Shown here: positions 1-64,000 of the stretch, one piece after another
How the letters are laid out: each line of letters starts with the position of its first letter
Position numbering within the stretch: position 1 is the first letter of the stretch
Source of the DNA: a virus
Direction: 5' to 3' (one strand)
DNA: 64,000 nt
Virus record (IMG/VR): IMGVR_UViG_3300022902_000007
Made by a program: the position numbers and the translations under genes
The notes under the pieces: model-generated
What the model was told of the DNA's origin: nothing
Databases searched by the model: none
What the model saw: only the letters and a program-made list of their open reading frames with translations

Positions 1-55
1 GAAGGCCCTCTCCGAGAAACCCACTCAGAAGCTCTACGAGAGATCTGGAGACGCT

Positions 56-931
56 TTGGCATATCTGGGGTACTTCCCCCCTGCAGAAGCCGAGAAGCCC
101 AGCAGGATGGCCCTGAGGGCTCGTATGAGATTCTTTTACACAACGTTTGAGTCGACCAGACCTCCCAAGGATTGGGCTGGTTTTATAAATCAGTTCGATA
201 AACTGTTTGTTAGCTGTGATATGTGCAGAGATGGCTTCCATGATATTGGTGTTGAAGTACCTATCTCCATAGTTCCCTTGGGTGTAAAAGAAAGTCTTTG
301 GCCTGTGGTGAAACGTACAGGTTCTGGACCTTTTAGATTCTTGCTGTTCGCCAACGCGAACATGAATGACAGGCGTAAGAATTACATGGCTGCTTTCACT
401 GCTTTTAAAAAGGCTTTTGGGAATAGCAAGCACGTAGAACTGATGGTCAAGATCTCTGGCGGGGATGTCCCTCGATTCATTTCGAGGGAAAAGAATGTTC
501 GTGTGGTGTCTGGAAGATTCTCTCAGGAGAGACTCTATCAGATGGTCAGCCATGCTGACTGCTTGCTCAGTCCTACGAGGGGTGAAGGCTATGGCCTTTG
601 TCAGCGTGAGATGATGGCTACTGGAATGCCCGTGGTTGCTGCCAATTTTGGCGGGTTGAAGAGCATCATGGAACAGTCATTCAATTACTCGGTTCCCTAT
701 CAGATGTCCAAGGCTTCATACGGAAATCTCTACGTAAGCAGGAATGGCATGAGTAGGGACTTTGGTCTTTGGGCAGAGCCAGACGTCGATGCAATGACTG
801 ATATCATTGCCGATCTGCCTGGCAGAGTACAAGAAGTGAGAAGCAAGGGACTCGCTGGTGCTCAATGGATCCGAGAGAATGAGACTTATGATATCTGCGC
901 TACCAGGCTTTTCAAGGAGATGGGGTTTTGA
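56..931 (+). CDS. Glycosyltransferase family 4 (GT-B); may begin upstream of the window
   Basis: GT4 signature 'SPTRGEGYGLCQREMMATGMPVV', RKN motif, C-terminal WAEPD. Confidence 0.85.
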   Translation: MAYLGYFPPAEAEKPSRMALRARMRFFYTTFESTRPPKDWAGFINQFDKLFVSCDMCRDGFHDIGVEVPISIVPLGVKESLWPVVKRTGSGPFRFLLFANANMNDRRKNYMAAFTAFKKAFGNSKHVELMVKISGGDVPRFISREKNVRVVSGRFSQERLYQMVSHADCLLSPTRGEGYGLCQREMMATGMPVVAANFGGLKSIMEQSFNYSVPYQMSKASYGNLYVSRNGMSRDFGLWAEPDVDAMTDIIADLPGRVQEVRSKGLAGAQWIRENETYDICATRLFKEMGF

Positions 932-1299
932 AAATAGCTTTTGATCTTGACGGCATTTTGTGTCACGGGTATCCTTATACAGAGGCCAAGCCGTTTGACG
1001 GAGCCGCAGAGCTTTTAGTTCGGCTCAAGAAAGCTGGGCATCATGTAACCATCTTCACAGCCAGAGGCATGGGCCGCAACAAGAATGATGTTGGCTCTGC
1101 CCAGGGACAACTCGCTCTCCTCACTCTCAATCAACTTAGGGATTGGGGATTCACTTATGATGCTTTTCTCATGGGTAAGCCAAGCTATGATCTTTTTATA
1201 GACGACAAAGCTTATGGATATAGCTCAATAATTGATGGCAGAGTAGTACAAGTGTTATCATTCGACCAAGTCAAGATTGGTCTTGAGTCTCTCTTGTGA
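928..1299 (+). CDS. HAD-family phosphatase (capsule-biosynthesis type)
   Basis: Motif I 'FDLDGIL', 'FTARG', 'MGKP..DLFIDDKA'. Confidence 0.85.
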   Translation: MKIAFDLDGILCHGYPYTEAKPFDGAAELLVRLKKAGHHVTIFTARGMGRNKNDVGSAQGQLALLTLNQLRDWGFTYDAFLMGKPSYDLFIDDKAYGYSSIIDGRVVQVLSFDQVKIGLESLL

Positions 1300-1311
1300 T
1301 GAGGGCATCCC

Positions 1312-1887
1312 ATGGTACGAGTTGGCAGCCACATTCCGGACATTGAATATCTAAAGGTACTTCTAATTGAAGATGACCTGGATGATGTTCTTTTGGTCGA
1401 AGAGGCCTTAGAAGATTCTCTGTCTCTTGAAGTTGATATGAATTGTGTTGGAAGCCTGCGAGAAGGTCTCGAACTACTTTCTCAAAATGATTATGATGTC
1501 ATTATTAGTGATCTTGGACTGCCTGATACTTCAGGACTCGAAGCAATCCAGACTCTTGTAGAGGCTGATAGTTCTACTCCGATATTATGTCTGACTGGCA
1601 ATAGCGGACCCGGCTGGCCAGAAAGACTAATGTCTTCTGGCGCTGATGAATATCTCGATAAAGGACACATGGCAGGCTCGCTTGGAAGAGCGATGATCAA
1701 TACCGTGATTAGGGCAAAGCTGGTTTCTCAGTTGCATGATGCCCTCCTGGAACGAGATGCAGCTCTTGAAGTAGCAGCTAACAAGATCGAAGAGTTGTCA
1801 GATAGAGTCGCCGAGATAGAAATGAATCTCTGTGATCTGAAAGACTGCCTCGCTTGTGAACGCATAGATTGTGACAGGAGAAGATAA
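1312..1887 (+). CDS. Response regulator receiver domain protein with C-terminal coiled coil
   Basis: 'VLLIEDD', phospho-acceptor 'ISDLGLPDTSG', 'LTG', 'GADEYLDK'. Confidence 0.85.
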   Translation: MVRVGSHIPDIEYLKVLLIEDDLDDVLLVEEALEDSLSLEVDMNCVGSLREGLELLSQNDYDVIISDLGLPDTSGLEAIQTLVEADSSTPILCLTGNSGPGWPERLMSSGADEYLDKGHMAGSLGRAMINTVIRAKLVSQLHDALLERDAALEVAANKIEELSDRVAEIEMNLCDLKDCLACERIDCDRRR

Positions 1888-2267
1888 TGTCAATTGATCC
1901 CTCCATACGACTTGCTGTAATAGATGCCACTCGCGAAGAACTGGGAAGAGCCCTGGGCCCTGTCGTTGACCAGCTAAAGCATACGCTCGGCAATATTGAA
2001 AACAAGCTTGAGAAGATTGAGCAAGCAGAGAGAGACAGCGACCGGAACCACCTATTGACGGATGGCAAGATCATCATTCTTGAGACTGCAGTTAGAGGAT
2101 TACAAAAAACTGTAGACGAACTACAAAACAAAGCGGATGCACTCACTGAGACACAGACTGGGATTAGTACCAGAATGGCGATATTCGGGGCAGTCACCAT
2201 GGTGGTTGTGAACGGTGTCATCGCCGCCTTGGTCGTTGCCGGCATGGCCGCAGTAGGAGTCGGATAA
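1887..2267 (+). CDS. Coiled-coil protein with C-terminal TM helix (hemolysin/holin-like)
   Basis: Heptad pattern followed by a hydrophobic C-terminus; start overlaps upstream stop. Confidence 0.55.
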   Translation: MSIDPSIRLAVIDATREELGRALGPVVDQLKHTLGNIENKLEKIEQAERDSDRNHLLTDGKIIILETAVRGLQKTVDELQNKADALTETQTGISTRMAIFGAVTMVVVNGVIAALVVAGMAAVGVG

Positions 2268-2452
2268 TGCCTCGTTCAGATAACACTCTGGAATTCGTAC
2301 TGGCTCAGTGTGCGGCGATAGAAGCTCGTATAGATAAATTAAATAGGGGCAGAGAAGAAGACTTGGAAGAGCAGGATACAGTGGTCATCAAGAATGATCA
2401 GGTTAGCGGCAAGAAAAAGCTTGTTGACAGTCTCAATACGCAGGAGCAATAA
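2267..2452 (+). CDS. Hypothetical protein
   Basis: TAATG coupling to the upstream gene. Confidence 0.5.
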   Translation: MPRSDNTLEFVLAQCAAIEARIDKLNRGREEDLEEQDTVVIKNDQVSGKKKLVDSLNTQEQ

Positions 2453-2677
2453 ATGGCCTGGACAATGACAGAAGCTCGGTACGACCGAATCAACAATAGA
2501 CTCACTCGGATAGAAGAAGTACTGAACGACATCATCGTGGGGATGGAAAGCTACGTGACTACTTCTCAAGTTCAGAGCCTGCTGGCCATACTGACAGCCC
2601 AGATTGGTGAGATCAGTAGCACGGTAGACACACTGGAAGATCGCGTAGAAGATATTGAAGCTGAGCCGGTAAGCTAA
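2453..2677 (+). CDS. Hypothetical coiled-coil protein
   Basis: Abuts upstream stop; heptad repeats. Confidence 0.55.
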   Translation: MAWTMTEARYDRINNRLTRIEEVLNDIIVGMESYVTTSQVQSLLAILTAQIGEISSTVDTLEDRVEDIEAEPVS

Positions 2678-3201
2678 GTTCTTAGTTCTTTTCGGCTTTG
2701 AGAGTTGAGCCAGGGGAACGGAACTCCTGGAATATTTTTCCCTGTGAAGCTACAAAGTTGTCTCCACAACAATTCGTCTTCAGTTTCTGTCACACTTGCG
2801 ATTAGTATTTGTTGTGCGGGGACCAGTGCCTTACAAGCATTCTTGTGGGAGTAGTACTTCTCAGTAAAAACTGCTTTGTCGAAGTTGGTGATGCCGAAGA
2901 TAGCTCGACGCCAATGGGGGCATCCCCTTCTGTTGTCCCACCAGTATTCGCATGATTTGAGCCACTCTTCAAGAGGCCTTTCTGTGTAAATGAACTTCCC
3001 ATTTGGATAGGTCTTTAGAAGCTTGGCGTAGATCGCTGAACAGAACGCACCGCTGATAAAGTCTACTTTGTTGGCTTGGTTGATAGTGTGCCCCGGTGTT
3101 GAAGCTCTTTTGTCATGAGAAACAGTGTACCCAAGTATCTTCATTGCCCTGGATACAGAGCTTGTGCAGGTCTTTGGTAGGCCTATTCCAAATATTTTCA
3201 C
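2674..3201 (-). CDS. Sulfotransferase family protein (Sulfotransfer_4-like)
   Basis: 'KIFGIGLPKTCTSS' PAPS loop; 'KFIYTER..EWLKS'; 'WRQLCSF..PFPWLN'. Confidence 0.8.
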   Translation of the reverse strand: MKIFGIGLPKTCTSSVSRAMKILGYTVSHDKRASTPGHTINQANKVDFISGAFCSAIYAKLLKTYPNGKFIYTERPLEEWLKSCEYWWDNRRGCPHWRRAIFGITNFDKAVFTEKYYSHKNACKALVPAQQILIASVTETEDELLWRQLCSFTGKNIPGVPFPWLNSQSRKELRT

Positions 3202-4526
3202 TTCTTCCTACCGAGAAAAGTTATCACGGCGAAGCCTTTGCCCACTCTGTGATTGTCAACTGCTGTATCCAGGTGATACTCGACAGACAGGTCATACCTG
3301 CTCTTCCACCCTTTGATATATTTTTGTTCTATCTCTGTTCTCGCTGCGTCATGGAGTATGATCGTTGTTCCTCGCTTGAGGACAGAATCCATGTCGTATA
3401 GTACTTGTTCTCTCCCCTTCCTGGTTCCATCAATGAATATCAGGTCTGCCCAGCGTGGTAGTTTCGCGTCGTCTATTCTATAGATTCCATTGTGGGTTTC
3501 GCACTGTTGATACTCTATTTCCAGGTTCTGTCTTTTTATTTCTGTGCTGACTGTTTCGTACCAGTGATCTGAGTCTTCAATCGAGAATATCCGCAAATTT
3601 TCATAGTGGTCTTTTTTGATATGACCAAGCATCAGAGTAGTCGCTCCGGAGCCGATCTCGACGACACTTGCTGGACGACTCAGAAGCACAAATCTTTTTA
3701 ATTGTCTCATCTCCAGTTTAGTTGGGCTCCATTTCGTCCATGCATTTCTTACATACCTGGGCAAGTGCACCAGGCTGTCTGACTCTTGGAAGAATTTTGG
3801 AGCTATATCATCTTCTTTCATTTTCGCAAGCATTATGTCTGGTTCTCGAATTGCTGCATAGTGAATGACGAAGGCATCCTCTCTGGCGCACCTCTTGTTA
3901 CAGAAGTGCATCCAGTTCCAGTTACGAGCAAGGTCGTGGATCTTGAATTTGTTAGCCTGCAAGTTGTAATTCAACTGTGTCTGATCCTGGAATAGCTGAG
4001 ACCAATACCTATCTGGATCTATTTGGAACATTTTGTGATGTTCTCGTGATGCAACCATGACTCCAGAGTTGAAGAAAAATCCTTTACCTCTTTCTTTGAG
4101 TTCCCAGCCTATGTCTCCTAAGTGGCTTTGGGCTCTCTTTGCATCTCGCCTGATGGCTCCAGAGTTGCCATTGTTGTTTGTATATTCATTATATACTCCG
4201 ACACTATGTACTGGGATTTCTTTGAAGATGTTTGGAGCCCAGCTGCGTATCAGGATGTCTATGTCGAAGTAGGCCACTCTCTCATACATTTGTAGGAGAT
4301 CTTCTATCTGTGCTTTTTCGAAGTGGGGAGTACCACCTTTGATGTTTTTGATGACCTTATCAATGACCACGAAGTCTGCATTGATTTTTTTGGCATAGAC
4401 TGCCATATGTTTTTTGGCTACTTCAGCCACCTCTTGATACTTGTCTCCAATGGAGAGTGTCACGATAGCATTGTCTTCCGTAGGATACAGATCTTCTATG
4501 CATGTTGTTTCATTGTTCAAGATCAT
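3198..4526 (-). CDS. Glycosyltransferase (GT-A, GT8-like) fused to a class I SAM methyltransferase
   Basis: 'YFDIDILI', 'FNSGVMV', 'DQTQLNY', 'WNWM', 'IHYA'; C-terminal 'VVEIGSGATT', 'DLIFIDG', 'ILHDA'. Confidence 0.8.
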   Translation of the reverse strand: MILNNETTCIEDLYPTEDNAIVTLSIGDKYQEVAEVAKKHMAVYAKKINADFVVIDKVIKNIKGGTPHFEKAQIEDLLQMYERVAYFDIDILIRSWAPNIFKEIPVHSVGVYNEYTNNNGNSGAIRRDAKRAQSHLGDIGWELKERGKGFFFNSGVMVASREHHKMFQIDPDRYWSQLFQDQTQLNYNLQANKFKIHDLARNWNWMHFCNKRCAREDAFVIHYAAIREPDIMLAKMKEDDIAPKFFQESDSLVHLPRYVRNAWTKWSPTKLEMRQLKRFVLLSRPASVVEIGSGATTLMLGHIKKDHYENLRIFSIEDSDHWYETVSTEIKRQNLEIEYQQCETHNGIYRIDDAKLPRWADLIFIDGTRKGREQVLYDMDSVLKRGTTIILHDAARTEIEQKYIKGWKSRYDLSVEYHLDTAVDNHRVGKGFAVITFLGRKK

Positions 4527-5113
4527 TTGAGCTTCCTATGCTTTTGTGTAGCGATGATTCTTGTTGAGGGAGCTGAAGTACTTATGGCGAGATGGTAGCT
4601 TCTGTTGCTATTTTTGATACTTCTGATGGGAACTGGCGGCGTTATCAAGCCTCGCGCCCACGCCCATGTGTCAGTCAATTGTCCAGGGTCTCCCTGATTC
4701 GTTGCGAGTCTCATGAATTCCTGAGCTCCTGCCTGGCTTACCAGTAGTGCATAGTCCCACCTCCCAAGTCTGCACATCAGATAATCTGATTTTATGTGCT
4801 TTTTTATCTTGGCTACTTTTGGCATAAAGTTTCTTTCTATTCTTACATCGTCCTGAAAGATTATGGTTTCTTTGATCTTGGTGTCTATCATGAATTGATA
4901 GAATGTCAAGTAAGAAGCCCAGAGCCCGGCAGCTCCACCAGACGTGCAGTGCATCCCATATCGAGATAGTACGTTGTCAGCTTTATTTTTCAAAGCACCG
5001 TCAATACCAAGCCAGATTTGTAGACTTGGCAATCGTCTCATCATATGGTGTTTGATGTGACGCAATCTGTTCTTATCTCTTTCTAAGTGAAGGACATAGA
5101 GAGGAGCGTTCAT
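4523..5113 (-). CDS. Glycosyltransferase family 25-like
   Basis: 'YVLHLERDKNR', 'GIDG', 'IIFQDDV', 'LVSQAGA'. Confidence 0.7.
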   Translation of the reverse strand: MNAPLYVLHLERDKNRLRHIKHHMMRRLPSLQIWLGIDGALKNKADNVLSRYGMHCTSGGAAGLWASYLTFYQFMIDTKIKETIIFQDDVRIERNFMPKVAKIKKHIKSDYLMCRLGRWDYALLVSQAGAQEFMRLATNQGDPGQLTDTWAWARGLITPPVPIRSIKNSNRSYHLAISTSAPSTRIIATQKHRKLK

Positions 5114-5811
5114 TTTGATTCCTTGAACAATTTGTCGATTCTTTTCCAGTATGGAGTTTTTCTATTATCGAAACGATTTGTACGAGTGGCCTTGAATCTT
5201 TTTGTGACGTAGTTCACTTGTTTTGATTGGTATCCCATTTCTCTAAGTGTTTTAGGGATCGCGTCTTCATTCTTCGTGATTGAGTGAAACGTAACTTTTG
5301 GTAGTCTGTCATAACAGGTAGCAGCCTCTCGCAGGCTATTGATAAAAGCTGTCAGTAGCTTGTCATCAATCCCATTGCTCTTCTCTGCTTCTTTTATCAA
5401 ATCTTCATCTACAGCTCTTAGTGGGTACCACCATTCTCTCATTGTCATTGCGTAGGTGACATCTTGAATCATTCTGTCTATTCTCAGTATGTTGAATGCT
5501 TCAGGATGACGTTCTCTCAGAGCTTTTATTACGAATGGTTGTACTACGTCCTTCACGATGTAGTTGTTTCTAAACTCCATTATGTATTCTATTTGACTGT
5601 CTATTAACTTCGGATCCTGACTATAGAATGGTCCAGTTGTTTCTAACGTCATTCCACTGGGGCTCTTTGGCTGGTAGTTCAAAATCTCTCCAGCATTGGC
5701 ACCGCATGGGGTGAGTACGTTTTCCAGTGATTCGCAAGCGATCTTATAGCTTTTACTCGTAAGGCTTCGCGGCAGGCCGACGATCAGAAGGCTTTTCATT
5801 CTTTTCCTCAA
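5110..5811 (-). CDS. Sulfotransferase-like P-loop protein
   Basis: 'LIVGLPRSLTS' resembles the 5'-PSB loop. Confidence 0.55.
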   Translation of the reverse strand: MRKRMKSLLIVGLPRSLTSKSYKIACESLENVLTPCGANAGEILNYQPKSPSGMTLETTGPFYSQDPKLIDSQIEYIMEFRNNYIVKDVVQPFVIKALRERHPEAFNILRIDRMIQDVTYAMTMREWWYPLRAVDEDLIKEAEKSNGIDDKLLTAFINSLREAATCYDRLPKVTFHSITKNEDAIPKTLREMGYQSKQVNYVTKRFKATRTNRFDNRKTPYWKRIDKLFKESK

Positions 5812-5818
5812 AAGGGTT

Positions 5819-5836
5819 GGCCCTCCGAAGAGGGCC
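5819..5836 (-). terminator. GC-rich hairpin with UUCG loop (putative terminator or processing site)
   Basis: Minus strand GGCCCTC-TTCG-GAGGGCC followed by AACCCTTTT. Confidence 0.5.
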
Positions 5837-5840
5837 TCTT

Positions 5841-6014
5841 TTAGTCTATCACCGTGACTTCTCGTCCTTCTATCAGGATGGTTGGCTGCTTTTTGTTCAG
5901 CTCCAGGAGGAGTTCGGTATTTTGTTTGGTAAGTTCTTCGTTTCGTTCTTGAAGTCTCTCGTTTTCGCGCTGAAGACGACAGACTTTTTCTTCAAGGGAC
6001 CTCTCTTGGCACAT
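5841..6014 (-). CDS. Small coiled-coil protein (57 aa, not in the ORF track)
   Basis: Hand translation MCQERSLEEKVCRLQRENERLQERNEELTKQ...; GGAG upstream. Confidence 0.55.
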   Translation of the reverse strand: MCQERSLEEKVCRLQRENERLQERNEELTKQNTELLLELNKKQPTILIEGREVTVID

Positions 6015-6041
6015 GATTCACTCCAAAGCCCCTACTGTCTA

Positions 6042-6530
6042 CTAAAAGACAGGTGGGCGGAATGGGGTTAGCTCTATGTAGGGCTCCCAATCTTCGGAGC
6101 CGGGTTCCAGGTTATCGTCACTGGTAAGAGTGTAGATCCCTTCTTTTTCGATCTTCACTGCAACCAGTTTGTCTGTGTTGTTGATTACATCTCCGACCAT
6201 GATCCCGAGAGGACGTTTACCATGCTGTTCCCAGTGTGGAACTGGGGTCTTTGCATCGAAATCTATGACGCGGGTCTCACGGGTATTCATCATCTGTGGT
6301 TCTTTTGCAAACGAGATGATTGCACTTGTCCAGTGTCTGTGGTGGCAAAGCCAGGTGTATACTGCTTTCTTGATATCACTGGCGTCCAGATCTTCTACCA
6401 GGGTCTTTCCGCCAGCAATGACATACTTGATGGGCTTCACTGTCTTGGTGCCCATGATCTTCTTGACCAGTGCCTTCTGATCGCTTCTTGGGGGCATTTG
6501 TTTTAGGGCTTCTGCTTTAGTTGGTGCCAT
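6042..6530 (-). CDS. Hypothetical protein
   Basis: ORF in a minus-strand operon. Confidence 0.55.
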   Translation of the reverse strand: MAPTKAEALKQMPPRSDQKALVKKIMGTKTVKPIKYVIAGGKTLVEDLDASDIKKAVYTWLCHHRHWTSAIISFAKEPQMMNTRETRVIDFDAKTPVPHWEQHGKRPLGIMVGDVINNTDKLVAVKIEKEGIYTLTSDDNLEPGSEDWEPYIELTPFRPPVF

Positions 6531-7126
6531 AGTTCTTGTAAATCCTCATAGATTGTCCTGCCTGTCAGATGACTTATTTTGGCAATCTCTTGCCGCTCAT
6601 AGCCTAAAAGCTTCATGATAGCCATGTGCCAGATCCACGGACTGTTTTGCTTGATGTTATTCAATAACATGAAGTCTGTTTCAAGGGCTGGTCCTTCATG
6701 TATATCAATAACTGGTCTTGGTGTTCTACTCTTTCGATACGTCTTTCTTATTTGTCTGACTACGCAGCCGTTGAACTCTTGAAGTATCGCCACCATGTAT
6801 CCCCAGTGATACTCACCAGGTCTGGGAGGTCCTATGCGAGCGAGGGTTCTCCAAAGCCAATACTCCATGTCTTCGTATGGGCTTCCTGCTTCCCTCCACG
6901 CGTTTAGCATGGAGACAGCTTTTGTTACACTTCCTCTTGAAGCTATTCCTCCCAAGTACATAACTGGATCAGACAGATATTTTCCTGATGATATTTCTTT
7001 TGCTATTAGTTTCAGTAGTGGACTGAATATCCAGAAGATCTCTTCCAGTGTTGAGTCTGTTGAGATCCTCTTCCAGTCTATCAGCTTCGTGCTATTTGTT
7101 ATCTTGGGCTCTCTGAGTATCAACAT
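6503..7126 (-). CDS. Protein with C-terminal HTH (sigma region 4-like); start uncertain
   Basis: 'LGYERQEIAKISHLTGRTIYEDL' HTH; ORF extension to 7441 overlaps the resolvase gene. Confidence 0.5.
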   Translation of the reverse strand: MLILREPKITNSTKLIDWKRISTDSTLEEIFWIFSPLLKLIAKEISSGKYLSDPVMYLGGIASRGSVTKAVSMLNAWREAGSPYEDMEYWLWRTLARIGPPRPGEYHWGYMVAILQEFNGCVVRQIRKTYRKSRTPRPVIDIHEGPALETDFMLLNNIKQNSPWIWHMAIMKLLGYERQEIAKISHLTGRTIYEDLQELWHQLKQKP

Positions 7127-7484
7127 GGTCCATGTATACTTTGGCAATGGTGAGGAAGTCGTCAAGGAGCATGGTAACATATATAGGCTTGTAGTCGTCT
7201 TTGGTGATGGCCACGGGGACCTTGTTGGACAGACCTTCTTCAATGTCAGAAACGGCTTGACGCATGGCTGCCTTGATGTCTGAGCGTTTATGTCTTTTGA
7301 GCTCGAAGTGGAATAGGTCTTCTGAGTCCTGTCCAATTTCAACATCCGCGACTTCTGCACCGCCTCCTCTAGTTTGCCCCAGGCCACGCTTGAAAGGTCT
7401 GTCGAGCCTTTCAGAAAATAGCTTGGCGATTTCGCGTTCAAAGTTTGCTCCTTTCTGTCTCGCCCCTTTTCCTCTACTTGCCAT
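7092..7484 (-). CDS. Holliday junction resolvase-like PD-(D/E)XK nuclease
   Basis: 'KGANFEREIAK', 'ADV', 'FELKR'. Confidence 0.8.
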   Translation of the reverse strand: MASRGKGARQKGANFEREIAKLFSERLDRPFKRGLGQTRGGGAEVADVEIGQDSEDLFHFELKRHKRSDIKAAMRQAVSDIEEGLSNKVPVAITKDDYKPIYVTMLLDDFLTIAKVYMDHVDTQRAQDNK

Positions 7485-8160
7485 GTTTTTCTATCCTTAC
7501 TGGCTTGGTGATGTCATCGAGGAGACCCAGCTCTTTGGCTTCTCCTGCGAAGAAGTATTTCATGGTTACGTCTTCGAAATGTTTACGCCACTTGCGCTGG
7601 TTCAGTCCGAAGCCTTCACGGAAGCACTCCATGTATCTGGCCATGGACTCTGTATATGCTTTGTGTGTAGCTTCGTTCTGTTCCTTGGATCCTACCTGTG
7701 GATGATACCACTGGACTGGATGATAAAAGAACATGGAGTTGGGGAAGGAGAGCTTCACATCAGCGGCGGCGAGAACAAGGAGTCCGCCGGAGGCGCATTG
7801 ACCAGTAACAGTCACTACGATTGGAGTCGGTAGCATCACCATGGTATCGTACATCGCCAGGGCATCATGGAGTGACCCACCAGGAGTATTCAGGTGTACG
7901 TGTATCTGTTCCATCGGTGCCTGAGATACGAGTTCTAATAGCTGAGAGATGTACACCAGCGATGATCGTTCATTGATGGGGCCATTCATGGCAATGGTCC
8001 GTGAACCCTGACCATAGAATCGAAGATCATTGGGCCCCCAGTATCCAGAGAGATCAGACAGAGGCTCTTCCTCTTCTTCTCCCTCTTCTTCATTCTCTGT
8101 GTTTTCGAGTTCTTCTGGAGCTGCTTCATCCGAAGAGAAGATTTTTGAGAAGCGATGCAT
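7474..8160 (-). CDS. clpP: ClpP-like protease subunit
   Basis: 'HLNTPGGS', 'AMYDTM', 'GQCASGG' (Ser), 'FYHP' (His), 'EAKELGLLDDI'. Confidence 0.85.
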   Translation of the reverse strand: MHRFSKIFSSDEAAPEELENTENEEEGEEEEEPLSDLSGYWGPNDLRFYGQGSRTIAMNGPINERSSLVYISQLLELVSQAPMEQIHVHLNTPGGSLHDALAMYDTMVMLPTPIVVTVTGQCASGGLLVLAAADVKLSFPNSMFFYHPVQWYHPQVGSKEQNEATHKAYTESMARYMECFREGFGLNQRKWRKHFEDVTMKYFFAGEAKELGLLDDITKPVRIEKHGK

Positions 8161-8539
8161 CTATCTTTCCTTTCATTGTATATGGGATTATATGGAAGTC
8201 GTATCCAGCCTTTTCCAAGGTCATTTGTTTCAAACTATCTCTATATTGGATCTCCCTAAAGTCTCGCATTGCATCTGAGTACGATTTGTTTCCAAAGTTG
8301 ACCATATCATAGTGTTGCTTCCCATGCAGTTCGAGCACGGCCTGGAGCTCATGTAGATACCAATCAACAAAAAGACTTCCAGAAGAAAAACCATCACAAA
8401 GATCGGCCAGCGGAACCTCTTGATAGCATCCGAGATTCCTGAAAAATGGGTCATTTATGAATACCTTTCTGACTGCATTGTGAAAATTAGAAGCCGAGTC
8501 TATCAACTCGAACTGATTTTTCCATTTAAGTTTTGGCAA
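8126..8539 (-). CDS. Vsr/DUF559-like endonuclease
   Basis: 'QEVP', 'FVDWY', 'LELHGKQHY', 'RDSLKQ', 'IPY'. Confidence 0.7.
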   Translation of the reverse strand: MPKLKWKNQFELIDSASNFHNAVRKVFINDPFFRNLGCYQEVPLADLCDGFSSGSLFVDWYLHELQAVLELHGKQHYDMVNFGNKSYSDAMRDFREIQYRDSLKQMTLEKAGYDFHIIPYTMKGKIDASLLKNLLFG

Positions 8540-8867
8540 TCTTCATCTCCCTGTCTGAGCAGATGGCGAGAAGCAGTCCTTTTGAAAAGAGGAATTTATA
8601 TAAGTCTTCATATTCTGCTTCTGACTTGACCTCTTTGAATTGGCCAGTAGATGAGTCCCATTCTTCTATGTAGATGTGTCCACCAGGGACATAATGTTTG
8701 AATGCCATGTATTCTTTGAGACCGCGAGCCACTGTGGCAAGATGAAGCCAAGGGCCACCTTTGAATACTTTTGAATCGAGTACCTGACGGACGTCATTTA
8801 GCACGATGAATTTAGTTCCGAATGCTTTGGCCATTTTGTCTACTCCTTGGCTGACAGGATGTTGCAT
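8526..8867 (-). CDS. Hypothetical protein
   Basis: ORF in operon context. Confidence 0.5.
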   Translation of the reverse strand: MQHPVSQGVDKMAKAFGTKFIVLNDVRQVLDSKVFKGGPWLHLATVARGLKEYMAFKHYVPGGHIYIEEWDSSTGQFKEVKSEAEYEDLYKFLFSKGLLLAICSDREMKIAKT

Positions 8868-9580
8868 CTGTTGAATAGTTTACATGATCTGTCTGGACAG
8901 GGTAGAGTCGGCATCGAGTAGCCATTTTGTAGAAGTGTAGCCGCTGCTGCGATCTGTCTTTCGAAATTTTTGTTTAGGCGGGTAGTATCATATGTCTGAT
9001 AGGTAAGGTTGTGTTTTTCCGTCATTCCAAAGATGTGAGCCCTTGCCTTTGTGTTCCATCCACCCCAATGAAGTCTGACTACCGGGTCCAATTCCTTTAG
9101 TTTTAGATAAGTGCATGGATCATTTAACAGGTAGTGTGGATCGGCATATGGTGAGAACAGCAGTACGTGAAGAGTTTTGTTGTCTCTGGTTTTTAGAACG
9201 CCGGAGAATTCCAGCTCAACAGTTGCTCGGCCTGCCTTGACACGATGTCTAAAAGGCCCGATGATGGGGTAGTACCTATGCATCGGCAGATATTGGAGGT
9301 ATTCATCTATCCACATGGTGCAATGCCTATGAGCCTCTTCCAACTGTTGTTCGAGGAGGTGCTCTGACTTGTTCAGTACCGTGAGAGATCGCAAGAGACA
9401 GCTTTGCAGGGACCTCAGTGGGTCGTGCAGCTCGTTCCGAAGTGTCTTTACGATAATTGCTTCAACGGTTCTTTTTACGACTCTTAGATGGAATCTTGGT
9501 TCTCTTAGATTTCCTCTTTGATACTTTCGGGCGCATTGAAGGAAGGTTCTGAGTTCGTCTTCCTTTAGATGTTTTTTCAA
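8840..9580 (-). CDS. Hypothetical protein, possibly a degenerate PD-(D/E)XK/Cas4-like nuclease
   Basis: N-terminal 'FLQCARKYQ' and C-terminal 'CPDRSCKLFNRC' Cys pattern; catalytic residues not evident. Confidence 0.45.
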   Translation of the reverse strand: MKKHLKEDELRTFLQCARKYQRGNLREPRFHLRVVKRTVEAIIVKTLRNELHDPLRSLQSCLLRSLTVLNKSEHLLEQQLEEAHRHCTMWIDEYLQYLPMHRYYPIIGPFRHRVKAGRATVELEFSGVLKTRDNKTLHVLLFSPYADPHYLLNDPCTYLKLKELDPVVRLHWGGWNTKARAHIFGMTEKHNLTYQTYDTTRLNKNFERQIAAAATLLQNGYSMPTLPCPDRSCKLFNRCNILSAKE

Positions 9581-9971
9581 TTCTCTTCCCCCTTCTTCTT
9601 ATTCTTTCTACGAGGTCTCTTGCCATGGAGATTCTGTTGGATCTGAACATTCTTCTTAGTTCGCCGATCCATTTGTTCTTGGGTATCGCACCGCCATGTA
9701 CTCCCCGTCTTGATATATGACAAGACTTACAGAGAGTTATCCCCTGAGAAGTGTCGTAGGCATGTTGCGGTCTATAGAACTTGGACAATACGTGATGGGC
9801 TTGTGGATTTTTCTTTGAGCCGCAAAGCTGACATCGGAATCCATCTCTTTCTCTAACGGCCATACTGAATGCTTGAAGAGCAGTTGGTGACAGCTTGGGC
9901 CTCAGTCTTGGTGGCTTCGGTTTCCAAGGTTTCCTCTTGCGTACATTCTTTGTATAGCCGCGCCTAATCAA
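9462..9971 (-). CDS. HNH endonuclease
   Basis: 'RDGFRCQLCG', 'AHHV', 'GITLCKSCH'. Confidence 0.8.
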   Translation of the reverse strand: MIRRGYTKNVRKRKPWKPKPPRLRPKLSPTALQAFSMAVRERDGFRCQLCGSKKNPQAHHVLSKFYRPQHAYDTSQGITLCKSCHISRRGVHGGAIPKNKWIGELRRMFRSNRISMARDLVERIRRRGKRIEKTSKGRRTQNLPSMRPKVSKRKSKRTKIPSKSRKKNR

Positions 9972-10807
9972 AACTTTGTACTCACCGTGAGATCTATTGT
10001 CTTGTCAAGACTGGTTGAGAAGGATGCTCCTGTCCCTATCCACAGATCATCTATTATAGGCAGAGGTTTTCCAACATTGTAGGAGATCAGATCTATACCT
10101 GCATAGAGTTTCCCATTACCAATAGTTAGCCGTGGAGACAGATTGTCCATTGTGGGCAGTGGATGTAACCAGGGGGCCGAGGCTCCAACCGAGGCATCGA
10201 GCGTAGGCAGTGAGAACATTCCCACCATTGCAATTTGAAGTCCAAAAGTCTTGTGAGTATTCTGCTCGTACACAGTGAAGTCTGAGACCGGAAGGTCATA
10301 AGTGTTTCCAGGAGACAGACTGGACATGGCGATGAGCTTGGTAGCCGAGTTCTCTTCAGTTATGGTCGTGATGGATTTAAACTTCAGGTCAGCGGCTGCG
10401 AGGTCAAAGCCTGCTTCTGATTCAGCGATATAGGCAACTGGTAATCCACACTCAAGAGTGAATGTGTAGTTTCTGGGACATTCCGGAAAAGTTTCTGCCA
10501 CGCCCACAGTTACAGTCTCTACTCTGGTGATGTATCGAACATCTGCAGGCAAGGCCTTTAGCTGGGCAAGCTGTTGCTTCAGGACTTTCGCCTCTTCAGT
10601 CTGCTCGGACAGAAGTTTGTTTATTCTCAAGTTTTCATTGTCTGCTATGGAGATGTCTTCATCAAACTCTATACCCATGTTCTCTATAATGGCTTCGTAT
10701 TCAGCTTCAGTCTCTGAGCTACCATCACACTTGCCGACAATGAAGGCAAGGCCCAGTATCAGCAAGAAGACTATTACGGCGAAAACATCTTTTAGCAGTT
10801 TCTGCAT
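9968..10807 (-). CDS. Membrane-anchored coiled-coil protein
   Basis: N-terminal TM helix, coiled coil, beta-rich C-terminus ending in Phe. Confidence 0.55.
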   Translation of the reverse strand: MQKLLKDVFAVIVFLLILGLAFIVGKCDGSSETEAEYEAIIENMGIEFDEDISIADNENLRINKLLSEQTEEAKVLKQQLAQLKALPADVRYITRVETVTVGVAETFPECPRNYTFTLECGLPVAYIAESEAGFDLAAADLKFKSITTITEENSATKLIAMSSLSPGNTYDLPVSDFTVYEQNTHKTFGLQIAMVGMFSLPTLDASVGASAPWLHPLPTMDNLSPRLTIGNGKLYAGIDLISYNVGKPLPIIDDLWIGTGASFSTSLDKTIDLTVSTKF

Positions 10808-10809
10808 AG

Positions 10810-11046
10810 CTACTCCAGAAAAACATACCCATCTATTTCGAGTCGTGTACCAGCGAAGCCTGTGTCATGGTCTATGAACTCTGTTCCGTTGAATCTGGTG
10901 ACGAAGTATTCCGTGAGAGTGCTTTTGTGTACCCTTACCAAATACCAATGGCCGTTTCTTGGTGAACCATCTGTTGGCTCAGTCCACCTAATCACTCTTC
11001 CCCCAACGTCCAGCAGGCTTCTTCTTGGTTGCTTGGCCTGACTCAA
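10810..11046 (-). CDS. Hypothetical protein
   Basis: ORF in operon context. Confidence 0.4.
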   Translation of the reverse strand: MSQAKQPRRSLLDVGGRVIRWTEPTDGSPRNGHWYLVRVHKSTLTEYFVTRFNGTEFIDHDTGFAGTRLEIDGYVFLE

Positions 11047-11299
11047 CGAGTTCCTTGATGTGTTTATTGAGATAGATTGGAACTATCTCGAAGCTGTTCA
11101 CCTTTGCATCTGCGGCTTTCATGACATAGTACTGCTGAGGCTGTCTCTCGGTATCTGGAATCACTGTGATTAGATCTCGTATTTGAAGGACCTTGATGAT
11201 TCGCGGCAGTGGGTTCCTGAGGTTCATGTTCCCAGCTTCCATGTAGTAAAACTTATCGTCTTTTACACAGTGAACGCCGAGGGTGTCATTTTCTAGCAT
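10988..11299 (-). CDS. Hypothetical protein
   Basis: ORF in operon context. Confidence 0.45.
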   Translation of the reverse strand: MLENDTLGVHCVKDDKFYYMEAGNMNLRNPLPRIIKVLQIRDLITVIPDTERQPQQYYVMKAADAKVNSFEIVPIYLNKHIKELVESGQATKKKPAGRWGKSD

Positions 11300-11301
11300 T
11301 G

Positions 11302-11682
11302 TTATATCCTGATGGAGTCGTGGTCAAAATGTTGTGTACTTGCCTCAATCAATATGACTTGAAGTTCTCCAGCAGTCATTGAGTGTGGCATTCCTGGAGG
11401 GACTTCAAAGCCGGCTCCTTTGGGGAGCCATTGTTGAAACTTGTTTCGATTACCGTCTTCGTATTGTAGCAAAACTTTACCGTCAGCCACATAAAATGCT
11501 TCACTCTTAATGAGATGAAGATGTTTCTTTACGGTTCTACCGGGCTTTATGACCAAAGCCTTCATACAGAAGTCTTCGCCATTGTGGTAGATGAGCTCAT
11601 ACCCCCAGTCTTTAGAAACGTGATCTGGAGAGATGCTTCCGCCTGCTTTGTTAGAGACGAACACTGGTTGATGGATCTCCAT
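11302..11682 (-). CDS. Cupin domain protein (mannose-6-phosphate isomerase-like)
   Basis: 'KDWGYELIY', 'HLHLIKSEAFYV', 'PPGMPHS', 'IEAST.HFDHDS'. Confidence 0.8.
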   Translation of the reverse strand: MEIHQPVFVSNKAGGSISPDHVSKDWGYELIYHNGEDFCMKALVIKPGRTVKKHLHLIKSEAFYVADGKVLLQYEDGNRNKFQQWLPKGAGFEVPPGMPHSMTAGELQVILIEASTQHFDHDSIRI

Positions 11683-11995
11683 TGAGAGTGGCTCCTATTG
11701 ATTCTTCCAGATCGTACAGTAGCATGTCTTTCTTGAAGAAGTCATATTCCCCGTCTGGGGTTGCAGCATGCTCGATATCGAGTATCTCCCATTTCTTCTT
11801 GAAGGAAGAGTATGCGCGTTCAATACTTCTGAGTTGAGTTAGCCAACAGGCAAGTTGTATATGATCTGCTTGACAGATGGTGGGTTTGGTAGTTGGTTCG
11901 GTGGCTATGTGAATACTATGCTCGATAGCTTCGCTTATTGACATGCGTTGGGACCAAATTTCCTCAGGGTATTTTAGAGTCTTATTGATCGTCAT
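11651..11995 (-). CDS. Hypothetical protein (HxQLxxWLTQL family)
   Basis: Motif shared with the adjacent ORF. Confidence 0.55.
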   Translation of the reverse strand: MTINKTLKYPEEIWSQRMSISEAIEHSIHIATEPTTKPTICQADHIQLACWLTQLRSIERAYSSFKKKWEILDIEHAATPDGEYDFFKKDMLLYDLEESIGATLNGDPSTSVRL

Positions 11996-12287
11996 TGAAA
12001 GCCTCTCTCATGGTGTCGAACAGCATAGACAATGCTTCATCTTCAATATAGCCTGCAAGGCGTTCGTCTTCGTCTCTTGCCGATTGGGCCCGACACAACT
12101 CGTTTTCTGTGTACTTATATTCTTCTTTTATGTTCTTGAGTTGAGTCAACCATATGACAAGCTGCAAGTGTCTCGAATCGTCTGGTGACAATACCATGAC
12201 ATGTCCGCCCTCTGTTGGCAGCTTGTCGAGGTAGTACTGGATTGTCTCATCAATCGTCATTGTATGTCTCCAGCTTCTTTTGCACAC
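11982..12287 (-). CDS. Hypothetical protein (HxQLxxWLTQL family)
   Basis: Motif shared with the adjacent ORF. Confidence 0.55.
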   Translation of the reverse strand: MCKRSWRHTMTIDETIQYYLDKLPTEGGHVMVLSPDDSRHLQLVIWLTQLKNIKEEYKYTENELCRAQSARDEDERLAGYIEDEALSMLFDTMREAFNDDQ

Positions 12288-12499
12288 TCAGTAAGCATGG
12301 CTATTAGCTTTGGAAAGTCTTCGCGCGTGAAATAGAACGAGTTCCCTTTCCATTTTTCGTATACCTCTGGACTGGCAGGACCGATGTTGAGCTGGTATCC
12401 CTGCTCTCCGAAGCATATCGCCCTGATGAAGTAGCCTCTGCATTGTATGCCGCCAGTGGCTATCGGCCATAATCCGGATGGCTCAGGCATCGTCTTCAC
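12257..12499 (-). CDS. Hypothetical protein
   Basis: ORF in operon context. Confidence 0.45.
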   Translation of the reverse strand: MKTMPEPSGLWPIATGGIQCRGYFIRAICFGEQGYQLNIGPASPEVYEKWKGNSFYFTREDFPKLIAMLTECAKEAGDIQ

Positions 12500-12713
12500 A
12501 CAGCTCTAACAGTAATCCGGCGAGCTTTTTTGCTTCTGCCGATGACATGAAGTATAGCTCTGCGCTTCGTGGATTGCCTGGATCCCAAGATATTGACAGG
12601 GTAACCATCGGCTGCATTGGTTCACGGTCATGCTGCAGGCTTACAGAATATCCACTCATTTCCATTGTTTTTGTGTTCATGATTGCTCCGGGTGATAGCC
12701 ATAATTGGGCCAA
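12483..12713 (-). CDS. Hypothetical protein
   Basis: ORF in operon context. Confidence 0.4.
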   Translation of the reverse strand: MAQLWLSPGAIMNTKTMEMSGYSVSLQHDREPMQPMVTLSISWDPGNPRSAELYFMSSAEAKKLAGLLLELCEDDA

Positions 12714-13087
12714 TTAGCATACTCTCTATGATATTCACCGAATATTCGGCCGAACATTTCCCATTCAAAAGGCTTTGTACTCACTAATTTTATCTCTGGA
12801 TATGCCCCTACTTCGGATACTTCGTTAGCACATCGGAAGTGTTGAGCAAGGCTGATAGCGAGCGACCCAATGTTATTATTTGCGGGGTGTTCTGTTTCAA
12901 TGGGGATCTGCTTCAATAGCTTATATGGAATCTTGAAGACCAGGCCCACTTTGGTTAGAGAAAATAGCCGTTGCTTCACTTTTATTAGCAAACGATCTTC
13001 TGCTTCCCAGAACTGAATGTCAATCGTTCCTTGCTCGTAACGCTTGAGCCATTCCTTCAGTGTTTTGATTTGTCTGGCAGGTTTCAT
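12677..13087 (-). CDS. Hypothetical protein
   Basis: ATGA coupling. Confidence 0.5.
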   Translation of the reverse strand: MKPARQIKTLKEWLKRYEQGTIDIQFWEAEDRLLIKVKQRLFSLTKVGLVFKIPYKLLKQIPIETEHPANNNIGSLAISLAQHFRCANEVSEVGAYPEIKLVSTKPFEWEMFGRIFGEYHREYANWPNYGYHPEQS

Positions 13088-13269
13088 TTTGGATCCTCAT
13101 AGTTCTTGATGGCCTTGGCCAGTGCTTCTATTAATTGTTTCACCTCTTCAATTGAGAGTTCTACAGCAGCTGATTGGCCAGCTCTATAGTCTTCAATTTC
13201 TATCCAGAGGCCCTCGTTTTCATATGGCCTTGTAATGTTGACTTCCGTGCCTTCGCTTGTAGTGATCAT
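13084..13269 (-). CDS. Hypothetical protein
   Basis: ATGA coupling to thyX. Confidence 0.5.
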   Translation of the reverse strand: MITTSEGTEVNITRPYENEGLWIEIEDYRAGQSAAVELSIEEVKQLIEALAKAIKNYEDPK

Positions 13270-14000
13270 TTAGATGCTCCATATGTATTCCACAGCTTCA
13301 GCAAGTCTTCCTTGTGAGGGCGCTTTGAAGGACACTGGGTAAACTTCTTGTATGGTTCAGTACACATACCATCTGCATTTTCATGACAGGCAGGTACGAG
13401 ATATGCTGCAAGGAATGGGGAGACAGTCTTGACTTCACTCTTTAGTTTCGCCGCGAGGAATCTCGCTTCCCATTGGGCTTGAGAACAGAGCCTCTTGTGA
13501 CAGAAGTTTCTAAGGGCCTCGTATGAGAACGAGGTAGTGAGGTTGGTTGTTGTCGCGCCGGGCAAAACAAAACGAGCATCTTCATTTGGGATGTCCAGAT
13601 CCTGAAGTCGTTCGTAAGCATTGCCACAGTCATTCATGTGCATGTGGAATTCAGCTTCAGCCACCCCTCTCAAATAGGGTGGCGTGACATTCCCAAAATT
13701 TCTTCCGTCTACATACCTCTGAGACTGTTGAGAGTGAGGGACTCCTACAGTATGCCTGACCAATTGATGAGACAGTACTCGGCTAATGCCTGATACTCCA
13801 AAGGTAAAGTTGACGTGACGCTGAGGAGAAGCATGTTTAGTCTTGAACATTTCAGCAATAAATGATTCGATTCTCTCGTCAGAGAGCGCATGAGCCTTCT
13901 TCCATAATTGTTGAGGTGTGAATTTAGAATAACATGTACGGTAGGCTACCCACATGACCCTGGCAGGACTTGGGGTGTTCGTCAGGAGAGAGATGTTCAT
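13266..14000 (-). CDS. thyX: Flavin-dependent thymidylate synthase
   Basis: 'HASP', 'GISRVLSHQLVRH..SQQSQRY', 'EDARFVLP', 'RLCSQAQWE'. Confidence 0.93.
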   Translation of the reverse strand: MNISLLTNTPSPARVMWVAYRTCYSKFTPQQLWKKAHALSDERIESFIAEMFKTKHASPQRHVNFTFGVSGISRVLSHQLVRHTVGVPHSQQSQRYVDGRNFGNVTPPYLRGVAEAEFHMHMNDCGNAYERLQDLDIPNEDARFVLPGATTTNLTTSFSYEALRNFCHKRLCSQAQWEARFLAAKLKSEVKTVSPFLAAYLVPACHENADGMCTEPYKKFTQCPSKRPHKEDLLKLWNTYGASK

Positions 14001-14419
14001 CGCTCTTCCTCGTAAGAGGTTATATCTTCGATGAGTCTTTGCTTCCGAAGCTCATAGCCATCGAGACCATCTAATGACATAGTCATGTCTGCATGGTCAT
14101 CAAGGATTTCCTTGAAAAGGCTCCTGATCATGCCCGTCATGAGGTCGAGGATGTGTGCTGTCAATTTTATTGATGTCATTTGAGCCAGCTCTTCTTTTGT
14201 CCAGAGCAGAGACGCAGTCTGGGTCTCCCAGTAGGGACCTGGTTCTAAGCAACATCTTATTGAGTATGTGGAAGGGATCTGGTCAGTGGCTGGCTTGACG
14301 GATATAACTATGTCAAAAAGCTCTTGCGTCCATGGCTGGACTTCCTGCAGAAACTGGATTTCCTTGGATAAGAAGTCTATTGCCTCTTGATAAAAATCTC
14401 TTTTGTTTGTGGACTTCAT
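13997..14419 (-). CDS. Hypothetical protein
   Basis: Likely start MKSTNK, coupled to the upstream stop. Confidence 0.5.
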   Translation of the reverse strand: MKSTNKRDFYQEAIDFLSKEIQFLQEVQPWTQELFDIVISVKPATDQIPSTYSIRCCLEPGPYWETQTASLLWTKEELAQMTSIKLTAHILDLMTGMIRSLFKEILDDHADMTMSLDGLDGYELRKQRLIEDITSYEEER

Positions 14420-14940
14420 TAGTCGTTCCTTTTGGTTCTTTTGAGTGGCCATGGAAGGTCGTGGTGCTTGGCATAGCCCATGGCCAGCCCCCAAACAGAT
14501 CTTGTGTCTCGTTCTTCACAAGAGTCTATTCTTTTGAGTACCTCCTTCCACTTGATACCTGGATCGTCTGCGTACATTTCATAGGCTTGTTTCCCGATGG
14601 TAAGCTTCGGCGGAACATACTCAGGCACATTCGCCGGCGGCCATGGCAGATCATGTGCAATGGCATACCTCCAAGCTTTCTTCCAGGTCATGGTCCTGGA
14701 TCTCCCTGGCAGGGGGTCTGTCCACTCAGAGACTTCTTCATAGGCTGCTTTGTGTTCTGCTATTCTTCTATTTGTAGTTATCTGGTAGGTAGATACGGGG
14801 ACAAGCAGTTCGAGTCTTAGTTGTCTCGCCCGTTCTATACATATTTCAAGTGTCTTTGCTGCTTCGGTGTCTGTTTGAGCAGATAGAATCTTTCTTCTTC
14901 TTTGTGTTTCTGACATGTCATTCCTCGTGTGTCTCTTCAT
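14419..14940 (-). CDS. Hypothetical protein with internal duplication (YAxxHDLPWP twice)
   Basis: Repeated motif in the translation. Confidence 0.55.
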   Translation of the reverse strand: MKRHTRNDMSETQRRRKILSAQTDTEAAKTLEICIERARQLRLELLVPVSTYQITTNRRIAEHKAAYEEVSEWTDPLPGRSRTMTWKKAWRYAIAHDLPWPPANVPEYVPPKLTIGKQAYEMYADDPGIKWKEVLKRIDSCEERDTRSVWGLAMGYAKHHDLPWPLKRTKRND

Positions 14941-15217
14941 GAATTGCCGATGCGGCCCTCAGCATATAGTTTGACAAGTTCTTGTAGCCTCTCTCTGTTG
15001 ATTCTTCAGAGAAGCCTCTGTACTTGGTTCTTGCAGCGAATACGCGAGTTGGCTCTGAGTCGGACTTCCCTTTTGGAGCCTCGAACACAAGGCACCAGCC
15101 GAAGACATGTAACAGTTGATTGGCGAGGAACAACATTCCAGAGTTTCTGAAATCAAGCCATGATTCTTCTCTAAATCTCTTGTCTGTTTTGTTGTATATG
15201 CTCATTCTACCATCCAT
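14918..15217 (-). CDS. Hypothetical phage protein
   Basis: 'FRNSGMLFLANQLLHVFGW...ARTKYRGFSE'. Confidence 0.55.
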   Translation of the reverse strand: MDGRMSIYNKTDKRFREESWLDFRNSGMLFLANQLLHVFGWCLVFEAPKGKSDSEPTRVFAARTKYRGFSEESTERGYKNLSNYMLRAASAIHEETHEE

Positions 15218-15425
15218 CGAATTCAGGCAAAGCCGAAGCTTCTTCTTCAGTCATTTCGACAATTGAAAGCTTGATCTCGTTATTCAATTCCAAGAGGTCT
15301 TCCTCAATGGAATCGAAGATGCTCTGCTTGAGATATTCGCTGTTAGCCGTGTTCGCTTCACGTCCAGTCAAAGTCAGTTTGCCTGCGTTCCATGATAGGT
15401 TTTCAATTTGAATATATTTGGGCAT
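15207..15425 (-). CDS. Hypothetical protein
   Basis: GGAG RBS; ends 'LPEFDGW'. Confidence 0.5.
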   Translation of the reverse strand: MPKYIQIENLSWNAGKLTLTGREANTANSEYLKQSIFDSIEEDLLELNNEIKLSIVEMTEEEASALPEFDGW

Positions 15426-15429
15426 ATTA

Positions 15430-15681
15430 TTACTCCTTGAGACATTCCTCGTAGGGTTTGAGTTTCTGCGTCACCACATGCGGGAACTTGTGTTCGTTTG
15501 TCATGGCGAAGGCAGTATGAAGTGCAACCAGATAGTATATGTGCTCATGAAGCTCTGGATGATTCTCCAGCTCTTCTGCGATTGACAGTAGTCTGTTGGT
15601 GTGGAGGTTGCAGAGGTCGCCCCTGAAGAACACCCCTCTCCAGTCGTCTCCGAATACCATTGGGCCAGTTTGAGCTCTCAT
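15430..15681 (-). CDS. Hypothetical protein
   Basis: 'TGPMVFGDDWRGVFFRGD'. Confidence 0.5.
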   Translation of the reverse strand: MRAQTGPMVFGDDWRGVFFRGDLCNLHTNRLLSIAEELENHPELHEHIYYLVALHTAFAMTNEHKFPHVVTQKLKPYEECLKE

Positions 15682-16067
15682 TCGGAACCTGCCTCACCAA
15701 ACTCAAGACGGAACTTGCTTGGGTCCAGCTTTACTCCATATTCACTCTGGATATAGTCTGCCAACTCTTTGGCGATTTCACTTACCCTCATGTCTTTGTT
15801 GAGTTGGTTAGCTGCATCGATGCCGACGATACCAAAGCAGTCGTAGTTATTCGTGGCGACAATTCTTTTGTCAAGGGTGAAGATGCCATAGCCTCCGCAT
15901 CCTCCAGACCAAGACCACTTCGCCCACTCTTCAGAACCTTCTGTTGGTACTCCCAGTTTTTGCATTAGCTGGTCATACCTTATGAAGCCGACTTCACCTG
16001 CGGTGAATCCTACAATTACAAAGCTCGATGAGCTGCTGTTGCTGACGAAACTTGTTCTAATCTTCAT
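15678..16067 (-). CDS. FVSNSSSSSF-motif protein 1
   Basis: N-terminus MKIRTSFVSNSSSSSF. Confidence 0.75.
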   Translation of the reverse strand: MKIRTSFVSNSSSSSFVIVGFTAGEVGFIRYDQLMQKLGVPTEGSEEWAKWSWSGGCGGYGIFTLDKRIVATNNYDCFGIVGIDAANQLNKDMRVSEIAKELADYIQSEYGVKLDPSKFRLEFGEAGSE

Positions 16068-16069
16068 TT

Positions 16070-16372
16070 TTAGAAATCCACATCTACTGTGAAGCTATCG
16101 GGATCGTTCTTTCTGGCTGCACTGCAGAAGTCTTCAAGGGCTTCAATCTCTTCATCGTCCATTTCTGCGCACCAGGAATAGTCTGGGCTGTGCCAAGTGT
16201 CATATCCCATCATCTTGTGTCCGAGGATGGTCTGTGAGTACCAGTGCTCTTTGATTAGATCTCTGTTTTCAGGGCACTCTGATTCCAGAGTCTCTTGCCA
16301 CTTCTCTTCGGTGACGAACACGACAAAGGAAGAAGATGAACTGTTGCTTACAAAGTTGTGTCTGATTTTCAT
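16070..16372 (-). CDS. FVSNSSSSSF-motif protein 2
   Basis: N-terminus MKIRHNFVSNSSSSSF. Confidence 0.75.
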   Translation of the reverse strand: MKIRHNFVSNSSSSSFVVFVTEEKWQETLESECPENRDLIKEHWYSQTILGHKMMGYDTWHSPDYSWCAEMDDEEIEALEDFCSAARKNDPDSFTVDVDF

Positions 16373-16758
16373 CCGTAATATACCTCTGTGATTGCTTGGA
16401 TGTCTTTGATGGTGAAAGTGATTCCTCGGAGCTCAGTCAGCTCTTCGGCGATCTCTTCCTTATACCCTTTTAGTGTTTGGCCTGGCTTCATGCTGAATGG
16501 TGACTTCCCGATGTAAATGGTCGAGCCGTCCCACTCAGGGACATATGTAGACAAGGAATGGCCTATCCCTTGGTCAAGATACTCTTCGAGCCCTTGTTCA
16601 CATTCTCTTTCTTCTCCCTCCCGCTCATATTTGTAGACATCCCAGCCTGGCTTTGTGTCATTTAGATAGGCTTCGAATTCTTCTACATCCAAGGCAGACC
16701 CCCAGACTACGAACGAGCTGGAGCTTGAATTAGATACGAATGATTGACGTGTTTTCAT
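16369..16758 (-). CDS. FVSNSSSSSF-motif protein 3
   Basis: N-terminus MKTRQSFVSNSSSSSF. Confidence 0.75.
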   Translation of the reverse strand: MKTRQSFVSNSSSSSFVVWGSALDVEEFEAYLNDTKPGWDVYKYEREGEERECEQGLEEYLDQGIGHSLSTYVPEWDGSTIYIGKSPFSMKPGQTLKGYKEEIAEELTELRGITFTIKDIQAITEVYYG

Positions 16759-17486
16759 ACTGTTGTTACTCTTGAGATTAGATTGGTTGACATGGCTGCC
16801 TGTATTTGTGGCATGTAGTATTCAGTTAGATATCTGGTTGTGTTTATGTTGGGTCTTACGGGAATGGGCTGAACAGATTGCAGTCTATCTGCTGGCCCAT
16901 ATGGGGTCGTGAAAATTGGTCTATAGTCTGTTGGCACCCCGATAGTCCATGATGTTGCCGGCTGTCTGGCACGACAAGCAAGCCACTCTGCTTCTTTCCT
17001 ACACCATTCCTGTGTGTAGAGAGCTCCTCCGTGAATTGTATAGCGAGCTGAGACATTGATTGAAACTGTTATTGGAAGCTCCAGCCAAGCGTTTTCCCGA
17101 ATCCATGAGATTGATTGATTTCTGAGCTCGCCCCAAGTAGCCCCCAGCTCTTTTAGAATTCTTTTTGATTTGACGAGTGAAGGCTTTTTAGGGAGAGTCG
17201 GATGAGTGATATGAAGGCCACGTCTTTCAAGCCGATTTTTGTTTAGCGCCTGGGAAACATTAGTTGCATATGGGGTGGAGTCTACCATGGCTTTTAGTTC
17301 AATTGTCGTGGTTGTTGCTGTGGCCGAAGGTATAGAGGGATTGTCTTCATAAATCACAGGATATTCTTGGCCGAATGTGCTGAGGTTGTATGATATTCGG
17401 TCATTTGGAATTGGAATGATTCCGTCACCCCAGCAAGCCCTCTCGATCTCTCTTTTTATTCTGTCTACTTCAGTCGCAAGGCTCAT
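16755..17486 (-). CDS. Hypothetical protein
   Basis: 243 aa ORF in operon context. Confidence 0.5.
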   Translation of the reverse strand: MSLATEVDRIKREIERACWGDGIIPIPNDRISYNLSTFGQEYPVIYEDNPSIPSATATTTTIELKAMVDSTPYATNVSQALNKNRLERRGLHITHPTLPKKPSLVKSKRILKELGATWGELRNQSISWIRENAWLELPITVSINVSARYTIHGGALYTQEWCRKEAEWLACRARQPATSWTIGVPTDYRPIFTTPYGPADRLQSVQPIPVRPNINTTRYLTEYYMPQIQAAMSTNLISRVTTV

Positions 17487-17757
17487 CGTATAGCTCCAGG
17501 AATACTTCTACTTCCTCCCAGGTGCTGCAGAGGGGAAGGTCTTTTCTGATTTTGTACAGAGAGCGATACGGACCATCGCATCTCCAAAATCTTTTGTTGT
17601 GGTCTTCAATCCAGTAGGAGCCACCGTAGACACACATATGAGAATCATACACATAGGATTCCAAAGCAGGAGGAGAGCAGAGGCATGGCGATTGCCACAC
17701 CCCCACGATTCCTTCTTCAATCACATGTACGAAGACGAGTTTGGCTTTTCTACTCAT
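17470..17757 (-). CDS. Hypothetical protein
   Basis: ORF in operon context. Confidence 0.45.
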   Translation of the reverse strand: MSRKAKLVFVHVIEEGIVGVWQSPCLCSPPALESYVYDSHMCVYGGSYWIEDHNKRFWRCDGPYRSLYKIRKDLPLCSTWEEVEVFLELYDEPCD

Positions 17758-18022
17758 CTTCTTTTGCTGTAGTCTCTACAGTCTTCAACACTACGATGAC
17801 AGTAGTTTCTGCTTCACAGTAATAGCTGTATGGCTCAATCCCTATGCGCTGAGGTCGCTGAACACTCAAGATACATTTGTCACCTATAGCGATGTCTTTT
17901 ACATTCGGCCCTACAGATATTGCTTCATATATATCTGTCATGTGTGGCTGGTACAGAGGGCCTGATGCCTTCATATCTATTTTCTTGAAGACAACATTGC
18001 GTTGTGTTGCTTGTAGTTTCAT
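17750..18022 (-). CDS. Hypothetical protein, weakly GroES-like
   Basis: 'AISVGPNVKDIAIGDKC' resembles the GroES 'VAVGP..VKVGDKV'. Confidence 0.45.
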   Translation of the reverse strand: MKLQATQRNVVFKKIDMKASGPLYQPHMTDIYEAISVGPNVKDIAIGDKCILSVQRPQRIGIEPYSYYCEAETTVIVVLKTVETTAKEDE

Positions 18023-18030
18023 TCGTTTTC

Positions 18031-18633
18031 CTACCAGTTGAATGTTTGTAGATCTGAATATGTTGGGCCATCACAGTCCAGTTGGATCCAGTTACATTTC
18101 AGTTTGTGTGCGTAGTTGAGTAGTTTCACGAAGGCTTCCGAGAAGTCTGTCTCTGCTTCTTCATAGATGATTGGCTCGTCTACCCATACGAACCAGCCAT
18201 AGTAGAAGTCCGCCTTTAGAATTTCACAGAAGGGATCTTCCAGTAGCCTTCTGTCAGCTTCAGTAATATGAGCCGTGGAAACTGTCAGTACTTTTTGAAA
18301 TTCGTGATTAGTTTCTTTGTCTGGCATTTTGTTTCCTTTCGCGTCGAACCAATCGGCCCACAAGTCTTTGCAGCCACCAGAACATTTAGCTTTGTCACAT
18401 GCAACTTCGTAAAGGAATGCTCCTTCTGGATCGTATTCGTCTCGCTTCATGTTGGACTGCTTGCGTCCGCAGACGGGGCATCTGAAATGGATACGTCCTT
18501 CTTTCAGTGGCTTGAATCCCTTGGTCCTGAGTGCGAGAAGATGCTCTGGACACTGTCTCATTACGGCCCCTCGAACATTATCAATTCGGCACCTTTTAGG
18601 TTTGGGAAGCCGTGATAATAGATTAGTTGACAA
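18031..18633 (-). CDS. Zn-ribbon plus DUF5983-like domain protein
   Basis: 'CPVCG'; C-terminal 'VLTVSTAHITE...YGWFV...WIQLDCDGP'. Confidence 0.5.
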   Translation of the reverse strand: MSTNLLSRLPKPKRCRIDNVRGAVMRQCPEHLLALRTKGFKPLKEGRIHFRCPVCGRKQSNMKRDEYDPEGAFLYEVACDKAKCSGGCKDLWADWFDAKGNKMPDKETNHEFQKVLTVSTAHITEADRRLLEDPFCEILKADFYYGWFVWVDEPIIYEEAETDFSEAFVKLLNYAHKLKCNWIQLDCDGPTYSDLQTFNW

Positions 18634-18965
18634 TCAGTATCATCTGATTCGTTTGAAGGGTGACCAACATAGATGTATTTTCCACTTTCTATTGCTGCTA
18701 CCGCTTTGGGGTATTCTGCTTTTGCGGTATAGTCTTCATCATCATCCCAGAGGTTTTCTTCATACCAATCATTGAGTTGTTCTGTTGTGGTGATCTTCCT
18801 GTCGATCCAGTACTGCAGTTTTCTCTTCGACTGTTTTACAGGTCGCCAGGTCGGCTGATAGAACTTCAGCTTGACTGTTACTTCAATCTCTTCCTGCTTA
18901 GGATCTGCGGCGATAATAAAAGAGGATGATGAAGAATTGCTTACGAAGTTGTTACGAGTTTTCAT
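18561..18965 (-). CDS. FVSNSSSSSF-motif protein 4
   Basis: Start re-called at MKTRNNFVSNSSSSSF (TAATG coupling). Confidence 0.75.
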   Translation of the reverse strand: MKTRNNFVSNSSSSSFIIAADPKQEEIEVTVKLKFYQPTWRPVKQSKRKLQYWIDRKITTTEQLNDWYEENLWDDDEDYTAKAEYPKAVAAIESGKYIYVGHPSNESDDTDCQLIYYHGFPNLKGAELIMFEGP

Positions 18966-19297
18966 TACCAGTTCTCCTCGTGAGACCATACACCAGGCTG
19001 CTGTTGCATGTGGTCTCCAAATAGATCAATTGACGTCAGTACTTTTGAGTCGCCGTCGCTCCACTCTGGGTCATAGGTTGAATAACCACTACGGGCATAC
19101 CATTTAGTATGCACAAGTGCTGGCATCCCGAATACATGGTCTTCCAGCCACTCTGATTTTACTTCTTGTTCATGATCGACTCTATGAGGGAACTTCTCTA
19201 TGAAGCTCTTCCACCCCAGCTCAAGTTGTTCTGGAGTTACGATCACAACGAATGAAGACGAGCTGCTATTCGATACGAAGCTATGTCTTGTTTTCAT
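18965..19297 (-). CDS. FVSNSSSSSF-motif protein 5
   Basis: N-terminus MKTRHSFVSNSSSSSF. Confidence 0.75.
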   Translation of the reverse strand: MKTRHSFVSNSSSSSFVVIVTPEQLELGWKSFIEKFPHRVDHEQEVKSEWLEDHVFGMPALVHTKWYARSGYSTYDPEWSDGDSKVLTSIDLFGDHMQQQPGVWSHEENW

Positions 19298-19598
19298 TTG
19301 TTTTTGCCTTTGCTACTGAGTTTTGGAATAGAGCTGCTATCACTCTTTGGTACAGTCTCTTTGCCTGCGCTTCAGTCAAGAAGAAGTCATGGTGCTGAAT
19401 GTCTCCGTCTTCGCTTGTTCCAAGAGTTACCATGATTGGTTTGTCCCATGTTCTACACCCGATGCATCCGGAGTCATGAGCACTGATTGTATCTACCACT
19501 GGGTGTTCGTTTCTACAGCGAGCTCTTTCTCTGATGGTCATCTCGAACCTGGCCCATGATCTGGGAATCCCACTACCGGGACTCTGTTCGAGCAGCAC
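19281..19598 (-). CDS. Hypothetical protein
   Basis: ORF in operon context; likely start MTIRE. Confidence 0.45.
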   Translation of the reverse strand: MLLEQSPGSGIPRSWARFEMTIRERARCRNEHPVVDTISAHDSGCIGCRTWDKPIMVTLGTSEDGDIQHHDFFLTEAQAKRLYQRVIAALFQNSVAKAKTNENKT

Positions 19599-20206
19599 AT
19601 TCCACAGTCATTGCATGTAAGAGTCTCGTTATGGAAGGCTGGACAGACGACACCCTTTGAACCCTTGGGGGTTCTGAATACCCGGCCCTTGGTTTCGAGG
19701 TGGTCTGCCTTCAGTACTACTGAACACTTCCAGCCTTGAGAGATGGCTTCGTCACATTCTTCCAGAGAGCCACAGGAGGCTCTCAGAACGTCTTTCCACC
19801 AATAGGCTTGTCTCCACCCGTGTGTATAGCCAAGTATCTTTAGATTGGATGCTACGGCCTCTGAGAGGATGTCATGAGCAGTACCTGGACCCATTACTAC
19901 AGGGTCTCCGATGGCAGAGATTCTCAAGTACTTTGCCTTGGGGTGTCTCTTTTCGAGCGCGGCTGACAAAGAATACTTTTCAGGATTCTTCTTGTAGGCC
20001 TTCTGGGCACTTCTGGCTCCCATTGACGGGGTCCCGTAAGCATAGCAGGTGGGTTTGTTTGGGTCGCCGCCGTCTTTGACTGACAAGAATGGGCACAAGG
20101 CAGTCTTGCAAGAGTCTCTACATTCCTTCATCGTCGAGCCAACATAGGCGGTTGGAATCGGGCCGGTCTTTACGTTAGTCGGACGCGAGATCCATAATGT
20201 CTTCAT
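19538..20206 (-). CDS. Cys-rich Fe-S/radical-SAM-like phage protein (gp88-like)
   Basis: 'NVKTGPI', 'SC...CPF...CYA', 'LRISAIGDP', 'GYTH', 'VVCPA....TCNDCGMC...GFPDHG'. Confidence 0.55.
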   Translation of the reverse strand: MKTLWISRPTNVKTGPIPTAYVGSTMKECRDSCKTALCPFLSVKDGGDPNKPTCYAYGTPSMGARSAQKAYKKNPEKYSLSAALEKRHPKAKYLRISAIGDPVVMGPGTAHDILSEAVASNLKILGYTHGWRQAYWWKDVLRASCGSLEECDEAISQGWKCSVVLKADHLETKGRVFRTPKGSKGVVCPAFHNETLTCNDCGMCCSNRVPVVGFPDHGPGSR

Positions 20207-20209
20207 TTC

Positions 20210-20557
20210 TTATCTTCTTTCGAATGTTTTGTAGTCATACAGCCCCTGTTCGCTGGCCCAGTGGTCGTCTATCTGTTCAGTGATCCAGGAGTTTGATTTT
20301 TCTTTGTTCAGTTTTTCAATGTGTTCTTTACACACATAGATCATGTTGCTCATGTACATGCTGATCTCTGGCAGGTGCTCAGTGCCTGCAGTACTCTGAA
20401 GCCTTGTTAGATCGTCAACCATCTGGCCGAGGCTCTCTCTGAGGGACTCTACCTGATAACACTGGACCTGTTTTTTGTATAGAGTGGTGGCATCTTCTTC
20501 ACTGACGACAAACGAAGAAGAACTGCTGTTGGACACAAAACTATTGCGGATCTTCAT
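20210..20557 (-). CDS. FVSNSSSSSF-motif protein 6
   Basis: N-terminus MKIRNSFVSNSSSSSF. Confidence 0.75.
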   Translation of the reverse strand: MKIRNSFVSNSSSSSFVVSEEDATTLYKKQVQCYQVESLRESLGQMVDDLTRLQSTAGTEHLPEISMYMSNMIYVCKEHIEKLNKEKSNSWITEQIDDHWASEQGLYDYKTFERR

Positions 20558-20780
20558 TTCTTATTCCTTTCTTGCATAGTTCTCTTACATAGTCTCTGAC
20601 CTGGTATAGGAGTGCCTCCAGGGCTGCATCTACAGCATCGTCATGATTTGCTGGGACTTCCCAGTCTGCTATCTTTCCATGTTCGTATACAGGAAATCTG
20701 CCAAGTATGTCTACACAGCCATAGACAGTAGCAGCCTTGATTATTGATGCTTTTCTGTATTCCATTTGTGAGGTTGTCAT
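20541..20780 (-). CDS. Hypothetical protein
   Basis: ATGA coupling. Confidence 0.45.
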   Translation of the reverse strand: MTTSQMEYRKASIIKAATVYGCVDILGRFPVYEHGKIADWEVPANHDDAVDAALEALLYQVRDYVRELCKKGIRNEDPQ

Positions 20781-21067
20781 GACATTCCTTTGAGCATAGA
20801 TGGCATGTCACTTGTGTCTACTCCGAGGTAGAACTCAGAGGGGATTCTGTCATGTCCAGTGATGAATGGTATTATTGGAACTATCTTTACTTTTGGAAAC
20901 TTCATGCCAAGACGCTGCCACTTGTCATAGACATGCAGTGCCTGAATTTTGATAGTCTCCATTGTGTCTTCTCTGGCTGGCTGGCCTTCGAGTGTATTCA
21001 GTATCTCTTCCATGTCTGAAATGTATTCTTGAAACAGTCTGAGATATTCATTTACGGACATTCTCAT
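20777..21067 (-). CDS. Hypothetical protein
   Basis: ATGA coupling. Confidence 0.45.
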   Translation of the reverse strand: MRMSVNEYLRLFQEYISDMEEILNTLEGQPAREDTMETIKIQALHVYDKWQRLGMKFPKVKIVPIIPFITGHDRIPSEFYLGVDTSDMPSMLKGMS

Positions 21068-21297
21068 TTTGGTAGCTCTGGGTTTACTGGGATTTCGTCG
21101 TGTTCGTAATATTCGACCCAGGCGGGACCATAAGTAGCCAGCAATGATTTCTGTCGATATGGATACCGTGGATCTCTCGGCCTCTTGAGCTCAGATGCAC
21201 AGAGATAAGCTACTGCTGCTTCCGAAGTATCGAAGATCGCCACGACATGTTCATTTGGCTCCCATATCTGTTGTGCCTTTATACAATATCTGGTCAT
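21064..21297 (-). CDS. Hypothetical protein
   Basis: ORF in operon context. Confidence 0.45.
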   Translation of the reverse strand: MTRYCIKAQQIWEPNEHVVAIFDTSEAAVAYLCASELKRPRDPRYPYRQKSLLATYGPAWVEYYEHDEIPVNPELPK

Positions 21298-21298
21298 T

Positions 21299-21505
21299 TT
21301 ATCTTCCTATCCTTCGAGGTGGATCCATGAAGTCTACATCAGATCTCAAAACCTCTATTTCTTCTTTCAGCCATTTAATTTCTTGAACCAGGACACTAAT
21401 TGCATCAGTTAGGTCCATGATCTGTTCAGTAGAAGTTTTTTCAGAGTAGAGGCAATGATCTATGTCTTTTAGGTTGTTAATTTTCATTTCATTACTCTTT
21501 GCCAT
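21299..21505 (-). CDS. Hypothetical protein
   Basis: ORF in operon context. Confidence 0.45.
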   Translation of the reverse strand: MAKSNEMKINNLKDIDHCLYSEKTSTEQIMDLTDAISVLVQEIKWLKEEIEVLRSDVDFMDPPRRIGR

Positions 21506-21812
21506 TATCTGTCACTGAGGCCGCCACATATTCGTAAATCATAGGTGTATCTATGGTCCAGGTTCTTGGCGCTGACAGAATATGAATGTGATGAACTACT
21601 TGATTTTCGGATACGAGTTCAGCTTTTTCCCATTCCATTTTATCGAGGATGGTATATGTCAAGATCGTTCCTCTGATTTCTTTTAGGCCTCTGATCCATT
21701 CCACCGGTTCAGCTCTGAGAAAATCTTTAATCAAAAAGATTGGCTTGGGAGGATGCTCGTATTCTCTCCAAGTGATCTTCTCTACTTCCAGATCATCGAG
21801 ATAGTACTTCAT
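21492..21812 (-). CDS. Hypothetical protein, paralog of 22962-23297
   Basis: Start re-called at MKYYLDD (ATGA overlap); shared motifs. Confidence 0.55.
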   Translation of the reverse strand: MKYYLDDLEVEKITWREYEHPPKPIFLIKDFLRAEPVEWIRGLKEIRGTILTYTILDKMEWEKAELVSENQVVHHIHILSAPRTWTIDTPMIYEYVAASVTDNGKE

Positions 21813-22366
21813 TTCTTCTTTATCTCCACTATGAATGGGTTCTGCTTTATGCACTTGAAGCTCTGTGTCTCTTTTTGATAAGCCCACATGTATTCCAGTG
21901 TCTCCATGCACATCCCTATCTGAAACATTCCACGTCTGGGGTCGGACCAGTAGCCGTCATTGTGGCTAATCCATGGAGTTTTTGCCGAGGCGGCCCTTTG
22001 AATATCCCTCACAGTACGAGTGGTGATGAACAGACTTCCTCCGGATTTCACCTTCGACCAAGCCTCAGACAATACTGTCATTCGCTCAGTCATGGTGTCG
22101 ATTACATTCAGTACATATGTCATGAGCACTACATCGAACTCTCCTTCTGGCCAATCGGCGAATTCAGGAAAGTTTGGATCGTAGCCCGTTGCATCGATAT
22201 TACAACGCTTGTTTAGATATTGAGCATCTCTACCTCGGCCACAGCCGAAATCGAGAACTCTAAAAGAGCCCGGAATACAACGAGTGGCGAGCAAGTAACG
22301 GAGTGGGGCTGAAGGCTGTGAACGGCCAATCGCAGTATTCTCAGGACGGCAGATTATTTCGCTCAT
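21809..22366 (-). CDS. Class I SAM-dependent methyltransferase
   Basis: 'VLDFGCGRGRD', 'GYDP', 'FDVVLMTYVLNVI'. Confidence 0.85.
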   Translation of the reverse strand: MSEIICRPENTAIGRSQPSAPLRYLLATRCIPGSFRVLDFGCGRGRDAQYLNKRCNIDATGYDPNFPEFADWPEGEFDVVLMTYVLNVIDTMTERMTVLSEAWSKVKSGGSLFITTRTVRDIQRAASAKTPWISHNDGYWSDPRRGMFQIGMCMETLEYMWAYQKETQSFKCIKQNPFIVEIKKK

Positions 22367-22369
22367 CTT

Positions 22370-22723
22370 CTAACTCTCTGATCTTGTCTCTTGCTCTTTG
22401 GAGCTGCTTGTCGATCCTTTCTCTTTGTATAGGTGATGCAACATCGACACCATCATTTGTCCAGCGATATAAGCCGGATTGTAGATGTGGTGTAAGTCTT
22501 CGTTGTAACTGCACATTGAAGCTAATATTCCGGACCTTCTGCCAGACTGACTGATAAACATAAGTTTGGCTCCAAGCTTGTCGTTGAATACTGAGGATTT
22601 TGCCATGGCCGCACCGTCAAATCTATCCAGCTGAGGAAGGAACAGTTTTAGATACTCGACCACCTCGTTAGCCAAGTATTGCTCAGTTCTCGTGGTGTTT
22701 GCCACCGCATCTTTATTCATCAT
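22370..22723 (-). CDS. Hypothetical protein
   Basis: GGAG RBS. Confidence 0.5.
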   Translation of the reverse strand: MMNKDAVANTTRTEQYLANEVVEYLKLFLPQLDRFDGAAMAKSSVFNDKLGAKLMFISQSGRRSGILASMCSYNEDLHHIYNPAYIAGQMMVSMLHHLYKEKGSTSSSKEQETRSES

Positions 22724-22762
22724 ATTCTCCTGCTTCCATTACTATGTATGCTGCTTTGAACT

Positions 22763-22972
22763 TCATTTTATTTTATCCATTTTGATTTCACAGTCAGAAA
22801 TCCAATTGTTAAACATACGCTCAAGTACATAGCAGAGGGACGCAGAGTACGAGCATAGTGCCGACAGGGCCAGTAATGTGAGGGCCAAGAGCATCCATAG
22901 CAGTCTCCTTTTGTCCGTATTTATTATCAGCCAGAAACCAGACTTGAGGAAGTGGCCGAACTTACTCATCAT
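22763..22972 (-). CDS. Small membrane protein
   Basis: Hydrophobic stretch. Confidence 0.4.
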   Translation of the reverse strand: MMSKFGHFLKSGFWLIINTDKRRLLWMLLALTLLALSALCSYSASLCYVLERMFNNWISDCEIKMDKIK

Positions 22973-23297
22973 GGCTCCTTGTCTGATAGCTTACGCTGCT
23001 GGCTACGAATGTATAGCGATACATTCCAAAATCGTCGACTTCCGCTGGACCCAAAATCTCTATGTCACTGGACGTGATTCTCATGTCTATATTGTCAGTG
23101 TCATATACCTCTGCTCTCATGTATTTGTTTTTCTTCAAGACCTGGGCGGTCCTGATATTGCCTGCTATGCCCATGGCGAGGCGACGAGGAGCTGCCCCAC
23201 CCATTACATAGATGGGGGCCTTTCCTCTTTGTATCCACCAGTCAATTGAATAGACCTCTTCATCATCGAGCATATATCTTATGGTGTCTTGACTCAT
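22962..23297 (-). CDS. Hypothetical protein, paralog of 21492-21812 (possible tail-tube-like fold)
   Basis: 'KAPIYVMG', 'GIAGNI', 'YTFVA'. Confidence 0.55.
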   Translation of the reverse strand: MSQDTIRYMLDDEEVYSIDWWIQRGKAPIYVMGGAAPRRLAMGIAGNIRTAQVLKKNKYMRAEVYDTDNIDMRITSSDIEILGPAEVDDFGMYRYTFVASSVSYQTRSHDE

Positions 23298-23800
23298 TCG
23301 TCATATTCTCCTGCCTCTATTTCTATGTATCTACCATTCACGATCTTGACTACACCTGCTTCTGCTCTATCCATGAAGCTCTCGTACTCTGCCCATGCAT
23401 GGTCGTAGTCTATGGCGTGTGGGCATACGTTCTTTACAGATAGATCGAATACCAGATTGTGCTTCATGTTAGAGATCTTGTTCTTGGTGATGCACATGAG
23501 GAGCCTTGGTGAGATCCTTCCATCTTCCAAGTGGAAGATTTCTGGATTGCCAGGGCGATCATTTACATCATTGTAGATGTGGCAAATAGCGTTCGGACGA
23601 TACTGTAATGTACGAGAATCTGCTACGTCATCATCTGCAGGCAGTCTGAGAGTAGTGCCATCACGATCAATCTTTTTGTATTCGGCCGTGGCAAAGATAG
23701 TTACGTGGTTGTCTTCACAAGCGCCTTTGAGTCTGTCTGCAAGCATCTCGATCCGCCTGGATCTATCAAGCTTTTCGTAGTCTCTTAGGTTGAAAAGATT
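23294..23800 (-). CDS. DNA primase-helicase, exon 2 (DnaB-like C-terminus)
   Basis: 'IFATAEYKK', 'DVADSRTLQYRPN', 'ITKNK'; in frame with exon 1 after splicing. Confidence 0.85.
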   Translation of the reverse strand, partial: NLFNLRDYEKLDRSRRIEMLADRLKGACEDNHVTIFATAEYKKIDRDGTTLRLPADDDVADSRTLQYRPNAICHIYNDVNDRPGNPEIFHLEDGRISPRLLMCITKNKISNMKHNLVFDLSVKNVCPHAIDYDHAWAEYESFMDRAEAGVVKIVNGRYIEIEAGEYDE

Positions 23801-24086
23801 CAATATTGACTCATATTTTCATATGAGATTAGACTATACCATTGTCCATCTCTGGACAGTCCTATTATAGTCGTTGAACGTCCCTCTTAAAGAGGTTTCG
23901 CTGCTGATTGCCCATTGTCGTGTTTTGAATCTGTTTCCACTTTCAAAACATCCTTGTTGTTTTTTCTGTTCTCACAGCCATCGCGATTGCTCTTACGAGC
24001 TTCGCTGTGGCCAACAAGGCTTTAGGGGTTTCCAGCAATTTAAGGACTTTGCACTCCACTGTTGCCAGTAGAGGGGACAATCTTTT
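23801..24086 (-). ncRNA. Group I self-splicing intron (286 nt, no ORF) in the primase-helicase gene
   Basis: P AATTGCTGGAAA, Q AATCAGCAG, R GTTCAACGACTA, S TATAGTC; P1 GGAU/GUCC; P10 AAAAGATT/AATCTTTT; terminal G. Confidence 0.92.
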
Positions 24087-26039
24087 ATCCAGCCCAACTA
24101 GTATCTTCTTGCTTGGATACTTCTTGCGATAATAGCGGATGTGCCTCTCCAGTGTAGAGATGCTTCTGCCATCTTCTGCATCGAGGATAGCCAGCCTCTC
24201 ATCAACCAGCAACTGCTTGAACAAGTCTTGAGCATATAAATACGCGCCCTTGTAATCAGGATTGTCTGGAAGATAGCGCTTGGGCTGAGCCAACATGCCG
24301 AATTCAAGCAGGGGGCCGCCAGTGTTTGACAGGTGATAGAGATTACTTCTCAAGCGCGGCTCGATTAGACGATAGGTATCATCTGTAGAGTGAACCAAGA
24401 AGAGGGCATCCTCGTCTGACAAAGCGATTGACGAACCGAGTGCGAGAACCATTGCAGTCTTGCCAGAGTTTGCGCGTCCTGGAAAGATGAACAGACAGTC
24501 CTTGCTCCAGTTGTGGCCTCCAGCGAAGGTCTCTGCAAAGTTTGGAAAGTGATCCATCTTGAAGCCATCGTCGGACTCATCAGAAGTGTCTTCGAGATCT
24601 CTCAACATCGCCTCGTGACGAGCCAATTGGTGATTGATTCCCATTGTGTTCTTGTTGAGCTCACTCTCAATTTCTTCTACACGCACCTCCTGCTGTGAAA
24701 GAATTGCTCTGACTGCCTCTGGGTCCTCCTTGATTTCCAGGAGCGACTGTTCAGCCGTGGCAACGATCCTCTCCTTGAACTTGTTGAACTTGTCTTCCAG
24801 GATAGCTCTTACATCTGTAAGAATCGCCTGGTATGACAGATCAGTAAATTCAGCAAGAGACTTGATGAGCATCTCTCTTCGCACAGCTGTAGGCTCTGAC
24901 GCGATGATAGGAATCATCTTGTCACAGATGTAGTCTGGGCCTTCATCTCGAAACTGGGTGAGCTTCCACTCGAATCCTGACAATACTGTCAATTCAAAGA
25001 ATGGATCTGTTGTCTTGGACTTGCGGAGTAGCTCATCAGGATCTTTGATGTCAGATTCAGGGGCCGTTACAACATATGCAGACGTACCAGAAGTAATCTT
25101 GAGGACATCTTCCAGGATGCGAGCAGTAGCTGCGTAGCCAGCTTTGTCCCAATCCAGGCACAAGAATATTTTCTGAATGCCCAGGTTCTTTAGATAGAGA
25201 AGATGGTGTTCAGTGAAAGCAGTGCCACAGATCGCGACGGCATTGGTGATTCCGACCCTGTAGAGCTGAGCAAGATCGCCAGGACCTTCGACAACATAGA
25301 GACCTTTTTGTCGCGCCTCGACAAGCGCGACGTCAATACCAAGCAATGCTTTGGACTTGTTGTAGATTTGGCTTTCAGTAGAATTCACATAAGGACTTCC
25401 AGACTTAGAGAGATCCTTGTAGATAAAGCCTATAGCTCGGCCGCGATGATCCTTGATGACAAAAGTCAGTCTGTCTTCACCAAAGTACCTTTGATACTTG
25501 GTCTCAGTCAGAAGAGATTTCTTGATGTCTTGAGAAGACCAGCCCTTGGTCATCGTCTCTGCGATGAGAACGCCACTGTCAATGCAGCCATAGCTCAGAA
25601 AGTCCTGCTTCCAGTTTCTTTCATTGACGTAGTCGATCTTGTCAGGTGAACTCTCGACAAGAGTGTCCGCGAGATCCTGAGCAAGCTTCATGAAACGAAG
25701 TCTTTCTCGGTCAGCTACACTGACTTCACCCATCTTGAGTGGAATCCCCAGTGTTTCACACAGTGTGGGGATTGTCTCCGTGATCCATTCAGAGCCCGTG
25801 GTAGGCAGGCCTTCCAGTTTCTCGGCACAGTCAAAGATAGAGCCACTCCAGCCACAAGCGAAGCAGTGGACAGTCTCTTCGTTGGTCTTGGGGTTGAAGC
25901 ACATACTCGGGTCATGGTCTTCGTGTGCTATGCAGTTGAACTTTCTTGCGTTTGAGCGCAGGTCCAATTTTAGGGTGAGGTATTCCCTGAGCTTCGCACG
26001 CAGGAGTGGAAGCACCTCTTCGAGGTTCTGAATATACAA
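24087..26039 (-). CDS. DNA primase-helicase, exon 1 (CHC2 Zn finger, TOPRIM, helicase Walker A)
   Basis: 'CIAHEDHDPS..HCFACG', 'YVNS', 'VVEGPGD', 'CLDWDKAG', 'KDPDE', 'GRANSGKT'; spliced product 819 aa. Confidence 0.9.
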
Positions 26040-26049
26040 GATATTCTCC

Positions 26050-26841
26050 TTAGATTTTATGCTTTGTTACTGCTGTATATGGTTCTTGTATTACGTCTTG
26101 GGCTGCGCTAATGGCAAACTCGGTGGCATCATAGATGCTCTTGTTCTTTACATAATGAGCTGCCCATGCAGCTACGAAGGTGTCCCCTGCTCCGGAAGTG
26201 TTAGCTACTGGAGTGTCTTGGGGGACTTGGAACTTGTAGAGGGACTGTTGGCCTGGCTTATTTCTCAGGCCTGAAATAACAGCTACTTCTTTGGGCCCGT
26301 TCGTGTGTAGGAGTACATCAAACTGCTTGGCGAACTCGTAGTCATACTCATCTCCAGTGCAGTGCCATACCTTCAGGCAATGATCAGGAGCTTGTCTTAG
26401 TAGCAACGGATCAACAGTACGATACCTCGAATCCACTACTATCAAATCCCATGGAGGGGGCTCATAGATGATGGTGTCTGTCGGGTCACAAGGAGTCACA
26501 GAGCCACGGCTGTAGTCAGAGATGATGAGGGCGCAATAGTCCTTCTCACGATACGTGGCAAGTCGGTCTTGGTTGAGCCTATGGAGCAGCTTGCCTTGAA
26601 CAGAGTCTTCTTTCTTATAGATTTGTAGATTAGCATCATAAAAGACTTTTCCAAGCTCTTTGTTATATACAAAGTCCACCCAAATATGGCCCCGCCCTTC
26701 AAAGAGTTGGGTCAATGGGAGGAGGTGTGTATTCATGGTTATGGCATCGAGATTTTCGTAGACGTTGGTGGCCCCGCCTGCACGATATGTATCCTCAAAG
26801 ATGTCCACCAGTGCGTCTCCGGCTACTACTATCAGTGCCAT
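26050..26841 (-). CDS. PfkB-family sugar kinase (HldE/RfaE kinase-like)
   Basis: 'VAGDALVD', 'GGATNV', 'ISDYSRG', 'NTSGAGDTFVAA'; start re-called at MALIVV. Confidence 0.8.
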   Translation of the reverse strand: MALIVVAGDALVDIFEDTYRAGGATNVYENLDAITMNTHLLPLTQLFEGRGHIWVDFVYNKELGKVFYDANLQIYKKEDSVQGKLLHRLNQDRLATYREKDYCALIISDYSRGSVTPCDPTDTIIYEPPPWDLIVVDSRYRTVDPLLLRQAPDHCLKVWHCTGDEYDYEFAKQFDVLLHTNGPKEVAVISGLRNKPGQQSLYKFQVPQDTPVANTSGAGDTFVAAWAAHYVKNKSIYDATEFAISAAQDVIQEPYTAVTKHKI

Positions 26842-27050
26842 TACAGCTCCTTCTCTATCTTGTCGAGCTGTCTGGTGATCTCTGATAGACAGTCTAAACA
26901 TCCCCAGACAGCTGCGTTCTCCCATGCGACTGCTTCATCAAGCTCTGCACATAGTTTCATTTTGCCGCAGAAGTCACAGAGCTCAAGCATGGCTCTGAGC
27001 TCATAGTCACCTATCCATCCGTCGCCGTGCATCTTGATTGGTTTATACAT
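26841..27050 (-). CDS. Small Zn-finger protein
   Basis: CDFC...CLDC. Confidence 0.45.
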   Translation of the reverse strand: MYKPIKMHGDGWIGDYELRAMLELCDFCGKMKLCAELDEAVAWENAAVWGCLDCLSEITRQLDKIEKEL

Positions 27051-27297
27051 TTACGAACCTCTCTGCTTCTTCAATACACAGTCTAAAGTTTTCCCACTGG
27101 CCGTTGTCAGTTAGCATGACCTCCCAGATTTCCAGTTTGGTCTTCTTGGCTTTTGACACGCGCTTAATGGAAACGTACTTCACATCATCAATTATTTCGC
27201 AGGCCTCCTTCAGGGTTAGATACGGCCCATACCAAAACTCTTCCCACTTCCTATCTGATTTTTTTACATGACAGTAAACTATGAAGTAAGTTCCCAT
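27043..27297 (-). CDS. Hypothetical protein
   Basis: GAGG RBS. Confidence 0.45.
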   Translation of the reverse strand: MGTYFIVYCHVKKSDRKWEEFWYGPYLTLKEACEIIDDVKYVSIKRVSKAKKTKLEIWEVMLTDNGQWENFRLCIEEAERFVNV

Positions 27298-27304
27298 TTT
27301 GCCT

Positions 27305-28348
27305 CTATAATGCTATTGGATTGTTGCTGGAGTCGTAACAGATTTTACGGAACGAACAATTTTTGCACCAAAAATCTCCCAGATCAGGAAGTTTGTTGAT
27401 CCGCTTCTTGCCTTCTTTCTTCTGTTCGAGTCTTTTCTCTACTCGCTTCGAGATGGTCTTGTTGAGCTCACCTCTCTCATATTTCTTTTCTACCTGTTCT
27501 TCTGTGTAGGTATGGTCATAATCTCTACCCGGAACGTTACCTGAGTCCAAGCTGTTCAGCACATAAGTGAACTGAGAGAAGATATTCTCCATCGAGATCT
27601 TGGACTTCACTTCACCCGGAGTGTTCGGAGCGAGTCCAGAATAATGGATGAAGTGCTCTCCGCTTTCGTCTTGCTTGACATCAATTTCGTATTCAGCGAA
27701 CTTACCAGTGTCTCTGGAGCCATAGCAGAGCCTCGTGTTCTCGAAGCCCTCTTGTTTCTTGCCTACCTGGAAGTCATAGAAGGCGACCTGCATGAGGTTG
27801 CTCTCACGAGGTGTTCCCAGCAGCCCTCTACGCCTTTCTGATTCAGTTCCGAGGACGATACCTCCGTTGAATCCATAGACGCTTTTGTATTCCACACAGG
27901 AATTCAGGATGGTAGTGGGATTGAGTACGACTTCATCAATCTTTCCAGACAGGGTCCAGCCATGTGGACTCACATAGAAGGCGGGTACCTGAGAGGCTAC
28001 GTGCACGCCACTGAGAGTGGCCTGTCTTACGCAGTACTCTTCATACAGCTCGCCCTGAATCCATATCCATCTCAGATACTTGTCAGGCGGGACATAGTCA
28101 GTCTGGATTCTGTCGATCAAGGGCTGGAAGTGTTTATACTTCTCTGGATAGAAATCGAAGCAGTCATACAGGTAGCGAAGGAATATTTGTCTACGGCATT
28201 TCCCGATGGCTACTTCTTCTCCATAGTCGTTTGTAATGACAGCAGAAGACTCGGAGGGCCAGAAATTAGGAGGCTTCTTGTCCCCTAACCGAGGCCGCTC
28301 CAAGCTATTTGTCAAGTGCTCAAGGAGAGACCACTTACTCATCGTCAT
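27305..28348 (-). CDS. PD-(D/E)XK (Cas4-like) exonuclease
   Basis: 'GKCRRQ', 'SGKIDEV', 'VEYKS', 'QVAFY', C-terminal 'CKNCSFRKIC'. Confidence 0.75.
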   Translation of the reverse strand: MTMSKWSLLEHLTNSLERPRLGDKKPPNFWPSESSAVITNDYGEEVAIGKCRRQIFLRYLYDCFDFYPEKYKHFQPLIDRIQTDYVPPDKYLRWIWIQGELYEEYCVRQATLSGVHVASQVPAFYVSPHGWTLSGKIDEVVLNPTTILNSCVEYKSVYGFNGGIVLGTESERRRGLLGTPRESNLMQVAFYDFQVGKKQEGFENTRLCYGSRDTGKFAEYEIDVKQDESGEHFIHYSGLAPNTPGEVKSKISMENIFSQFTYVLNSLDSGNVPGRDYDHTYTEEQVEKKYERGELNKTISKRVEKRLEQKKEGKKRINKLPDLGDFWCKNCSFRKICYDSSNNPIAL

Positions 28349-28652
28349 CTAACCGAATGATGGGAGTCGCCACGTCTTCCATCTCTTGCTTGGCTTCATC
28401 CAGTATCTGTTTGGTCTCCGAATGGACTTCCTTGATACGGCTTTGGGCGAATTCAGCGAACTCTTCGTCGCTGAATTGAATTCCATTTTCCTTCAGCTTG
28501 TTCACAGTGAACTCCATGATCAGTCCCATGTGGGTGATCTGGTTTCCCTGGATCTGTATTCTCTGCATCATGGCATTGAATGCCTGAATGATGTCTTCGT
28601 CTGTGAGAGTTGGACGAGTAGGTCGGCCCTGCGCGTCTAAAATCTTGCTCAT
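28335..28652 (-). CDS. Hypothetical protein
   Basis: ATGA coupling. Confidence 0.55.
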   Translation of the reverse strand: MSKILDAQGRPTRPTLTDEDIIQAFNAMMQRIQIQGNQITHMGLIMEFTVNKLKENGIQFSDEEFAEFAQSRIKEVHSETKQILDEAKQEMEDVATPIIRLDDDE

Positions 28653-29740
28653 AGTATTTCCTTCTTGGGCGGGAGGTGCGATCCGAGATAGGTCAGGTAG
28701 CTGCTATTGAAGCATGTGTTACCCTCTGCATCCTGATAAATCACGGCGAATCCTGCCACGCTATGCTTGTGTCTGATATTTGGTTTGTGTTGATAAGGCA
28801 GCCTGGTACACATTGCACCCTGTTCCATCAGGAGCTTGCCACCATTGATACCCTTGTACTGTCTGTGTGTGTGTGCACATATGATAGAATCGAAGTCTTC
28901 TGATCCGTAACGATCCTGGAAGTAGAGGCGCATTGCTTCAGCAGTGCCTCCAGGAATTCTTCCAACGAACTTGAGCGGGTGACAAAAGATCGTCTTGCCG
29001 ATTTTCACATACCAGGAGTCAAACTTTTGGTAGTGGACATTGTTGAAGTCGTGGAGTTCAACGATGTCTCCGAAGTCATCCAGCTCTTCGCCATTGGCAA
29101 TCCGAGCCAAGAGGTCTGGCCTGAAGATTTGTGAAGCCTTCTCTGGAAAGTCAGTGCGTTTCAAGGCACCGGCTGGTCTGTAGTCATGATTTCCATGAGT
29201 GAGGATAACCTGTGGAAAAGTCTCAGAGCACTCCTTGACAAGATTGAATACCTGTCTGTATTCCTTCAAGGCTGCAATCCGTTTGGCGGGGCCGAAAGAC
29301 GAGAAGATCTCTCCATCGAACAAGTCGCCATTCAAGACTACTATGTCAGCGTCGCTATGTACCTGAAGAGCTGCTTCCAGGTCTCTTACTCTACAAAATG
29401 GAAAGTGAGTATCAGATACACAGAGGATTTTTCTTGAAGGCTCGTTGTCGAGGATGCCCACACTCAGCTCAGAGATCGAGTCGGTGAACTCATCAGAGAT
29501 ATCCTGAATCTCTTGCCAGCGGTCATCATAGACACTCAGGGCTTCATGAGCAGAAGTCTCTTCTGTAATATTATCCCTCTGACACTTTTTTCTGATTGCT
29601 TCTGGGGTACGGGCGTTTCTGAAACCAGGCAGCCGTTTGCCGACCATGCGCTCGAACTGTACAGCTATTTCATTATATGTATTGGTTGAGCGAAGCATCC
29701 GCAGCATGGCTTCTTCTTCGGCAGTCCATTGATATGACAT
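28649..29740 (-). CDS. Calcineurin-like metallophosphoesterase with N-terminal Myb/HTH-like region
   Basis: 'SDTHFP', 'NGDLFD', 'GNHD', 'AHTHR'. Confidence 0.85.
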   Translation of the reverse strand: MSYQWTAEEEAMLRMLRSTNTYNEIAVQFERMVGKRLPGFRNARTPEAIRKKCQRDNITEETSAHEALSVYDDRWQEIQDISDEFTDSISELSVGILDNEPSRKILCVSDTHFPFCRVRDLEAALQVHSDADIVVLNGDLFDGEIFSSFGPAKRIAALKEYRQVFNLVKECSETFPQVILTHGNHDYRPAGALKRTDFPEKASQIFRPDLLARIANGEELDDFGDIVELHDFNNVHYQKFDSWYVKIGKTIFCHPLKFVGRIPGGTAEAMRLYFQDRYGSEDFDSIICAHTHRQYKGINGGKLLMEQGAMCTRLPYQHKPNIRHKHSVAGFAVIYQDAEGNTCFNSSYLTYLGSHLPPKKEIL

Positions 29741-29749
29741 TTGGTCTCC

Positions 29750-29962
29750 TTATAAAAGAGAATAGTCGATGTAAGTTTTTACCTCTTCAACGAGGTGACT
29801 CGTAGGCAGGTGCTCATGCACTGAGCTCTCTGACCACTCGATATATGGAGTGGCTCTTATTGCTCTGATGTGCGTCGATATCAGTCTCCAGTCCTGTTTG
29901 TTGAAGCCTCTGAGCCACCATCTGGCTCGTAGCTTGAGTCGTTCTTTAAGTGATAGTTTCAT
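29750..29962 (-). CDS. Hypothetical protein
   Basis: ATGA coupling to dnaE. Confidence 0.4.
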   Translation of the reverse strand: MKLSLKERLKLRARWWLRGFNKQDWRLISTHIRAIRATPYIEWSESSVHEHLPTSHLVEEVKTYIDYSLL

Positions 29963-31227
29963 TCAATCTTGTCTACCTCGCATATCATTATTCTTTTTGC
30001 TTTGAGTTTAACTGGGTCGCTTTCTTGATCTACGATGCCCTCGATATAGGCCAGTCTGTTTTCTTCGAGCTTTTCTTTGTCCGTGTCAGCCCAGATACTG
30101 CTGAATAGTACCACCTCTGCAGCTCCGGTGTCATCGTCTACTCCCAAGAACGCCATCTTCTTGCCCCTGCTGGTAGTGATCTCCTTGATTGACGAGATTG
30201 CTACACAGACTCTGACTCGTTGACCGAGCCATACGTCATTCAGCTTGTGGCATTCAGAGCCTATGGACTTGGACGGGTGGTTGTCAATGAAGCAGCCGAT
30301 GTAGTGTCCTTGGGCGATGATTTCTGGAAGAGTAAGTCTAACATTTCGGGCTCTTTCTATCTCAGGCTTTTCAGGCATTGCCCTTTCTCTGAGGGCGGGG
30401 AGTCGCCGAAGCTTCATCTCTTCATATGGCAGTAGGTCTTCTTCGACCTTGTCGATCTCAAGCTGAATCTCAACGCTGTTTGGGTCCTTCTTGAGTTTCC
30501 GTTCGAGTTTCTTCAGTTCTTTGCGTAGTAGGTCTCTCTCTTCTATGAGTATTGTTTTCTCTGCATTCTCTTCATCTCTCTGTTTTTTCTCTACAAGGCG
30601 TTCTTCGTATTCTGGAACGCCCTTTACGTAGTCATATAGAGCTGTCGTATTATGATAAAGAGATAGTCTGTTGTAGCCGAGATTGTCGAAGCAACCGGCC
30701 AAGACCAGCGACTGGAACTTACCAGTATTGAACTTTGATAGATTTATCCTGTTCAGCAGATCATATACGTTTTGGAACGGAGTCTTTTGACGTGCTCGGA
30801 TAATCATCTTTGCAGCGCCAACGCCGATTCCTCGAATGGCATTGAATCCAAAATAGATTTCATCATCCCGAATCAAGAAGTCATAGTGAGACTTGTTGAT
30901 TGATGGTGGGCGAATGGAAATATCCATCAGCTTTGCTTCTCGGATATAGTCAGGAGCCTTTGCTGCCCAGTCTTTTGGCTGCAACGTCTTGGAACGGATC
31001 GTCATCAAGGCGCAAAAGAACTCAATAGGATAGTGTCCTTTTAGATATGCCAGGATGTAAGACAGGTACGAGTACGGAATGGCATGCCCAAGCGCGAATA
31101 AATATGAGCTACACCCGAGGATGGCTTCCCATAGGTAATTCACTTGCTCTTGTGTCAGGCCCCCGTTCTCTATTGCATCTTTCTTGAACTTTGGTTCCAG
31201 TTTTTCCAGGTCTTTCTTTTTCTTTTT
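29959..31227 (-). CDS. dnaE: DNA polymerase III alpha, C-terminal gene, exon 2 (fingers, HhH, OB)
   Basis: 'KKKKKDLEKL', 'AYLKGHYPIEFF', 'PPSINKS', 'FGFNAIRGIG', 'GKKMAFLGVDDDTG'. Confidence 0.88.
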   Translation of the reverse strand, partial: KKKKKDLEKLEPKFKKDAIENGGLTQEQVNYLWEAILGCSSYLFALGHAIPYSYLSYILAYLKGHYPIEFFCALMTIRSKTLQPKDWAAKAPDYIREAKLMDISIRPPSINKSHYDFLIRDDEIYFGFNAIRGIGVGAAKMIIRARQKTPFQNVYDLLNRINLSKFNTGKFQSLVLAGCFDNLGYNRLSLYHNTTALYDYVKGVPEYEERLVEKKQRDEENAEKTILIEERDLLRKELKKLERKLKKDPNSVEIQLEIDKVEEDLLPYEEMKLRRLPALRERAMPEKPEIERARNVRLTLPEIIAQGHYIGCFIDNHPSKSIGSECHKLNDVWLGQRVRVCVAISSIKEITTSRGKKMAFLGVDDDTGAAEVVLFSSIWADTDKEKLEENRLAYIEGIVDQESDPVKLKAKRIMICEVDKIE

Positions 31228-31992
31228 CAGTTTTGTTATCCCATGGGCTTTTTATCCCATGGTTCTATGAGTTTGATTCCTCATAGCTCAGCATATGTTT
31301 TCACCCTCGACTGTAACGTTAGGGTGCCCCGGCCTCGTGGAAGGATTATATTCTCCGAAGAGTTTCATCTTCTATGCGTTGCCCCTGGCTTGATTGTTAT
31401 ATCAAACCTTCGGTTCAAGTTCCCATCTCAGGGTCCTTGCTTAATTCCGGGATACTCTCTCCACAGTTTCCTGTAGAGACGGGCATAAACAATCAGTTTT
31501 TCTTTTTAAATACAGTGTTGCGTCCTTATATATATGAGACAAAGCAATATCAAGTGCAGCTTTGGATGTGATCCAAAGTCGTGGTGTATACTTGTCATAT
31601 GTATAGATAGACATATTTTTGTAGGGACTCCTATCAATTCAAACCACTGATAGAGATCATCAAGAATTGGAGCGCTACTAGTAATTTGCAAAGCCGTCTT
31701 TCTTATGTGACCATCACCATCAATGAATCCTCTGATAAAATGATGGACATATTCTTGACTTATAGAGGGCATAGAAAAACTCCATGTCTTCTTTGGGACT
31801 ATTCCATAGCATCCGTTCGACGCCTGTTTGGGACTTTCCTATTATTTTTGCAATTTGTACTGTATTTAAATTTTCATCAACATGCAATTCTATGATTCTG
31901 TTGACTATTTCTTCTGAATATCGTCTACCTATACCTTCTCCGAATGGATGAATAGTGTGATGATATCAGAATATGATTGTATTTTAAAGTTC
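31228..31992 (-). ncRNA. Group I intron (765 nt) in dnaE with a homing-endonuclease remnant in the P1 loop
   Basis: Exon GGGU pairs with GCCC (31481-31484); P3 CCCGG/CCGGG; P7 GCATA/TATGC; terminal G at 31228; splicing restores 'RKAVG|KKKKKDL'. Confidence 0.88.
31428..31930 (-). pseudogene. Decayed LAGLIDADG homing endonuclease
   Basis: 'HFIRGFIDGDG'; upstream HTH fragment 'NTVQIAKIIGKSQTGVERML' in another frame; frameshifted tail '...IYKDATLYLKRK...GP*'. Confidence 0.8.
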
Positions 31993-33183
31993 ACCCACTG
32001 CTTTTCGCGCCAGATCAGTCTGTACCAAGTCCCAGCCACAAGTTTCGTTGAACAACTGCATCAGGTTTTCCTGATACACCATTACTCCACGAGTCTTCTG
32101 CCACAATTCGAGATCTCTCACGTCTTGAGGGATCAGGGCATCCGGTTCATTGTCACAATATTGTTCGTCCATGTGTGCTTTGCGTGGACCTGGACGAATC
32201 AGTCCAGTAACGTCTGAGATCTCTTGGATACTGCTTGGCTGAATACGCTTGATTAGTTCCCAGGTTACTCCCGAGGTCTCAAGCTGGAAGATACCAGACA
32301 ACAAGCCGAGGTTGATGATTCGATATGCCTTTTCATCGTAGTCTTCGATCTTGTATATGTCTATTTCTTTTCCGTGTCTTTCTTTAATTAGTCTGAGACA
32401 TTCCGAGATGACATCCAGGTTGTCAATGACCAGAAGATCCACTTTCAGAACACCATTTTCTTCTACATCTCCCATATCGAGCTGGGTCACCCAGGTCTTT
32501 TTCTTTTTTGTCTTCCCCTTCTTGTCGAGCTCTTTGACCTCTTTCAGAGCGACGGGACACCATTCTGATATCGGATAGTCTGTGAAGACCACGCCTGCTG
32601 CGTGGATGGATGATGTACTGGACATGTCCTCGAACACCTGGGCAAGCTCGTACAGCTCTTTGTATTTTTGTTCGGTGGCTATTGCTGGAGCTGCTTCGAT
32701 GACTTGTTCGAGAGTTGGCTCCTTCCCGGCATCAGGCCGAGGAATCATTTTGAGCAGTTCAGCGGTCCATGTGTCAGATTTTTCTCTGATAGAGCAGTAT
32801 CTTCTTACAATCGAGCGCGGTTTGAAGGTTCCATAGGTACCAATTTGGGCGGTGTTTTCCCTTCCCCGATGCTCAATGAGCCAGTCGATCAGTTCCATTC
32901 GTCTAAGTGGAGAGATGTCCAGGTCCACGTCTGGAGGACTTCCGTCTATCATGTCTCCCCTCGCTTTCTCAAAGTCAAACTGATCACTTAGCTCGGTGAT
33001 ATACAGAATGATGCTGTTGTGAGGATTATCGAGCTTGCCTTCATACTCTCTTTTGTTCTTTAATAGTCTCAGTACGAGATTGAGGTCTTCGCCAGAAATC
33101 TTCTCTTCTTCGAACTCCAGAAAGTCTGGGTCAGTTTGCTCGATTCTCTCGCCTTTGTAGAACCTCTTCAATTCTTCAATCAT
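31993..33183 (-). CDS. dnaE: DNA polymerase III alpha, C-terminal gene, exon 1 (catalytic palm)
   Basis: 'PPDVDLD', 'QIGTYG', 'SIHAAGVV', 'LKVDLL', 'GIFQLE', 'LIRPGP', 'TRGVMVYQE'. Confidence 0.9.
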
Positions 33184-33204
33184 TAATTTCCTCTCAGGTT
33201 AAAC

Positions 33205-33606
33205 ATGGCTGCTACTTATTATAAGGTCTTATCTTCGATTCCTTCTCTCGAAAGATCAGCAGAAATTACTGCTATTGTTCAGGGTGATCAGATAAATATC
33301 AAGGATGACATCCTGGGCCGTCCGGCCCGAGGGTTCAAGATCATACCAGATGACAGTACGGATTCTATTACTTATAGACTCAACAATCGTATCGAGATAG
33401 TCAAGAAAGGTCCCTTTCACGGGACTGTAAAGTCTGGTGCTTTTGAAAGCACTGAGGTATGGCAAACTGGCTATGGTGTTCCACAATATACTGAAACAGG
33501 GGCAGCTGTCTATGAGTCTGTAGAGGGCTTGCAGATCTCTTCCATTGAGTTTCCAACTATTGTTTTTGGTGCCGGCGGTGTAGCAATCACAATGATCGTG
33601 TGGTAG
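33205..33606 (+). CDS. Hypothetical (possible virion) protein
   Basis: First gene of a plus-strand island; beta-rich. Confidence 0.55.
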   Translation: MAATYYKVLSSIPSLERSAEITAIVQGDQINIKDDILGRPARGFKIIPDDSTDSITYRLNNRIEIVKKGPFHGTVKSGAFESTEVWQTGYGVPQYTETGAAVYESVEGLQISSIEFPTIVFGAGGVAITMIVW

Positions 33607-33613
33607 GTGAAAA

Positions 33614-34357
33614 ATGGCAGGACCTACTAAAGTTCAAGTCACCGCTGATAGCGTTGGGTTGGCTGGAGCACTTGTACCCCAGGGGGCTATCGCTGCAGCA
33701 GATGATTTCCCTACTTCTGACGAAGTCCAGACAGGCTGGTGGTATACTTGCTCGGCCAATGTGACCGACAATGATGTTACCAAAACCAATACAGGTCTCT
33801 CATTCAGGATGTATGACGAGCTCGCCTGGAACGGTAGTACTTGGGTCAACTACGGCAAGACGAGATATGCGTCAGACATAACAGCTAACACTTCTCACAG
33901 TGGTGGAGACGGCTCGGACCATGCTGATGTGGGGACAAATACTGCTCACCTCTCAGACACTGGCAATCCTCACTCTGTTTCTGAGGCAGATGTCTCTTCA
34001 GAGCGCATGATCAGAGACGCTATCGTAGTGGCTGGCAATGACACTGTGCGAACTCGTCTCTCCTTTGACAAGGCTGTCCGGATATCGAGTATAGCTGTCA
34101 TGTGCGTCACCGTAGCAACAGTCGGTACATACACTCTTGAAGCGAAACGTACATCTGATGTTCAGAATTTGCTTAGTGCAGCCAGCTATGACCTTACAGG
34201 GCTTGTCGCTGGGACATGGACTGAGATAACTCTCAATGGCACCCCGGCTAATCTTGAACTTGCAGCAAATGCTGACATGTATGTTGATTTTATTTCAAAC
34301 AACGCGGGGCTCGATGCTGCCGGTGTCTATCTGCGTGTAACTGCTACGGTTGTCTAA
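33614..34357 (+). CDS. Putative virion structural or fiber-like protein
   Basis: Ala/Thr/Gly-rich; 'GWWY...DELAWNGSTW'. Confidence 0.55.
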   Translation: MAGPTKVQVTADSVGLAGALVPQGAIAAADDFPTSDEVQTGWWYTCSANVTDNDVTKTNTGLSFRMYDELAWNGSTWVNYGKTRYASDITANTSHSGGDGSDHADVGTNTAHLSDTGNPHSVSEADVSSERMIRDAIVVAGNDTVRTRLSFDKAVRISSIAVMCVTVATVGTYTLEAKRTSDVQNLLSAASYDLTGLVAGTWTEITLNGTPANLELAANADMYVDFISNNAGLDAAGVYLRVTATVV

Positions 34358-35385
34358 TGGCTATTATAGAACTTGGTGATGCAGGCGGGTCTGACGTCAT
34401 TTGGACCATGAGTGCCAACCTCGAACAAGACGATTACACTACAGTCAGTACTACACTACAGGCTGATGGAGCTGATACCGCTCCAGATTCTTGGGCACTG
34501 GCCAAGCCGACAGGCTCTGCTTCAGTTGTTGTTGGCGCTGGTCACACTGTTACTTTTGTTCCAGACTCGCCTGGAGTATATACTCTTGCTGCCAATGTCG
34601 GCACTGAGGTAGTCGTTCGAGTGGTCAAGATTGGAATCGAGATTGAAGGTGGTGCATGGGCGGAAGTCCTCGTTGACATGGACCTCCCCACCATAGGTGG
34701 GCTTGGGACTGTCGTCTTGGACGATAGCGGAGACGCTGACTATACTGTAGGCGGAATCACTCTACACTGTTCAACTCAAACAGCGGCAGATACTTTTGAA
34801 TGCAATCCCAATGGTATCGAAGTCACCAAGACCGGCAGCCAGGGGAAGGTCCGTATCACTTTGGGGATCACTGATGATTTTGATGTTGACCCAGAGGACA
34901 TAGTCTATTTCATAGTAGAAGCTGATCCGGATACTTCGAGTGGTGCGAATGATCTAATACGCGTAGTTACTCCCACCGGTGAAGAAGTTGCCTCTGGGGC
35001 TAACTCTTTGGGATGGATTGAGGCTCACCATGCTGATGGGGCTGGCGATTGGGACATCTATGATCAGCCTGGTAGCATCGGAGTTGGTGCCAAAGCTGCC
35101 GACCTGGTTGGCGCCACTCCAGCCAGGCTTCGATTTGTATTCAAAGTAGATAGATGTACTGGCACTGCACGTCTTGATACTACTGATAGTGCGGTAGCTC
35201 GGCCATCTGATGTGACACTGAGAACTGCTTTTGAAGTTACTCAGGGTACTAACCACGTATATGGCGCTCCCCCGACGCTTTATGACTTCCAGTCAAATAG
35301 TTATCATGGTCTCATCTATATCAATGTGGAAGACACATTGTATATCACTCGCATTGCGCTTTGGCGGATAAGACCCACGGCATAG
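34357..35385 (+). CDS. Putative virion protein (Ig/PKD-like plus beta-sandwich)
   Basis: 'SWALAKPTGS..VTFVPDSPGVYTL' PKD-like; acidic, Thr/Gly-rich. Confidence 0.55.
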   Translation: MAIIELGDAGGSDVIWTMSANLEQDDYTTVSTTLQADGADTAPDSWALAKPTGSASVVVGAGHTVTFVPDSPGVYTLAANVGTEVVVRVVKIGIEIEGGAWAEVLVDMDLPTIGGLGTVVLDDSGDADYTVGGITLHCSTQTAADTFECNPNGIEVTKTGSQGKVRITLGITDDFDVDPEDIVYFIVEADPDTSSGANDLIRVVTPTGEEVASGANSLGWIEAHHADGAGDWDIYDQPGSIGVGAKAADLVGATPARLRFVFKVDRCTGTARLDTTDSAVARPSDVTLRTAFEVTQGTNHVYGAPPTLYDFQSNSYHGLIYINVEDTLYITRIALWRIRPTA

Positions 35386-35607
35386 CTACAAGCCACGGAC
35401 CATTTTCTCAAGAGGCCCCATGTGGGCCTCACTGTTTATCAGCTTCTTGTATAGCTTGATGAATTCATCTGTATAGCTTTTGATATCGTCTGTTACATGA
35501 GCAGTCATCATGAACCCGAGTGCCGCTTTGTAATCAGTCTTGGAGCACTTGATACCAGTCTTTCTGCGGAAGTAGTCATGGCTATATCTAAATTGTTCAG
35601 GTCTCAT
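35386..35607 (-). CDS. Hypothetical protein
   Basis: ATGA-coupled to the dnaE N-terminal gene. Confidence 0.5.
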   Translation of the reverse strand: MRPEQFRYSHDYFRRKTGIKCSKTDYKAALGFMMTAHVTDDIKSYTDEFIKLYKKLINSEAHMGPLEKMVRGL

Positions 35608-36920
35608 TTTAGTTTCTCCTTCATCTGTCGTGTAAAGATTAGTGGGATGGCACTACGGCCGAAGTTCAGGAAGCGTTCGAAGTATAGTCCGTATTTGATT
35701 GGATCAATTTGAGTGATGCCTGTGGCCCAACAGACAAGAGAACCTGAGCTCGAACCCCGGCCCGGACCCACGATGATCGATCTTTTATTTGCTTCTTCAA
35801 TGATCTGGGCTACTATGAGAATGTAGTCAGATACGTTCATCTTCTTCATGATATGAAGCTCGTAGTCGAGTCTGCGTCTGTACTCCACCGGCGGTATTTC
35901 TCCATTGAAGCGGTCCATTAGGCCATGTTTCGCTTGAATCTCAAGCCAGTTCCAAGCAGTCTCATCCTTCGGGAGATCCGTGTAGGACGGCAGTCTGTTC
36001 ATCCTGTCTTCATAGTAACTGTCTGAGTCAACCATGCCTGCAATCAGAACTGTATTTTCGATGGCCTCGTATGGGATGGCAGTATTCTGACAATGCTTCC
36101 ACATCCAATCATGGGAGGCAAGGTGGCAATCGAGTCCTCTAAAACTGAATCTCTTCTCAGAGCTTACTGGAGAATTTGTTTGAATGCACAGCGCCATATC
36201 GTGGAGTTTTTGATGGCTTCGTTTTGCATAGTGAACGTCGTTGGTAATGATCAGCGGAAGCCCTGTGTCTCCTGCGATTTCTATCAGTGCTGCATTCACA
36301 ATGAGTTGCTCAGTTGAGTAGAGCTCACCGTTAATTTCAGTGATGTCTTCTCTGCCAGCCCATGTGTAGTTTCCAATTTCCAATTCAATCATGAATCTAT
36401 TTGAGAATATTTCTGCATATTCTTCAATCAGTTTCTTTGCTCTTGGGATTTCGCCCGCGAGGATGAGCTGGGAGGGCTTGGAGCCCAGGCAGGCGGACGA
36501 GGCACAGAGCCCATCAGCATGGTCAGCAAGCATTCCATTATCTAAACGTGGCTTGTGGTACATACCCTCTGTCCAAGCACGAGAACTGAGTTTGTTCAGA
36601 TTCTTTAGGCCAGTGTTGTCGAGGGCTATTAGCAAGAGGTGATAGTGAAGCTTTCCAAGTTCATCTTTTTCTTTGACTGTTGCTCCATTCGGAGCCCAGT
36701 ATGCTTCGAGGCCGAGGATCGGTTTAACGCCCTCCTCGTTACAGGCCTTGAAGAACTTGTAGTTGCCTGCTACCGAGCCGTGGTCTGTTATTGCGATAGC
36801 AGTTTGGCCTCGGCTTTTGGCGATCTTTGGTAAGTCTTTTATCTTGTTGATGCCATCCAAGAGACTCATCTCGCTATGAGCATGCAGGTGGACGAAATTA
36901 CTGTTCATCTTTCCATCCAT
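35604..36920 (-). CDS. dnaE: DNA polymerase III alpha, N-terminal gene (PHP domain plus start of palm)
   Basis: 'HLHAHSEMSLLDG', 'ITDHG', 'KPILGLEAY', 'TNDVHY', 'GPGRGSSSGSLV', 'FERFLN', then stop. Confidence 0.9.
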   Translation of the reverse strand: MDGKMNSNFVHLHAHSEMSLLDGINKIKDLPKIAKSRGQTAIAITDHGSVAGNYKFFKACNEEGVKPILGLEAYWAPNGATVKEKDELGKLHYHLLLIALDNTGLKNLNKLSSRAWTEGMYHKPRLDNGMLADHADGLCASSACLGSKPSQLILAGEIPRAKKLIEEYAEIFSNRFMIELEIGNYTWAGREDITEINGELYSTEQLIVNAALIEIAGDTGLPLIITNDVHYAKRSHQKLHDMALCIQTNSPVSSEKRFSFRGLDCHLASHDWMWKHCQNTAIPYEAIENTVLIAGMVDSDSYYEDRMNRLPSYTDLPKDETAWNWLEIQAKHGLMDRFNGEIPPVEYRRRLDYELHIMKKMNVSDYILIVAQIIEEANKRSIIVGPGRGSSSGSLVCWATGITQIDPIKYGLYFERFLNFGRSAIPLIFTRQMKEKLK

Positions 36921-37089
36921 ATGGCTTTTCTATGAACAGTTTTGCGACATAAAACGATTCGTAATATCCCTCATCGAATATCTCTACACAGAGGTGACAT
37001 CCAGGGTACTGTTTACATAATTGTTTGAAATATTCAATTCCATTGCCGTCCAAAGTTAGGCTGTCAGGTTGTATCTCTATCCGCTTCAT
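36898..37089 (-). CDS. Hypothetical protein
   Basis: GGAG RBS. Confidence 0.4.
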   Translation of the reverse strand: MKRIEIQPDSLTLDGNGIEYFKQLCKQYPGCHLCVEIFDEGYYESFYVAKLFIEKPYGWKDEQ

Positions 37090-37393
37090 AATAATCTCCT
37101 TCGATCAGCCATTCGGAGCTCGACAAGATAGGTGAGACCAGGCACTTCTTACAAGAATACCCTCGGTAGGATACTCCCCAGGGGCTGCTGAAGACGCCTG
37201 CTGGAATATTCAGACAGTCAGAGCAGTAGACATACCCACAGTCTCGACATGGCCCTTGATCGGTCACTAGTTCGTAAGTGTCATCTTCATGTCTGGTCTG
37301 TATTAGCTTTCCGCATTCAGCGCAGAACAGCTCTTCTTTAATCTTCTTCTTCATCAGTGGTTTCCGTTTCTTCCAGTATTGTGAGATCGCCAA
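37064..37393 (-). CDS. Zn-finger protein
   Basis: Four CxxC motifs. Confidence 0.5.
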   Translation of the reverse strand: MAISQYWKKRKPLMKKKIKEELFCAECGKLIQTRHEDDTYELVTDQGPCRDCGYVYCSDCLNIPAGVFSSPWGVSYRGYSCKKCLVSPILSSSEWLIEGDYYEADRDTT

Positions 37394-38396
37394 TGCACTT
37401 ACTCTTCAGTTTTTCGTATTCTTCTGGGGAAGCTTCGAGATGTGCTTTCAGTCCGAGTCTTCCGCCAATACAGATTGTGAGGTCTGTCTCTGGGTCCTTG
37501 ACAGCGCTGCCAGCAAAACGGATGATGCCCTTCTGCTTTGCGCACTCAATCAGGTCGAGATATGGGTCAACGCCCCTGCCACAAACGAATTGCATTGCGG
37601 CAGTTTTTCCTTGCATCGCAAACTTGTTTTTAACCACTCTCACTTCCATTGCCAGGGTGTCGCCTGTCTTCGAGGCAGGCTTCGATTTGACTCTGAATCT
37701 GAGGGAAGCATAGTAAGGAAGCCCATTTCCGCCGGAAGTTGTCTCTGGGTTGCCGTACATCACACCGATTTTGTATCTGATTTGGTTGATAAACACAAAG
37801 AATACTCTGGAGTCTGTACAGATCTTGGACAGCTCACGAGTCGCTCTGGACATCTTCCTCGGAAGTGTAGCCACTGAGATTTCGTCGATATCTTTCTTGA
37901 CGTCTTCTTCAGTTTGGGCAGCATCGACTGAATCAAACACTACACAGCCGATATCACCTGACTTACACAGATTGATTGATAACTGGAGCGCTTGCTCAGC
38001 AGTATTCGGACGCACATAGAGAACCTTCTCAGTATCTATCCCGAACCCAGCCATAAAGTCAGTGTCGGTAGTCCTCTCCAGATCGAAGAAAGCCGCGATC
38101 CGTTCTTCTCGCTCTTCAATTAAAGCTCGTGCCGTCTCGTGCCTCTGCCAAGCAGCTATGAACTGTAAAGACAAAGAGGTCTTTCCGCCGCTGGTGGGCC
38201 CAAATATTTCAATCATTCTATCGAGGGGCAGTCCTCCTGAGCCAATGGCAGCATCCAGGGTTACGGACCCAGAAGGAAACGTTTCTGAGCTTTCAACAGC
38301 ATTGCCCATGCCATATACGAGGTCTTCATTCTTCTTCTTGAAGGCGGCCAGCACAGCGTCTGCACCTTTGAGCCCTGTTACTTTCTTGATTCCCAT
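37338..38396 (-). CDS. recA: RecA recombinase
   Basis: 'GSVTLDAAIGSGGLP', 'EIFGPTSGGKT', 'FDSV', 'FINQIRYKIGVMYGNPETTSGGNGLPYYASLR', 'VVKNK'. Confidence 0.95.
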   Translation of the reverse strand: MGIKKVTGLKGADAVLAAFKKKNEDLVYGMGNAVESSETFPSGSVTLDAAIGSGGLPLDRMIEIFGPTSGGKTSLSLQFIAAWQRHETARALIEEREERIAAFFDLERTTDTDFMAGFGIDTEKVLYVRPNTAEQALQLSINLCKSGDIGCVVFDSVDAAQTEEDVKKDIDEISVATLPRKMSRATRELSKICTDSRVFFVFINQIRYKIGVMYGNPETTSGGNGLPYYASLRFRVKSKPASKTGDTLAMEVRVVKNKFAMQGKTAAMQFVCGRGVDPYLDLIECAKQKGIIRFAGSAVKDPETDLTICIGGRLGLKAHLEASPEEYEKLKSKCIGDLTILEETETTDEEED

Positions 38397-39182
38397 TTAG
38401 TTTGTAAACCTTTCTCTGAATGCTTTGAGCAGATTGTCTTTGTGTTCTGGAATCTGTTCGAGATTCCACCAGAAGTTTAGTTCAATTAGCTCTTTGTATA
38501 ATCTTTTGTCAGAGCTATGAGAGGATTTCGGTGGGGGAGGCAAAGAGTATCCGTTGTCTTGAGAGCGGAAGATATCTTTGTTCATTTTTTCGCTGGTCGG
38601 GAAGCAGTGCATTTGCCATATCCCACCGCCGAATTCTTTTATTACTTCGACTTCTTTTTCATATCTAACATCGTCAATGAGAAACACGCCTCTCTTTCCG
38701 GGTTCTGGCTCAAGCGTGGCGATGAGCTCTCTCATGTAGTTGGCAAAGTAATCAGGATGAATTGACTTGAAGAAGTCACCAGTCATCTGCATGATTTGTC
38801 TTGGAGACTTTTCACGTAGCCGCTGGATAGGGGCTTCTTTTTCCAGTGCTGTCATCTCAGGTGTGATGGAGAGGTTGAGGAAGGTGTCTGCAAATTTGCG
38901 AATTGGTTCTGCAAAGTTGTGAGTGACGATTGTATATGTGTCTTTTGGCAGTGCTTCTGTGAGAAGTCTCGCTGATAAGCTCTTACCCATACGACGATAG
39001 CCTGCAAAGCCAATGACGATATGCCTGTTAAGATTCCATCTCTGCATACCTTCTATTGTTCTCTGGATGTATCCAGCTGTATCAATATCCGGGTAAGGCT
39101 CAACTGATATTTGCTTCCACTTTGGTGGGAGCCTATTACTGACATCCGTGATGTCGTACTGTACTTCGGTTCCATCAAACAT
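38397..39182 (-). CDS. Deoxynucleoside monophosphate kinase
   Basis: 'IGFAGYRRMGKS', 'NFAEPI', 'PRQIMQ..GD', 'IDDVRYEKE', 'HSSD'. Confidence 0.8.
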   Translation of the reverse strand: MFDGTEVQYDITDVSNRLPPKWKQISVEPYPDIDTAGYIQRTIEGMQRWNLNRHIVIGFAGYRRMGKSLSARLLTEALPKDTYTIVTHNFAEPIRKFADTFLNLSITPEMTALEKEAPIQRLREKSPRQIMQMTGDFFKSIHPDYFANYMRELIATLEPEPGKRGVFLIDDVRYEKEVEVIKEFGGGIWQMHCFPTSEKMNKDIFRSQDNGYSLPPPPKSSHSSDKRLYKELIELNFWWNLEQIPEHKDNLLKAFRERFTN

Positions 39183-39373
39183 TAGTCTTCATCCAGTGTG
39201 GCGTATGCCTTTTGTCCGTCATACATCCCTTCTGATGGGAAGTATTCGCCTGCCTCGGTCGTATACAGAGCCTTTTGGACGGCCTCTTCTTCTGATTCGG
39301 CCATGATTGTATATCTATAGAATGGATAGTCGCATGGGATGATTACTTCGTACTCATTCATTGTTGTCTCCAA
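39182..39373 (-). CDS. Hypothetical protein
   Basis: 'AESEEEA' phage small-protein motif. Confidence 0.45.
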   Translation of the reverse strand: METTMNEYEVIIPCDYPFYRYTIMAESEEEAVQKALYTTEAGEYFPSEGMYDGQKAYATLDED

Positions 39374-39947
39374 TTCTTACTGTCATGAATTCTACTCTCC
39401 CAGCATTGACCGCATCTCTGATGCGGCGTTGTACCTTGGAGAGCTGTGACTTGTTTGTCTTCACATCGATTAGAACTATTTTGTTTATCTCGTTTGCTTC
39501 ACCGTCGTTAACAGCTCCACAGCCGTCAAAGCAGATTATGTCTACTGGCTTACCAATGAAACGCATGTCCCCTGGTTCGAGTCCTTCAATCATGAATGGA
39601 GCGAGGTTCTCTGCTGCTTGACCTCTCAAGACTGCGCGTGATTGGTCGAGAGTCTTCTTCCTTATCTTTTTTGTTTCTTCTTGCTTCCACAGCTCCATCA
39701 GTCCACGAGCTTCTTCTCGGGCCACGGTTTCAACTTCTGCTTTGTCGACTAATAGCTCTTGGTATTTGGAAGACAATAGATCCATGTCACCAGAGAGCTG
39801 TGTACTCTTGCCTGTCAATTCGTGAATCTGCTGCTTGGCGTCCGATACGAACAATTCCAGGCGGGTGATGTCTTCTTGTTTGCTTTTGTGTATTGCATAT
39901 GCAATGATTAAAGAGATGACTGCGAGGCCAATAAATAGGAATTCCAT
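39354..39947 (-). CDS. Membrane-anchored endonuclease related to archaeal Holliday junction resolvase
   Basis: N-terminal TM, coiled coil, 'SRAVLRGQAAENLAP', 'FIGKPVDIICFDG', 'DVKT...LSKVQRRIRDAV'. Confidence 0.8.
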   Translation of the reverse strand: MEFLFIGLAVISLIIAYAIHKSKQEDITRLELFVSDAKQQIHELTGKSTQLSGDMDLLSSKYQELLVDKAEVETVAREEARGLMELWKQEETKKIRKKTLDQSRAVLRGQAAENLAPFMIEGLEPGDMRFIGKPVDIICFDGCGAVNDGEANEINKIVLIDVKTNKSQLSKVQRRIRDAVNAGRVEFMTVRIGDNNE

Positions 39948-39958
39948 GGAGTTGACTC

Positions 39959-40375
39959 ATGATAACTGAAGTTTTGGTTAATGGACATTTTGCAACGATG
40001 CATGCTGACCATGTTAGATTGTTTGAATTTGCCAGTAGGTTTGGTCTCGTGACAGTCGCCATCAACAATGATGAATGGGCTGAAAGGAAATATGGTAAGG
40101 GCTTTGTTTCTCTCACAGACCGTGCCTATCTTCTGAGGTCATGTAGATATGTACACAATGTAGTGGTGTTCAATGAAGAGACACCAGCTGAGCTAATACT
40201 CCAGCTCAAGCCCCGAGTCATAGTCAAAGGCCCCGACTATAAAGACAAAGAATTGTCTGAACAGTGGGCTATTGATAGAGTAAGGGCCAAGCTGGTATTC
40301 AGGCCTGGTGAGAATGTGCATTCAAGTAGTCAGATACTTCAGGTGGCACAGAGGAAGCGTCCTCCTCTTTACTAA
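39959..40375 (+). CDS. Cytidylyl/adenylyltransferase (HldE domain II/TagD-like)
   Basis: 'NGHFATMHADH', 'VAINND', 'FNEETP', 'VKGPDY', 'HSSS'. Confidence 0.8.
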   Translation: MITEVLVNGHFATMHADHVRLFEFASRFGLVTVAINNDEWAERKYGKGFVSLTDRAYLLRSCRYVHNVVVFNEETPAELILQLKPRVIVKGPDYKDKELSEQWAIDRVRAKLVFRPGENVHSSSQILQVAQRKRPPLY

Positions 40376-40703
40376 AGCAGTGCCAAGAAGCTCTCTTCAT
40401 TATGTATGAAGACTCAGTTTGCTCGGGCACCCAAGGCCCGAGCCAGGCAATGAGCTCGTCTCTATAGAATAGAAAGCTTCCTTTGTCACTAAAGGCAGAA
40501 TGAGTTTCTACACGGCAGTCTCTTGCAAACTCTTCAAACGGAGTGTTCCAGTTCTCTTGGAGAGCCCTCATCCATCGCTGTGTTAGGATTTGCTCGTAGA
40601 ACTCATTTTCTGTCTTGGCCATCTTTGAAGTCATGTCAATGATCTTGTCATTGAAGAAGTTCTCGCAGGACGGACTAATTGTCAGAGTGGATGTGTTATC
40701 CAT
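40299..40703 (-). CDS. Hypothetical protein
   Basis: TAATG coupling. Confidence 0.4.
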   Translation of the reverse strand: MDNTSTLTISPSCENFFNDKIIDMTSKMAKTENEFYEQILTQRWMRALQENWNTPFEEFARDCRVETHSAFSDKGSFLFYRDELIAWLGPWVPEQTESSYIMKRASWHCFSKEEDASSVPPEVSDYLNAHSHQA

Positions 40704-41083
40704 TAGCTGTAGTCCATTCCAGCATAGATCTTTGGAACCTTCTTCGTGCCGAATACCTTTTCTGACATTTGGATCAGACTTGAAATTGTATTTGCATTGA
40801 TTGGGCCATAACTATGCGTGTCATATTCGTAACCGGTGCCACCTATACCAATATAATTGCCGTCACAGTCGCTGTCAGAGTAGAAAGTAAGATCCTGGCT
40901 ACTAAACAGCTCATCCCATTTGTCGTACCAACTCCATTCATACTCTTCATGAGATGCTGGTTTTTGTTCAAAGATCTCACAGAGCCCTACATAGTTGTCG
41001 TAGGTGGTCCCTGCTATTTTATAGCCGAGAATCACGAATGAAGAAGAGCTACTGTTGCTTACGAAACCATTGCGTTGTTTCAT
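40703..41083 (-). CDS. FVSNSSSSSF-motif protein 7
   Basis: N-terminus MKQRNGFVSNSSSSSF. Confidence 0.75.
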   Translation of the reverse strand: MKQRNGFVSNSSSSSFVILGYKIAGTTYDNYVGLCEIFEQKPASHEEYEWSWYDKWDELFSSQDLTFYSDSDCDGNYIGIGGTGYEYDTHSYGPINANTISSLIQMSEKVFGTKKVPKIYAGMDYS

Positions 41084-41084
41084 T

Positions 41085-41423
41085 TTAACCTCTGTGAATT
41101 CTATATGCTTTGAACTTGTGTTCGATTAGATCATGTAGCTGATATGGGATGCTGTTGTCATAAGCTGATTCAATGACTATTTGGCCCGGAGTGATTGATT
41201 GCCAGAGCGGACCCCAGCTTGCCTCCATCTCCTCTACATATTCTTCTGTAGCCTCGAATGGCAGCAGGAACATGTCCAGAAACTGCTGGTTCTTCATGGA
41301 CCATTCAGTCCAGAAGTCTGTAAGAGATATTAAAAGCTCTGCTACTTCTTTTTTTGTATGCCCCGAGTCGCAAATGAATGAACTGGAGGAGCTATTTGAT
41401 ACAAACGATTTACGGACTTTCAT
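41085..41423 (-). CDS. FVSNSSSSSF-motif protein 8
   Basis: Start re-called at MKVRKSFVSNSSSSSF (GGAG upstream). Confidence 0.75.
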   Translation of the reverse strand: MKVRKSFVSNSSSSSFICDSGHTKKEVAELLISLTDFWTEWSMKNQQFLDMFLLPFEATEEYVEEMEASWGPLWQSITPGQIVIESAYDNSIPYQLHDLIEHKFKAYRIHRG

Positions 41424-41424
41424 G

Positions 41425-41934
41425 TCACTCTCCATTCACTATTTCGACTATGCCCTGGTCTTTGAGTCTCATGAGCTCGGTGTGCAAGATTTCATCGCTA
41501 TACTCTATTCTAATGTAGGCTGATTCTTTGTCTTTCAGAGCTTCTTTGAATCTGTCGATTTCGGCCTTGTCGGAAGCTGCCCATCTTACATAATCTGCAA
41601 GACGTTCTGCATTCGTAAGCCTGGAGGGCCGATTGCTCCATGGGTTACTTGCCCTCTCATCAGGCTGAAGTCTTTTCGTCTCTTCTATACGCCTGAGGCT
41701 TGTTTCGTAGTCCTTTTCCAGATCTTTTAGATAATCTTCGCCCGTGCCGTGCCGTCCAGAGCTATCTGAGTGACTGTACTGTGTATTCTCCAGCATCTGC
41801 AGGAGGTTGTGGCCTCCTCCGACTGGGTGGCCACAGTGAGGACACTTTCGCTCCTTGTCAAAGGTCCCAGGCTCGTAAGCAATCACGTAAGAGCTGCTTG
41901 AACTATTGCTAACGAATGAATGTCTAATCTTCAT
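41425..41934 (-). CDS. FVSNSSSSSF-motif protein 9 (with CPHC)
   Basis: N-terminus MKIRHSFVSNSSSSSY. Confidence 0.75.
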   Translation of the reverse strand: MKIRHSFVSNSSSSSYVIAYEPGTFDKERKCPHCGHPVGGGHNLLQMLENTQYSHSDSSGRHGTGEDYLKDLEKDYETSLRRIEETKRLQPDERASNPWSNRPSRLTNAERLADYVRWAASDKAEIDRFKEALKDKESAYIRIEYSDEILHTELMRLKDQGIVEIVNGE

Positions 41935-42196
41935 CTTCTGTGTCCTCTGTTTGAGTTTCTTCCATGTGGTCTTCTACCTCATCCCACGAGAAATCGCTAC
42001 CACAATAACTACATCTGATTACTGGCTCTTCTCCAGCCTCCATGGTATCGAGGAGCCCTTCTACTTGAGAGCCCCACTCTTTAGACCAAGATAGTGAGTG
42101 AAAATTGTGTACAGTTTCTATGTACATGAGGCTGGTAGAACTACAGTCAGGGCATACGGGGCGTGTTCTCATCTTATTTCTCCAGGAAGCAGGCAT
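41924..42196 (-). CDS. Zn-ribbon protein
   Basis: CPDC...CSYC. Confidence 0.5.
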   Translation of the reverse strand: MPASWRNKMRTRPVCPDCSSTSLMYIETVHNFHSLSWSKEWGSQVEGLLDTMEAGEEPVIRCSYCGSDFSWDEVEDHMEETQTEDTEDED

Positions 42197-42776
42197 TCAT
42201 TCTTAGTGCTTGGAAGATCCCCTTACCGACTTGATCCAGTTTAGATTGGGCCAAGGGGATGTCAGCATGATAGAAGATTATCTGAGCGACAGCCTGCATG
42301 AATCTCTCTTGATTTTCTGTTGAGTTGGTTTTGTCGATATGAATTATCTTTTCGCTGAAATCTATGGACCAGTCCTCGTCAGTCTGAAAAACTGAATAGA
42401 TATGTCCCTGGTAGACAAATGAATCGGGGATGAACAAAGCTGAGAGATCTTTCTTTTGCCAGTATTCATGGGCTTTGTCAATCACGTGTGTCTTGATTCT
42501 TTCAAGATTAACAGTGTCGTCGTCAAGGACTTCTTGAATGAGTGTTTTCAATGTTAGATACTCACCATGGGAATCCTTTACGAGGAGCATCTCGTACTTT
42601 TTATCGAAAAACATGTCAGTCGCCGCGTCCAAAGCTTCTTGTAGATACACTCGTGACCTTTGACGGGGATGCATTAGCTTGATGTAGTCGTCCATCGCTT
42701 GAGTGAGAATCTTGTACAGAAGGGTTCTGTAGTCATCGCCGCCGAAGCTGGCTTCTGACAAATCATCAATTGGCAT
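42174..42776 (-). CDS. Hypothetical protein
   Basis: GGAG RBS, 200 aa. Confidence 0.55.
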   Translation of the reverse strand: MPIDDLSEASFGGDDYRTLLYKILTQAMDDYIKLMHPRQRSRVYLQEALDAATDMFFDKKYEMLLVKDSHGEYLTLKTLIQEVLDDDTVNLERIKTHVIDKAHEYWQKKDLSALFIPDSFVYQGHIYSVFQTDEDWSIDFSEKIIHIDKTNSTENQERFMQAVAQIIFYHADIPLAQSKLDQVGKGIFQALRMNACFLEK

Positions 42777-42972
42777 TGGCGATCTCCTTCAGTACTTTCT
42801 CCAGGACCTTGATCAGGAACTTTATGTCATCAGCCTTGGTCGGCTGTATCACAGGATCCAGTGGCCCCTTGTAAAGGTAGTCGTTCATTACTATCTGAAG
42901 ATTGATCAGAGTAGTTTTGTCGAGACAGGAGACCCTTTCAAGAAGTCTGTCTTCTTCTGTTCTGGTTAACAT
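42766..42972 (-). CDS. Hypothetical protein
   Basis: TAATG coupling. Confidence 0.45.
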   Translation of the reverse strand: MLTRTEEDRLLERVSCLDKTTLINLQIVMNDYLYKGPLDPVIQPTKADDIKFLIKVLEKVLKEIANAN

Positions 42973-43352
42973 TAAAATGGCTCCTTGGCCTTTGCGAAAA
43001 CGATGTTATGGTAGCAGACGGTGTCGCCAGTGTTCATTGTAGAATGAGACTCACACTCGGCTGCTTGTAAGCCAGAGCATAGTGGCTGATCTTCGCACAT
43101 TATTGAGTATTCTGCAGAGTCCCAGTCTAAAGGACCATCTGTGAAAAGAGTCTGGGAAGAAACCTCGATCTGTTCTCTGTCCTCAACCAAGTTGAAGCCG
43201 TCGAGGACTGCTATGTTTACTCCAGTACTATCATCTACGAGAAAGTATCTCAGGTCTTTGGGCTTCGGCGGTGATAGGAGGTCGTGTAGTTTTTGTCTAA
43301 GTAGTTTTAGTAGTTTCATTTTAGTCCTAACAGGCGCTCGTATTGCACTCAA
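42972..43352 (-). CDS. Hypothetical protein
   Basis: ORF in operon context. Confidence 0.45.
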   Translation of the reverse strand: MSAIRAPVRTKMKLLKLLRQKLHDLLSPPKPKDLRYFLVDDSTGVNIAVLDGFNLVEDREQIEVSSQTLFTDGPLDWDSAEYSIMCEDQPLCSGLQAAECESHSTMNTGDTVCYHNIVFAKAKEPF

Positions 43353-45690
43353 GACACGTTTTACAACCGTCCATCATCTGGTGCGGCGTTAACTTCTTGC
43401 ATTGTTTACAATGTAACTGAGCGTTTCCTTTTGAATCTTTGTCAACGAACGTAGTCAGTAGTTTGGACAACTTTGTCGGCAAACTGAATAGATGTTGTCC
43501 ATCAATCTTTTCGAGCTGATCCATGATCTCACCAACAGGTACTCCGTATCTCATCGCCATGCTTACAAGCCTTCCTACAGTAGCAAGCTCTCTTGCAATC
43601 GGATCTTGCATCTCATCTCTATTCAGACCAGAGAAGAACACTTCGTAAGGTTTTCCATCTGTCTCGTTTATAGTGACGTAGACATTCTTCTGCACACCTG
43701 TACCCAATACCACTGGGACCTTCTCCGTGAAGCCGTGTAAGCGTTCAGGACGGGTTCTGGTGTCAAGGGCTGGGGCAGATACATTTGAAGGCTCAGAATT
43801 GATTACAGAGCCTTCCAGAGGCTCTGAGGATAGAACCTGGAATGGCTTTGAATTGTTCCTATAGACAGTTGTACCTGGAATGCCAAGCTTCCATGCAAGC
43901 ATGTATGCTGCAGAGACATCTTCTCTGGTTGCAGATTCAGGAAGGTTGATGGTTTTCGAGACGCCCATGCTACAGAAGTCACTGACAGCTGCCTGCATTG
44001 CGATGTGGTCTTCCCAAGATATCTTTTCAGCAGTCTGGTCTTGCATGTCGTTTTCAAAGGCGACGTCTTTCAGCCAATGATTCACAGTGGTGGCACCGTT
44101 GTTGTCCTTGCGATGAGTTGTCCAGTACTGAACTGGCTCACAGCCATAAGATCCCGCTTCTCTATCGGAGATACAGGCGAATATGTACGTGAGAGATCCT
44201 GTAGGAGCAATCGAAGTTACAGTGGCATTCATTGGGAGAACTTCATCAAAATTCACTGTATCTGACAGATCTTTAAAGGCTTTTGCCAAGCTTTTCCACG
44301 GCGCACGTTTTGAAGAGTGTCTGTGATACCTGTTACATTGACTGACGTATTTATCAATACGAGTTACCCAAGCGTCTCTATCGAGATGGATTGACTGATC
44401 ACCTCGCTCATTTCCAATGTCAATGCTCTCGGACCAGGCAGTCAATTCTATAGTAGCCATAATGCGAGCGGCGAATTCACGACCTTCCTGAGAGTCATAC
44501 TTCAAACCCTGAAGAATCAGTGCATCATGAAGGCCAGTAAATCCAAGGCCAATACGCTTACTCTCTTTATTGTTCGTGTCAATCTGTTCAATTGGGATCT
44601 TGTTCACACTGAGTGAGTCATTCAGATACCTAACAGTGAGACGTGTGTACTTTTTGAGTGTTTTCCATGGAAGGTCTTGCGTGAATATCTTCGCGAGGTT
44701 CAGAGAGCCAAGGTTACAAGCGTCACCCGAGACTGGAAGAAGAGCCTCGCCGCAGGGGTTGGCTCCCAAAACACCCATAGAAGGTGTAGTATTGCGTCGT
44801 TCTAACTCGTCACAGAACATGACCCCAGGATCAGCATGATTCCAAGCATTGTCTACAATCAGGTCCCAGATCTGATGAGCATAAATAGTTCCTGTCAGAT
44901 GTTCTATAGCTGGCAGCAAGGTCTTGTAATAGAAGAACGCCGACTGTGGGTCAGCTTGCTCATTGAGAGTCTTCGACCATATCTCTCTATATTCTTCCCA
45001 TGTATTGATGGTCAGACCGTGGTATGGATTGTCTGTCTTCGTATTGTCATTGTGCCAATGGAGATACCATTCTTTGTCATTCTCTATAGCGCCCATGAAC
45101 AGATCAGAGCATCTGACAGACATGTTGCACTGGGTCAATGGCAGGTCGAGTTCTCCGTTGCCTCTGTCGATTGGCCTCTTTGCGAGAATGAATTCGATGA
45201 TGTCGGGATGATCACAGCTGAGTGCTGCCATGAAGGCCCCACGAGCTCGTCCTCCTGCAGTAATATATCCCGTAGTTCTTTCGATGCGCCCGACGACAGG
45301 CCTGATACCCACTGCAGGGTTGGGAGAGTTCGAGATGTCACAGCCACGAGGCCGCAGCTTGTCAAACACGAATCCAACGCCGCCCGAAGACTTGAATACA
45401 TCTCTTGCGACTTCATCGGATTTCCAGATGCTCTCAAGGGTGTCGTCGATGTCATAGACAAAGCATGAAGAGCCTGATCCTTCACCAGGCACACCATAAT
45501 TCCAGAGCTGAGGGGAGCCGGGGAGGAACCAGCCTTCACTCATCATCTTGAAGTAGCGCTCTCTGTCCAGCTCGTCTTCAGTCACATAGTCAGCTACTCG
45601 TTTGAATACGTCGTCCCAGCATTCCTCATCGCCACGACGCGCATAACGATTCTTGAATAGGTCTTCTTCATACTTTGTCTTGAATGCCAA
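43327..45690 (-). CDS. nrdJ: Class II (B12-dependent) ribonucleotide reductase with C-terminal TSCPD/Zn-ribbon
   Basis: 'FLPGSP', 'SSCF', 'GGVG', 'ANPCGE', 'CNLGSLNL', 'RIGLG', 'SIAPTG', 'SKTIN', 'GCKTCLEC'. Confidence 0.92.
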   Translation of the reverse strand: MAFKTKYEEDLFKNRYARRGDEECWDDVFKRVADYVTEDELDRERYFKMMSEGWFLPGSPQLWNYGVPGEGSGSSCFVYDIDDTLESIWKSDEVARDVFKSSGGVGFVFDKLRPRGCDISNSPNPAVGIRPVVGRIERTTGYITAGGRARGAFMAALSCDHPDIIEFILAKRPIDRGNGELDLPLTQCNMSVRCSDLFMGAIENDKEWYLHWHNDNTKTDNPYHGLTINTWEEYREIWSKTLNEQADPQSAFFYYKTLLPAIEHLTGTIYAHQIWDLIVDNAWNHADPGVMFCDELERRNTTPSMGVLGANPCGEALLPVSGDACNLGSLNLAKIFTQDLPWKTLKKYTRLTVRYLNDSLSVNKIPIEQIDTNNKESKRIGLGFTGLHDALILQGLKYDSQEGREFAARIMATIELTAWSESIDIGNERGDQSIHLDRDAWVTRIDKYVSQCNRYHRHSSKRAPWKSLAKAFKDLSDTVNFDEVLPMNATVTSIAPTGSLTYIFACISDREAGSYGCEPVQYWTTHRKDNNGATTVNHWLKDVAFENDMQDQTAEKISWEDHIAMQAAVSDFCSMGVSKTINLPESATREDVSAAYMLAWKLGIPGTTVYRNNSKPFQVLSSEPLEGSVINSEPSNVSAPALDTRTRPERLHGFTEKVPVVLGTGVQKNVYVTINETDGKPYEVFFSGLNRDEMQDPIARELATVGRLVSMAMRYGVPVGEIMDQLEKIDGQHLFSLPTKLSKLLTTFVDKDSKGNAQLHCKQCKKLTPHQMMDGCKTCLECNTSAC

Positions 45691-45694
45691 GAGG

Positions 45695-46072
45695 CTACTC
45701 CTTGTCGAAGTCTTTTACTCGATCTCCGAGCTTGTTGATTAGATACTGAACTTCTTCAGCATTGTGATCATCGGTCCATCGCCATCCTCGAAGCTCTTTT
45801 GTTCGTGTCATTAGGCAATGCATACAGGTGGTATCTTGAATGGTCCTGGCAAGAGTAGTAATTCTTCTGCCACTGCAACTCGAATAATAATGGATTTTGT
45901 TTCTTGTCTTCCACGGAATTACAGGACGGATGCCGTCGCAAGGGCATTTTCCATGATTTACATTCTCACAGGCTGCTTCTGTTAGTACCCAGCCGACCCC
46001 TCTCTTAGAGCCAGGATACATTATTATCACTGATTCTCCAGGCTTGAAGTCATATATCTTGGATGAGGACAT
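45695..46072 (-). CDS. Hypothetical Cys-rich protein
   Basis: ORF in operon context. Confidence 0.45.
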   Translation of the reverse strand: MSSSKIYDFKPGESVIIMYPGSKRGVGWVLTEAACENVNHGKCPCDGIRPVIPWKTRNKIHYYSSCSGRRITTLARTIQDTTCMHCLMTRTKELRGWRWTDDHNAEEVQYLINKLGDRVKDFDKE

Positions 46073-46354
46073 TTATTGATCCAGTGTCTTGTAATATTCC
46101 AGAAGGATCGCATCATAGATGCGCTTGCGGTTTTCGATTCCCTCTTCTCCAAAGAACCGAACATTGTCGTACCATGTGGTATCGCCCTCTGCGCTGGTGC
46201 CTTGGCTTTGTGGGGGGCCTACGAACAAGCCGTTCTGGCCTGCTACGATTCGGAATCCGCCCACACTGAACCAGTCTTCAATTACGACTGATGCAATACC
46301 GACGAGTTTAGCTGGATTCTTGACTGGCCAAACCTTGATTCTAAAGTTAAACAT
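46073..46354 (-). CDS. spoVG: SpoVG-family nucleic-acid-binding protein
   Basis: 'LVGIASVVIED.F.V.GFRIVAGQNGLFVGPP...YDNV...RKRIYDAILLEY'. Confidence 0.85.
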   Translation of the reverse strand: MFNFRIKVWPVKNPAKLVGIASVVIEDWFSVGGFRIVAGQNGLFVGPPQSQGTSAEGDTTWYDNVRFFGEEGIENRKRIYDAILLEYYKTLDQ

Positions 46355-46882
46355 TTATTTTATCTCCATTAGTTTGTACTTGATGTTGTTGATTTCTACG
46401 ACTTTGCCGTTACAACCTTGGGTTTCGTCCGATTGGGTACGAAGTTTGTGCTCTGCTTCGGTGAGGAGTTCATCGTTGAGGTAATAGTACTTTGTACCAT
46501 CGGAATAGATGATTGCAGGGCCATCTTCTCGGTGAAGTTTATCGTCTTGGCACCACATTTGGTAGCCATCGGAATGGATGATTGCAGGGCCATCTTCTCG
46601 GTGAAGTTTATCGTCTTGGCACCATTCTTGGTAGCCATCGGAATAGATGATTGCAGGTCCATCTGTGCGGTGGACTTTACCGTTTAGCCACCAAGCTTGG
46701 TAGCCATTGGAATAGATGACTGCAGGTCCATCTGTACGGTGGAAATTACCGTTTTGGTACCACTCTTGGTAGTCATCAGAATAGACGACTGCAGGACCAT
46801 CTTCTCGGTGAAGTTTACCGTTGAAGTACCACTTAACGGTACCATTTTCGTAGGTTCTGACTTCTTGGGTTTCATAGTTCAT
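46355..46882 (-). CDS. Repeat protein with 22-aa LHREDGPA units
   Basis: Five tandem 'LHRxDGPAIIYSDGYQEW' repeats. Confidence 0.8.
   Translation of the reverse strand: MNYETQEVRTYENGTVKWYFNGKLHREDGPAVVYSDDYQEWYQNGNFHRTDGPAVIYSNGYQAWWLNGKVHRTDGPAIIYSDGYQEWCQDDKLHREDGPAIIHSDGYQMWCQDDKLHREDGPAIIYSDGTKYYYLNDELLTEAEHKLRTQSDETQGCNGKVVEINNIKYKLMEIK
46490..46830. repeat. 66-bp coding tandem repeats
   Basis: Near-identical units such as gatgattgcagggccatcttctcggtgaagtttatcgtcttggcacca, spaced 66 bp apart. Confidence 0.8.
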
Positions 46883-46897
46883 TTTAGTTTCTCTGTT

Positions 46898-47167
46898 TTA
46901 TAGCTCTTGATTGTCTGCTTCTGCGCAGTAGAAGCCAATGATCATCCCAGTGACATCCTCAGTTGGCACGCCTAAGAGAAATGCGAGGATCTTTTTGGCT
47001 GTAGTCTCTGGCTCTACAGAGAGTGCTTCTTCGATCAGTTCTGCGAACTCACTATGTTCATCTCTGATGTTGTCCCAAGGCATGCATGAAATGTCATACA
47101 GTATTTGAGCAGCAGCAGCAGTACGAATTGATTCATCAAATCCGAGGAATGGGTTATTGTTTGGCAC
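46898..47167 (-). CDS. Hypothetical protein
   Basis: ORF in operon context. Confidence 0.45.
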   Translation of the reverse strand: MPNNNPFLGFDESIRTAAAAQILYDISCMPWDNIRDEHSEFAELIEEALSVEPETTAKKILAFLLGVPTEDVTGMIIGFYCAEADNQEL

Positions 47168-47414
47168 GATATTTCTCCAGTTTTCTATAGATCACGAGGG
47201 CCATGTTGATAATGAACCCAGTTACGATTGCAGCTGCTACAGCAGTTAGGCTCGTAGAAACAGCAGACAAGATTACATAAGTGAATACACTGACGAGGAT
47301 ATCACTGATGATGAAGTGCTTCAAGAAGAATCTTCTCAGAAATCCTGGCCAGTGCATAAAAGAGACGATTATTGAAAGGGCAAGTATAACGCCGAGTGTC
47401 AGGCCGCCGGCCAT
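47154..47414 (-). CDS. Small membrane protein (3 TM)
   Basis: Three hydrophobic helices. Confidence 0.55.
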   Translation of the reverse strand: MAGGLTLGVILALSIIVSFMHWPGFLRRFFLKHFIISDILVSVFTYVILSAVSTSLTAVAAAIVTGFIINMALVIYRKLEKYRAKQ

Positions 47415-47485
47415 TAGAACTTCCCCCTAAAGAGACAAGCAAGCAGTCTCATGATTATCCGTATGATTTCAGAGAAGGGAGTCAT

Positions 47486-47776
47486 TCAGTTCACAGGCCA
47501 CAATACAAGAGCGGACTCTGCTTCAGAAGGTACGGACTCGCCGTCTGACCATTCATCCCATTCTTCTCTGTCATAAACCTCGCCAGACCAAGTATTTTCT
47601 GGTATGTAGAATACGTTGTAGGCGAAGGAAGAGAGAGGTGAGAATCCATTACCTTCTGAATCTCTGGAGAGGACTACTATTGTCTCTGGGTCGAGCTCAG
47701 ATAGTACTTCAATTAGCTTCTTTACTTTCATTTCTTTATCCTCAGTATGATTTCCACTTCGAGATCTACAGACCAC
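47486..47776 (-). CDS. Hypothetical phage protein
   Basis: 'MKVKKLIEVL..DSEGNGFSP...VLWPVN'; likely start 47731. Confidence 0.55.
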   Translation of the reverse strand: MVCRSRSGNHTEDKEMKVKKLIEVLSELDPETIVVLSRDSEGNGFSPLSSFAYNVFYIPENTWSGEVYDREEWDEWSDGESVPSEAESALVLWPVN

Positions 47777-47973
47777 TCATGCCCACAGTTTTCATAGTCA
47801 GAGCAGACGAGGTAGGTATCTCTGACGCATCCATAGGAGAAGTAATTGTCATAGAAATCTCTCTCTGTAGTTTTCCCGCACTTGGGACATTCTCCTCTCA
47901 TTCCTAATCCGGTGAGCCTACAGCGCTTCGCTTCAGGCAGGCTCGTACACTTGCCCGTGATTCTTTCGTTCAT
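47728..47973 (-). CDS. Zn-ribbon protein
   Basis: CPKC...C..CGHEW. Confidence 0.5.
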   Translation of the reverse strand: MNERITGKCTSLPEAKRCRLTGLGMRGECPKCGKTTERDFYDNYFSYGCVRDTYLVCSDYENCGHEWSVDLEVEIILRIKK

Positions 47974-48143
47974 TCTTCCCCCCAGTCAATGAGATCGGCA
48001 AGGGATTCAACAGTAATCCCCTGAGACTCCATCCAGTCAGCTTTGTCCAATAACTGTTGAGCTATTCTTCTGACTTCTGGTGTTAGCTTATCCATGTCAA
48101 TATCAAGATCATCATAGATGACAGTTTCGTCTAAAGGTCCCAT
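47970..48143 (-). CDS. Small hypothetical protein (57 aa, not in the ORF track)
   Basis: Hand translation MGPLDETVIYDD...; fills the gap, ATGA coupling. Confidence 0.4.
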   Translation of the reverse strand: MGPLDETVIYDDLDIDMDKLTPEVRRIAQQLLDKADWMESQGITVESLADLIDWGEE

Positions 48144-49357
48144 TCTTCCCTCAGGTGTAGGCCGACTGGAAAGCGTGGCACGCCATCGTCGGTGTATTCA
48201 AAGAACTTTACGGTAAGCAGTTTGCCAACATACTTGTCTCTCTTCTTCCACATCCTGCGTCGTAGCCCATATGGCAGAGCAGGGCGTACATCGAAAGTTT
48301 GTTCGTCATTGATCTTGCATTTGAACATGATGGCTTTGTCTTCTCTGCCTTTCCCGTCAAGTGTGTCGATGATTTCGAACTCGGCGTCCTGGAATCGTTT
48401 GATCTTCTGCAGGTCGTAAGAACGATGACCGAAGACATAGGGTCCATCTGAGTTGCGGATGATAGCGCCCTCGTATCCTTGCTCAATGAAAACAGATTCA
48501 ATGGCGTCAAGACGCTTGTGGTTTTCTATGTGGATGGTTCTTACTGGAAGAATAGCGGGTGTTGGGTTTGCTGGATCCTTGAAATGAAGCTTGGAGTTCC
48601 ATGCCACGAATCTTTCTCCGAAACCAAGTTCAAGACAGGGTCTGTCGTAGATGTGATATTCAAGCAGAGTCGTATCTTCTCTTTCCTTCTTTACAGCGGC
48701 AGTGATGCGCTGGAAGGACCAGCCGTGTACATAGAGCTCACCATCTACACACTCGCCTTCATCCAGCAGGTCTCTTAGCTGTTCATGAATATGAGTGGGT
48801 ACTGTTAGTAGTTTTCCGGCACGGCTCCAAAGCTCCCCCTTCCAATTGCCTAAAGCCCTAATACCATCAAGCTTGGGCTGTACGTAAGCCGGGTAGGAGA
48901 TCTTCTTCACATGCTTTGAGTAAGATTGAGCGAGCATGGGCAGGAAGTATCCTTCATGATCTTCCGGAATATCCTCTATGCTTTCTCTATAGTTCTTGTC
49001 TTTCTTCTTGTTCCAGGCAGAGCCAGCATCTCTCACGGCTTGTTCGAATGGTGTAGTCTCATTGGACTTGCCAATGTTCTTGCCAGTAGTTACATGCTTG
49101 ATATCTGTCTGTTTTTTGCCGTCGATATACCCGTGCACAGTATAGGTCTTGGCAGTATCATCCTGTTGCAGCATGACACTGATCTTCCAGGACTTGATCT
49201 TGCCTTTCTTGGATTTGGCATAGAGAGTCGGCGGCATAAATGAGCTACCTACTGCCTCAATTACCTTGCTGAACAGCTCTGTGGCTTGGAAACTCTCCAT
49301 GATCTCATCTATAGAGTAGGTAGGCTCTTGTTTTATTTCAATGCCTGCGATATTCAT
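48131..49357 (-). CDS. ATP-dependent DNA ligase
   Basis: 'PMLA', 'QPKLDGIR', 'VDGELY', 'YEGAIIR', 'KIK', 'PRFP'. Confidence 0.92.
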   Translation of the reverse strand: MNIAGIEIKQEPTYSIDEIMESFQATELFSKVIEAVGSSFMPPTLYAKSKKGKIKSWKISVMLQQDDTAKTYTVHGYIDGKKQTDIKHVTTGKNIGKSNETTPFEQAVRDAGSAWNKKKDKNYRESIEDIPEDHEGYFLPMLAQSYSKHVKKISYPAYVQPKLDGIRALGNWKGELWSRAGKLLTVPTHIHEQLRDLLDEGECVDGELYVHGWSFQRITAAVKKEREDTTLLEYHIYDRPCLELGFGERFVAWNSKLHFKDPANPTPAILPVRTIHIENHKRLDAIESVFIEQGYEGAIIRNSDGPYVFGHRSYDLQKIKRFQDAEFEIIDTLDGKGREDKAIMFKCKINDEQTFDVRPALPYGLRRRMWKKRDKYVGKLLTVKFFEYTDDGVPRFPVGLHLREEWDL

Positions 49358-49422
49358 TCTTCACCTTTGATGTTTTTGTGGTGCATATCCCCACAGTTTC
49401 CCGCCACAGATTGGGCACTTCA

Positions 49423-49803
49423 TCAGTATCTCCAATTGCTGTCTTTTTGCAGCGCTTGTTTAGCAAGCAGTGTCCGACAATAAGCTTCGAGTTCCCAGAT
49501 ACCTTTCAGTGTAGCCGGATCTATGAATCTGCCCACTTCTTTTTCGAGTTCTCTACACTGCTCTCTTAGTCTTTCTAATTGGTTTAGATATTGCTGACGA
49601 CTTTTTTCTTTCTCGGCAGCCGTTGGCACGGGGGCCATATAGGATGCACCACCCATTGTTATCTCCTTATAGCGCTTTCTACATGAAACCACCCTGCTCC
49701 TTTGTCTGGGCAAGGTGAGATGAGCTCTATCACTGTTGGTGTTTCTGTTATCGCATGAGCAAATAGTTTGAAGTATCTTACATCCATTGCGTGTAGCCCA
49801 CAC
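49423..49803 (-). CDS. Hypothetical protein (likely start MGGASY near 49656)
   Basis: GGAG before the internal Met. Confidence 0.4.
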   Translation of the reverse strand: MWATRNGCKILQTICSCDNRNTNSDRAHLTLPRQRSRVVSCRKRYKEITMGGASYMAPVPTAAEKEKSRQQYLNQLERLREQCRELEKEVGRFIDPATLKGIWELEAYCRTLLAKQALQKDSNWRY

Positions 49804-49928
49804 TTACAATGGATAATAGTATAATCCGCATTACTGTGGTTTCCACCGCAATGATGGACCGTATGGGATCCATCTTGATTGTGATGTATATGATGGATGC
49901 AGGGAAGGATGCGCTCTTCAGACATCAC
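49659..49928 (-). CDS. His/Cys-rich small protein
   Basis: Many His and Cys residues. Confidence 0.4.
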   Translation of the reverse strand: MMSEERILPCIHHIHHNQDGSHTVHHCGGNHSNADYTIIHCKCGLHAMDVRYFKLFAHAITETPTVIELISPCPDKGAGWFHVESAIRR

Positions 49929-50182
49929 AACGCCAACATGCCTTTAAGCTCTACAAATCTTTGTATTTTCTGTGGTACTACTTGATAGTCTTCCGAAGGC
50001 TCAGAGTTCCAGTACCACGCAAGCTCTTCTTTGAGTCGATTATATTCTTTTAGAAGCTTCTCTCTGCGCTCTCGTCCTATTCGTCTCATGTATTCTTTAT
50101 ATTTTTGATTTTCTTCTTCCTGCCAGGCATCTATTTGTTTTTGGTAGGTTGCATTTTGCTTTTTGGTTTTATTACCACCCAT
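49925..50182 (-). CDS. Hypothetical protein
   Basis: ORF in operon context. Confidence 0.45.
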   Translation of the reverse strand: MGGNKTKKQNATYQKQIDAWQEEENQKYKEYMRRIGRERREKLLKEYNRLKEELAWYWNSEPSEDYQVVPQKIQRFVELKGMLAL

Positions 50183-50191
50183 TATTGTCTC

Positions 50192-50950
50192 TCATGTTTC
50201 TATTAAGGGGGCATAGTCCTCCTCTTTGAGAGAGAAGGTCCAGGCGACTGCTTCTTTTACTGTTTTCATGCCTGGAGGAACTTGAATCCAGTGATGACTA
50301 TGGTCTGTTGAGTCTTCTACACAGATAGCGTAGACATGTTGATTGGCTCCTTCCAAATGTGGAAATCTGCAAAGAGTTCCATATTTGGAATCCTGAATGA
50401 CTTCCCCAAGGATAGGCTCCGTCCTTTTGATAGGAGTCAAAAGTGCTTCTGTTGCCGTGTTGTGTAGTCGCAGACACCAAGAAATAGCAGATAACAAAGT
50501 CTTGTCGCCATGCAAAATGGTTGAGCCTGAATTACGATTCTTTATTTGGATCGCTGCCTCGTATCCCAAAAGAGAACTTCTTGTAACTATCTTAGAAGAA
50601 AAGAATTCATAGGTGTAGTCACCTATATGAGGAAGCAGAATACTTTTCTCTGTTATAACCTCATGGAAGCCAAGATTTTTCAGCAAGAACGCATTTATTT
50701 GTTGTAGTTTTGATAAATGTGAGTATGGATGAGAGCGGCCCCGCTGCTCGGGGGCTTGAGAGCAAAGGAATAGGATTCTTTTTGTAGAATCTGTGAAGAT
50801 AGCTGGTGGAGAATGGTATCTGTATTTTGGAAGCACTTCCGTAGTACAAGCAATCCATTCCCATAGGCTTTCTGGGAGATCTTTGTGGATGTCGAATAGA
50901 AGATTCAATAATGGAGTCCCGAGAATTCCTGTTTTAGTCGGCCACAGCAC
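50192..50950 (-). CDS. DUF6745-like phage protein
   Basis: C-terminal 'VEDST...WIQVPPGMKTVKEAVAWTF.L..EDYAPLIET'. Confidence 0.6.
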   Translation of the reverse strand: MLWPTKTGILGTPLLNLLFDIHKDLPESLWEWIACTTEVLPKYRYHSPPAIFTDSTKRILFLCSQAPEQRGRSHPYSHLSKLQQINAFLLKNLGFHEVITEKSILLPHIGDYTYEFFSSKIVTRSSLLGYEAAIQIKNRNSGSTILHGDKTLLSAISWCLRLHNTATEALLTPIKRTEPILGEVIQDSKYGTLCRFPHLEGANQHVYAICVEDSTDHSHHWIQVPPGMKTVKEAVAWTFSLKEEDYAPLIET

Positions 50951-51239
50951 TTGGCGCCTCCAACGGTGAATTATATTCTCTCTGAATGATTACCTGATAT
51001 AGCCCAGCGGGGATTTCTATTGGGGCGTGTACGTTATGAATTAGCTCTGCTTTAGATTCTGGAAAGACTTCTACAAATCTGTCTTCTTTTTCTTTATATT
51101 CGATGATCATTGGGCTATGTAGAGTATGGACGTGTCCAGAGGCTTCTCCTTTTGCTATGAGAAGTTTGCCACTGTGGCTTTTGCCTTTTTCTTTTGTTAT
51201 TTCCACTGGTATAAGTAAGATATCGCCTTGTCTATACAT
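50934..51239 (-). CDS. Phage 'RQGD' protein (typical partner of DUF6745-like genes)
   Basis: 'MYRQGDILL', 'GEASGHVH', 'H..H.PIEIPAGLYQVIIQREY'. Confidence 0.65.
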   Translation of the reverse strand: MYRQGDILLIPVEITKEKGKSHSGKLLIAKGEASGHVHTLHSPMIIEYKEKEDRFVEVFPESKAELIHNVHAPIEIPAGLYQVIIQREYNSPLEAPSAVAD

Positions 51240-51241
51240 AT

Positions 51242-51799
51242 TTACCTCGTCAAGTGCTTGGCTTCAACGTGTAGGCTGATGCCGATCTGTTCTACGATGC
51301 TCTTCACTTCGAGCAGGGTTTCCACGCGCTTTCTCCAGAACCCTTTGATGATCTTGGCAGCGATGTGCGTAGAGACTGTCTCTGCCATGTAGGAGTCTGC
51401 TATCTGTTCAATCAGGGATGCAGCAGGTCTCTTGGCTCCTCGACCTGTGTTTCCTCTTGTTTCGTAATCCTTTACGATGGCTGCAATGATATCGTTCTTG
51501 GTTAGCTTCCCACCGCCGCTGACTGTCTCCTCCATCGCAACCGTAGCAGAGTAGTACTTATTAGCTCTCTGTAGCTTGTTGGCAATCTCTGACAGCTTGC
51601 GTCGGAAGCCATATTCGTCGAGATCATCTGGGATCTCTACTTCCATTTCGTTTGCCCACTCAAACAGTGTCTGGCCATAGAACACCAGTTTCTCTTGAAT
51701 GAAATTCGAAGAGAGTCCCGAATACAATTCAGCCCCTTCTTCTACTCGCCTCAGAAGCTCTTCTGTTGAGACTTCTGGAATCTGTTGTTCTTCTGGCAT
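51242..51799 (-). CDS. Hypothetical helical protein
   Basis: GAGG RBS; 185 aa. Confidence 0.55.
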   Translation of the reverse strand: MPEEQQIPEVSTEELLRRVEEGAELYSGLSSNFIQEKLVFYGQTLFEWANEMEVEIPDDLDEYGFRRKLSEIANKLQRANKYYSATVAMEETVSGGGKLTKNDIIAAIVKDYETRGNTGRGAKRPAASLIEQIADSYMAETVSTHIAAKIIKGFWRKRVETLLEVKSIVEQIGISLHVEAKHLTR

Positions 51800-51819
51800 T
51801 TTCTTCCTCTTGAACGAGA

Positions 51820-51847
51820 TAGGCCCCGCTCTTATGAGCGGGGCCTA
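51820..51847. terminator. Strong hairpin downstream of the second spoVG
   Basis: TAGGCCCCGCTC-TTAT-GAGCGGGGCCTA, perfect 12-bp stem; weak U-tract. Confidence 0.55.
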
Positions 51848-51869
51848 CATGATTGTCTTTTTGTCTTGT

Positions 51870-52244
51870 CTACCAGGGGATCTTGTTACGTGGACGTTGA
51901 GTCTGAGCATTCGCGGCATCAGCCTGAGTGGTCTGTGTAGATCCACCGCCCTTTGCACGATAAGCAGCCAGTACTGCGTCTTCAATCTCTCTCTTGAGCT
52001 TCTCAGCCCCTTCCTTGTTGGGAGAGTCGTCGAAAGTCAGGAACTTGACCTGGTCGTACCAAGCTTTGTTTCCATCACGATCTTTGCCTTCGCGAGAAGG
52101 CGAGGCCATGAATAGACCCTTGGCCCCATCAAAAATCTTGAAGCCATCAAGAACGACTACGTCCTCGATTGTAATTGAAGCAAAAGCCACGAGCTTGCTG
52201 GTTGGGTTCTGGAGCTTGAATACGTTTACACTAAAGTTGAACAT
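51870..52244 (-). CDS. spoVG: SpoVG-family protein with flexible C-terminal tail
   Basis: 'LVAFASITIED..VLDGFKIFDGAKGLFMASPSR...WYDQV...IEDAVLAAY'. Confidence 0.85.
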   Translation of the reverse strand: MFNFSVNVFKLQNPTSKLVAFASITIEDVVVLDGFKIFDGAKGLFMASPSREGKDRDGNKAWYDQVKFLTFDDSPNKEGAEKLKREIEDAVLAAYRAKGGGSTQTTQADAANAQTQRPRNKIPW

Positions 52245-52432
52245 TCGGTTTCCTTTTGTTCTATTTGTAGATGTTCTTTACCATCAATCATTTTTGTTTT
52301 AATTCGGCTTCCGCCTTCGAGTATCACTATCAGCATCGCTTGAGCCAATAGTTCTATTGCCATGTCGGCTACTTGCTTAGCTATCAATCTCGCTGCTGGA
52401 CTCATCGCCAGCGTCAGGAGAAACTTCTTCAT
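52226..52432 (-). CDS. Hypothetical protein
   Basis: ORF in operon context. Confidence 0.4.
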   Translation of the reverse strand: MKKFLLTLAMSPAARLIAKQVADMAIELLAQAMLIVILEGGSRIKTKMIDGKEHLQIEQKETECSTLV

Positions 52433-52682
52433 CTATACTGACCTCGTTCTTCTCTCTAAAGACTCTGTAATAGTATCCGTACTGCATTGACAGGGCTATC
52501 AGACTTTCCAACGAGATTCTACCCAGATGCTGGCCTCTTTGTAATTTATTGGCTATTTCCATTGCCAGTATGGGTATGTCTTTCTTTTGTTTTTTGAAAA
52601 TTCTACCTGATAGATGTTCTATCAATTGTTCAGAGGAGAGTCTCAATACCGACTCGCCGTTTTTGCTAACGACAAAGTCCAT
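52377..52682 (-). CDS. Hypothetical protein
   Basis: ORF in operon context. Confidence 0.5.
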   Translation of the reverse strand: MDFVVSKNGESVLRLSSEQLIEHLSGRIFKKQKKDIPILAMEIANKLQRGQHLGRISLESLIALSMQYGYYYRVFREKNEVSIDEEVSPDAGDESSSEIDS

Positions 52683-52684
52683 TG

Positions 52685-53152
52685 TTACAGCCAGCCAATG
52701 AAGGTTGGAGCTGCTGCGATCAGAAGTCTGATCAGTACCTCGTACTCCCCTTCTGACATGGGAACGGTTACGGATACGTCAGTATGTGTGTTTCTCAGAG
52801 TGAGCATGAAGCCACTCTTCTGGCCAGGCTTGACGGATAGTTTCTTCTTGTCAGGACGACCTGGAGTATCATGAAATAGTTCTACTCCATTGTAAGGGTC
52901 GGCCATCCATAGATTGAGGTCCGTCATGCCAATATTTATGTTGACTTTGTTTTTCCAGTCATAGCTTCGCTTCCCGAGGGAAGCAGCCATCTCCAGAAGA
53001 ACGCCGCCAGGCATGTCTATACGCTCGGCTTTGGTACCGTCATTGCGAGTGAATTCTCTATACTTCGGCAGGATTAGATTGAACTGGGCTGCGCCCATGC
53101 CTTTGTAAATAGCGAATTGTCCTGGAAGTCGTTCTACATATTCTGCATTCAT
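52685..53152 (-). CDS. Whirly-like ssDNA-binding protein
   Basis: Colinear plant-Whirly motifs: 'AIYKGMGAA', 'GVLLEMA...RSYDW..K', 'LFHD', 'K.LSVKP', 'VP....EY.VL', terminal 'P.FIGW'. Confidence 0.75.
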   Translation of the reverse strand: MNAEYVERLPGQFAIYKGMGAAQFNLILPKYREFTRNDGTKAERIDMPGGVLLEMAASLGKRSYDWKNKVNINIGMTDLNLWMADPYNGVELFHDTPGRPDKKKLSVKPGQKSGFMLTLRNTHTDVSVTVPMSEGEYEVLIRLLIAAAPTFIGWL

Positions 53153-53409
53153 TCAGTAATTACCTCTTGGTCGAGCCAGGAAAGCAAGACGAGCCCTTGG
53201 CGGGCAAGAGAATTGTGCAGTGTGTCGCCATTTTTCTTTATGTCTTGCATTACTATTTCAACTACGTTTCGTGTTGTTACTTCTCTTGAATCCATTCCCG
53301 CAAAACCAAGTTGCAGGAATACATTTCCGAGAACCTCTATCGCTTCTTCTATAGAAGCTCCTTGTAGTACTTGCTGGACTTGGTCCAGCCTATCTTTGCC
53401 AGTCTTCAT
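53149..53409 (-). CDS. Hypothetical protein
   Basis: ATGA coupling on both sides. Confidence 0.5.
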   Translation of the reverse strand: MKTGKDRLDQVQQVLQGASIEEAIEVLGNVFLQLGFAGMDSREVTTRNVVEIVMQDIKKNGDTLHNSLARQGLVLLSWLDQEVITE

Positions 53410-53789
53410 GTTGCTGTTCTATTTTCTTTTGTGAGTTTTCTAAGTATTTCTTTCAAGGCTTGCTGTCCATGAGCCTTGTAGTGCCATGGTACCATGATGG
53501 GCTCGTACAAAGCAATCAAACTGTCTGATAATTCATAGTTGTCTCTGTCTCGAAATCTGCTTTGTACTGTCTTTATCGGCTCATGCAGTTGGACCACGAT
53601 AGATCCTCGGAGATCGATTCCGCAAGCTGATTCAATAAAGACCGGAGAAGGATGAGCCTTTGCATCCTCTTGAAATCTGATTTCTCTTCGAGCTCCTTTG
53701 TATTCGGCCAGATCAAGTTTTGGGACATCAAAAGCTTTGATGACGGTGCTCTTGCCTGAGCCTGGCAGTCCCGTTATTTGTATCTTCAT
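53406..53789 (-). CDS. Small P-loop kinase-like protein
   Basis: 'ITGLPGSGKST'. Confidence 0.65.
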   Translation of the reverse strand: MKIQITGLPGSGKSTVIKAFDVPKLDLAEYKGARREIRFQEDAKAHPSPVFIESACGIDLRGSIVVQLHEPIKTVQSRFRDRDNYELSDSLIALYEPIMVPWHYKAHGQQALKEILRKLTKENRTAT

Positions 53790-53800
53790 TATTTATTTAT

Positions 53801-53840
53801 AAAAAGACGAGGTGTGGCCAAAGGCCACACCTCTCTTTTT
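53801..53840. terminator. Bidirectional intrinsic terminator closing the Ubl operon
   Basis: AAAAAGA..GAGGTGTGGCC-AAA-GGCCACACCTC..TCTTTTT. Confidence 0.8.
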
Positions 53841-53851
53841 GTCCCGCTGTT

Positions 53852-54085
53852 TTAATTGCCCTTGTTGCTCTTGGTCGCAAACACTTCGAGGGTCTGGGGA
53901 CCCAGGACGTAGGTGCTCCAACGATCACGAGTAATCATTTCGTTGTCAACGCAGAGCTCACGAGCTGAAAGGTCGTACTTGGTTGCGAACTGTGCGAGAG
54001 TGGAGCCGTTCTCGATTTGGACAGCATTCATGCCGCCAGCGAGACCGGAGCCACCGGGGACCATTACAAGGTTGAAATTTAGCAT
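53852..54085 (-). CDS. Ubiquitin-like (beta-grasp) protein ending in KGN
   Basis: 77 aa; strand-strand-helix 'GSTLAQF', 'LCVDNE', terminal strand, then Gly-Asn; directly after E1; AAGGA RBS. Confidence 0.7.
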   Translation of the reverse strand: MLNFNLVMVPGGSGLAGGMNAVQIENGSTLAQFATKYDLSARELCVDNEMITRDRWSTYVLGPQTLEVFATKSNKGN

Positions 54086-54100
54086 GCTATGTTCCTTCTG

Positions 54101-54787
54101 TTATTTGTTGAACACTTGAAGATCATCTTCAAGCATGAACGTCTTTCTCATTAGAGGTGTCCATACCTCTTGTTTCTCTTCTGCAGAGAGAATCTTACAG
54201 GCCATGTGGACAACATAACCTACGACTGGATAGACCAAGGTACTGCACATCTGCATGTTACAGGGTCCATCGTCTATTTCGTCATCATTTTTCAGAGTTG
54301 ATTCCCAGAGTTCTATCTTCTCCAGATCCATGGGATGTAGATACCAAGCCTCACCATGAGAAAACCCGAGACGTGTTTCGAATATGGCTTTCAGTCGCCA
54401 ATTGAACTTCATGGATTCCAGAATGTCTTTGCGAGCTGACATCGTGTCTACTGTGACTATCAGGATCCCTTCCAAGTCTTTCTTGTGGTTCTCAGTTGTG
54501 AAGTAGTCTTGAATAGACTCTACCTTGATACCTGGATTGAATCTCTTTAGTACCTCGGTGAGAGCGGCAACCTTTGGTTGCCCTACATGTTCTGAGTCAT
54601 ATGTCTGGTTCGGAAGATTATGAGACTCGACAATGTCTGGGTCCCAAATCTTGAAGTGAGTGAAGCCCATCTTCGCCGCGAGCAGAGCGATGTTGGAGCC
54701 AGTAGCTCCAACACCTATAATGCTCATTGGTATGGACAAGATATCAGGGTTGACGAAGCCACTGTGTCTTAGAAAGCTAACCGCCAT
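54101..54787 (-). CDS. E1/ThiF-family adenylating enzyme
   Basis: 'IIGVGATGS', 'WDPDIVESHNLPNQ', 'GQPKV', 'VDTMSAR', 'ETRLG', distal 'GPCNMQMC'. Confidence 0.9.
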   Translation of the reverse strand: MAVSFLRHSGFVNPDILSIPMSIIGVGATGSNIALLAAKMGFTHFKIWDPDIVESHNLPNQTYDSEHVGQPKVAALTEVLKRFNPGIKVESIQDYFTTENHKKDLEGILIVTVDTMSARKDILESMKFNWRLKAIFETRLGFSHGEAWYLHPMDLEKIELWESTLKNDDEIDDGPCNMQMCSTLVYPVVGYVVHMACKILSAEEKQEVWTPLMRKTFMLEDDLQVFNK

Positions 54788-55727
54788 TGCACCATGCCCT
54801 TACGATCTGCAGCTTTTCGTCATCTTCGGCATGCAATAGCTTCCTGGCTGTAAAATAGGCTTCCTTGAACTCTTCAACAGAGTACACAGAGCTACTGACA
54901 ACGTCAATGAATGCTTCTGATGCTTTTCTTGGCGATGAACCAAGAGTCAGTCCTGCCAAGATCTCCTGTTCACTTGCATAATCTAAAAGGTAAGGCATTA
55001 GTTTTATCACTGGAACAGGGATATGCCATATCATTTTCTTTGCGATTACTGCTGCTTCTTCGTGATTGGCTTCTGCGACACCCCTGATTAGCTCTTGAAG
55101 TTTGGGTGGAATACTGTCGTTGACGTTTTTCGGAAGTGAAAGCGAAGAAGGCTGCTGCCTCTTTTTGATTTTCTTGTCCAGAATCTCTTTTATGTAGCCA
55201 AGATCTGCTCCATAGGCCTTGATGTCCATGTTTTCAAAGGTCATGCCGAGATCAGGATCATATACTCTTGAGTAGTAGGATCCACTCTTGGTAAAGATCA
55301 GCATGATGACTGGAGGCTTCTGAGGACTTGGCTCGAATGCTTCCATCATGTCTTGAAAGGTTTTGTTGTCCTGGCCAGAGGGTTTTGGAGTCCCCAGGTT
55401 TGCATGACTATGACACCAACATGAGATAGTCTGGATGATTTCACTTGCTCCTTCTGTCCCATGCTCTTCCCTCAGTTCATTGAAAAATCCTACTTGCTGG
55501 AAGCCTGTGGTCTCGACTTCTGCTCCAGAACAATATTGCTCGGGAACAAAAAGATCTTCGATTATATAGCCCCACACCTTATCTGTTTTTATAGTCTTTG
55601 GCCTATAGAACCATTGGACTTCATCAGGTGCGAGTCTGACGATCTCCTTGATCTCCAGTAACGTCGACTCTTTTATGTAGAGTTTTGGCTGCAAGCCAAG
55701 TGGCTTGAGTGTTCCTGTGTTTTTCAT
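54777..55727 (-). CDS. JAB/MPN+ metallo-isopeptidase
   Basis: 'DEVQW' Glu, 'FVPEQ', 'WCHSHANLGTPKPSGQD' (HxH..SxxD). Confidence 0.8.
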   Translation of the reverse strand: MKNTGTLKPLGLQPKLYIKESTLLEIKEIVRLAPDEVQWFYRPKTIKTDKVWGYIIEDLFVPEQYCSGAEVETTGFQQVGFFNELREEHGTEGASEIIQTISCWCHSHANLGTPKPSGQDNKTFQDMMEAFEPSPQKPPVIMLIFTKSGSYYSRVYDPDLGMTFENMDIKAYGADLGYIKEILDKKIKKRQQPSSLSLPKNVNDSIPPKLQELIRGVAEANHEEAAVIAKKMIWHIPVPVIKLMPYLLDYASEQEILAGLTLGSSPRKASEAFIDVVSSSVYSVEEFKEAYFTARKLLHAEDDEKLQIVRAWCNGG

Positions 55728-55737
55728 TTAGTCTCCA

Positions 55738-57708
55738 TTATATGTCAAGCTCTTCACGAGCAGCTTCGATTAGACTGTCGATTCCCTCTTGAGAAGAAAG
55801 TTCATTTGGCTCAGGTGTCTGGATGTTATCCCAGTCTGGGTCCATGTTTACTTCTTCGAGCTTTGGAAAGTATTCATATTGACATCCCCATCCATCTGTA
55901 GAGTATGCATTTTCGACCCAATTGAGAGCGTTCAAGATGACTGTTCTGATGTCTCCATTTTGCATTGCCTTGTAAATTGCAGGAGCAGCGTCACCTAGAC
56001 AGGCTTTTCTTTTAGTACTTAGCAAAACCTCAAGGCCTCCGGCCTTGGTCATGTCGATAGAAAGTGAAGATGTATGGGGGTGGATACAGCTGAGATTACC
56101 AGAGAGCCCAAACACGCTTGCCAAACTAAGAAGTTGAATGTACAAGAGTCCATTCCCGTCGATCGTGACAACATATGGGCCGCCTACTCTTATGTCCTCT
56201 TTTCCAGCATTTTCAAATCGATCTACATGGATCATGCTTGGCTTGAGAGTGGTGAATTGCAAGAATTTCAAAGAGAAGTCTTTCGCGTAATCTATGTCGG
56301 CTGTAGTACCAAGACCTAATTTGACATTAGTATGTCCTTGCTGGATTTCCATTTCCTGGATTTTCACATGAAGTCTTTCTTCAATTGAAGACAAGATCGT
56401 GTTTGTCATTGCCTGGATTTGGTCTTCATCTATATCTTTTTCAAACTTCTCTTGTGCTCTTGTCACCAATGGCCCGATGTCCAACAGTGCTGCCTTCAGC
56501 CCCTGCAGTTTTCTGTCTTTTTTGGTACATCTGTCTTGAAGATCCTTGATTTCAATTTGAAGTCTTTCTATACGTAGAGAATTGGCTTCAATACCTATTT
56601 TACAGTCTTCAATGAGCTCTTCTGTGATTTCAGTAGTTTCTGTTATCTCTTCTTTTTTATTCTGCAAGACTTTCAGTTCTACTTTTGCCGGCAGACTGTT
56701 GATTGCGATGCTTCTCACGAAGGGTGTCATCGTTTCAGTATCGAGTCCTTTGACTTCTTGTGGAGACGTAGTGATTCTGCTGAGACTGGTGCTATTGGAG
56801 AGAATCTTGAGGGCTGTGTCTGGTAGGCCCTTCCAGTAAGCATGCAGTCTTGCTGTCTTCTGTAGAATCTCTTCTTGGTATTTGTCATAGTCTATATATC
56901 GCTGTGGTTCGTTCAGCATTAGACTTCTGAACTCAGTCAAGAAGCTTATAGCGCGCTTGTATTTGACAATCTTTTCGGGTTTGACAAACATGCCGAGGCA
57001 TACAATTGGCAGTGAGTTCCACACTTGAGTTTCTCTATTGAATACATTGAAGTAGGCTTGGTAGGCAAAAATGCATTCAGACTCTAGGGCGACTTGTTTA
57101 GATACGACTCTAAAGCCATCCCCTGTACCGCACAGTCCGTCTCCGTTTCCTCCTCTGAACAAAGACTTGAAAGAGATTACTGACAATTGCTCTGGAGCAC
57201 TTTCTAGAAAGTGCTGAGCCAAGTCAGTCTTTTCATCAGGATCTATTATCGAGAATGGAGCGATTGCATCGATTGCGCATTCAGAACTCTTGAACAATTT
57301 TGTGAACTTGGTACTATTGCCGTCCTTCCGTTTTTCCACTATCTTTGGAAGCCGTCCGTACTCGAAGTTGGAAATCTCTCCCATGCTCACCGTTGTGAGC
57401 TTGTCCAGCAAGACCTTGGGCCAGGCTGAGTCGTAAGAAACAGACCCATTATCATTTCTAAGCATTAATGAAGCATGCTGTGGCATGCAATCTACTTTGA
57501 TTGATCTCAGGGTATAACCATTCAGATGAACTGGATCTGATCCAATAATCACTGTGGGCCTTGAGGAGAAGTGTCTGGAAGATGGACCAAGTGCATATCG
57601 ATATACACTTCCGTATTTCTCCCTGTCCGAGATCCAAGCTTCATGATATCTTGAGTCTGATACTTTGTATCTCACACTTGTTCGATCCTGATAGATGATG
57701 CAGAGCAC
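55738..57708 (-). CDS. Large protein: N-terminal domain, coiled coil, C-terminal E2-like domain
   Basis: 'GGPYVVTI', 'IHPH', 'ACLGDA..AI', followed by helices; central heptads. Confidence 0.6.
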   Translation of the reverse strand: MLCIIYQDRTSVRYKVSDSRYHEAWISDREKYGSVYRYALGPSSRHFSSRPTVIIGSDPVHLNGYTLRSIKVDCMPQHASLMLRNDNGSVSYDSAWPKVLLDKLTTVSMGEISNFEYGRLPKIVEKRKDGNSTKFTKLFKSSECAIDAIAPFSIIDPDEKTDLAQHFLESAPEQLSVISFKSLFRGGNGDGLCGTGDGFRVVSKQVALESECIFAYQAYFNVFNRETQVWNSLPIVCLGMFVKPEKIVKYKRAISFLTEFRSLMLNEPQRYIDYDKYQEEILQKTARLHAYWKGLPDTALKILSNSTSLSRITTSPQEVKGLDTETMTPFVRSIAINSLPAKVELKVLQNKKEEITETTEITEELIEDCKIGIEANSLRIERLQIEIKDLQDRCTKKDRKLQGLKAALLDIGPLVTRAQEKFEKDIDEDQIQAMTNTILSSIEERLHVKIQEMEIQQGHTNVKLGLGTTADIDYAKDFSLKFLQFTTLKPSMIHVDRFENAGKEDIRVGGPYVVTIDGNGLLYIQLLSLASVFGLSGNLSCIHPHTSSLSIDMTKAGGLEVLLSTKRKACLGDAAPAIYKAMQNGDIRTVILNALNWVENAYSTDGWGCQYEYFPKLEEVNMDPDWDNIQTPEPNELSSQEGIDSLIEAAREELDI

Positions 57709-57956
57709 TACTCACCTCTTTGGCTGTATTCGAATTCTATTGATTCAACATATTCTTTTAGGATTCGTGACCGAAGTGGATCAGGATGATCTCTACGAAG
57801 TCTGATTTGTATCCATTGGTCTTGCTTCGGCTCTTCCATGATGCAATACCATATGGCGTCATTGCTCAAGTCTGGTAGTACGAAGAAGATGTATGGGCCT
57901 GTGCAACAGCCCCAATGCTTTTCAGTTTCGCAATAAATTAGTTCGTTTGAATTCAT
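57708..57956 (-). CDS. Hypothetical protein
   Basis: Coupled to the E2-like gene. Confidence 0.45.
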   Translation of the reverse strand: MNSNELIYCETEKHWGCCTGPYIFFVLPDLSNDAIWYCIMEEPKQDQWIQIRLRRDHPDPLRSRILKEYVESIEFEYSQRGE

Positions 57957-58135
57957 CGAACATAGGTCAGAACAGTCTTGAGTACTGGCACACGATAGAT
58001 CCGGTACTTCTTTTCTGTGTTTTGAGTTTCCAGAGTACGCTTCTGACTACGAGCAGCTTCTCTGTTGGTGAGCACCAGGCTCATGGGCTTGTCGTTGGCA
58101 TAAATGCGATAGAGATAACGAGGTAAACGGTTCAT
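57953..58135 (-). CDS. Small basic protein
   Basis: AAGGA RBS. Confidence 0.5.
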   Translation of the reverse strand: MNRLPRYLYRIYANDKPMSLVLTNREAARSQKRTLETQNTEKKYRIYRVPVLKTVLTYVR

Positions 58136-58146
58136 TTTGTTTTCCT

Positions 58147-59046
58147 TTAGAATGGAAGTTCATCTTCCAGTGTGTTTGATGGAGGAATTGTAGGGATTAT
58201 TTTGTTATGAGAATCCATGTCATGTGACCAGTATGGACTGGCTGTAAAGGTTTCAGCCATGGCAGACCAGACATTGTCCCCTATACTTCCCATATCGAGG
58301 TATTGTGGAAGGAAGCTCTCTGGATTCTCTTCATTGCTTTCAGCAATTTCTGCACAAGGGACATACTGCTTCTTCTTGATTTCCAAATCTGGGAACTGTT
58401 GGTAAGTTTTTATCAGCAATTCAAGAGAGTTCTTGCTGAGTGTGTAGCCCCAACGCTTGCAGTACTTCTTGAATCTCAGAAGCTGGGTAATTACCCTGTT
58501 GTGAATGTCTGAGGTGTCTTCTCCCAGCTTCATGATCATCCAGGGATTCAGTATCTCCAGTTCTTTTTTGAGGTGCCACTTGAAACATTCTTTGTGTACG
58601 TGGATCTTGTTGTCATGGAGTGTCAGGGCACATGCGCAGTTCATGAAGTCATAGTTGACAATGATGTCTATTGGATCTTCGAGCCAGTACTTCATCAACT
58701 GGAACTCTTTGTTTCCCACTCTGACCGTAGTGGCGTTGACGGTATCTGCTACTTCTGATCCGCCATGAGCTCCAATTAGCCTTCCATAGACTTTTTGCTG
58801 AGTTGCTTCGTCTCGAAAGTACAAATCGAAGTCATGATAATAGCCTTTGCGAATCTTCGTGGCATCGTAAGTCCATCTTGGAGCAAATAGCAGAGACATT
58901 GGGAACCCGCCGCAAATAGCGAACTCCCAATGTCTTGCCAAGTCCTGAAGGGTGTATTCTTTCTCCAGGATTGCTCTTATATTGTCTGCGTGCTGTATTG
59001 ATGAGTTAGAATCGATTGATATGGATACAATCTCTTCGGATGACAC
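58147..59046 (-). CDS. Pol-beta-superfamily nucleotidyltransferase (CCA/poly(A) polymerase head-like)
   Basis: 'AICGGF', 'HDFDLYF', 'YDFMNC', 'RFKKYCKRWGY'. Confidence 0.7.
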   Translation of the reverse strand: MSSEEIVSISIDSNSSIQHADNIRAILEKEYTLQDLARHWEFAICGGFPMSLLFAPRWTYDATKIRKGYYHDFDLYFRDEATQQKVYGRLIGAHGGSEVADTVNATTVRVGNKEFQLMKYWLEDPIDIIVNYDFMNCACALTLHDNKIHVHKECFKWHLKKELEILNPWMIMKLGEDTSDIHNRVITQLLRFKKYCKRWGYTLSKNSLELLIKTYQQFPDLEIKKKQYVPCAEIAESNEENPESFLPQYLDMGSIGDNVWSAMAETFTASPYWSHDMDSHNKIIPTIPPSNTLEDELPF

Positions 59047-59423
59047 TACTCACGCTCGATGCTACCGTAAGGACGATAGTCCTGTCCATTGAGCTGAATG
59101 GTATCGGTTACACAAGTACCACGGTTCGCGACAGGCTCGGGCTCGTTGATCTCCATCACAGTAGCAGAGACACCACGGCCGTAGGGCACATACATCTGTC
59201 CATTGAGCTCAATGGCTCCAGTAGGAGTCTGTGGTTCTGGAGTGATATCAATGACGTTCTCAACATCGATAGTCTCTACAGAAGGATAATCTGTGTAGAC
59301 TTCTTCGATAGCCAGAGATTCTGCATTGTTTTCGTCAATGGCTTCTACTGTCTTGACGATGAGCTCTGTCTCATAGGTCGTAACTGGGAAGCTGACTTCC
59401 ATCTCTACATCGAATCTTTTCAT
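59046..59423 (-). CDS. Hypothetical protein with duplicated 'IxLNGQxYxPYG'
   Basis: Internal repeat. Confidence 0.55.
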   Translation of the reverse strand: MKRFDVEMEVSFPVTTYETELIVKTVEAIDENNAESLAIEEVYTDYPSVETIDVENVIDITPEPQTPTGAIELNGQMYVPYGRGVSATVMEINEPEPVANRGTCVTDTIQLNGQDYRPYGSIERE

Positions 59424-59436
59424 TTTTTTGTCTTCC

Positions 59437-59676
59437 TTATTCTATTGTTTTGATCAGGGCTTTGGACAGGCTGTCATTTTCAGCCTGCAGTTTGATGTTC
59501 TCTTCTTTCAGGAAACTATTCTCTTGCTCCAGGTATTCTATTTTCAGTTCTCCTTCTTTCTTGGGGAACTCTCTGAACTTTAGGCGCCATGAGAGCATCC
59601 AAGTTCCTTTGTTGATTAGATGTGCGAGAGTCAATAGACCTATGACAGCGCTAATGGTTATCAATAAATCTGGCAT
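59437..59676 (-). CDS. TM plus coiled-coil small protein
   Basis: N-terminal hydrophobic helix. Confidence 0.5.
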   Translation of the reverse strand: MPDLLITISAVIGLLTLAHLINKGTWMLSWRLKFREFPKKEGELKIEYLEQENSFLKEENIKLQAENDSLSKALIKTIE

Positions 59677-59885
59677 TACTTTTCTTCTTTGATTGTAGTC
59701 TTTTTAGAAGCCCGTTTTTTTCTGACCGGTTTCTTTTTTAGTTTCTCTACTTCTTCTTCGAGCTGCTTGTTCTTCTCTTCTAAATGTTTGTAGGCTTCTT
59801 GTAGCTCTGTGAGTTCCCTGTGTTTGAAGAAGAGTGCTTGCTGTAGCCGAGTAGCTCTTTCCTCTGCAATGAGTGTGTCGTACAT
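59676..59885 (-). CDS. Coiled-coil small protein
   Basis: GGAG RBS. Confidence 0.5.
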   Translation of the reverse strand: MYDTLIAEERATRLQQALFFKHRELTELQEAYKHLEEKNKQLEEEVEKLKKKPVRKKRASKKTTIKEEK

Positions 59886-59897
59886 TTTTTCTCCGAG

Positions 59898-60695
59898 ATG
59901 AACATGACTAATATAACCGACTTGAGAGACATCTTACCAAGACACCAGTGGAAAACCTGGAAGAGACGCGATTTGTCTCAAATCGCAGGTGTATGTTTTC
60001 ACCAGTCTCTTGGAAAGGCTGATCTCTTTGCAATTAACAAGGATCATATCAGTCCTGGTAATCATGTTTCAGCTACTGGCTGTCCAAGAATTTGTTATCC
60101 ATTGTGGATTGACAGGAGTGGAGAGGTGTCTTTGTGTAATGATCTCGAAGACATCACCTGGAGTCAAGGTGGTAGAGCGCGGCCTTTTAGAGGGCGTCTT
60201 CCTAACACTAATTATGTTGGCGTTTGTTTCCAAGGAAACTTCACTGGACATGATCATAGTGGGACGATGAATCCTACAAGAGAACAAGTCCTCGCTGGAC
60301 TTGGAGTTTGGGATTGGTTGAAAGACATGCTTCATCTGACCCAGATGGATTTGTTCGGACATTACCATTTTGGAAAGCCTGCGTGCCCAGGTGATGAATT
60401 GAGAGGGCTCGTGGAGAGTATGAGAGAAGAGGGGCTACAAGAGTTGCTGCCAGGTTCTGTCGAAGACTGGCAGCTTGGTTTGTATGTTCTAGGATATGAG
60501 CTTGGAAGCTCTGGTTCTGACGGAAATGGTATCGATGGAGATTGGGGGCAGAGATCACAGAAGGCCTTGGTTCAGTTCCAGACCGATGCTGGGCTTACCG
60601 TATCGTTGTTGAGGGACACTCTTACGGCTCAGGTAATGGCCTGGGAGCTATTGGCTAAAACAAACAAGAGCTTACCAAGCTACTTGAATAGATGA
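59898..60695 (+). CDS. Endolysin: N-acetylmuramoyl-L-alanine amidase (Amidase_2) with peptidoglycan-binding domain
   Basis: 'CFHQS', 'IDRSG', 'VGVCFQGNF', 'FGHYHFGKPACPG'; 'GIDGDWG..SQKALVQFQ'. Confidence 0.85.
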   Translation: MNMTNITDLRDILPRHQWKTWKRRDLSQIAGVCFHQSLGKADLFAINKDHISPGNHVSATGCPRICYPLWIDRSGEVSLCNDLEDITWSQGGRARPFRGRLPNTNYVGVCFQGNFTGHDHSGTMNPTREQVLAGLGVWDWLKDMLHLTQMDLFGHYHFGKPACPGDELRGLVESMREEGLQELLPGSVEDWQLGLYVLGYELGSSGSDGNGIDGDWGQRSQKALVQFQTDAGLTVSLLRDTLTAQVMAWELLAKTNKSLPSYLNR

Positions 60696-61090
60696 GGAAA
60701 CTTGGTAGGATTTTGATATCCATACCACTGGGTAACCTCTTTACTGGCTGCCTTCCCAAAGAAATCCCTTTTGTATGCTGAGTTTCTTTTGTCAGACAGG
60801 AACACTTTCTGTTCTATTCCGAATTGAGTAGCCGTGATGTCAATTATGTCACTGTTGGTCTCAACCCAACAGTGAGTCCATGGCACGTCTCCTCTAATGT
60901 ATTGCCCGATAACCAAGAAGCTATTCACTCCCTGCTTTTTTAACTCATGTGTCAAGAGACTGGAAGCAACTGCGCAAGCCCCACAGAGGTCTTGTGACCA
61001 GACGACTTTAGCGTCGTGGTTTTTCTTCCTCTCGTCTTCTATTGTCTTTCTTACAGAACTTGCTGTCTTTAGAATCGTTTCCAAGCTCAT
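60680..61090 (-). CDS. Transglutaminase/papain-like Cys-His-Asp protein
   Basis: 'GACAVAS', 'HCWVE', 'IIDITATQF'. Confidence 0.65.
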   Translation of the reverse strand: MSLETILKTASSVRKTIEDERKKNHDAKVVWSQDLCGACAVASSLLTHELKKQGVNSFLVIGQYIRGDVPWTHCWVETNSDIIDITATQFGIEQKVFLSDKRNSAYKRDFFGKAASKEVTQWYGYQNPTKFPHLFK

Positions 61091-61695
61091 TTCCAGGGCA
61101 AGCTCTTGCTAAAAATCTGGCGAGCAAGCTTTATGTCTGTTTGTAGTTCAGGCTTCTTTGTTCCGCTCTTGTCATATAAATGAGCTGCTGGATGCCATGT
61201 ACATAGAACTGGAGTAGAATTAAATCGAAACTGCTTGCCTCGCAGACTTCCACTCATGCTTCTGTTCAGTCTTCTCAAGAAGAACTCGGTAGCTACTCGG
61301 CCAAGACAGACGATGCCTCTTGGTTCTATAATTTTGATCTCTTCGAGCAAGAAGTCACCACAAGTGTCACCTTCTTCTATTGACGGGTTCCTGTTGCCTG
61401 GGGGTTTGCACTTACAGAGATTGGTAAGCCAGATGCCATTCAACCAGTTGAGATCTATGAGGATGTCAGCAAGGATTTCTCCTGCGTCTCCAACGAATGG
61501 TTTTCCGAGTCTTACTTCTTCGCGGCCCAGGGACTCTCCGACAAACATTACTGGATTGTTTGTGGTACGACCAATCCAGATGCCAGGAACTGACTTCTTC
61601 ACTTCAGGGAGAGAGCAACTCTTCTCCTGAGGGCACGACGCTATCTTTTGGCATAGTCTCTGTAGCCTCTGACAACTTTGTTTTGGGAACGGCAT
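61087..61695 (-). CDS. Uracil-DNA glycosylase family 4
   Basis: 'MFVGESLGREE...PFVGDAG', 'TNLCKCKPPGNRNP', 'LGRVA', 'TWHPA'. Confidence 0.88.
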   Translation of the reverse strand: MPFPKQSCQRLQRLCQKIASCPQEKSCSLPEVKKSVPGIWIGRTTNNPVMFVGESLGREEVRLGKPFVGDAGEILADILIDLNWLNGIWLTNLCKCKPPGNRNPSIEEGDTCGDFLLEEIKIIEPRGIVCLGRVATEFFLRRLNRSMSGSLRGKQFRFNSTPVLCTWHPAAHLYDKSGTKKPELQTDIKLARQIFSKSLPWK

Positions 61696-61981
61696 TCAGA
61701 TAACTCCTGCGAGAGGTATAGCCTTTAAACATATCCGTGGCACCCTGGGTTCCAAGAAATACAATTGCTATTGGCTTGAAGATATTCTCAAGTAGCCATT
61801 TGATGTCTTCAGTGAGACGGATATCCATCCATGAGATTACATCGATCGTGAGCCATTCGCTTCCTGAAATAAGAAGAATGACAAAGGAAGCTGCCAGAAA
61901 AACCAGCAGCTTCCTACTTGTATATTTCTCAATCGCGATATCCCAAAGCCCCTTCTTTTCAAAACGAGGCTGGGTATTCAC
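61604..61981 (-). CDS. Holin-like membrane protein
   Basis: 'KYTSRKLLV' plus two TM segments and 'QGATD'. Confidence 0.5.
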   Translation of the reverse strand: MNTQPRFEKKGLWDIAIEKYTSRKLLVFLAASFVILLISGSEWLTIDVISWMDIRLTEDIKWLLENIFKPIAIVFLGTQGATDMFKGYTSRRSYLNAVPKTKLSEATETMPKDSVVPSGEELLSP

Positions 61982-62304
61982 TACAGAAACTCTACTTCAC
62001 TTGCCACGATCTCGGTGGTACGATGAGTAACTTCGTTAGAGTCCTTCCAGGCACGAGGATTCATGCGACCACTTACGGCTACCTTCGACCCTTTCTTGAG
62101 ATACTTCGCGCAGGTCTCTGCGAGTGGACCGTAGGCCACTACGGGAATCCAGTCAGTGGCTTTGACGGTATTGCCATCGGCATCACGGCGACGACGATCA
62201 CAAGCTACACTGAAAGAAGTTACGGCAGTGCCAGAATTGGTCTGACGAAGTTCAGGATCGCGGCCAAGATTACCGAGGCCGCTCCAAGTATTGGTTACGC
62301 TCAT
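61981..62304 (-). CDS. ssb: Single-stranded DNA-binding protein (no acidic tail)
   Basis: 'GNLGRDPELR', 'FSVA', 'YLKKGSKVAVSGR', 'TEIVA'. Confidence 0.92.
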   Translation of the reverse strand: MSVTNTWSGLGNLGRDPELRQTNSGTAVTSFSVACDRRRRDADGNTVKATDWIPVVAYGPLAETCAKYLKKGSKVAVSGRMNPRAWKDSNEVTHRTTEIVASEVEFL

Positions 62305-62386
62305 TTGTTTTTCCTTTTGCTTTCTGTTTTGTGAGAAACTTTTCTCACGAGGAGAGGTGGCTTGTAGCCACCACTTATTCTGTTAT

Positions 62387-62788
62387 TCAAGACAGCCAGA
62401 TGAATCTGTCTGTGCCATACGGGTCATAAGGATTCCACGGTCTTGGCCAGTCAGGAACTGGAGTAGTAGGTATCCAGGGCAGAGGGGCGCGCACCGGCCA
62501 GATTGGAATGTCTTGCTTCTTCTTGGATAGCTCATACGGAAGCAGAGTCTTGTCGATCAGCTCTTTGATCTTCTTGGTAAGCTCAGGATCATTCAGTTTC
62601 TTCAGAAGCTCTTCAGTGGCTTTGGCTATCTTCTCCTTTTCTGTAGGTTCTGACAGCTTCTCAAGCCAAGCGATGGCTGTTGGGGGCACTGTTCCTGTAT
62701 CTGGGTCTTTGTCACAGTTGTCTTCGAGCCACTCTATATAGCTGAGCAGAAGTCTTGCGTATTTTCTTTCTCTTTCTTTATCTGTCAT
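62387..62788 (-). CDS. Hypothetical protein, Pro-rich C-terminus
   Basis: GGAG RBS. Confidence 0.5.
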   Translation of the reverse strand: MTDKERERKYARLLLSYIEWLEDNCDKDPDTGTVPPTAIAWLEKLSEPTEKEKIAKATEELLKKLNDPELTKKIKELIDKTLLPYELSKKKQDIPIWPVRAPLPWIPTTPVPDWPRPWNPYDPYGTDRFIWLS

Positions 62789-63437
62789 TGAGTTCTCCTA
62801 TCATTTTTGTAAGGTCCTTGAAGCGGAACAAGAATCTATTCTTTGCTGCTTTCTGATCCAGTATCAGGTTTGGGAAGACTGGTAACGCTTGGTATTCATC
62901 ACTTACGCCAATAGTCCATTCTTCTGGTGGAGGACCGAGTAACCAGTCTCTTTCGGTCATTAGCATGACAATGTCATACTTGGATACTATCTGAGGCTGA
63001 GGCCACTTCAGTTCATAATGTTGAATGATGTATTTGAGAAGCTTGTTTTCCATCTCCTTGTATTGGGGCATCTGTTCTTTGATTGGCTTTGGTAAGTCAG
63101 TTAGATAAGCTTCGGCGGCATCATGTAAAAGTCCCCACAGAGCAAGACGTGGGTCTTTTGTTTCGGCCCAAACCAAGTCACATACTTCACAACAGTGCTG
63201 TGCAACTGAAAAGAAGAATTGAGTATGACCATTGAATCTGCATTGCATACTCAATGAGTGGGCAATATCTCCTATGTCAAGAACAGATTCTTCATGTTCT
63301 GGTGCCAGCGGAAAGAACTTGTTGGATGAATGAGTTTGAATCCAGCTTCCGTTGAGCCAGGATTTATCCCTGGAAGTATGTGAGCCGGGCACGGGCTGTC
63401 TCCTTTGAAACAGGTTCGAATTCTTCGACTGTTTCAA
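62778..63437 (-). CDS. HD-domain 5'-deoxynucleotidase (YfbR-like); start likely near 63360
   Basis: 'DIAHSLSMQCRFNGH..FSVAQH', 'LLHDAAEAYLTDLPKPIK'. Confidence 0.85.
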   Translation of the reverse strand: MKQSKNSNLFQRRQPVPGSHTSRDKSWLNGSWIQTHSSNKFFPLAPEHEESVLDIGDIAHSLSMQCRFNGHTQFFFSVAQHCCEVCDLVWAETKDPRLALWGLLHDAAEAYLTDLPKPIKEQMPQYKEMENKLLKYIIQHYELKWPQPQIVSKYDIVMLMTERDWLLGPPPEEWTIGVSDEYQALPVFPNLILDQKAAKNRFLFRFKDLTKMIGELNDR

Positions 63438-63651
63438 GTGTGCAGATATTGAATGATCTGTGTGGGAATTCAGTCAGTATTACATGGCTTGACCAGTTAT
63501 CGATTTGTACAGACGAGACGGTATAAAACTTTTCTGGGTCCAGACACTCCTTGACATGTTCCCAGCCCTCACTTCCACTGAGGTCTCTACACATGCGGAC
63601 TTTTGTTCCGGTAGGAGCATCCATTAAGTTTCTGCTCATGTTAGTCTCCAA
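63364..63651 (-). CDS. Hypothetical protein
   Basis: ORF in operon context. Confidence 0.45.
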   Translation of the reverse strand: METNMSRNLMDAPTGTKVRMCRDLSGSEGWEHVKECLDPEKFYTVSSVQIDNWSSHVILTEFPHRSFNICTLETVEEFEPVSKETARARLTYFQG

Positions 63652-63766
63652 ATAGTACTGATAGGGCTATGATGGCGAAATAGAACAGAGCCCACAGGAT
63701 TGCTATTATTACCGGGGCAAGCAACAGAGCAAGAATCACTGCTCCAACAATTGTCCAGAAACTCAT
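63641..63766 (-). CDS. Small hydrophobic membrane peptide (41 aa, not in the ORF track)
   Basis: Hand translation MSFWTIVGAVILALLLAPVIIAILWALFYFAIIALSVLFGD. Confidence 0.4.
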   Translation of the reverse strand: MSFWTIVGAVILALLLAPVIIAILWALFYFAIIALSVLFGD

Positions 63767-64000
63767 TTATTTTATCTCCGTTAGTTGGTACTGGATACCT
63801 TCGATCTCAACAATCTTGCCGTTACAACCTTGGGTTTCGGCCGGCTGGGTACGAAGACGGTGTTCTTCTTCGGTGAGGAGTTTGCCATTGAGATAATACC
63901 GCTTTGTACCATCGGAATTGATGACTGCAGGTCCATCTGTACGGTGTCGTTTATCGTTTAGGTACCAAGCTTGGTAGCCATTGGAATAGATGACAGCAGG
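63767..64000 (-). CDS. Partial second LHREDGPA-repeat protein (5' end outside the window)
   Basis: 'HRTDGPAVINSDGTKRYYLNGKLLTEEEHRLRTQPAETQGCNGKIVEIEG', paralog of 46355-46882. Confidence 0.75.
   Translation of the reverse strand, partial: PAVIYSNGYQAWYLNDKRHRTDGPAVINSDGTKRYYLNGKLLTEEEHRLRTQPAETQGCNGKIVEIEGIQYQLTEIK

Follow-up and report, generated by a model that had tools for sequence, protein, structure and literature searches.

Nine small acidic phage proteins encoded in the analyzed window (the whole 64-kb stretch of DNA) share a serine-rich N-terminal tag of 16 residues, whose companion in other tag-bearing phage genomes is a single radical SAM enzyme that includes an auxiliary-cluster domain (alignment A3, Pfam Radical_SAM). 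Comparison of sequences suggests, with a probability of roughly two in three, that the nine genes are clients of a two-part system, in which the tag is the docking site of the enzyme and probably also the site that it modifies.

An ORF check of the window recovered all nine motif-bearing ORFs of the original prediction on the minus strand, at the coordinates claimed there (Table 1), with the common start M-K-x-R-x-x-F-V-S-N-S-S-S-S-S-(F/Y). The start of gene 4 is the ATG at 18965 (not 18989) and that of gene 8 is the ATG at 41423 (not 41435), which puts the motif at residue 1 in both. The predicted arrangement in tandem groups (3, 2+1, 3) was also found, with overlaps of 1–4 nt or gaps of 1–2 nt within the groups, including a 4-nt overlap between the stop of gene 3 and the start of gene 2; the genomic surroundings of the tagged genes consist of early and replication genes. 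A degenerate DNA pattern for FVSNSSSSS(F/Y) matched exactly nine sites (0 expected from 100 shuffles), and a six-frame search of the window with an HMM of the tag also gave exactly nine matches (E 3e-16 to 3e-12; next best E 0.04). M1, K2, R4, F7, V8, S9, N10, and S11–S15 are invariant in all nine proteins, and the tag contains no acidic residues. Because both AGY and TCN codons are used at every Ser position, and both AGA and CGY at Arg4, the tag is conserved as protein, as the mixed serine codons had originally been taken to indicate. All nine proteins match the profile phrog_7397 (PHROG, unknown function; E 2e-5 to 0.02) over profile positions 1 to ~20, three of the matches extending as far as position 83, i.e., essentially over the tag only.

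Table 1. Tagged client genes of the window
Gene	Coordinates	Strand	Length (aa)	N-terminus	Body
1	15678..16067	-	129	MKIRTSFVSNSSSSSF...	family "comp 0" (34 members)
2	16070..16372	-	100	MKIRHNFVSNSSSSSF...	singleton; pI 4.1
3	16369..16758	-	129	MKTRQSFVSNSSSSSF...	family "comp 0"
4	18561..18965	-	134	MKTRNNFVSNSSSSSF...	family "comp 4" (22 members)
5	18965..19297	-	110	MKTRHSFVSNSSSSSF...	singleton
6	20210..20557	-	115	MKIRNSFVSNSSSSSF...	singleton
7	40703..41083	-	126	MKQRNGFVSNSSSSSF...	BLAST singleton; alignable by eye with the comp 0 family
8	41085..41423	-	112	MKVRKSFVSNSSSSSF...	family "comp 13" (4 members)
9	41425..41934	-	169	MKIRHSFVSNSSSSSY...	CPHCGH zinc-ribbon-like motif

The bodies that follow the tag are acidic, as predicted (pI 4.1–5.4, net charge -6 to -16 across the nine genes), and their aromatic content is 7–18%, against a median of 9% in the other ORFs of the window. 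The claim that they are unrelated holds at the level of sequence profiles, except that genes 1 and 3 encode one body family and gene 7 resembles it by eye; the nine bodies form at least 7 BLAST groups. Across a larger set, 269 tagged proteins fell into 85 body groups by BLAST, and a profile-profile comparison of the 15 largest groups, with the tag removed, detected no similarity above 45% probability. Two of the nine proteins were modeled with AlphaFold, both with a pLDDT of 81.8. In the gene 1 model, residues 1–11 score below 50 and the first strand spans residues 13–21; in the gene 4 model, residues 1–14 are coil, residues 5–10 score below 50, and the topology is unlike that of gene 1. The first 12–14 residues thus form a loose, low-confidence arm in both models, although low N-terminal pLDDT is common and is weak evidence alone. 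With respect to whether the motif is a strand of a shared fold, the topologies differ and residues 1–12/14 lie outside the fold, whereas residues 13–21 make up the first core strand. The bodies being mostly unrelated by profile and the topologies being two, the idea that the tag is a portable N-terminal element of diversified effectors, as opposed to a shared buried core, stands, and the tag is portable across body families.

The motif search in other proteomes proposed with the original prediction indicated that the tag also occurs well beyond this phage: at least 28,490 protein clusters (50% identity) match the tag profile (E ≤ 1e-3), and the match is at residue 1 in almost every one of the 150 best-scoring clusters. 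The general form is M-K-(I/V/T)-R-x-(G/S)-F-V-(S/T)-N-S-S-x-x-S-(F/Y), and of the 341 ORFs gathered in which an N-terminal Met is present, 313 have it exactly nine residues ahead of the Asn. The tag and the enzyme are carried together by coliphages RB43 and RB16 and by many Klebsiella and Enterobacter phages; in RB43, ORF116c and ORF121c begin with the same peptide and are paired with the enzyme ORF169c. Clustering at 90% identity gives no fewer than 3,689 clusters for the enzyme family.

Analysis of gene neighborhoods, also suggested originally, revealed a linkage between tag and enzyme that runs in both directions. The A3 enzyme was found in 5/5 and 45/50 tag-bearing records, the five records without it being 20–46% complete, and among tag-bearing IMG/VR records at least 90% complete it was present in 3/3 and 19/19 (22/22), as well as in RB43; its background frequency is 172 of 50,697 cultured phage records. 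Conversely, when loci were picked by the enzyme alone, 75 of 80 had tagged ORFs no more than 6 kb away; the tags there number 277, every one of them on the strand of the enzyme. No third gene is conserved at the 80 loci, whether protease, transporter, portal, scaffold, peptidase, or separate recognition protein. Tags with Thr9 are confined to records that have a divergent enzyme clade (8/8 such records vs. 0/241 main-clade tags), an association that represents one evolutionary event. At the genome level, the linkage in other phages is near-obligate, and a literature search found no paper on the pair.

In the window itself, a tblastn search with 19 enzyme sequences detected no radical SAM gene (best E 0.25), and the sole CxxxCxxC motif is spurious, lying in a plus-strand ORF that overlaps the primase gene. 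Because some tags stand right beside the enzyme in 94% of enzyme loci, three enzyme-less clusters are unusual, unless a fourth cluster is located elsewhere in the genome. This phage must either encode the enzyme beyond the 64-kb window or lack it.

Among solved relatives of the enzyme, the peptide maturase SkfB matches best (E 4e-5), and the near-misses of the enzyme among NCBIfam models are peptide or protein maturases, the curated cut-off being reached for no model. Signs of an auxiliary Fe-S domain in the enzymes of other genomes include conserved downstream Cys residues, precomputed PF13186 matches, and, in a plasmid homologue, a Pfam SPASM match; a radical SAM core with a C-terminal auxiliary Fe-S domain, as used to recognize RiPP maturases, is thus found in the partner family there. 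As in SkfB/SkfA, CteB/CteA, SuiB/SuiA, PqqE/PqqA, and MftC/MftA, a radical SAM enzyme with an auxiliary cluster is encoded beside its substrates (here putative), which have a conserved N-terminal peptide. RiPP maturases, however, act on short precursors and modify a downstream core, whereas in the present system the putative substrates are complete folded proteins, 100–300 aa long, with many unrelated bodies, and the conserved peptide itself is the probable reaction site. The clients were accordingly rejected as RiPP precursors: they are folded proteins of 100–169 aa (pLDDT 82), with no conserved protease or transporter near the 80 enzyme loci. The proposed reaction resembles that of the anaerobic sulfatase-maturating enzymes (anSME/AtsB), radical SAM/SPASM enzymes whose target is a Ser or Cys within a short motif in the N-terminal region of a full-length protein, and "sulfatase maturation enzyme AslB" is the label that some database sources give to homologues of the A3 enzyme. 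Membership among anSME substrates was dismissed, as the tag has no (C/S)-x-(P/A)-x-R motif, no sulfatase domain is present, and the enzyme falls outside the NCBIfam cut-offs.

Two further systems combine a radical SAM enzyme with small proteins in NTPase-based conflict. In the FxSxx-COOH/FxsB system, a radical SAM/SPASM enzyme accompanies rapidly diverging small proteins that keep a short F-x-S motif (Kaur et al., 2020, PMC7159879). The retention of one short F-x-S-containing motif on diverging small proteins is common to both, but the FxsB motif is C-terminal and is released by a linked zincin metallopeptidase, whereas here the motif starts at residue 1 with no linked peptidase, so this system was rejected as a match. 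The KpAvs2 operon (Klebsiella pneumoniae Avs2) encodes a radical SAM protein, Avap1, together with Avap2, a small protein that binds the STAND partner (Bechon et al., 2024, PMC11564622). An operon of this type, in which a STAND NTPase gene adjoins genes for a radical SAM enzyme and a small protein, was found on three alphaproteobacterial plasmids in the gene order STAND (STAND/NACHT) NTPase, tagged protein, radical SAM/SPASM enzyme. The likeness to Avap1/Avap2 seen here is one of gene arrangement; the DUF6375 model, an HHpred match of Avap2, does not match the tagged proteins, and in contrast to the Avap operon with its adjacent STAND gene, no STAND/NACHT match was found in the window (23 ORFs of ≥90 aa and the nine tagged genes scanned). 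The pair stands behind STAND NTPases in bacteria and is therefore probably part of the phage-host arms race.

We propose that many small acidic clients of unrelated fold depend on a single radical SAM enzyme, whose auxiliary iron-sulfur domain is of the SPASM/twitch type. The enzyme would dock on the flexible N-terminal peptide that the clients share, and would most likely modify the same peptide covalently. Residue 9 is our guess for the modified position because it lies two residues past the invariant Phe7 and is the sole position that changes with the enzyme clade. The variable bodies would hold the individual activities, probably in early host take-over or counter-defense.

The original prediction had offered four functions for the tag. 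Two of them, a modification leader and a docking strand, agree with the radical SAM partner and the two-way gene linkage. Docking without modification, in which the bodies would regulate the enzyme or bring it different targets from host or phage, fits the linkage data equally, and highly diversified bodies are expected of target-binding modules; the binding of Avap2 to its STAND partner in the KpAvs2 operon (PMC11564622) is a possible parallel. Such an adaptor role is nevertheless unlikely, given that the nearest characterized relatives of the enzyme modify the peptide they bind and that the invariant Asn-Ser-Ser and the co-variation at position 9 resemble a reaction site more than a mere dock. 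Comparably unlikely is a tag that functions here independently of the enzyme, alone or with a host factor, e.g., by acting on host STAND-type defense modules that use the same tag, either as their ligand or as a decoy. The 64 kb around three client clusters without an enzyme, the occurrence of the same tag beside STAND NTPases in bacteria, and its retention in relatives ~70% identical at the neighboring DUF7227 gene all speak for this possibility; against it, all 22 near-complete tag-bearing genomes and RB43 encode the enzyme, which in other genomes can be located 20–112 kb from a tag cluster.

The other two functions, packaging or ejection and Asn/Ser self-cleavage, are unsupported: the tagged genes have early and replication genes as neighbors, and neither a protease nor a portal nor any other third gene is conserved with them. 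The precedent is the capsid-targeting sequence of phage T4, a short N-terminal peptide on the unrelated tandem internal proteins IPI–IPIII, which the tag resembles in being common to unrelated small tandem proteins. The two are alike in logic only, the tag having another partner: the tagged genes have no virion-module context, the tag lacks an acidic residue and hence the Glu-containing prohead-protease site, and the same tag is also found in operons of bacterial plasmids, where no virion exists. An address for packaging into the capsid and ejection with the DNA, or for self-cleavage, is consequently very improbable. We consider it just as improbable that the tag is an ordinary structural element, a strand for self-association or folding with an indirect relation to the enzyme. 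Residues 13–21 do provide the first core strand of both models, but the stretch with the highest conservation (residues 1–12) lies outside the fold in two topologies, an identical peptide is found on dozens of unrelated bodies, and the two-way linkage with the enzyme gene is near-obligate.

The tag is the mark of one of the larger uncharacterized phage protein families and is tied to a single enzyme family. If, as in the preferred reading, the enzyme modifies the tag, this would constitute a new post-translational modification system of proteins with a new rule of enzyme-substrate recognition, and every tag-bearing protein would be a predicted client; the presence of the system in coliphages RB43 and RB16 makes it directly testable. 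A wider interpretation, which we put forward tentatively and at somewhat less than even odds, is that the logic of RiPPs is applied to folded effectors, with a 16-residue handle through which one radical SAM enzyme would give dozens of unrelated whole proteins a covalent modification not described so far, serving early or counter-defense functions in phages and mirrored in bacterial STAND/NLR-like immune operons; in the phage studied here, the nine clients may even do without an enzyme of the phage itself and use or jam a host enzyme.

All nine minus-strand open reading frames (tagged genes 1–9) predicted to share an N-terminal peptide, termed the tag, indeed start with M-K-x-R-x-x-F-V-S-N-S-S-S-S-S-(F/Y), the tag being placed at residue 1 in genes 4 and 8 given starts at ATG 18965 and ATG 41423. 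The nine sites were matched by a degenerate DNA motif pattern, which found 0 in 100 shuffles, and a six-frame search of the window using a tag HMM returned exactly nine matches. The mixed serine codon usage described in the original prediction was confirmed, in that both serine codon families occur at each Ser position; in addition, AGA and CGY are both used for Arg4, indicating selection on the tag peptide. Within groups, neighbouring tagged genes overlap by 1–4 nt or stand 1–2 nt apart, and the remainder of each protein, termed the body, is acidic as described (pI 4.1–5.4 across the nine). The window comes from an uncultured phage and corresponds to its replication and early region, with genes for a split DnaE, a primase-helicase, ribonucleotide reductase, ligase, a RecA-like protein, and ThyX; neither IMG/VR nor the cultured phages yielded a close relative of this phage.

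Neither the tag nor the bodies have a model in Pfam or NCBIfam; all nine proteins match the first ~20 positions of PHROG 7397 (unknown function). The proteome search proposed for the motif identified a widespread tag, with occurrences in phages and on bacterial plasmids. FVSNSSSS is encoded by 583 stretches in IMG/VR, and the collected set comprises 279 distinct complete tagged proteins (median length, 130 aa), whose genes form tandem arrays with as many as nine members. Of the 341 collected ORFs that begin with Met, 313 have this Met exactly nine residues ahead of the Asn, and the body pI is below 5.5 in 92% of the 269 collected proteins of at least 60 aa. When 1.84 billion representatives were searched with a profile built from residues 1–40, 28,490 clusters were retrieved, and nearly all of the top 150 matched at residue 1; some top matches (P0019–P0027) contain two tag matches each, some of them internal (e.g., residues 144–176 and 180–212), and probably represent fusions or read-through of tandem genes. 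Searches by tblastn and word index with single tagged proteins as query were unproductive, owing to masking of the Ser run and excessive divergence of the bodies. Cultured members include ORF116c and ORF121c of phage RB43, and 177 records of the RB43/RB16/KP27 group contain homologous DNA. Several tagged genes were also located on 249 kb and 60 kb contigs (L307, L309, L310) binned as a Nanoarchaeota MAG, which may be mis-binned huge-phage contigs.

Many tag loci contain a gene of ~350 aa bearing PEILDxEIS...CxxxCxFCYKxN, which encodes a radical SAM protein with an auxiliary-cluster domain (hereafter, the enzyme). Its 14 full copies show 50% mean identity in the family alignment, contain further invariant Cys residues, and match Pfam Radical_SAM, while homologues match SPASM; the closest solved relative is SkfB, and no curated NCBIfam family cut-off was reached. 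For RB43, the original record divides the enzyme gene between ORF169c and ORF168c, and the resequenced record (HE858210) shows one intact frame; the split is a frameshift or sequencing error.

The neighbourhood analysis suggested for the motif genes linked this enzyme to the tags in both directions. In whole-record searches, the enzyme was identified in 5/5 and 45/50 tag-bearing records, including 3/3 and 19/19 of those at least 90% complete; the five records without it are only 20–46% complete. Among cultured phages, it occurs in only 172 of 50,697 records, which belong to the same group as the tag carriers. Conversely, when 80 loci were chosen by enzyme homology, tags were found within 6 kb in 75, all 277 tags lay on the strand of the enzyme, and a His7 tag variant was present in at least two of the five tagless loci. 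No other gene family was common to more than 9 of the 80 loci. Some tag clusters are distant from the enzyme gene, by 20–24 kb in RB43 and by as much as 112 kb in other genomes. The eight records of a divergent enzyme clade contain Thr9 tags only, and Thr9 occurs in none of 241 main-clade tags; this co-variation is at most suggestive, because it represents one evolutionary event.

The bodies were compared by BLAST, which divided 269 of them into 85 groups, and by profile–profile alignment (hhalign) of the 15 largest groups after removal of the tag, in which no probability exceeded 45% and most were below 10%. AlphaFold models of genes 1 and 4 (pLDDT 81.8 each) differ in the order of their elements, and in both the first core strand begins within the Ser run, preceded by an unstructured low-confidence arm (residues 1–11 and 1–14, respectively), the weight of which is limited by the frequency of low confidence at N-termini. 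The case against a tag named in the original prediction, a common full-length fold with the motif as its buried core, was not seen in these two models. Likewise, the reading of the motif as the catalytic strand-loop of one common fold (HAD, P-loop or palm-like) was rejected, since two confident models have different topologies with residues 1–12 outside the fold, and hhalign finds the bodies unrelated. Searches for a known fold using Foldseek against the PDB, VIA-align wide (best Z of 3.5 and 3.9 against solved folds for the two modelled bodies), and BFVD found nothing significant, and ESM Atlas matches were viral hypothetical clusters only. A split-intein reading, in which the tag would be a very small C-terminal intein fragment (GFVSN|S resembles intein block G), was set aside on partner-gene evidence, because the radical SAM enzyme is the only conserved partner gene.

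The enzyme gene was not found in the 64-kb window. The genome of this phage is somewhat likelier to encode it than to lack it, given that the enzyme was present in every near-complete tag-bearing genome, whereas enzymes nearly always adjoin tags. A Cys-rich DUF7227 protein is encoded between tagged genes 6 and 5, and its family is widespread in marine phages, mycobacteriophages, Pseudomonas phages, and cyanophages. The idea that it is the maturase was rejected as far as a general partner of the tags is concerned: hhalign detects no resemblance to the enzyme family (probability 0.7%), its family has the wide phage distribution just given, and 76 of 80 metagenome loci carrying it are tagless, tags being present only in four close relatives of this phage.

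Features located in the window and in RB43 (L-numbers denote DNA stretches)
Feature	Source	Coordinates	Strand	Description
DUF7227 protein	window	19538-20206	-	222 aa; eight conserved Cys, YTHGW and GDP motifs
DUF5983 protein	window	18031-18633	-	200 aa; overlaps end of tagged gene 4; C-terminal DUF5983 domain (E 2e-19), N-terminal CxxC...CxxC region
Lone plus-strand gene	window	39959-40375	+	138 aa; directly downstream of third tag cluster; 3' end overlaps ORF 40299-40703 (-); by eye like a small nucleotidyltransferase (cytidylyltransferase-like)
ORF169c + ORF168c	RB43, NC_007023.1	92712-93858 (L144:4713-5859)		split radical SAM gene
ORF119c	RB43	L138:5680-7899		739 aa; between two tagged genes; annotated as similar to Synechocystis sll0103

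On Agrobacterium, Rhodobacter, and Rhizobium plasmids (L311–L313), a SMEK-NACHT STAND NTPase shares one operon with a tagged protein (N-terminus MKIKxDFVSNSSSTSF) and a radical SAM/SPASM homologue. Two of the three plasmids also encode, between the STAND and tagged genes, a conserved acidic protein of 120 aa. This arrangement resembles the KpAvs2-Avap1-Avap2 operon of Klebsiella pneumoniae, whose small protein binds the STAND protein and whose radical SAM gene is required against some phages (PMC11564622). The DUF6375 model, which is linked to Avap2, did not match the tagged proteins.

Literature searches covering the tag motif strings, phage radical SAM/SPASM enzymes, and radical SAM in connection with RB43 yielded nothing relevant, and no publication on the tag–enzyme system was found. 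The original idea of a portable tag was right in outline, as the bodies are mostly unrelated and the tag arm lies outside two folds. On the best reading, the tag serves as the handle of an enzyme–client system built on the radical SAM enzyme, of which we infer both the chemistry and the biological role.

What the first reader, a model, noticed from the sequence alone, without database searches (positions are those of the whole stretch)
52685..53152. Plant Whirly-like ssDNA-binding protein in a phage
Seen: the sequence carries, in order, AIYKGMGAA, GGVLLEMA, RSYDWKNK, ELFHD, KKLSVKP, VPMSEGEYEVL and terminal PTFIGW. Established: plant organellar Whirly proteins have the colinear motifs SIYKGKAAL, GFVLLQFA, RQYDWSRK, EFFHD, KVLKVEP, IPVTKAEFAVL and PYLLGW (recalled from memory). 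Inference: this is a viral Whirly homolog acting in replication or recombination. It bears on the origin of the plant family, since other organellar replication proteins are phage-derived.
Basis: partly seen in the sequence, partly recalled or inferred. Interest (0 to 1): 0.75.

Follow-up and report, generated by a model that had tools for sequence, protein, structure and literature searches.

The report
Plant-type Whirly protein in a phage
An uncultured marine tailed phage encodes a true member of the Whirly single-stranded-DNA-binding family, which plant papers call plant-specific; it sits among the phage's replication and recombination genes beside RecA and an ordinary SSB, so both its job and the origin of the plant family can be tested in phages.

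Summary
Window 52685-53152 on the minus strand is a 155-aa ORF that carries all seven quoted motifs.

It is a real Whirly:
- Pfam PF08536 scores 66 bits against a cut-off of 23.
- phmmer finds AtWHY1/2/3 and StWHY1/2 at E 4e-12 to 1e-8.
- The AlphaFold2 model (pLDDT 95) superposes on those crystal structures at TM 0.79-0.83. PUR-alpha and MRP1/2 stay below 0.5.

The window is a phage replication and recombination arm, and it also encodes RecA and an OB-fold SSB. The Whirly is therefore not the only ssDNA binder. I read it as an accessory ssDNA-binding tetramer in RecA-dependent recombination or repair; that role is inferred, not shown.

The gene lies in a block conserved in every related contig fetched whose locus covers it. 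A non-syntenic 149-kb phage contig also pairs Whirly with a SpoVG-like gene, RecA and SSB.

235 sequence clusters match. Eukaryotic sequences form one clade among more diverse stand-alone forms, which fits a prokaryotic or phage origin but does not prove it.

No paper found describes a sequence-level phage Whirly.

The parts
52685..53152 (-). Whirly-family gene (155 aa, 17.4 kDa, pI 8.8). It has no transit peptide and no acidic tail.
   Evidence: ORF. PF08536 at 66.4 bits. PDB WHY1/2/3 at E 4e-12 to 1e-8. AF2 pLDDT 95.2. Foldseek TM 0.79-0.83 to plant Whirly structures. Size and pI.
53149..53409 (-). 86-aa gene of unknown function. Its stop overlaps the Whirly start (ATGA), and it is conserved immediately upstream of Whirly in relatives.
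   Evidence: Overlap. tblastn hits next to Whirly in 14 fetched loci (L001, L003-L009, L011-L014, L021, L022; L006 and L022 are copies of L003 and L008). Only weak Pfam and PHROG hits.
52377..52682 (-). 101-aa gene of unknown function that starts 2 nt after the Whirly stop. It is conserved immediately downstream in relatives.
   Evidence: No usable Pfam, PHROG, PADLOC or Atlas hit.
51870..52244 (-). SpoVG-like gene, co-conserved with Whirly. A SpoVG-like gene also lies about 1.3 kb from the Whirly gene of a non-syntenic phage (L035).
   Evidence: PF04026 E 4e-10. Synteny. L035:7784-8197 is SpoVG, beside Whirly at L035:9457-9966.
51242..51799 (-). 185-aa all-helical gene, the best-conserved neighbour in the block. 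A possible UvsY-like recombination mediator; this is a lead only.
   Evidence: 32-68% identity across 9 loci. The Atlas neighbour cluster carries PF11056 UvsY in 13% of members. T4 UvsY is the top VIA-align match at Z 10.8, 122 aligned residues of a 126-residue chain. There is no sequence-profile hit to UvsY, and helical models reach such Z values by chance.
53406..53789 (-). 127-aa P-loop protein between the ubiquitin-like cassette and the Whirly block.
   Evidence: Weak Walker-A hits only. Conserved position in relatives. In L035 a thymidylate kinase sits directly upstream of Whirly.
37338..38396 (-). RecA recombinase, the proposed functional partner (inferred).
   Evidence: PF00154 E 1.4e-59. 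RecA is present in 6 of 6 Whirly-bearing viral records searched.
61981..62304 (-). Canonical OB-fold SSB of 107 aa, without the usual acidic C-terminal tail.
   Evidence: PF00436 E 5.7e-33 within set A3. phrog_44 E 1.9e-40. Sequence end read.
39354..39947 (-). Archaeal-type Holliday-junction-resolvase-like endonuclease, part of the same recombination toolkit.
   Evidence: PF10107 E 2.6e-28.

Best explanation
The ORF encodes a true Whirly-family protein of an uncultured marine tailed phage. By homology it most likely assembles into a whirligig-shaped homotetramer that binds single-stranded DNA, without sequence specificity, on and between its beta-sheets. The same phage encodes a canonical OB-fold SSB and a RecA, so the Whirly protein is most likely an accessory ssDNA binder rather than the replicative SSB. 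I propose that it coats or protects ssDNA at forks, gaps and resected ends during recombination-dependent replication and repair, and that it helps RecA-mediated strand exchange and/or suppresses microhomology-driven misjoining, as plant organellar Whirlies do. The position of the second lysine of the plant KGKAAL motif is Met in this protein. In plants that lysine drives 24-mer assembly and cooperative coating of long ssDNA, so binding here may be as simple tetramers. What is shown: family membership, the fold, the phage context, co-occurrence with RecA and SSB, and the conserved gene block. What is inferred: the tetramer, ssDNA binding and the recombination role.
For: - Family and fold: PF08536 at 66.4 bits against a cut-off of 23, covering profile positions 1-134 of 136. 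AtWHY1/3/2 and StWHY1/2 match at E 4e-12 to 1e-8 over the full domain. The AF2 model has pLDDT 95.2 and a strand-rich half, helix, four strands, helix layout. Foldseek gives TM 0.79-0.83 to all plant Whirly structures, and under 0.5 to the next folds, PUR-alpha and MRP1/2.
- Core residues: the columns shared by stand-alone and eukaryotic members are kept here, namely Y16, K17, A21, P29, G49, E54, A56, Y64-D65-W66, K69, H94, K103, P131, E136 and G153.
- Context: primase, three-piece DNA polymerase, ATP-dependent ligase and RNR; RecA, an Hjc-like resolvase and UDG; SSB. The gene overlaps or abuts its neighbours in one long minus-strand array.
- Co-occurrence: RecA in 5 of 5 and SSB in 3 of 3 complete Whirly-bearing IMG/VR records. 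The same holds in a non-syntenic 149-kb phage contig.
- Published plant data: Whirlies potentiate AtRecA strand exchange in vitro where the canonical mtSSBs do not (bioRxiv 10.64898/2026.10.24.761589). StWHY2 K67 is needed for 24-mers and cooperative binding, but not for the tetramer or for short-ssDNA binding (PMC3245945).
- Neighbour: the 185-aa gene gives a weak UvsY-like signal.
Against: - No experiment and no multimer model supports the tetramer or DNA binding for this protein.
- The gene is 15 kb from recA and is not adjacent to any recognised recombination gene. Its immediate neighbours are of unknown function or SpoVG-like.
- Most of the Whirly-bearing phages sampled share synteny, so their RecA and SSB co-occurrence counts as about two independent observations, not six. 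I have no base rate of RecA among large phages.
- Whirly-fold proteins can be RNA binders (ChmC, MRP1/2).
- The UvsY lead rests on scores that helical proteins can reach by chance and has no sequence support.
Confidence: 0.55

Rival explanations
1. It is the phage's main replicative single-stranded-DNA-binding protein, standing in for an OB-fold SSB.
For: It has a Whirly ssDNA-binding fold inside a replication gene arm. The phage's OB-fold SSB is only 107 aa and lacks the acidic partner-recruiting tail, so it could be a specialised or weakened SSB. Earlier notes of this scan report other phages in which a tailed Whirly seems to replace SSB (unchecked here).
Against: A canonical SSB is present in this window, in all 3 complete related records and twice in the non-syntenic contig. 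This Whirly ends one residue after the conserved GW and has no linker or acidic tip.
Confidence: 0.1
2. It is an RNA-binding or transcription-linked factor, for example one that holds melted promoter DNA or nascent or messenger RNA for the phage's own RNA polymerases, working together with the SpoVG-like neighbour.
For: Plant Whirly was first found as a ssDNA-binding transcription activator and also binds RNA. The Whirly-fold proteins ChmC and MRP1/2 are RNA binders. A SpoVG-like gene is linked to Whirly in two non-syntenic phage lineages. Earlier notes say this phage encodes two RNA polymerases of its own (unchecked here).
Against: By sequence and structure the protein is a Whirly proper, not ChmC-, PUR- or MRP-like (TM under 0.5). 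The surrounding genes are DNA metabolism genes, not transcription genes. No RNA polymerase gene lies near it in the window.
Confidence: 0.2
3. It belongs functionally to the adjacent ubiquitin-like conjugation cassette, as a substrate, adaptor or sensor, or it acts as an ssDNA decoy against host defences.
For: In every related locus long enough to show it, the E2-like, JAB, ThiF(E1) and Ubl genes lie just upstream of the P-loop, 86-aa and Whirly genes. A reverse transcriptase lies about 5 kb from Whirly in L035.
Against: In L035 Whirly lies in nucleotide-metabolism surroundings, and the window's Ubl-cassette proteins find no match in the 19.5 kb fetched. There is no PADLOC hit. Adjacency within one phage clade can simply be inherited gene order.
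Confidence: 0.08

Closest known systems
Plant organellar Whirly proteins (AtWHY1/2/3, StWHY1 = PBF-2 p24, StWHY2; Pfam PF08536; PDB 4koo, 4kop, 4koq, 1l3a, 3n1h)
   Same: Detectable sequence homology over the whole domain (24-30% identity in structure alignments). The same fold at TM about 0.8. The same signature positions: YK at the start of the KGKAAL site, YDWxxK, FHD, K103, E136 and the terminal GW. It co-exists with RecA and a bacterial-type SSB in one genetic system.
   Different: It has no transit peptide and no C-terminal extension. The second lysine of KGKAAL is Met, whereas it is Lys in 36 of 43 rows of the eukaryote clade and 32 of 108 stand-alone rows. The loop after FHD is shorter. 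It is encoded by a phage, inside a block with a SpoVG-like gene and small unknown genes.
Uncultured-phage Whirly proteins already in databases (e.g. CAB4160126.1 / UniRef100_A0A6J5NR37, auto-named 'Whirly transcription factor [uncultured Caudovirales phage]')
   Same: The same stand-alone 140-170 aa architecture, the same half of the tree and the same gene block. P0156 and P0010 are about 40% identical to this protein, and L027/L028, which are 62% identical to P0010, show the synteny.
   Different: It is a different subclade. The window protein groups with P0002-P0005 at 59-66% identity (100/100 support). I found no paper that discusses any of these proteins.
ChmC of chimalliviruses, and the kinetoplastid MRP1/MRP2 and PUR-alpha proteins (Whirly-like fold only)
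   Same: The beta-beta-beta-beta-alpha repeat fold, tetramers and single-stranded nucleic-acid binding. ChmC shows that phages use this fold (PMC11077065).
   Different: ChmC has no detectable sequence similarity to known proteins and prefers RNA (PMC11077065). PUR-alpha and MRP1/2 match this model only at TM under 0.5. This protein is a sequence-level Whirly.
T4 gp32 / UvsX / UvsY recombination system
   Same: A large phage with its own recombinase and SSB, plus small accessory proteins that manage ssDNA. The 185-aa neighbour gives its best structural match to UvsY.
   Different: Here the recombinase is a RecA-type PF00154 protein and the SSB is a bacterial-type PF00436 protein. The extra ssDNA binder has a Whirly fold, which T4 lacks. 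The UvsY resemblance is unproven.

Membership tests
Whirly family (Pfam PF08536) | Scores above the curated gathering threshold of the family HMM over the whole domain | tested here: met
   66.4 bits against a cut-off of 23, E 3e-18; residues 15-141 match profile positions 1-134 of 136.
Whirly family (Pfam PF08536) | Direct sequence similarity to experimentally characterised members | tested here: met
   phmmer against the PDB: AtWHY1 4e-12, AtWHY3 1.9e-11, AtWHY2 3.8e-11, StWHY1 5.7e-10, StWHY2 about 1e-8, all over residues 8-154.
Whirly family (Pfam PF08536) | Whirly fold: two four-stranded antiparallel sheets, each followed by a helix | tested here: met
   AF2 pLDDT 95.2, with strands at 12-60 and 70-74, helix 76-84, four strands at 90-132 and helix 134-151. 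Foldseek TM 0.79-0.83 and rmsd 2.3-3.1 to 4koo, 4kop, 4koq, 1l3a and 3n1h.
Whirly family (Pfam PF08536) | Conserved signature residues shared by eukaryotic and stand-alone members | tested here: met
   Y16, K17, A21, P29, G49, E54, A56, Y64, D65, W66, K69, H94, K103, P131, E136 and G153 are the majority residue in both groups and are present here.
Whirly family (Pfam PF08536) | Homotetramer with whirligig shape | not testable with these tools
   Only single chains can be modelled here. Both helices that build the plant tetramer core are predicted.
Whirly family (Pfam PF08536) | Preferential binding of single-stranded DNA | not testable with these tools
   This needs EMSA or fluorescence polarisation. 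The pI of 8.8 is compatible with it.
Higher-plant WHY1/2/3 subgroup | KGKAAL motif with the second lysine (StWHY2 K67, AtWHY1 K91), needed for 24-mers and cooperative ssDNA binding | tested here: not met
   The motif here is K17-G18-M19-G20-A21-A22, with Met at the second-lysine column. Its role in plants is from PMC3245945. Algal members also lack the motif (PMC9070903), so this excludes the subgroup, not the family.
Higher-plant WHY1/2/3 subgroup | N-terminal organelle-targeting peptide | tested here: not met
   The domain starts at about residue 10, and there is no extension.
Bacterial-type OB-fold SSB (PF00436) | OB fold matching the SSB HMM | tested here: not met
   Pfam reports only Whirly, plus a sub-threshold CDT1_C hit, for this protein. 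The window's PF00436 protein is a different gene, 61981-62304.
ChmC / PUR-alpha / MRP1-2 (Whirly-like fold families) | Closest structural neighbours are PUR repeats or MRP proteins | tested here: not met
   TM 0.37-0.48 and E about 5e-3 to 4e-2, far behind the plant Whirlies.
UvsY recombination mediator (PF11056), for the 185-aa neighbour 51242-51799 only | Sequence or fold match to T4 UvsY | tested here: inconclusive
   No Pfam or PDB sequence-profile hit. Foldseek gives E 0.41 and TM 0.66 by target. In VIA-align UvsY ranks first at Z 10.8, but helical models reach about 13 by chance. The Atlas result is a lead only.

The most novel reading that the evidence does not exclude
The Whirly family of green plants and algae descends from a gene of the prokaryotic virus world, either a phage or a phage-borne gene shared with a few bacteria. 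An ancestor of Viridiplantae would have taken it up, as happened with Twinkle and the phage-type organellar RNA polymerase. The RecA, SSB and Whirly trio seen in these large phages would then be the ancestral working unit that plant organelles still use.
Probability: 0.45. Interest if true: 0.8.

Novelty: new member of a known kind. Interest (0 to 1): 0.6.

Why it matters
Reviews and research papers up to October 2026 call Whirly proteins plant-specific or plant-unique. They treat them as a eukaryotic addition to organelle genome maintenance.

A large and diverse set of stand-alone Whirly genes in big uncultured phages changes that picture in three ways:
- It offers a minimal system for finding out what Whirly does to ssDNA and to RecA: a 17-kDa protein with no targeting peptide, no paralogues, a defined RecA and a defined SSB.
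- It provides natural variation at the cooperativity lysine.
- It makes the origin of the plant family a testable phylogenetic question.

For phage biology it adds a second, non-OB class of ssDNA binder to the recombination toolkit of large phages.

Tried and rejected
- Deposited phages: tblastn of four family members (P0001, P0156, P0055, P0060) against 50,697 deposited phage genomes found no match. PHROGs has no family for the protein.
A hand-made DNA motif for YKxxGAAQF succeeded instead.
I therefore could not read the contigs of P0003 (154 kb), or of P0055, P0134 and P0153, the stand-alone forms nearest the plant clade.
- No whole genome is held for the window.
- Cellular bacterial family: not found in 14 control genomes. 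Among 400 other sampled Pseudomonadota genomes there was one marginal half-domain hit. Among 301 Verrucomicrobiota genomes, 4 had weak hits and 2 were just over the cut-off, about 27% identical to stand-alone forms P0123 and P0043. Rare bacterial members therefore exist, and I dropped my interim reading that all short forms are phage.
- Three motif hits in bacterial or archaeal MAGs (L014, L021, L022) carry the phage gene block. L022 is the same 111,807-bp contig as an IMG/VR record, so I read them as binned phage contigs.
- Defence-system membership: no PADLOC hit.
- UvsY identity of the 185-aa neighbour: kept as a lead only.
- Cappadocia 2010 (PMC2910959) is not held, so I could not map the individual DNA-contact residues.

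Full report
**1. The observation**

Window 52685-53152 read on the minus strand is a single ORF of 155 codons, ATG to TAA. The plus strand of the same interval is broken by stops. The ATG overlaps the stop codon of the upstream gene (ATGA), and the downstream gene begins 2 nt after the TAA. The ORF is therefore one link in a tightly packed minus-strand array that runs from about 2.3 kb to 59 kb of the window.

**2. It is a Whirly protein in the strict sense**

- Pfam PF08536 matches at 66.4 bits (cut-off 23, E 3e-18) over profile positions 1-134 of 136.
- phmmer against all PDB sequences returns, at significant E-values, only plant Whirly proteins: AtWHY1, AtWHY3, AtWHY2, potato PBF-2 p24 and StWHY2, at E 4e-12 to 1e-8 over the full length. 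The one further row (SLL1785) is at E 0.35.
- AlphaFold2 with a 45-sequence alignment gives pLDDT 95.2 and pTM 0.86. The layout is a strand-rich first half, a helix, four strands and a long C-terminal helix.
- Foldseek places every plant Whirly crystal structure first, at TM 0.79-0.83 and rmsd 2.3-3.1. The next folds, PUR-alpha and MRP1/2, reach only TM 0.37-0.48.
- The protein therefore differs from ChmC, the known Whirly-fold protein of jumbo phages. ChmC has no detectable sequence similarity to known proteins and prefers RNA (PMC11077065).

**3. The genome is a phage, and the gene lies in its DNA-metabolism arm**

The window encodes:
- a primase, a DNA polymerase in three pieces, an ATP-dependent ligase, the RNR large subunit and a metallophosphoesterase;
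- RecA, an Hjc-type resolvase-like nuclease and a uracil-DNA glycosylase;
- ThyX and ClpP;
- a dNMP kinase and an OB-fold SSB.

Earlier notes of this scan describe the same genome as an uncultured marine contractile-tailed phage; I did not re-test that. PHROGs has no family for the Whirly protein. Four family members used as tblastn queries find nothing in 50,697 deposited phage genomes.

**4. Relatives**

- The word-indexed search found only five close relatives.
- The exhaustive phmmer search over 1.84 billion cluster representatives found 235 clusters at E <= 1e-3.
- Of the 181 proteins held at that point that cover at least 85% of the domain, 129 are stand-alone forms of roughly 130-230 aa (mostly 140-190) with under 35 residues before the domain. 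The other 52 carry N-terminal extensions of 35 aa or more.
- Named members with extensions are Malania WHY2, an Oryza protein and a Bryopsis protein.
- One stand-alone cluster contains CAB4160126.1, auto-named "Whirly transcription factor [uncultured Caudovirales phage]", seen on contigs of up to 164 kb.
- A DNA motif for YKxxGAAQF pulled 13 IMG/VR contigs of 8-192 kb. Twelve of them (44-192 kb) encode true relatives; the 8-kb contig does not.
- The same kind of scan over 185,579 species genomes gave three true hits, all on MAG contigs that carry the phage gene block. One is the very contig that IMG/VR lists as viral.
- PF08536 is absent from 14 control genomes. Among 400 other sampled Pseudomonadota genomes there was one marginal half-domain hit.
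- Prompted by earlier notes, I sampled 301 Verrucomicrobiota genomes. Four had weak hits and two were just above the cut-off, about 27% identical to some stand-alone forms.
- The family is therefore mainly phage-borne in what I could place, with rare and divergent bacterial members. Not every "short form" can be assumed to be viral.

**5. Conserved gene block**

In every related locus long enough to show it, the order is: E2-like, JAB, ThiF(E1), Ubl, P-loop protein, 86-aa gene, Whirly, 101-aa gene, SpoVG-like gene, 185-aa gene. This holds even where Whirly identity falls to 27-44%. These phages are therefore kin, and their shared features are not independent observations.

A second lineage gives some independence. 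An IMG/VR contig of 149 kb (68% complete) carries a Whirly from the other half of the tree. It sits beside a thymidylate kinase, a SpoVG-like gene, RNR, an RNA ligase and a reverse transcriptase, and shares no other window genes in 19.5 kb. A third subfamily lies in a high-GC phage-like context with a helicase.

**6. What it probably does**

The window has both a canonical SSB (61981-62304; 107 aa; no acidic tail) and RecA. RecA is present in 5 of 5 and SSB in 3 of 3 complete Whirly-bearing IMG/VR records, and both are present in the non-syntenic contig. This Whirly has no linker or acidic tip. It is therefore unlikely to be the replicative SSB.

The RecA, bacterial-type SSB and Whirly combination is the one found in plant organelles. 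There, Whirlies protect against microhomology-mediated rearrangements. In a 2026 preprint they potentiate strand exchange by the AtRecAs where the canonical mtSSBs do not. I therefore favour an accessory ssDNA-binding role in RecA-dependent recombination, repair or recombination-primed replication, at a confidence of about 0.55.

The residues shared between stand-alone and eukaryotic members are intact here. The second lysine of KGKAAL is Met. In StWHY2 that lysine is dispensable for tetramers and for short-ssDNA binding, but it is needed for 24-mers and for cooperative coating (PMC3245945). The prediction is non-cooperative binding by tetramers.

The 185-aa neighbour gives its best structural match to T4 UvsY: Z 10.8, 122 residues aligned of a 126-residue chain, and four of the top five rows are UvsY. 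The Atlas also gives a UvsY hint. There is no sequence-profile support, and helical models reach such scores by chance. I keep it as a lead that would strengthen the recombination reading if confirmed.

The rivals are:
- an RNA-binding or transcription-linked role together with SpoVG (0.2);
- the main replicative SSB (0.1);
- a functional tie to the neighbouring ubiquitin-like cassette, or an anti-defence role (0.08). There is no PADLOC hit.

**7. Origin of the plant family**

- Tree: a careful IQ-TREE of 152 domain sequences puts all rows of the eukaryote clade on one side of a branch. Support is UFBoot 100, SH-aLRT 74, and 100% of 200 bootstrap trees; the bootstrap had not fully settled.
- How the clade was defined: it was delimited on a first tree. 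It contains all three named eukaryotes and 32 of the 33 rows with long N-terminal extensions.
- Position of the window protein: a strongly supported split (100/89) separates 76 stand-alone forms, including the window protein, from 33 stand-alone forms plus the 43 eukaryotic rows.
- Diversity: stand-alone forms are more diverse, with a mean patristic distance of 2.59 against 1.71.
- Rooting: a minimum-variance root leaves six stand-alone forms with the eukaryotes. It fits better than a root on the eukaryote stem, with variance 0.098 against 0.189.
- Shared plant features: the stand-alone forms nearest the plant clade share plant-specific features, including an exact KGKAAL in P0134 and the longer loop after FFHDP.
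- Reading: all this fits an origin of plant Whirly in the prokaryotic virus world. I put that reading at about 0.45.

**8. Novelty**

Full-text searches found no paper on a sequence-level phage or bacterial Whirly. The plant literature calls the family plant-specific. However, an auto-annotated phage member is already in NCBI and UniRef. This scan has also noted phage Whirly genes on other DNA many times, though no look-alike of this particular sequence was indexed. This gene is a new member of a known family in an under-reported setting, not a new kind of protein.

Noticed in passing
window 29959-36920 (-), with + strand ORFs at 33205-35385 and 31144-31951: The DNA polymerase (phrog_405) is split into three separate minus-strand ORFs: 35604-36920, 31984-33183 and 29959-31143. 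They match consecutive parts of the profile. Three plus-strand ORFs lie between pieces 1 and 2, and small ORFs between pieces 2 and 3. This could mean mobile-element insertions or a naturally split polymerase.
   Followed up: no
window 61981-62304 (-): The phage's OB-fold SSB is only 107 aa and ends right after the OB domain, with no flexible linker and no acidic tip. The open frames around the SSB matches in related records are 123-152 aa.
   Followed up: partly
window 51870-52244 (-) and 46073-46354 (-): The window holds two SpoVG-like paralogues. One is co-conserved with Whirly, and a SpoVG-like gene also lies beside Whirly in the non-syntenic phage contig L035.
   Followed up: partly
window 51242-51799 (-): This is a well-conserved 185-aa helical protein with an invariant KRPA motif. 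Its best structural match is T4 UvsY at Z 10.8, without sequence support.
   Followed up: partly
window 50192-50950 (-) and 46355-46882 (-): Two genes carry DUF6745 matches.
   Followed up: no
window 40703-41083 (-) and 41085-41435 (-): Two adjacent small proteins start with nearly the same leader, containing FVSNSSSSSF.
   Followed up: no
L035:15268-16209 (+) (IMG/VR contig of 149,407 bp): A reverse transcriptase (RVT_1) lies about 5 kb downstream of the Whirly gene of a second phage lineage.
   Followed up: no
L026 (G035:C2:11128-11304): A sampled Pseudomonadota genome has a 289-aa open frame that matches only the first half of the Whirly profile (positions 1-65, 23.8 bits). It could be a half-domain or a fused form.
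   Followed up: partly
L036 and L037 (Verrucomicrobiota genomes G642 and G522): These are bacterial open frames of 208-215 aa with weak but real Whirly matches: 24-25 bits to Pfam and about 27% identity to stand-alone forms P0123 and P0043. Rare cellular members of the family therefore exist.
   Followed up: partly

What the first reader, a model, noticed from the sequence alone, without database searches (positions are those of the whole stretch)
53852..57708. Phage-encoded complete ubiquitin-like conjugation operon (E2-like, JAB, E1, Ubl-Gly-Asn)
Seen: four contiguous co-directional genes end at a strong terminator (53801-53840). (i) A 656-aa protein with a long coiled coil and a C-terminal HPH-x24-CLG motif. 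(ii) A JAB protein with an upstream Glu and HSH-x8-SxxD. (iii) A ThiF/E1 with the GxGxxG, D..NL.NQ, VD...R and ETR motifs and distal Cys residues. (iv) A 77-aa beta-grasp-patterned protein ending K-G-N. Established: E1+E2+JAB+Ubl is the core of prokaryotic ubiquitin-like systems such as the anti-phage Bil system, where the JAB trims the Ubl to a C-terminal Gly that E1/E2 conjugate to target lysines. Inference: here the virus carries the machinery. JAB would remove the terminal Asn, and the large N-terminal and coiled-coil part of the E2 may supply target specificity in place of an E3. Possible roles are tagging host proteins, excluding competing phages, or countering host Bil or CBASS conjugation. 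No thiamine or molybdopterin genes are nearby, which argues against sulfur transfer.
Basis: partly seen in the sequence, partly recalled or inferred. Interest (0 to 1): 0.95.

Follow-up and report, generated by a model that had tools for sequence, protein, structure and literature searches.

The report
Phage ubiquitin-like tagging cassette
An uncultured marine phage carries a tight four-gene cassette for a ubiquitin-like protein, its activating enzyme, a trimming protease and a large probable transfer enzyme of unrecognised fold; similar kits have been studied only as bacterial anti-phage defences, and what this one does is unknown.

Summary
Three parts are verified.
- The 228-aa protein is a ThiF/E1 adenylation domain (Pfam 9e-22).
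- The 316-aa protein carries an invariant JAMM motif.
- The 77-aa protein folds as a beta-grasp whose best structural matches are ThiS, ISG15 and ubiquitin.

The "E2" is not verified. Its C-terminal domain has invariant HPH and Cys-Leu-Gly and gives a confident model. No UBC or Prok-E2 match rises above noise by HMM, profile or fold search.

The same gene order occurs in 16 of 16 related IMG/VR phage loci, some from complete 161-kb genomes. It also occurs in two MAG contigs, which are the only matches among 185,579 species genomes.

In relatives the Ubl is also encoded as head-to-tail poly-Ubl genes and as fusions to cargo. Every junction reads ...FATGSVKGN|x, as in polyubiquitin genes. The Asn after the Gly is invariant, unlike the variable tails of Bil Ubls. 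The E1 lacks the universal Arg of the NLxRQ motif.

Best reading: a phage-owned Ubl processing and conjugation system (about 0.55). The target, the purpose and the true C-terminal residue (Gly or Asn) are unknown.

This scan has already noted the same kind of cassette on other phage DNA. I found no paper describing it. Interest 0.72.

The parts
55738..57708 (-). Large protein 'E2L' (656 aa): N-terminal region of unknown family, central coiled coil (residues about 300-470), C-terminal conserved Cys/His domain and an acidic tail. It is the candidate Ubl transferase.
   Evidence: ORF. The family has 238 cluster representatives at E<=1e-3, all unnamed and 600-1150 aa, with the conserved part at residues about 478-640. 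It sits directly upstream of the JAB in 16/16 loci.
55789..56277 (-). C-terminal Cys/His domain of E2L (residues 478-640). Invariant or nearly invariant residues are H543-P-H545 (56074-56082), C570-L-G572 (C at 55999-56001), W597, D605 and W607-G608.
   Evidence: Alignments A2, A3 and A5. AF2 model m84a95b18adec has pLDDT 88.4 and pTM 0.82: seven strands, HPH, a loop, Cys at the start of a helix, then three helices. No significant match to solved structures.
54777..55727 (-). JAB/JAMM (MPN+) metalloprotease, catalytic domain at residues 1-190, plus a variable helical C-terminal part. Catalytic E36 lies at 55620-55622 and HSH-x8-S-x2-D at 55368-55412.
   Evidence: E36, H106, S107, H108, S117 and D120 are invariant in 23 homologues; most have the canonical x7 spacing. 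Weak PADLOC JAB hit, E 0.017. The nearest Atlas clusters include a Prok-JAB cluster (score 0.94, TM 0.69).
54101..54787 (-). Minimal E1: a single ThiF/MoeB-type adenylation domain (228 aa). The Gly-rich loop is at 54698-54715 and the single invariant Cys176 at 54260-54262. The Arg of NLxRQ is replaced by Asn60.
   Evidence: Pfam ThiF 9.2e-22. PADLOC E1-E2 (Cap2) 4e-18. NCBIfam ThiF 8e-23. PDB hits by profile. Alignment of 16 sequences.
53852..54085 (-). Ubiquitin-like beta-grasp protein (77 aa) ending K75-G76-N77 (53855-53863), followed by the stop codon.
   Evidence: AF2 model m3b5be7fcefe2 has pLDDT 87. The Foldseek top hits are all beta-grasp Ubls: ThiS 1zud_2 (TM 0.61/0.71), then ISG15, ubiquitin, NEDD8 and MoaD. 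KGN is invariant in 27/27 units.
53809..53833 (-). Intrinsic terminator closing the operon.
   Evidence: 11-bp stem with 8 G-C pairs, a 3-nt loop and a T run.
57708..57956 (-). Small upstream ORF (82 aa) whose stop overlaps the E2L start. Relatives have a different Cys4 zinc-ribbon ORF of about 70-80 aa at this position. Membership in the system is not established.
   Evidence: ORF. No homologue in the 16 loci by tblastn. Zinc-ribbon ORFs sit upstream of E2L in the loci.

Best explanation
This is a phage-owned ubiquitin-like (Ubl) protein modification system, expressed as one operon inside the replication and recombination gene block of a large uncultured marine phage whose complete relatives are about 160 kb.

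Shown:
- a beta-grasp Ubl
- a JAMM metalloprotease with an intact active-site motif
- a minimal ThiF-type E1
- a large protein with a conserved Cys/His domain
- conservation of these four genes together across the phage clade
- in relatives, poly-Ubl genes and Ubl-cargo fusion genes whose units all end in ...KGN

Inferred mechanism:
1. The JAB cuts precursors at the KGN boundary, and probably also reverses conjugates.
2. The E1, presumably a ThiF-like homodimer, adenylates the exposed Ubl C-terminus and may hold it on the invariant Cys176.
3. The Ubl passes to the invariant Cys570 of the large protein. The neighbouring HPH assists catalysis.
4. That protein's N-terminal and coiled-coil parts select the target, so it would act as a combined E2 and E3.

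Still open: whether the reactive end is Gly76 (after Asn removal) or Asn77 itself. The target and the benefit to the phage are also unknown. Possibilities are host take-over, replication or nucleoid proteins, and superinfection or counter-defence.
For: - E1: Pfam ThiF 9.2e-22 and Cap2-type E1-E2 models 4e-18.
- JAB: invariant E...HxH...S..D in 23 homologues.
- Ubl: pLDDT 87, with a uniform list of ThiS, ISG15, ubiquitin and NEDD8 matches.
- Synteny: E2L-JAB-E1-Ubl in 16/16 IMG/VR loci and 2 MAG contigs. These include complete 161-kb genomes with terminal repeats.
- Poly-Ubl genes (2-4 units), 2-5 Ubl units per locus (separate genes plus fused repeats) and Ubl fusions to an RGG-like peptide or a domain of about 95 aa. 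All have the junction ...FATGSVKGN|x.
- E2L domain: HPH and Cys-Leu-Gly are invariant or nearly so across 54 diverse members, in the order His then Cys as in classical E2s.
- No sulfur-transfer gene among the conserved neighbours that I annotated, which are PhoH-like, Hc1-like, a small P-loop protein and a Whirly-like protein.
Against: - No conjugate, thioester or cleavage product has been observed. Everything rests on sequence.
- The putative transferase has no significant similarity to any E2 or any solved fold. No E2 HMM hits 76 family members.
- The HPH-to-Cys spacing is 13-38 residues, against about 7-8 in canonical UBC enzymes (my own knowledge).
- The E1 has no mobile Cys domain and no E2-binding domain. 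It also lacks the universal Arg of NLxRQ.
- By profile, the E1 is as close to non-conjugating ThiF-family enzymes as to Cap2 or BubCD: PaaA 4e-12, TcdA 8e-9, ThiF 2e-8, MccB 6e-7.
- The invariant Asn after the Gly is not a feature of known Ubl conjugation systems.
Confidence: 0.55

Rival explanations
1. E2-independent Ubl conjugation, as in archaeal SAMPs, Urm1 or TtuB. E1 alone activates the Ubl and conjugation needs no E2. The large Cys/His protein would then be a target, a scaffold or an unrelated enzyme that merely travels with the operon.
For: The E1 is a minimal ThiF/MoeB-like domain. No E2 fold or family could be shown for the large protein.
Against: The large protein is always the first gene of the operon, in 18/18 loci. 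Its invariant His/Cys residues argue for catalysis rather than a passive role.
Confidence: 0.17
2. A sulfur-carrier system of the QbsCDE, CysO-Mec or ThiS type. The JAB trims the Ubl, E1 adenylates it, and a thiocarboxylate delivers sulfur to a phage-made metabolite or a modified nucleotide.
For: The best Ubl fold match is ThiS. The top NCBIfam hit for the E1 is ThiF (8e-23). Ubl-JAB-E1 trios with extra C-terminal residues are known for sulfur transfer (Iyer et al. 2006, PMC1779556). E1 Cys176 lies in the C-terminal half, after the predicted crossover loop, roughly where ThiF Cys184 lies by my own reading; the alignment to ThiF does not reach it.
Against: No rhodanese, cysteine desulfurase or sulfur-acceptor enzyme in the cassette or among the annotated conserved flanks. 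Poly-Ubl arrays and Ubl-cargo fusions are typical of ubiquitin-like modifiers. The tail is K-G-N, not G-G.
Confidence: 0.1
3. C-terminal Asn chemistry rather than conjugation. The mature Ubl ends in Asn77, and the ThiF-like enzyme modifies that Asn as MccB does with the C-terminal Asn of microcin C precursors (adenylation, succinimide, nucleotide adduct). PaaA acts in a comparable way on an Asn-containing peptide.
For: The Asn is invariant even as the last codon (27/27 units). PaaA (4e-12) and MccB (6e-7) are among the solved relatives of the E1 profile. Stand-alone cargo ORFs begin M-G-A where fused ones read N|G-A. That register fits cleavage after Asn.
Against: The E1 lacks the N-terminal peptide-clamp domain of MccB and PaaA: its Gly loop starts at residue 25 of 228. 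The substrate is a folded 71-77-aa beta-grasp, not a short peptide. An invariant P1' requirement of the JAB explains the Asn equally well.
Confidence: 0.1
4. A counter-defence device. The JAB strips host Bil or CBASS conjugates, and the E1 and Ubl act as decoys or competitors for the host conjugation machinery.
For: The E1 is most similar to Cap2-type E1 among defence models. The weak JAB hits are to CBASS-type JABs. Bil and CBASS are anti-phage systems that depend on conjugation (PMC10557695, PMC10097602).
Against: The phage keeps its own complete set, including multi-copy Ubl genes and cargo fusions. That is more than a deconjugase or decoy needs. No similarity to Bil Ubl or E2 was found.
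Confidence: 0.08

Closest known systems
Bil (BilABCD, type I/II) bacterial anti-phage Ubl conjugation operons (PMC10557695; bioRxiv 10.1101/2023.09.04.556158)
   Same: Four separate genes: Ubl, JAB peptidase, E1 and a Cys-bearing transfer protein. There is no E3, and in Bil the E2 is proposed to recognise targets directly (PMC11601596). In Bil the JAB pre-processes the Ubl, which carries extra residues after a conserved Gly.
   Different: This cassette lies in lytic-type phage genomes, not bacterial defence islands. The E1 is a 228-aa single adenylation domain, whereas Bil has IAD-AAD-CYS. The residue after the Gly is an invariant Asn, whereas Bil has a non-conserved tail of up to nine residues. 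The transfer protein is 600-1150 aa with a domain that matches no E2 model. No PADLOC Bil model hits the Ubl or E2L, and the only JAB hit is a weak generic one (E 0.017).
Operon type 6d/6e of Iyer, Burroughs and Aravind 2006 (PMC1779556), which I take to correspond to the PRTRC cassette (Pfam Prok-E2_D, NCBIfam TIGR03736 and relatives)
   Same: Stand-alone small E1, JAB, E2-like protein and Ubl. Some members carry two to three tandem Ubl repeats reminiscent of polyubiquitin.
   Different: The Prok-E2_D HMM finds nothing in E2L or in three complete phage genomes. Prok-E2_D has its conserved His C-terminal to the Cys, whereas here HPH precedes the Cys. PRTRC_ThiF scores 37 bits against a cut-off of 144.75. 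hhalign against one Prok-E2_D aligns only CLGEA with CVGNA, E 0.4.
Eukaryotic polyubiquitin and ubiquitin-fusion genes
   Same: Head-to-tail Ubl repeats with no spacer, a capped or extended last unit, and Ubl fused to small basic or other cargo proteins.
   Different: No detectable sequence relationship. The junction is K-G-N rather than G-G. The processing enzyme here is presumably a JAMM protease encoded in the same operon.
Bub (6E) operons (PMC11601596)
   Same: Diverged E1, E2 and Ubl with a JAB in type I, including precursors that must be cleaved.
   Different: Bub uses Ubl-E2 and JAB-E1 fusions, a DUF6527 serine protease and oxyester intermediates. Here the genes are separate and the conserved nucleophile candidates are cysteines. 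BubCD is a distant hit for the E1 (8e-6).
JAB-ThiF gene pairs in cultured crAss-like phages (cr112_1 gp072/gp071), Flavobacterium phage FpV4 (gp51/gp50) and Xanthomonas jumbo phages
   Same: A small ThiF-like E1 (profile E 1e-21 to 1e-23) sits next to a JAMM protease with HSHNNM-x4-SGTD (hhalign E 0.0023 over 140 columns). A protein with a His...Cys motif precedes them, and all lie in the replication module.
   Different: No Ubl was recognised there. Homology of the upstream protein to E2L is not established (hhalign E 0.6 and 0.0085 over short stretches).

Membership tests
ThiF/MoeB/E1 adenylation superfamily (PF00899) | HMM match above the curated cut-off, with the Gly-rich nucleotide loop and the Mg-binding Asp | tested here: met
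   77.8 bits against a cut-off of 28.1. G25xGxxG30 and V113-D114 are invariant.
ThiF/MoeB/E1 adenylation superfamily (PF00899) | Conserved Arg of the NLxRQ motif | tested here: not met
   N-L-P-N-Q: Asn is invariant in 16/16 sequences. Solved relatives aligned read NLNRQ and NINRQ.
JAB/JAMM (MPN+) metalloproteases | E ... H-x-H-x7-S-x2-D catalytic motif | tested here: met
   E36, H106, H108, S117 and D120 are invariant in 23 homologues. Spacing is x8 in the window and x7 in most others.
JAB/JAMM (MPN+) metalloproteases | Family HMM match or MPN fold | tested here: inconclusive
   No Pfam hit. PADLOC JAB E 0.017. Profile against PDB sequences found nothing. An Atlas neighbour cluster has 23% Prok-JAB members, TM 0.69.
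Ubiquitin-like beta-grasp modifiers | Beta-grasp fold | tested here: met
   Model pLDDT 87. The top 50 Foldseek rows are almost all ThiS, MoaD, ubiquitin, ISG15, NEDD8 or SUMO, probabilities mostly 0.8-1.0.
Ubiquitin-like beta-grasp modifiers | C-terminal Gly (usually Gly-Gly) as the reactive end | tested here: inconclusive
   Gly76 is invariant, but it is preceded by Lys and always followed by Asn77. Which residue is the mature end cannot be told from sequence.
UBC/E2 superfamily | UBC fold by structure comparison | tested here: inconclusive
UBC/E2 superfamily | HPN-type motif a few residues upstream of the catalytic Cys | tested here: inconclusive
   HPH and Cys are present in that order and nearly invariant. 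The spacing is 13-38 residues, against about 7-8 in canonical E2s (own knowledge).
UBC/E2 superfamily | Match to UQ_con or a Prok-E2 HMM | tested here: not met
   No such hit in 22 + 54 family members at E up to 1-10. PF14460 finds nothing in three complete phage genomes.
Bil (BilABCD) | [quoted passage not shown] | tested here: not met
   The E1 is 228 aa with a single adenylation domain. The Bil architecture is taken from PMC11601596.
Bil (BilABCD) | Conserved Gly followed by a non-conserved tail | tested here: not met
   Here the next residue is an invariant Asn, and variable tails come only after it. The Bil feature is taken from PMC10557695.
Bil (BilABCD) | Encoded by bacteria as an anti-phage defence | tested here: not met
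   The cassette is found in phage contigs. Only 2 of 185,579 species genomes match, and both are MAG contigs carrying the whole phage cassette.
PRTRC / operon type 6d | Prok-E2_D protein and a PRTRC-type ThiF above their cut-offs | tested here: not met
   No PF14460 match. TIGR03736 scores 37.1 bits against a cut-off of 144.75.
MccB/PaaA-type peptide-modifying ThiF enzymes | N-terminal peptide-clamp domain before the adenylation domain | tested here: not met
   The adenylation domain starts at about residue 20 of 228. PaaA and MccB align from their residues about 114-124 onward.
ThiS/MoaD-type sulfur-carrier pathways | Sulfur donor or acceptor enzymes in the neighbourhood | tested here: not met
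   The annotated neighbours are PhoH-like, Hc1-like and a P-loop protein, plus a Whirly-like gene by an unchecked first-reader note. None is a sulfur enzyme. Not every flanking ORF could be annotated.

The most novel reading that the evidence does not exclude
A separate, virus-specific branch of ubiquitin-like conjugation. The modifier would be made from polyubiquitin-style genes and would end in an obligatory Gly-Asn. It would be activated by an Arg-less minimal E1 and passed to targets by a Cys/His enzyme whose fold is not that of UBC E2s. This would be an independent invention of the transfer step, used by lytic marine phages on host or phage proteins during replication.
Probability: 0.25. 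Interest if true: 0.9.

Novelty: new variant of a known kind. Interest (0 to 1): 0.72.

Why it matters
Ubl conjugation in bacteria has so far been characterised as host defence against phages (Bil, CBASS Cap2/Cap3, probably Bub). Here the virus owns such a kit and keeps it across a widespread clade of large marine phages. That raises the question of what a phage gains by tagging proteins.

The clade also has polyubiquitin-like and Ub-fusion-like gene architectures outside eukaryotes. It offers three biochemical oddities that can be tested directly: an invariant Gly-Asn end, an E1 without the conserved Arg, and a confidently modelled Cys/His domain with no structural relative.

If the large protein is the transferase, it would widen the known range of E2/E3 enzymes. 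If it is not, the system may be an E2-independent or non-conjugating Ubl pathway.

Tried and rejected
- **Cultured relatives.** INPHARED phages: no DNA match for the cassette, and no tblastn match for E2L or for the JAB domain. No cultured relative is available.
- **Word-indexed protein search.** E2L found only itself. The domain profile found three fragments and no named protein.
- **Family libraries.** Pfam, PHROGs and PADLOC gave nothing for E2L. For the Ubl they gave nothing either, and NCBIfam gave only ThiS at E 0.13.
- **Profiles against PDB sequences.** Nothing for the JAB family or the E2L domain.
- **Complex prediction, E2L domain with Ubl.** Score 0.00, no verdict. This counts neither for nor against binding.
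- **BFVD.** One uncharacterised homologue in an uncultured Caudovirales phage, and nothing informative besides.
- **ESM Atlas.** A structural neighbour with Prok-E2_D (TM 0.51) and a viral cluster with 11% Prok-E2_D members. I tested this as a lead and could not confirm it.
- **Plasmid search for PRTRC seeds.** It returned unrelated ThiF contexts only.
- **Prok-E2_D seeds.** Only 1 of 300 genomes searched in one class had a Prok-E2_D, which is too few for a profile.
- **hhalign of the E2L domain.** Against the Xanthomonas phage protein (E 0.0085, 24 columns) and crAss gp073 (E 0.6): not significant.
- **RNA evidence.** One metatranscriptome holds 100%-identical contigs over the whole Ubl gene (53845-54131), parts of E2L and a downstream gene. 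Uncovered parts and DNA carry-over cannot be judged from contigs, so expression is not shown.
- **Extra KGN sites.** None in the window. In complete relative genome G001 the only other candidate is an 873-aa ORF with ...VIVKGN|S, which may be chance.
- **Literature.** Four searches on phage-borne cassettes found no paper describing one.

Full report
**1. Observation**

The window is phage DNA. Its large ORFs include a ribonucleotide reductase, a DnaE-type polymerase in pieces, a UvsX-like recombinase, an ATP-dependent ligase and a primase. No whole genome is held for it. It has no relative in the INPHARED collection at DNA level.

They are packed as an operon (10-nt gap, 11-nt overlap, 15-nt gap) and are closed by a strong hairpin plus T run at 53809-53833. 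Every listed motif is present.

**2. The parts**

*E1.* The 228-aa protein is a ThiF-family adenylation domain:
- Pfam scores 77.8 bits against a cut-off of 28.1.
- Its best defence-library hits are Cap2-type E1-E2 models (4e-18).
- A profile of 16 family members finds solved relatives in this order: an unnamed ThiF-type protein (9egb/9egc, 3e-14), PaaA (4e-12), UBA5, TcdA, ThiF, MoeB, Cap2, MccB (6e-7) and BubCD (8e-6).
- The family keeps the Gly loop, the Mg-binding Asp and one invariant Cys (Cys176).
- It replaces the Arg of the NLxRQ motif with Asn in all 16 members.

*JAB.* The 316-aa protein has 23 homologues in the large protein collection, none of them named. E36, H106, S107, H108, S117 and D120 are invariant, which is the JAMM signature. 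Library support is weak (PADLOC JAB E 0.017). An Atlas neighbour cluster partly carries Prok-JAB. The C-terminal third is variable.

*Ubl.* With an alignment of 27 units the 77-aa protein folds confidently (pLDDT 87). It retrieves a uniform list of beta-grasp modifiers: ThiS, ISG15, ubiquitin, NEDD8, SUMO and MoaD.

*The "E2".* An exhaustive HMMER search found 238 cluster representatives. All are unnamed and 600-1150 aa long, and they share the C-terminal 160 residues. In that domain HPH, Cys-Leu-Gly, Trp, Asp and Trp-Gly are invariant or nearly so. The AF2 model is confident (pLDDT 88.4, pTM 0.82): a seven-stranded region, HPH, a variable loop, Cys at the start of a helix, then further helices.

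The domain matches nothing solved:
- Foldseek best E is 0.24.
- The second look gives the same result.

The E2 assignment therefore stays open. The domain is a conserved Cys/His module, most simply read as a thiol enzyme.

**3. Comparative evidence**

A scan of IMG/VR with the JAB family returned 16 loci. All 16 carry E2L, JAB, E1 and Ubl in the same order. Three of the source contigs are complete phage genomes by CheckV estimate (158-162 kb), two of them about 161 kb with direct terminal repeats.

Among one genome for each of 185,579 prokaryotic species, only two contigs match. Both are MAG contigs that carry the whole cassette, one of them 158 kb long, so they are probably binned phage DNA.

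The window's own sequence is held by seawater metagenomes from many studies.

The most telling feature is the Ubl gene architecture in relatives:
- Loci carry two to five Ubl units, as separate genes and as fused repeats.
- Two to four units are fused head to tail in a single gene.
- The last unit can be fused to an RGG-like basic peptide (GRPSGGGRGNNPxRGK) or to a domain of about 95 aa. That domain is a separate ORF in other loci.
- Every unit ends ...FATG(S/A)VKGN, and the next unit or the cargo follows directly.

These precursors must be cut at that boundary. This gives the co-encoded JAB a clear job and parallels eukaryotic polyubiquitin and ubiquitin-fusion genes.

**4. Gly or Asn?**

In Bil systems a conserved Gly is followed by non-conserved residues, which the JAB removes (PMC10557695). 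Here the residue after the Gly is Asn in 27 of 27 units, including genes that stop right after it.

There are two readings:
- The JAB needs Asn at P1' and removes it.
- Asn is the mature end.

The register of the cargo domain slightly favours the second. Stand-alone copies start M-G-A..., whereas fused copies read N|G-A.... E1-fold enzymes that work on Asn-containing peptides, MccB and PaaA, are among the solved relatives of the E1. Against that, this E1 lacks their peptide-clamp domain. I leave the question open, at roughly 60:40 for Gly.

**5. Mechanism and rivals**

The best reading is a phage-owned Ubl processing and conjugation system, with the large protein as a combined E2/E3-like transferase (about 0.55). 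The rivals are:
- E2-independent conjugation as with SAMPs or Urm1 (0.17)
- a sulfur-carrier pathway (0.10)
- Asn-directed chemistry without conjugation (0.10)
- a counter-defence deconjugase or decoy (0.08)

No sulfur enzyme lies among the neighbours that I could annotate. Those neighbours are PhoH-like, a chlamydial-type histone Hc1-like protein sitting between the E1 and Ubl genes in one subclade, a small P-loop protein and, by an unchecked first-reader note, a Whirly-like gene. The DNA-associated neighbours and the RGG-like cargo hint at a nucleoid or replication setting. That is speculation.

**6. Known systems and novelty**

In gene complement the cassette resembles Bil and the 6d/PRTRC operons, and it probably works like them. 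It fails defining features of both: Bil's E1 architecture, variable tail and bacterial location, and PRTRC's Prok-E2_D and ThiF models.

I found no paper on a phage-borne cassette of this kind.

This scan has already reported the same kind of cassette on other phage DNA. Those reports include marine phages of about 160 kb with poly-Ubl genes and a soil phage whose tag also ends in Gly-Asn. This window is therefore one more member of a finding the scan already has.

Related JAB-ThiF pairs, preceded by a His...Cys protein, occur in cultured crAss-like, Flavobacterium and Xanthomonas phages. Only the E1 and JAB relationship is supported there.

**7. Verdict**

- Observation: confirmed.
- Interpretation: partly supported. 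E1, JAB and Ubl hold; the E2 is unproven; Asn removal is unproven.
- Novelty: a new variant of a known kind.
- Interest: 0.72.

Noticed in passing
L007-L015, e.g. L012:8834-9022: A 62-65-aa gene between the E1 and the first Ubl gene in one subclade matches the chlamydial histone H1-like protein Hc1 (Pfam PF07432, 3.4e-14). The window's own cassette lacks it.
   Followed up: partly
L010:9421-9927, L007:8993-9280, L012:9988-10284, L014:10215-10529, L015:9306-9677: The last Ubl unit is fused after KGN to a conserved Gly/Arg-rich basic peptide (...GRPSGGGRGNNPxRGK). This recalls ubiquitin fused to small basic proteins.
   Followed up: partly
L009:10045-11196, L011:10137-10856; stand-alone copies at L014:9322-9627 and L008:10848-11156: A domain of about 95 aa ending F-x-F-Y-G-W-A is either fused behind poly-Ubl or encoded on its own (starting M-G-A...). 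It has no Pfam family.
   Followed up: partly
L009:9490-9903, L011:9544-9972: A protein of 137-142 aa begins with an 11-residue leader MSTTVIVIKGN, which resembles the last strand and KGN end of the Ubl. It may be a JAB-cleaved propeptide. The body has a weak GIY-YIG_2 hit (2e-4, just under the cut-off).
   Followed up: no
window 54607-54621 (E1 residues 57-61) and all 16 homologues: The E1 family reads H-N-L-P-N-Q. The Arg of the otherwise universal NLxRQ motif of ThiF/E1 enzymes is an invariant Asn.
   Followed up: partly
L021 (crAss-like phage cr112_1) 2304-5693; L022 (Flavobacterium phage FpV4) 2536-5606: Cultured phages carry a trio inside the replication module: a protein of about 430 aa with GYMHSH...C, a JAMM protease with HSHNNM-x4-SGTD, and ThiF. 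The ThiF is annotated only as 'thiamine biosynthesis protein'.
   Followed up: partly
L023 (Xanthomonas phage PhiXhv-15) 2247-4925: An 892-aa protein directly upstream of a 227-aa ThiF contains IHPH-x14-CLGS, like the E2L motif, and has Cys-rich ends. Similarity to E2L is not significant by hhalign.
   Followed up: partly
E2L family members in alignment A5: Two of 54 family members carry a WGR domain (1.5e-14) in their N-terminal part. L009 and L011 have CxxC-rich inserts after the Cys/His domain. The N-terminal and tail regions therefore vary modularly.
   Followed up: no
window 53845-54131: A 287-nt contig from a seawater metatranscriptome library matches at 100% and spans the Ubl gene with its leader. 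It is the deepest RNA-library piece laid on the region. DNA carry-over is not excluded.
   Followed up: partly
L003-L016, ORF directly upstream of E2L (e.g. L003:3978-4187): A conserved ORF of 65-90 aa with a C-x5-C ... C-x2-C zinc-ribbon pattern precedes E2L in the relatives. The window has an unrelated 82-aa ORF at that position (57708-57956).
   Followed up: no
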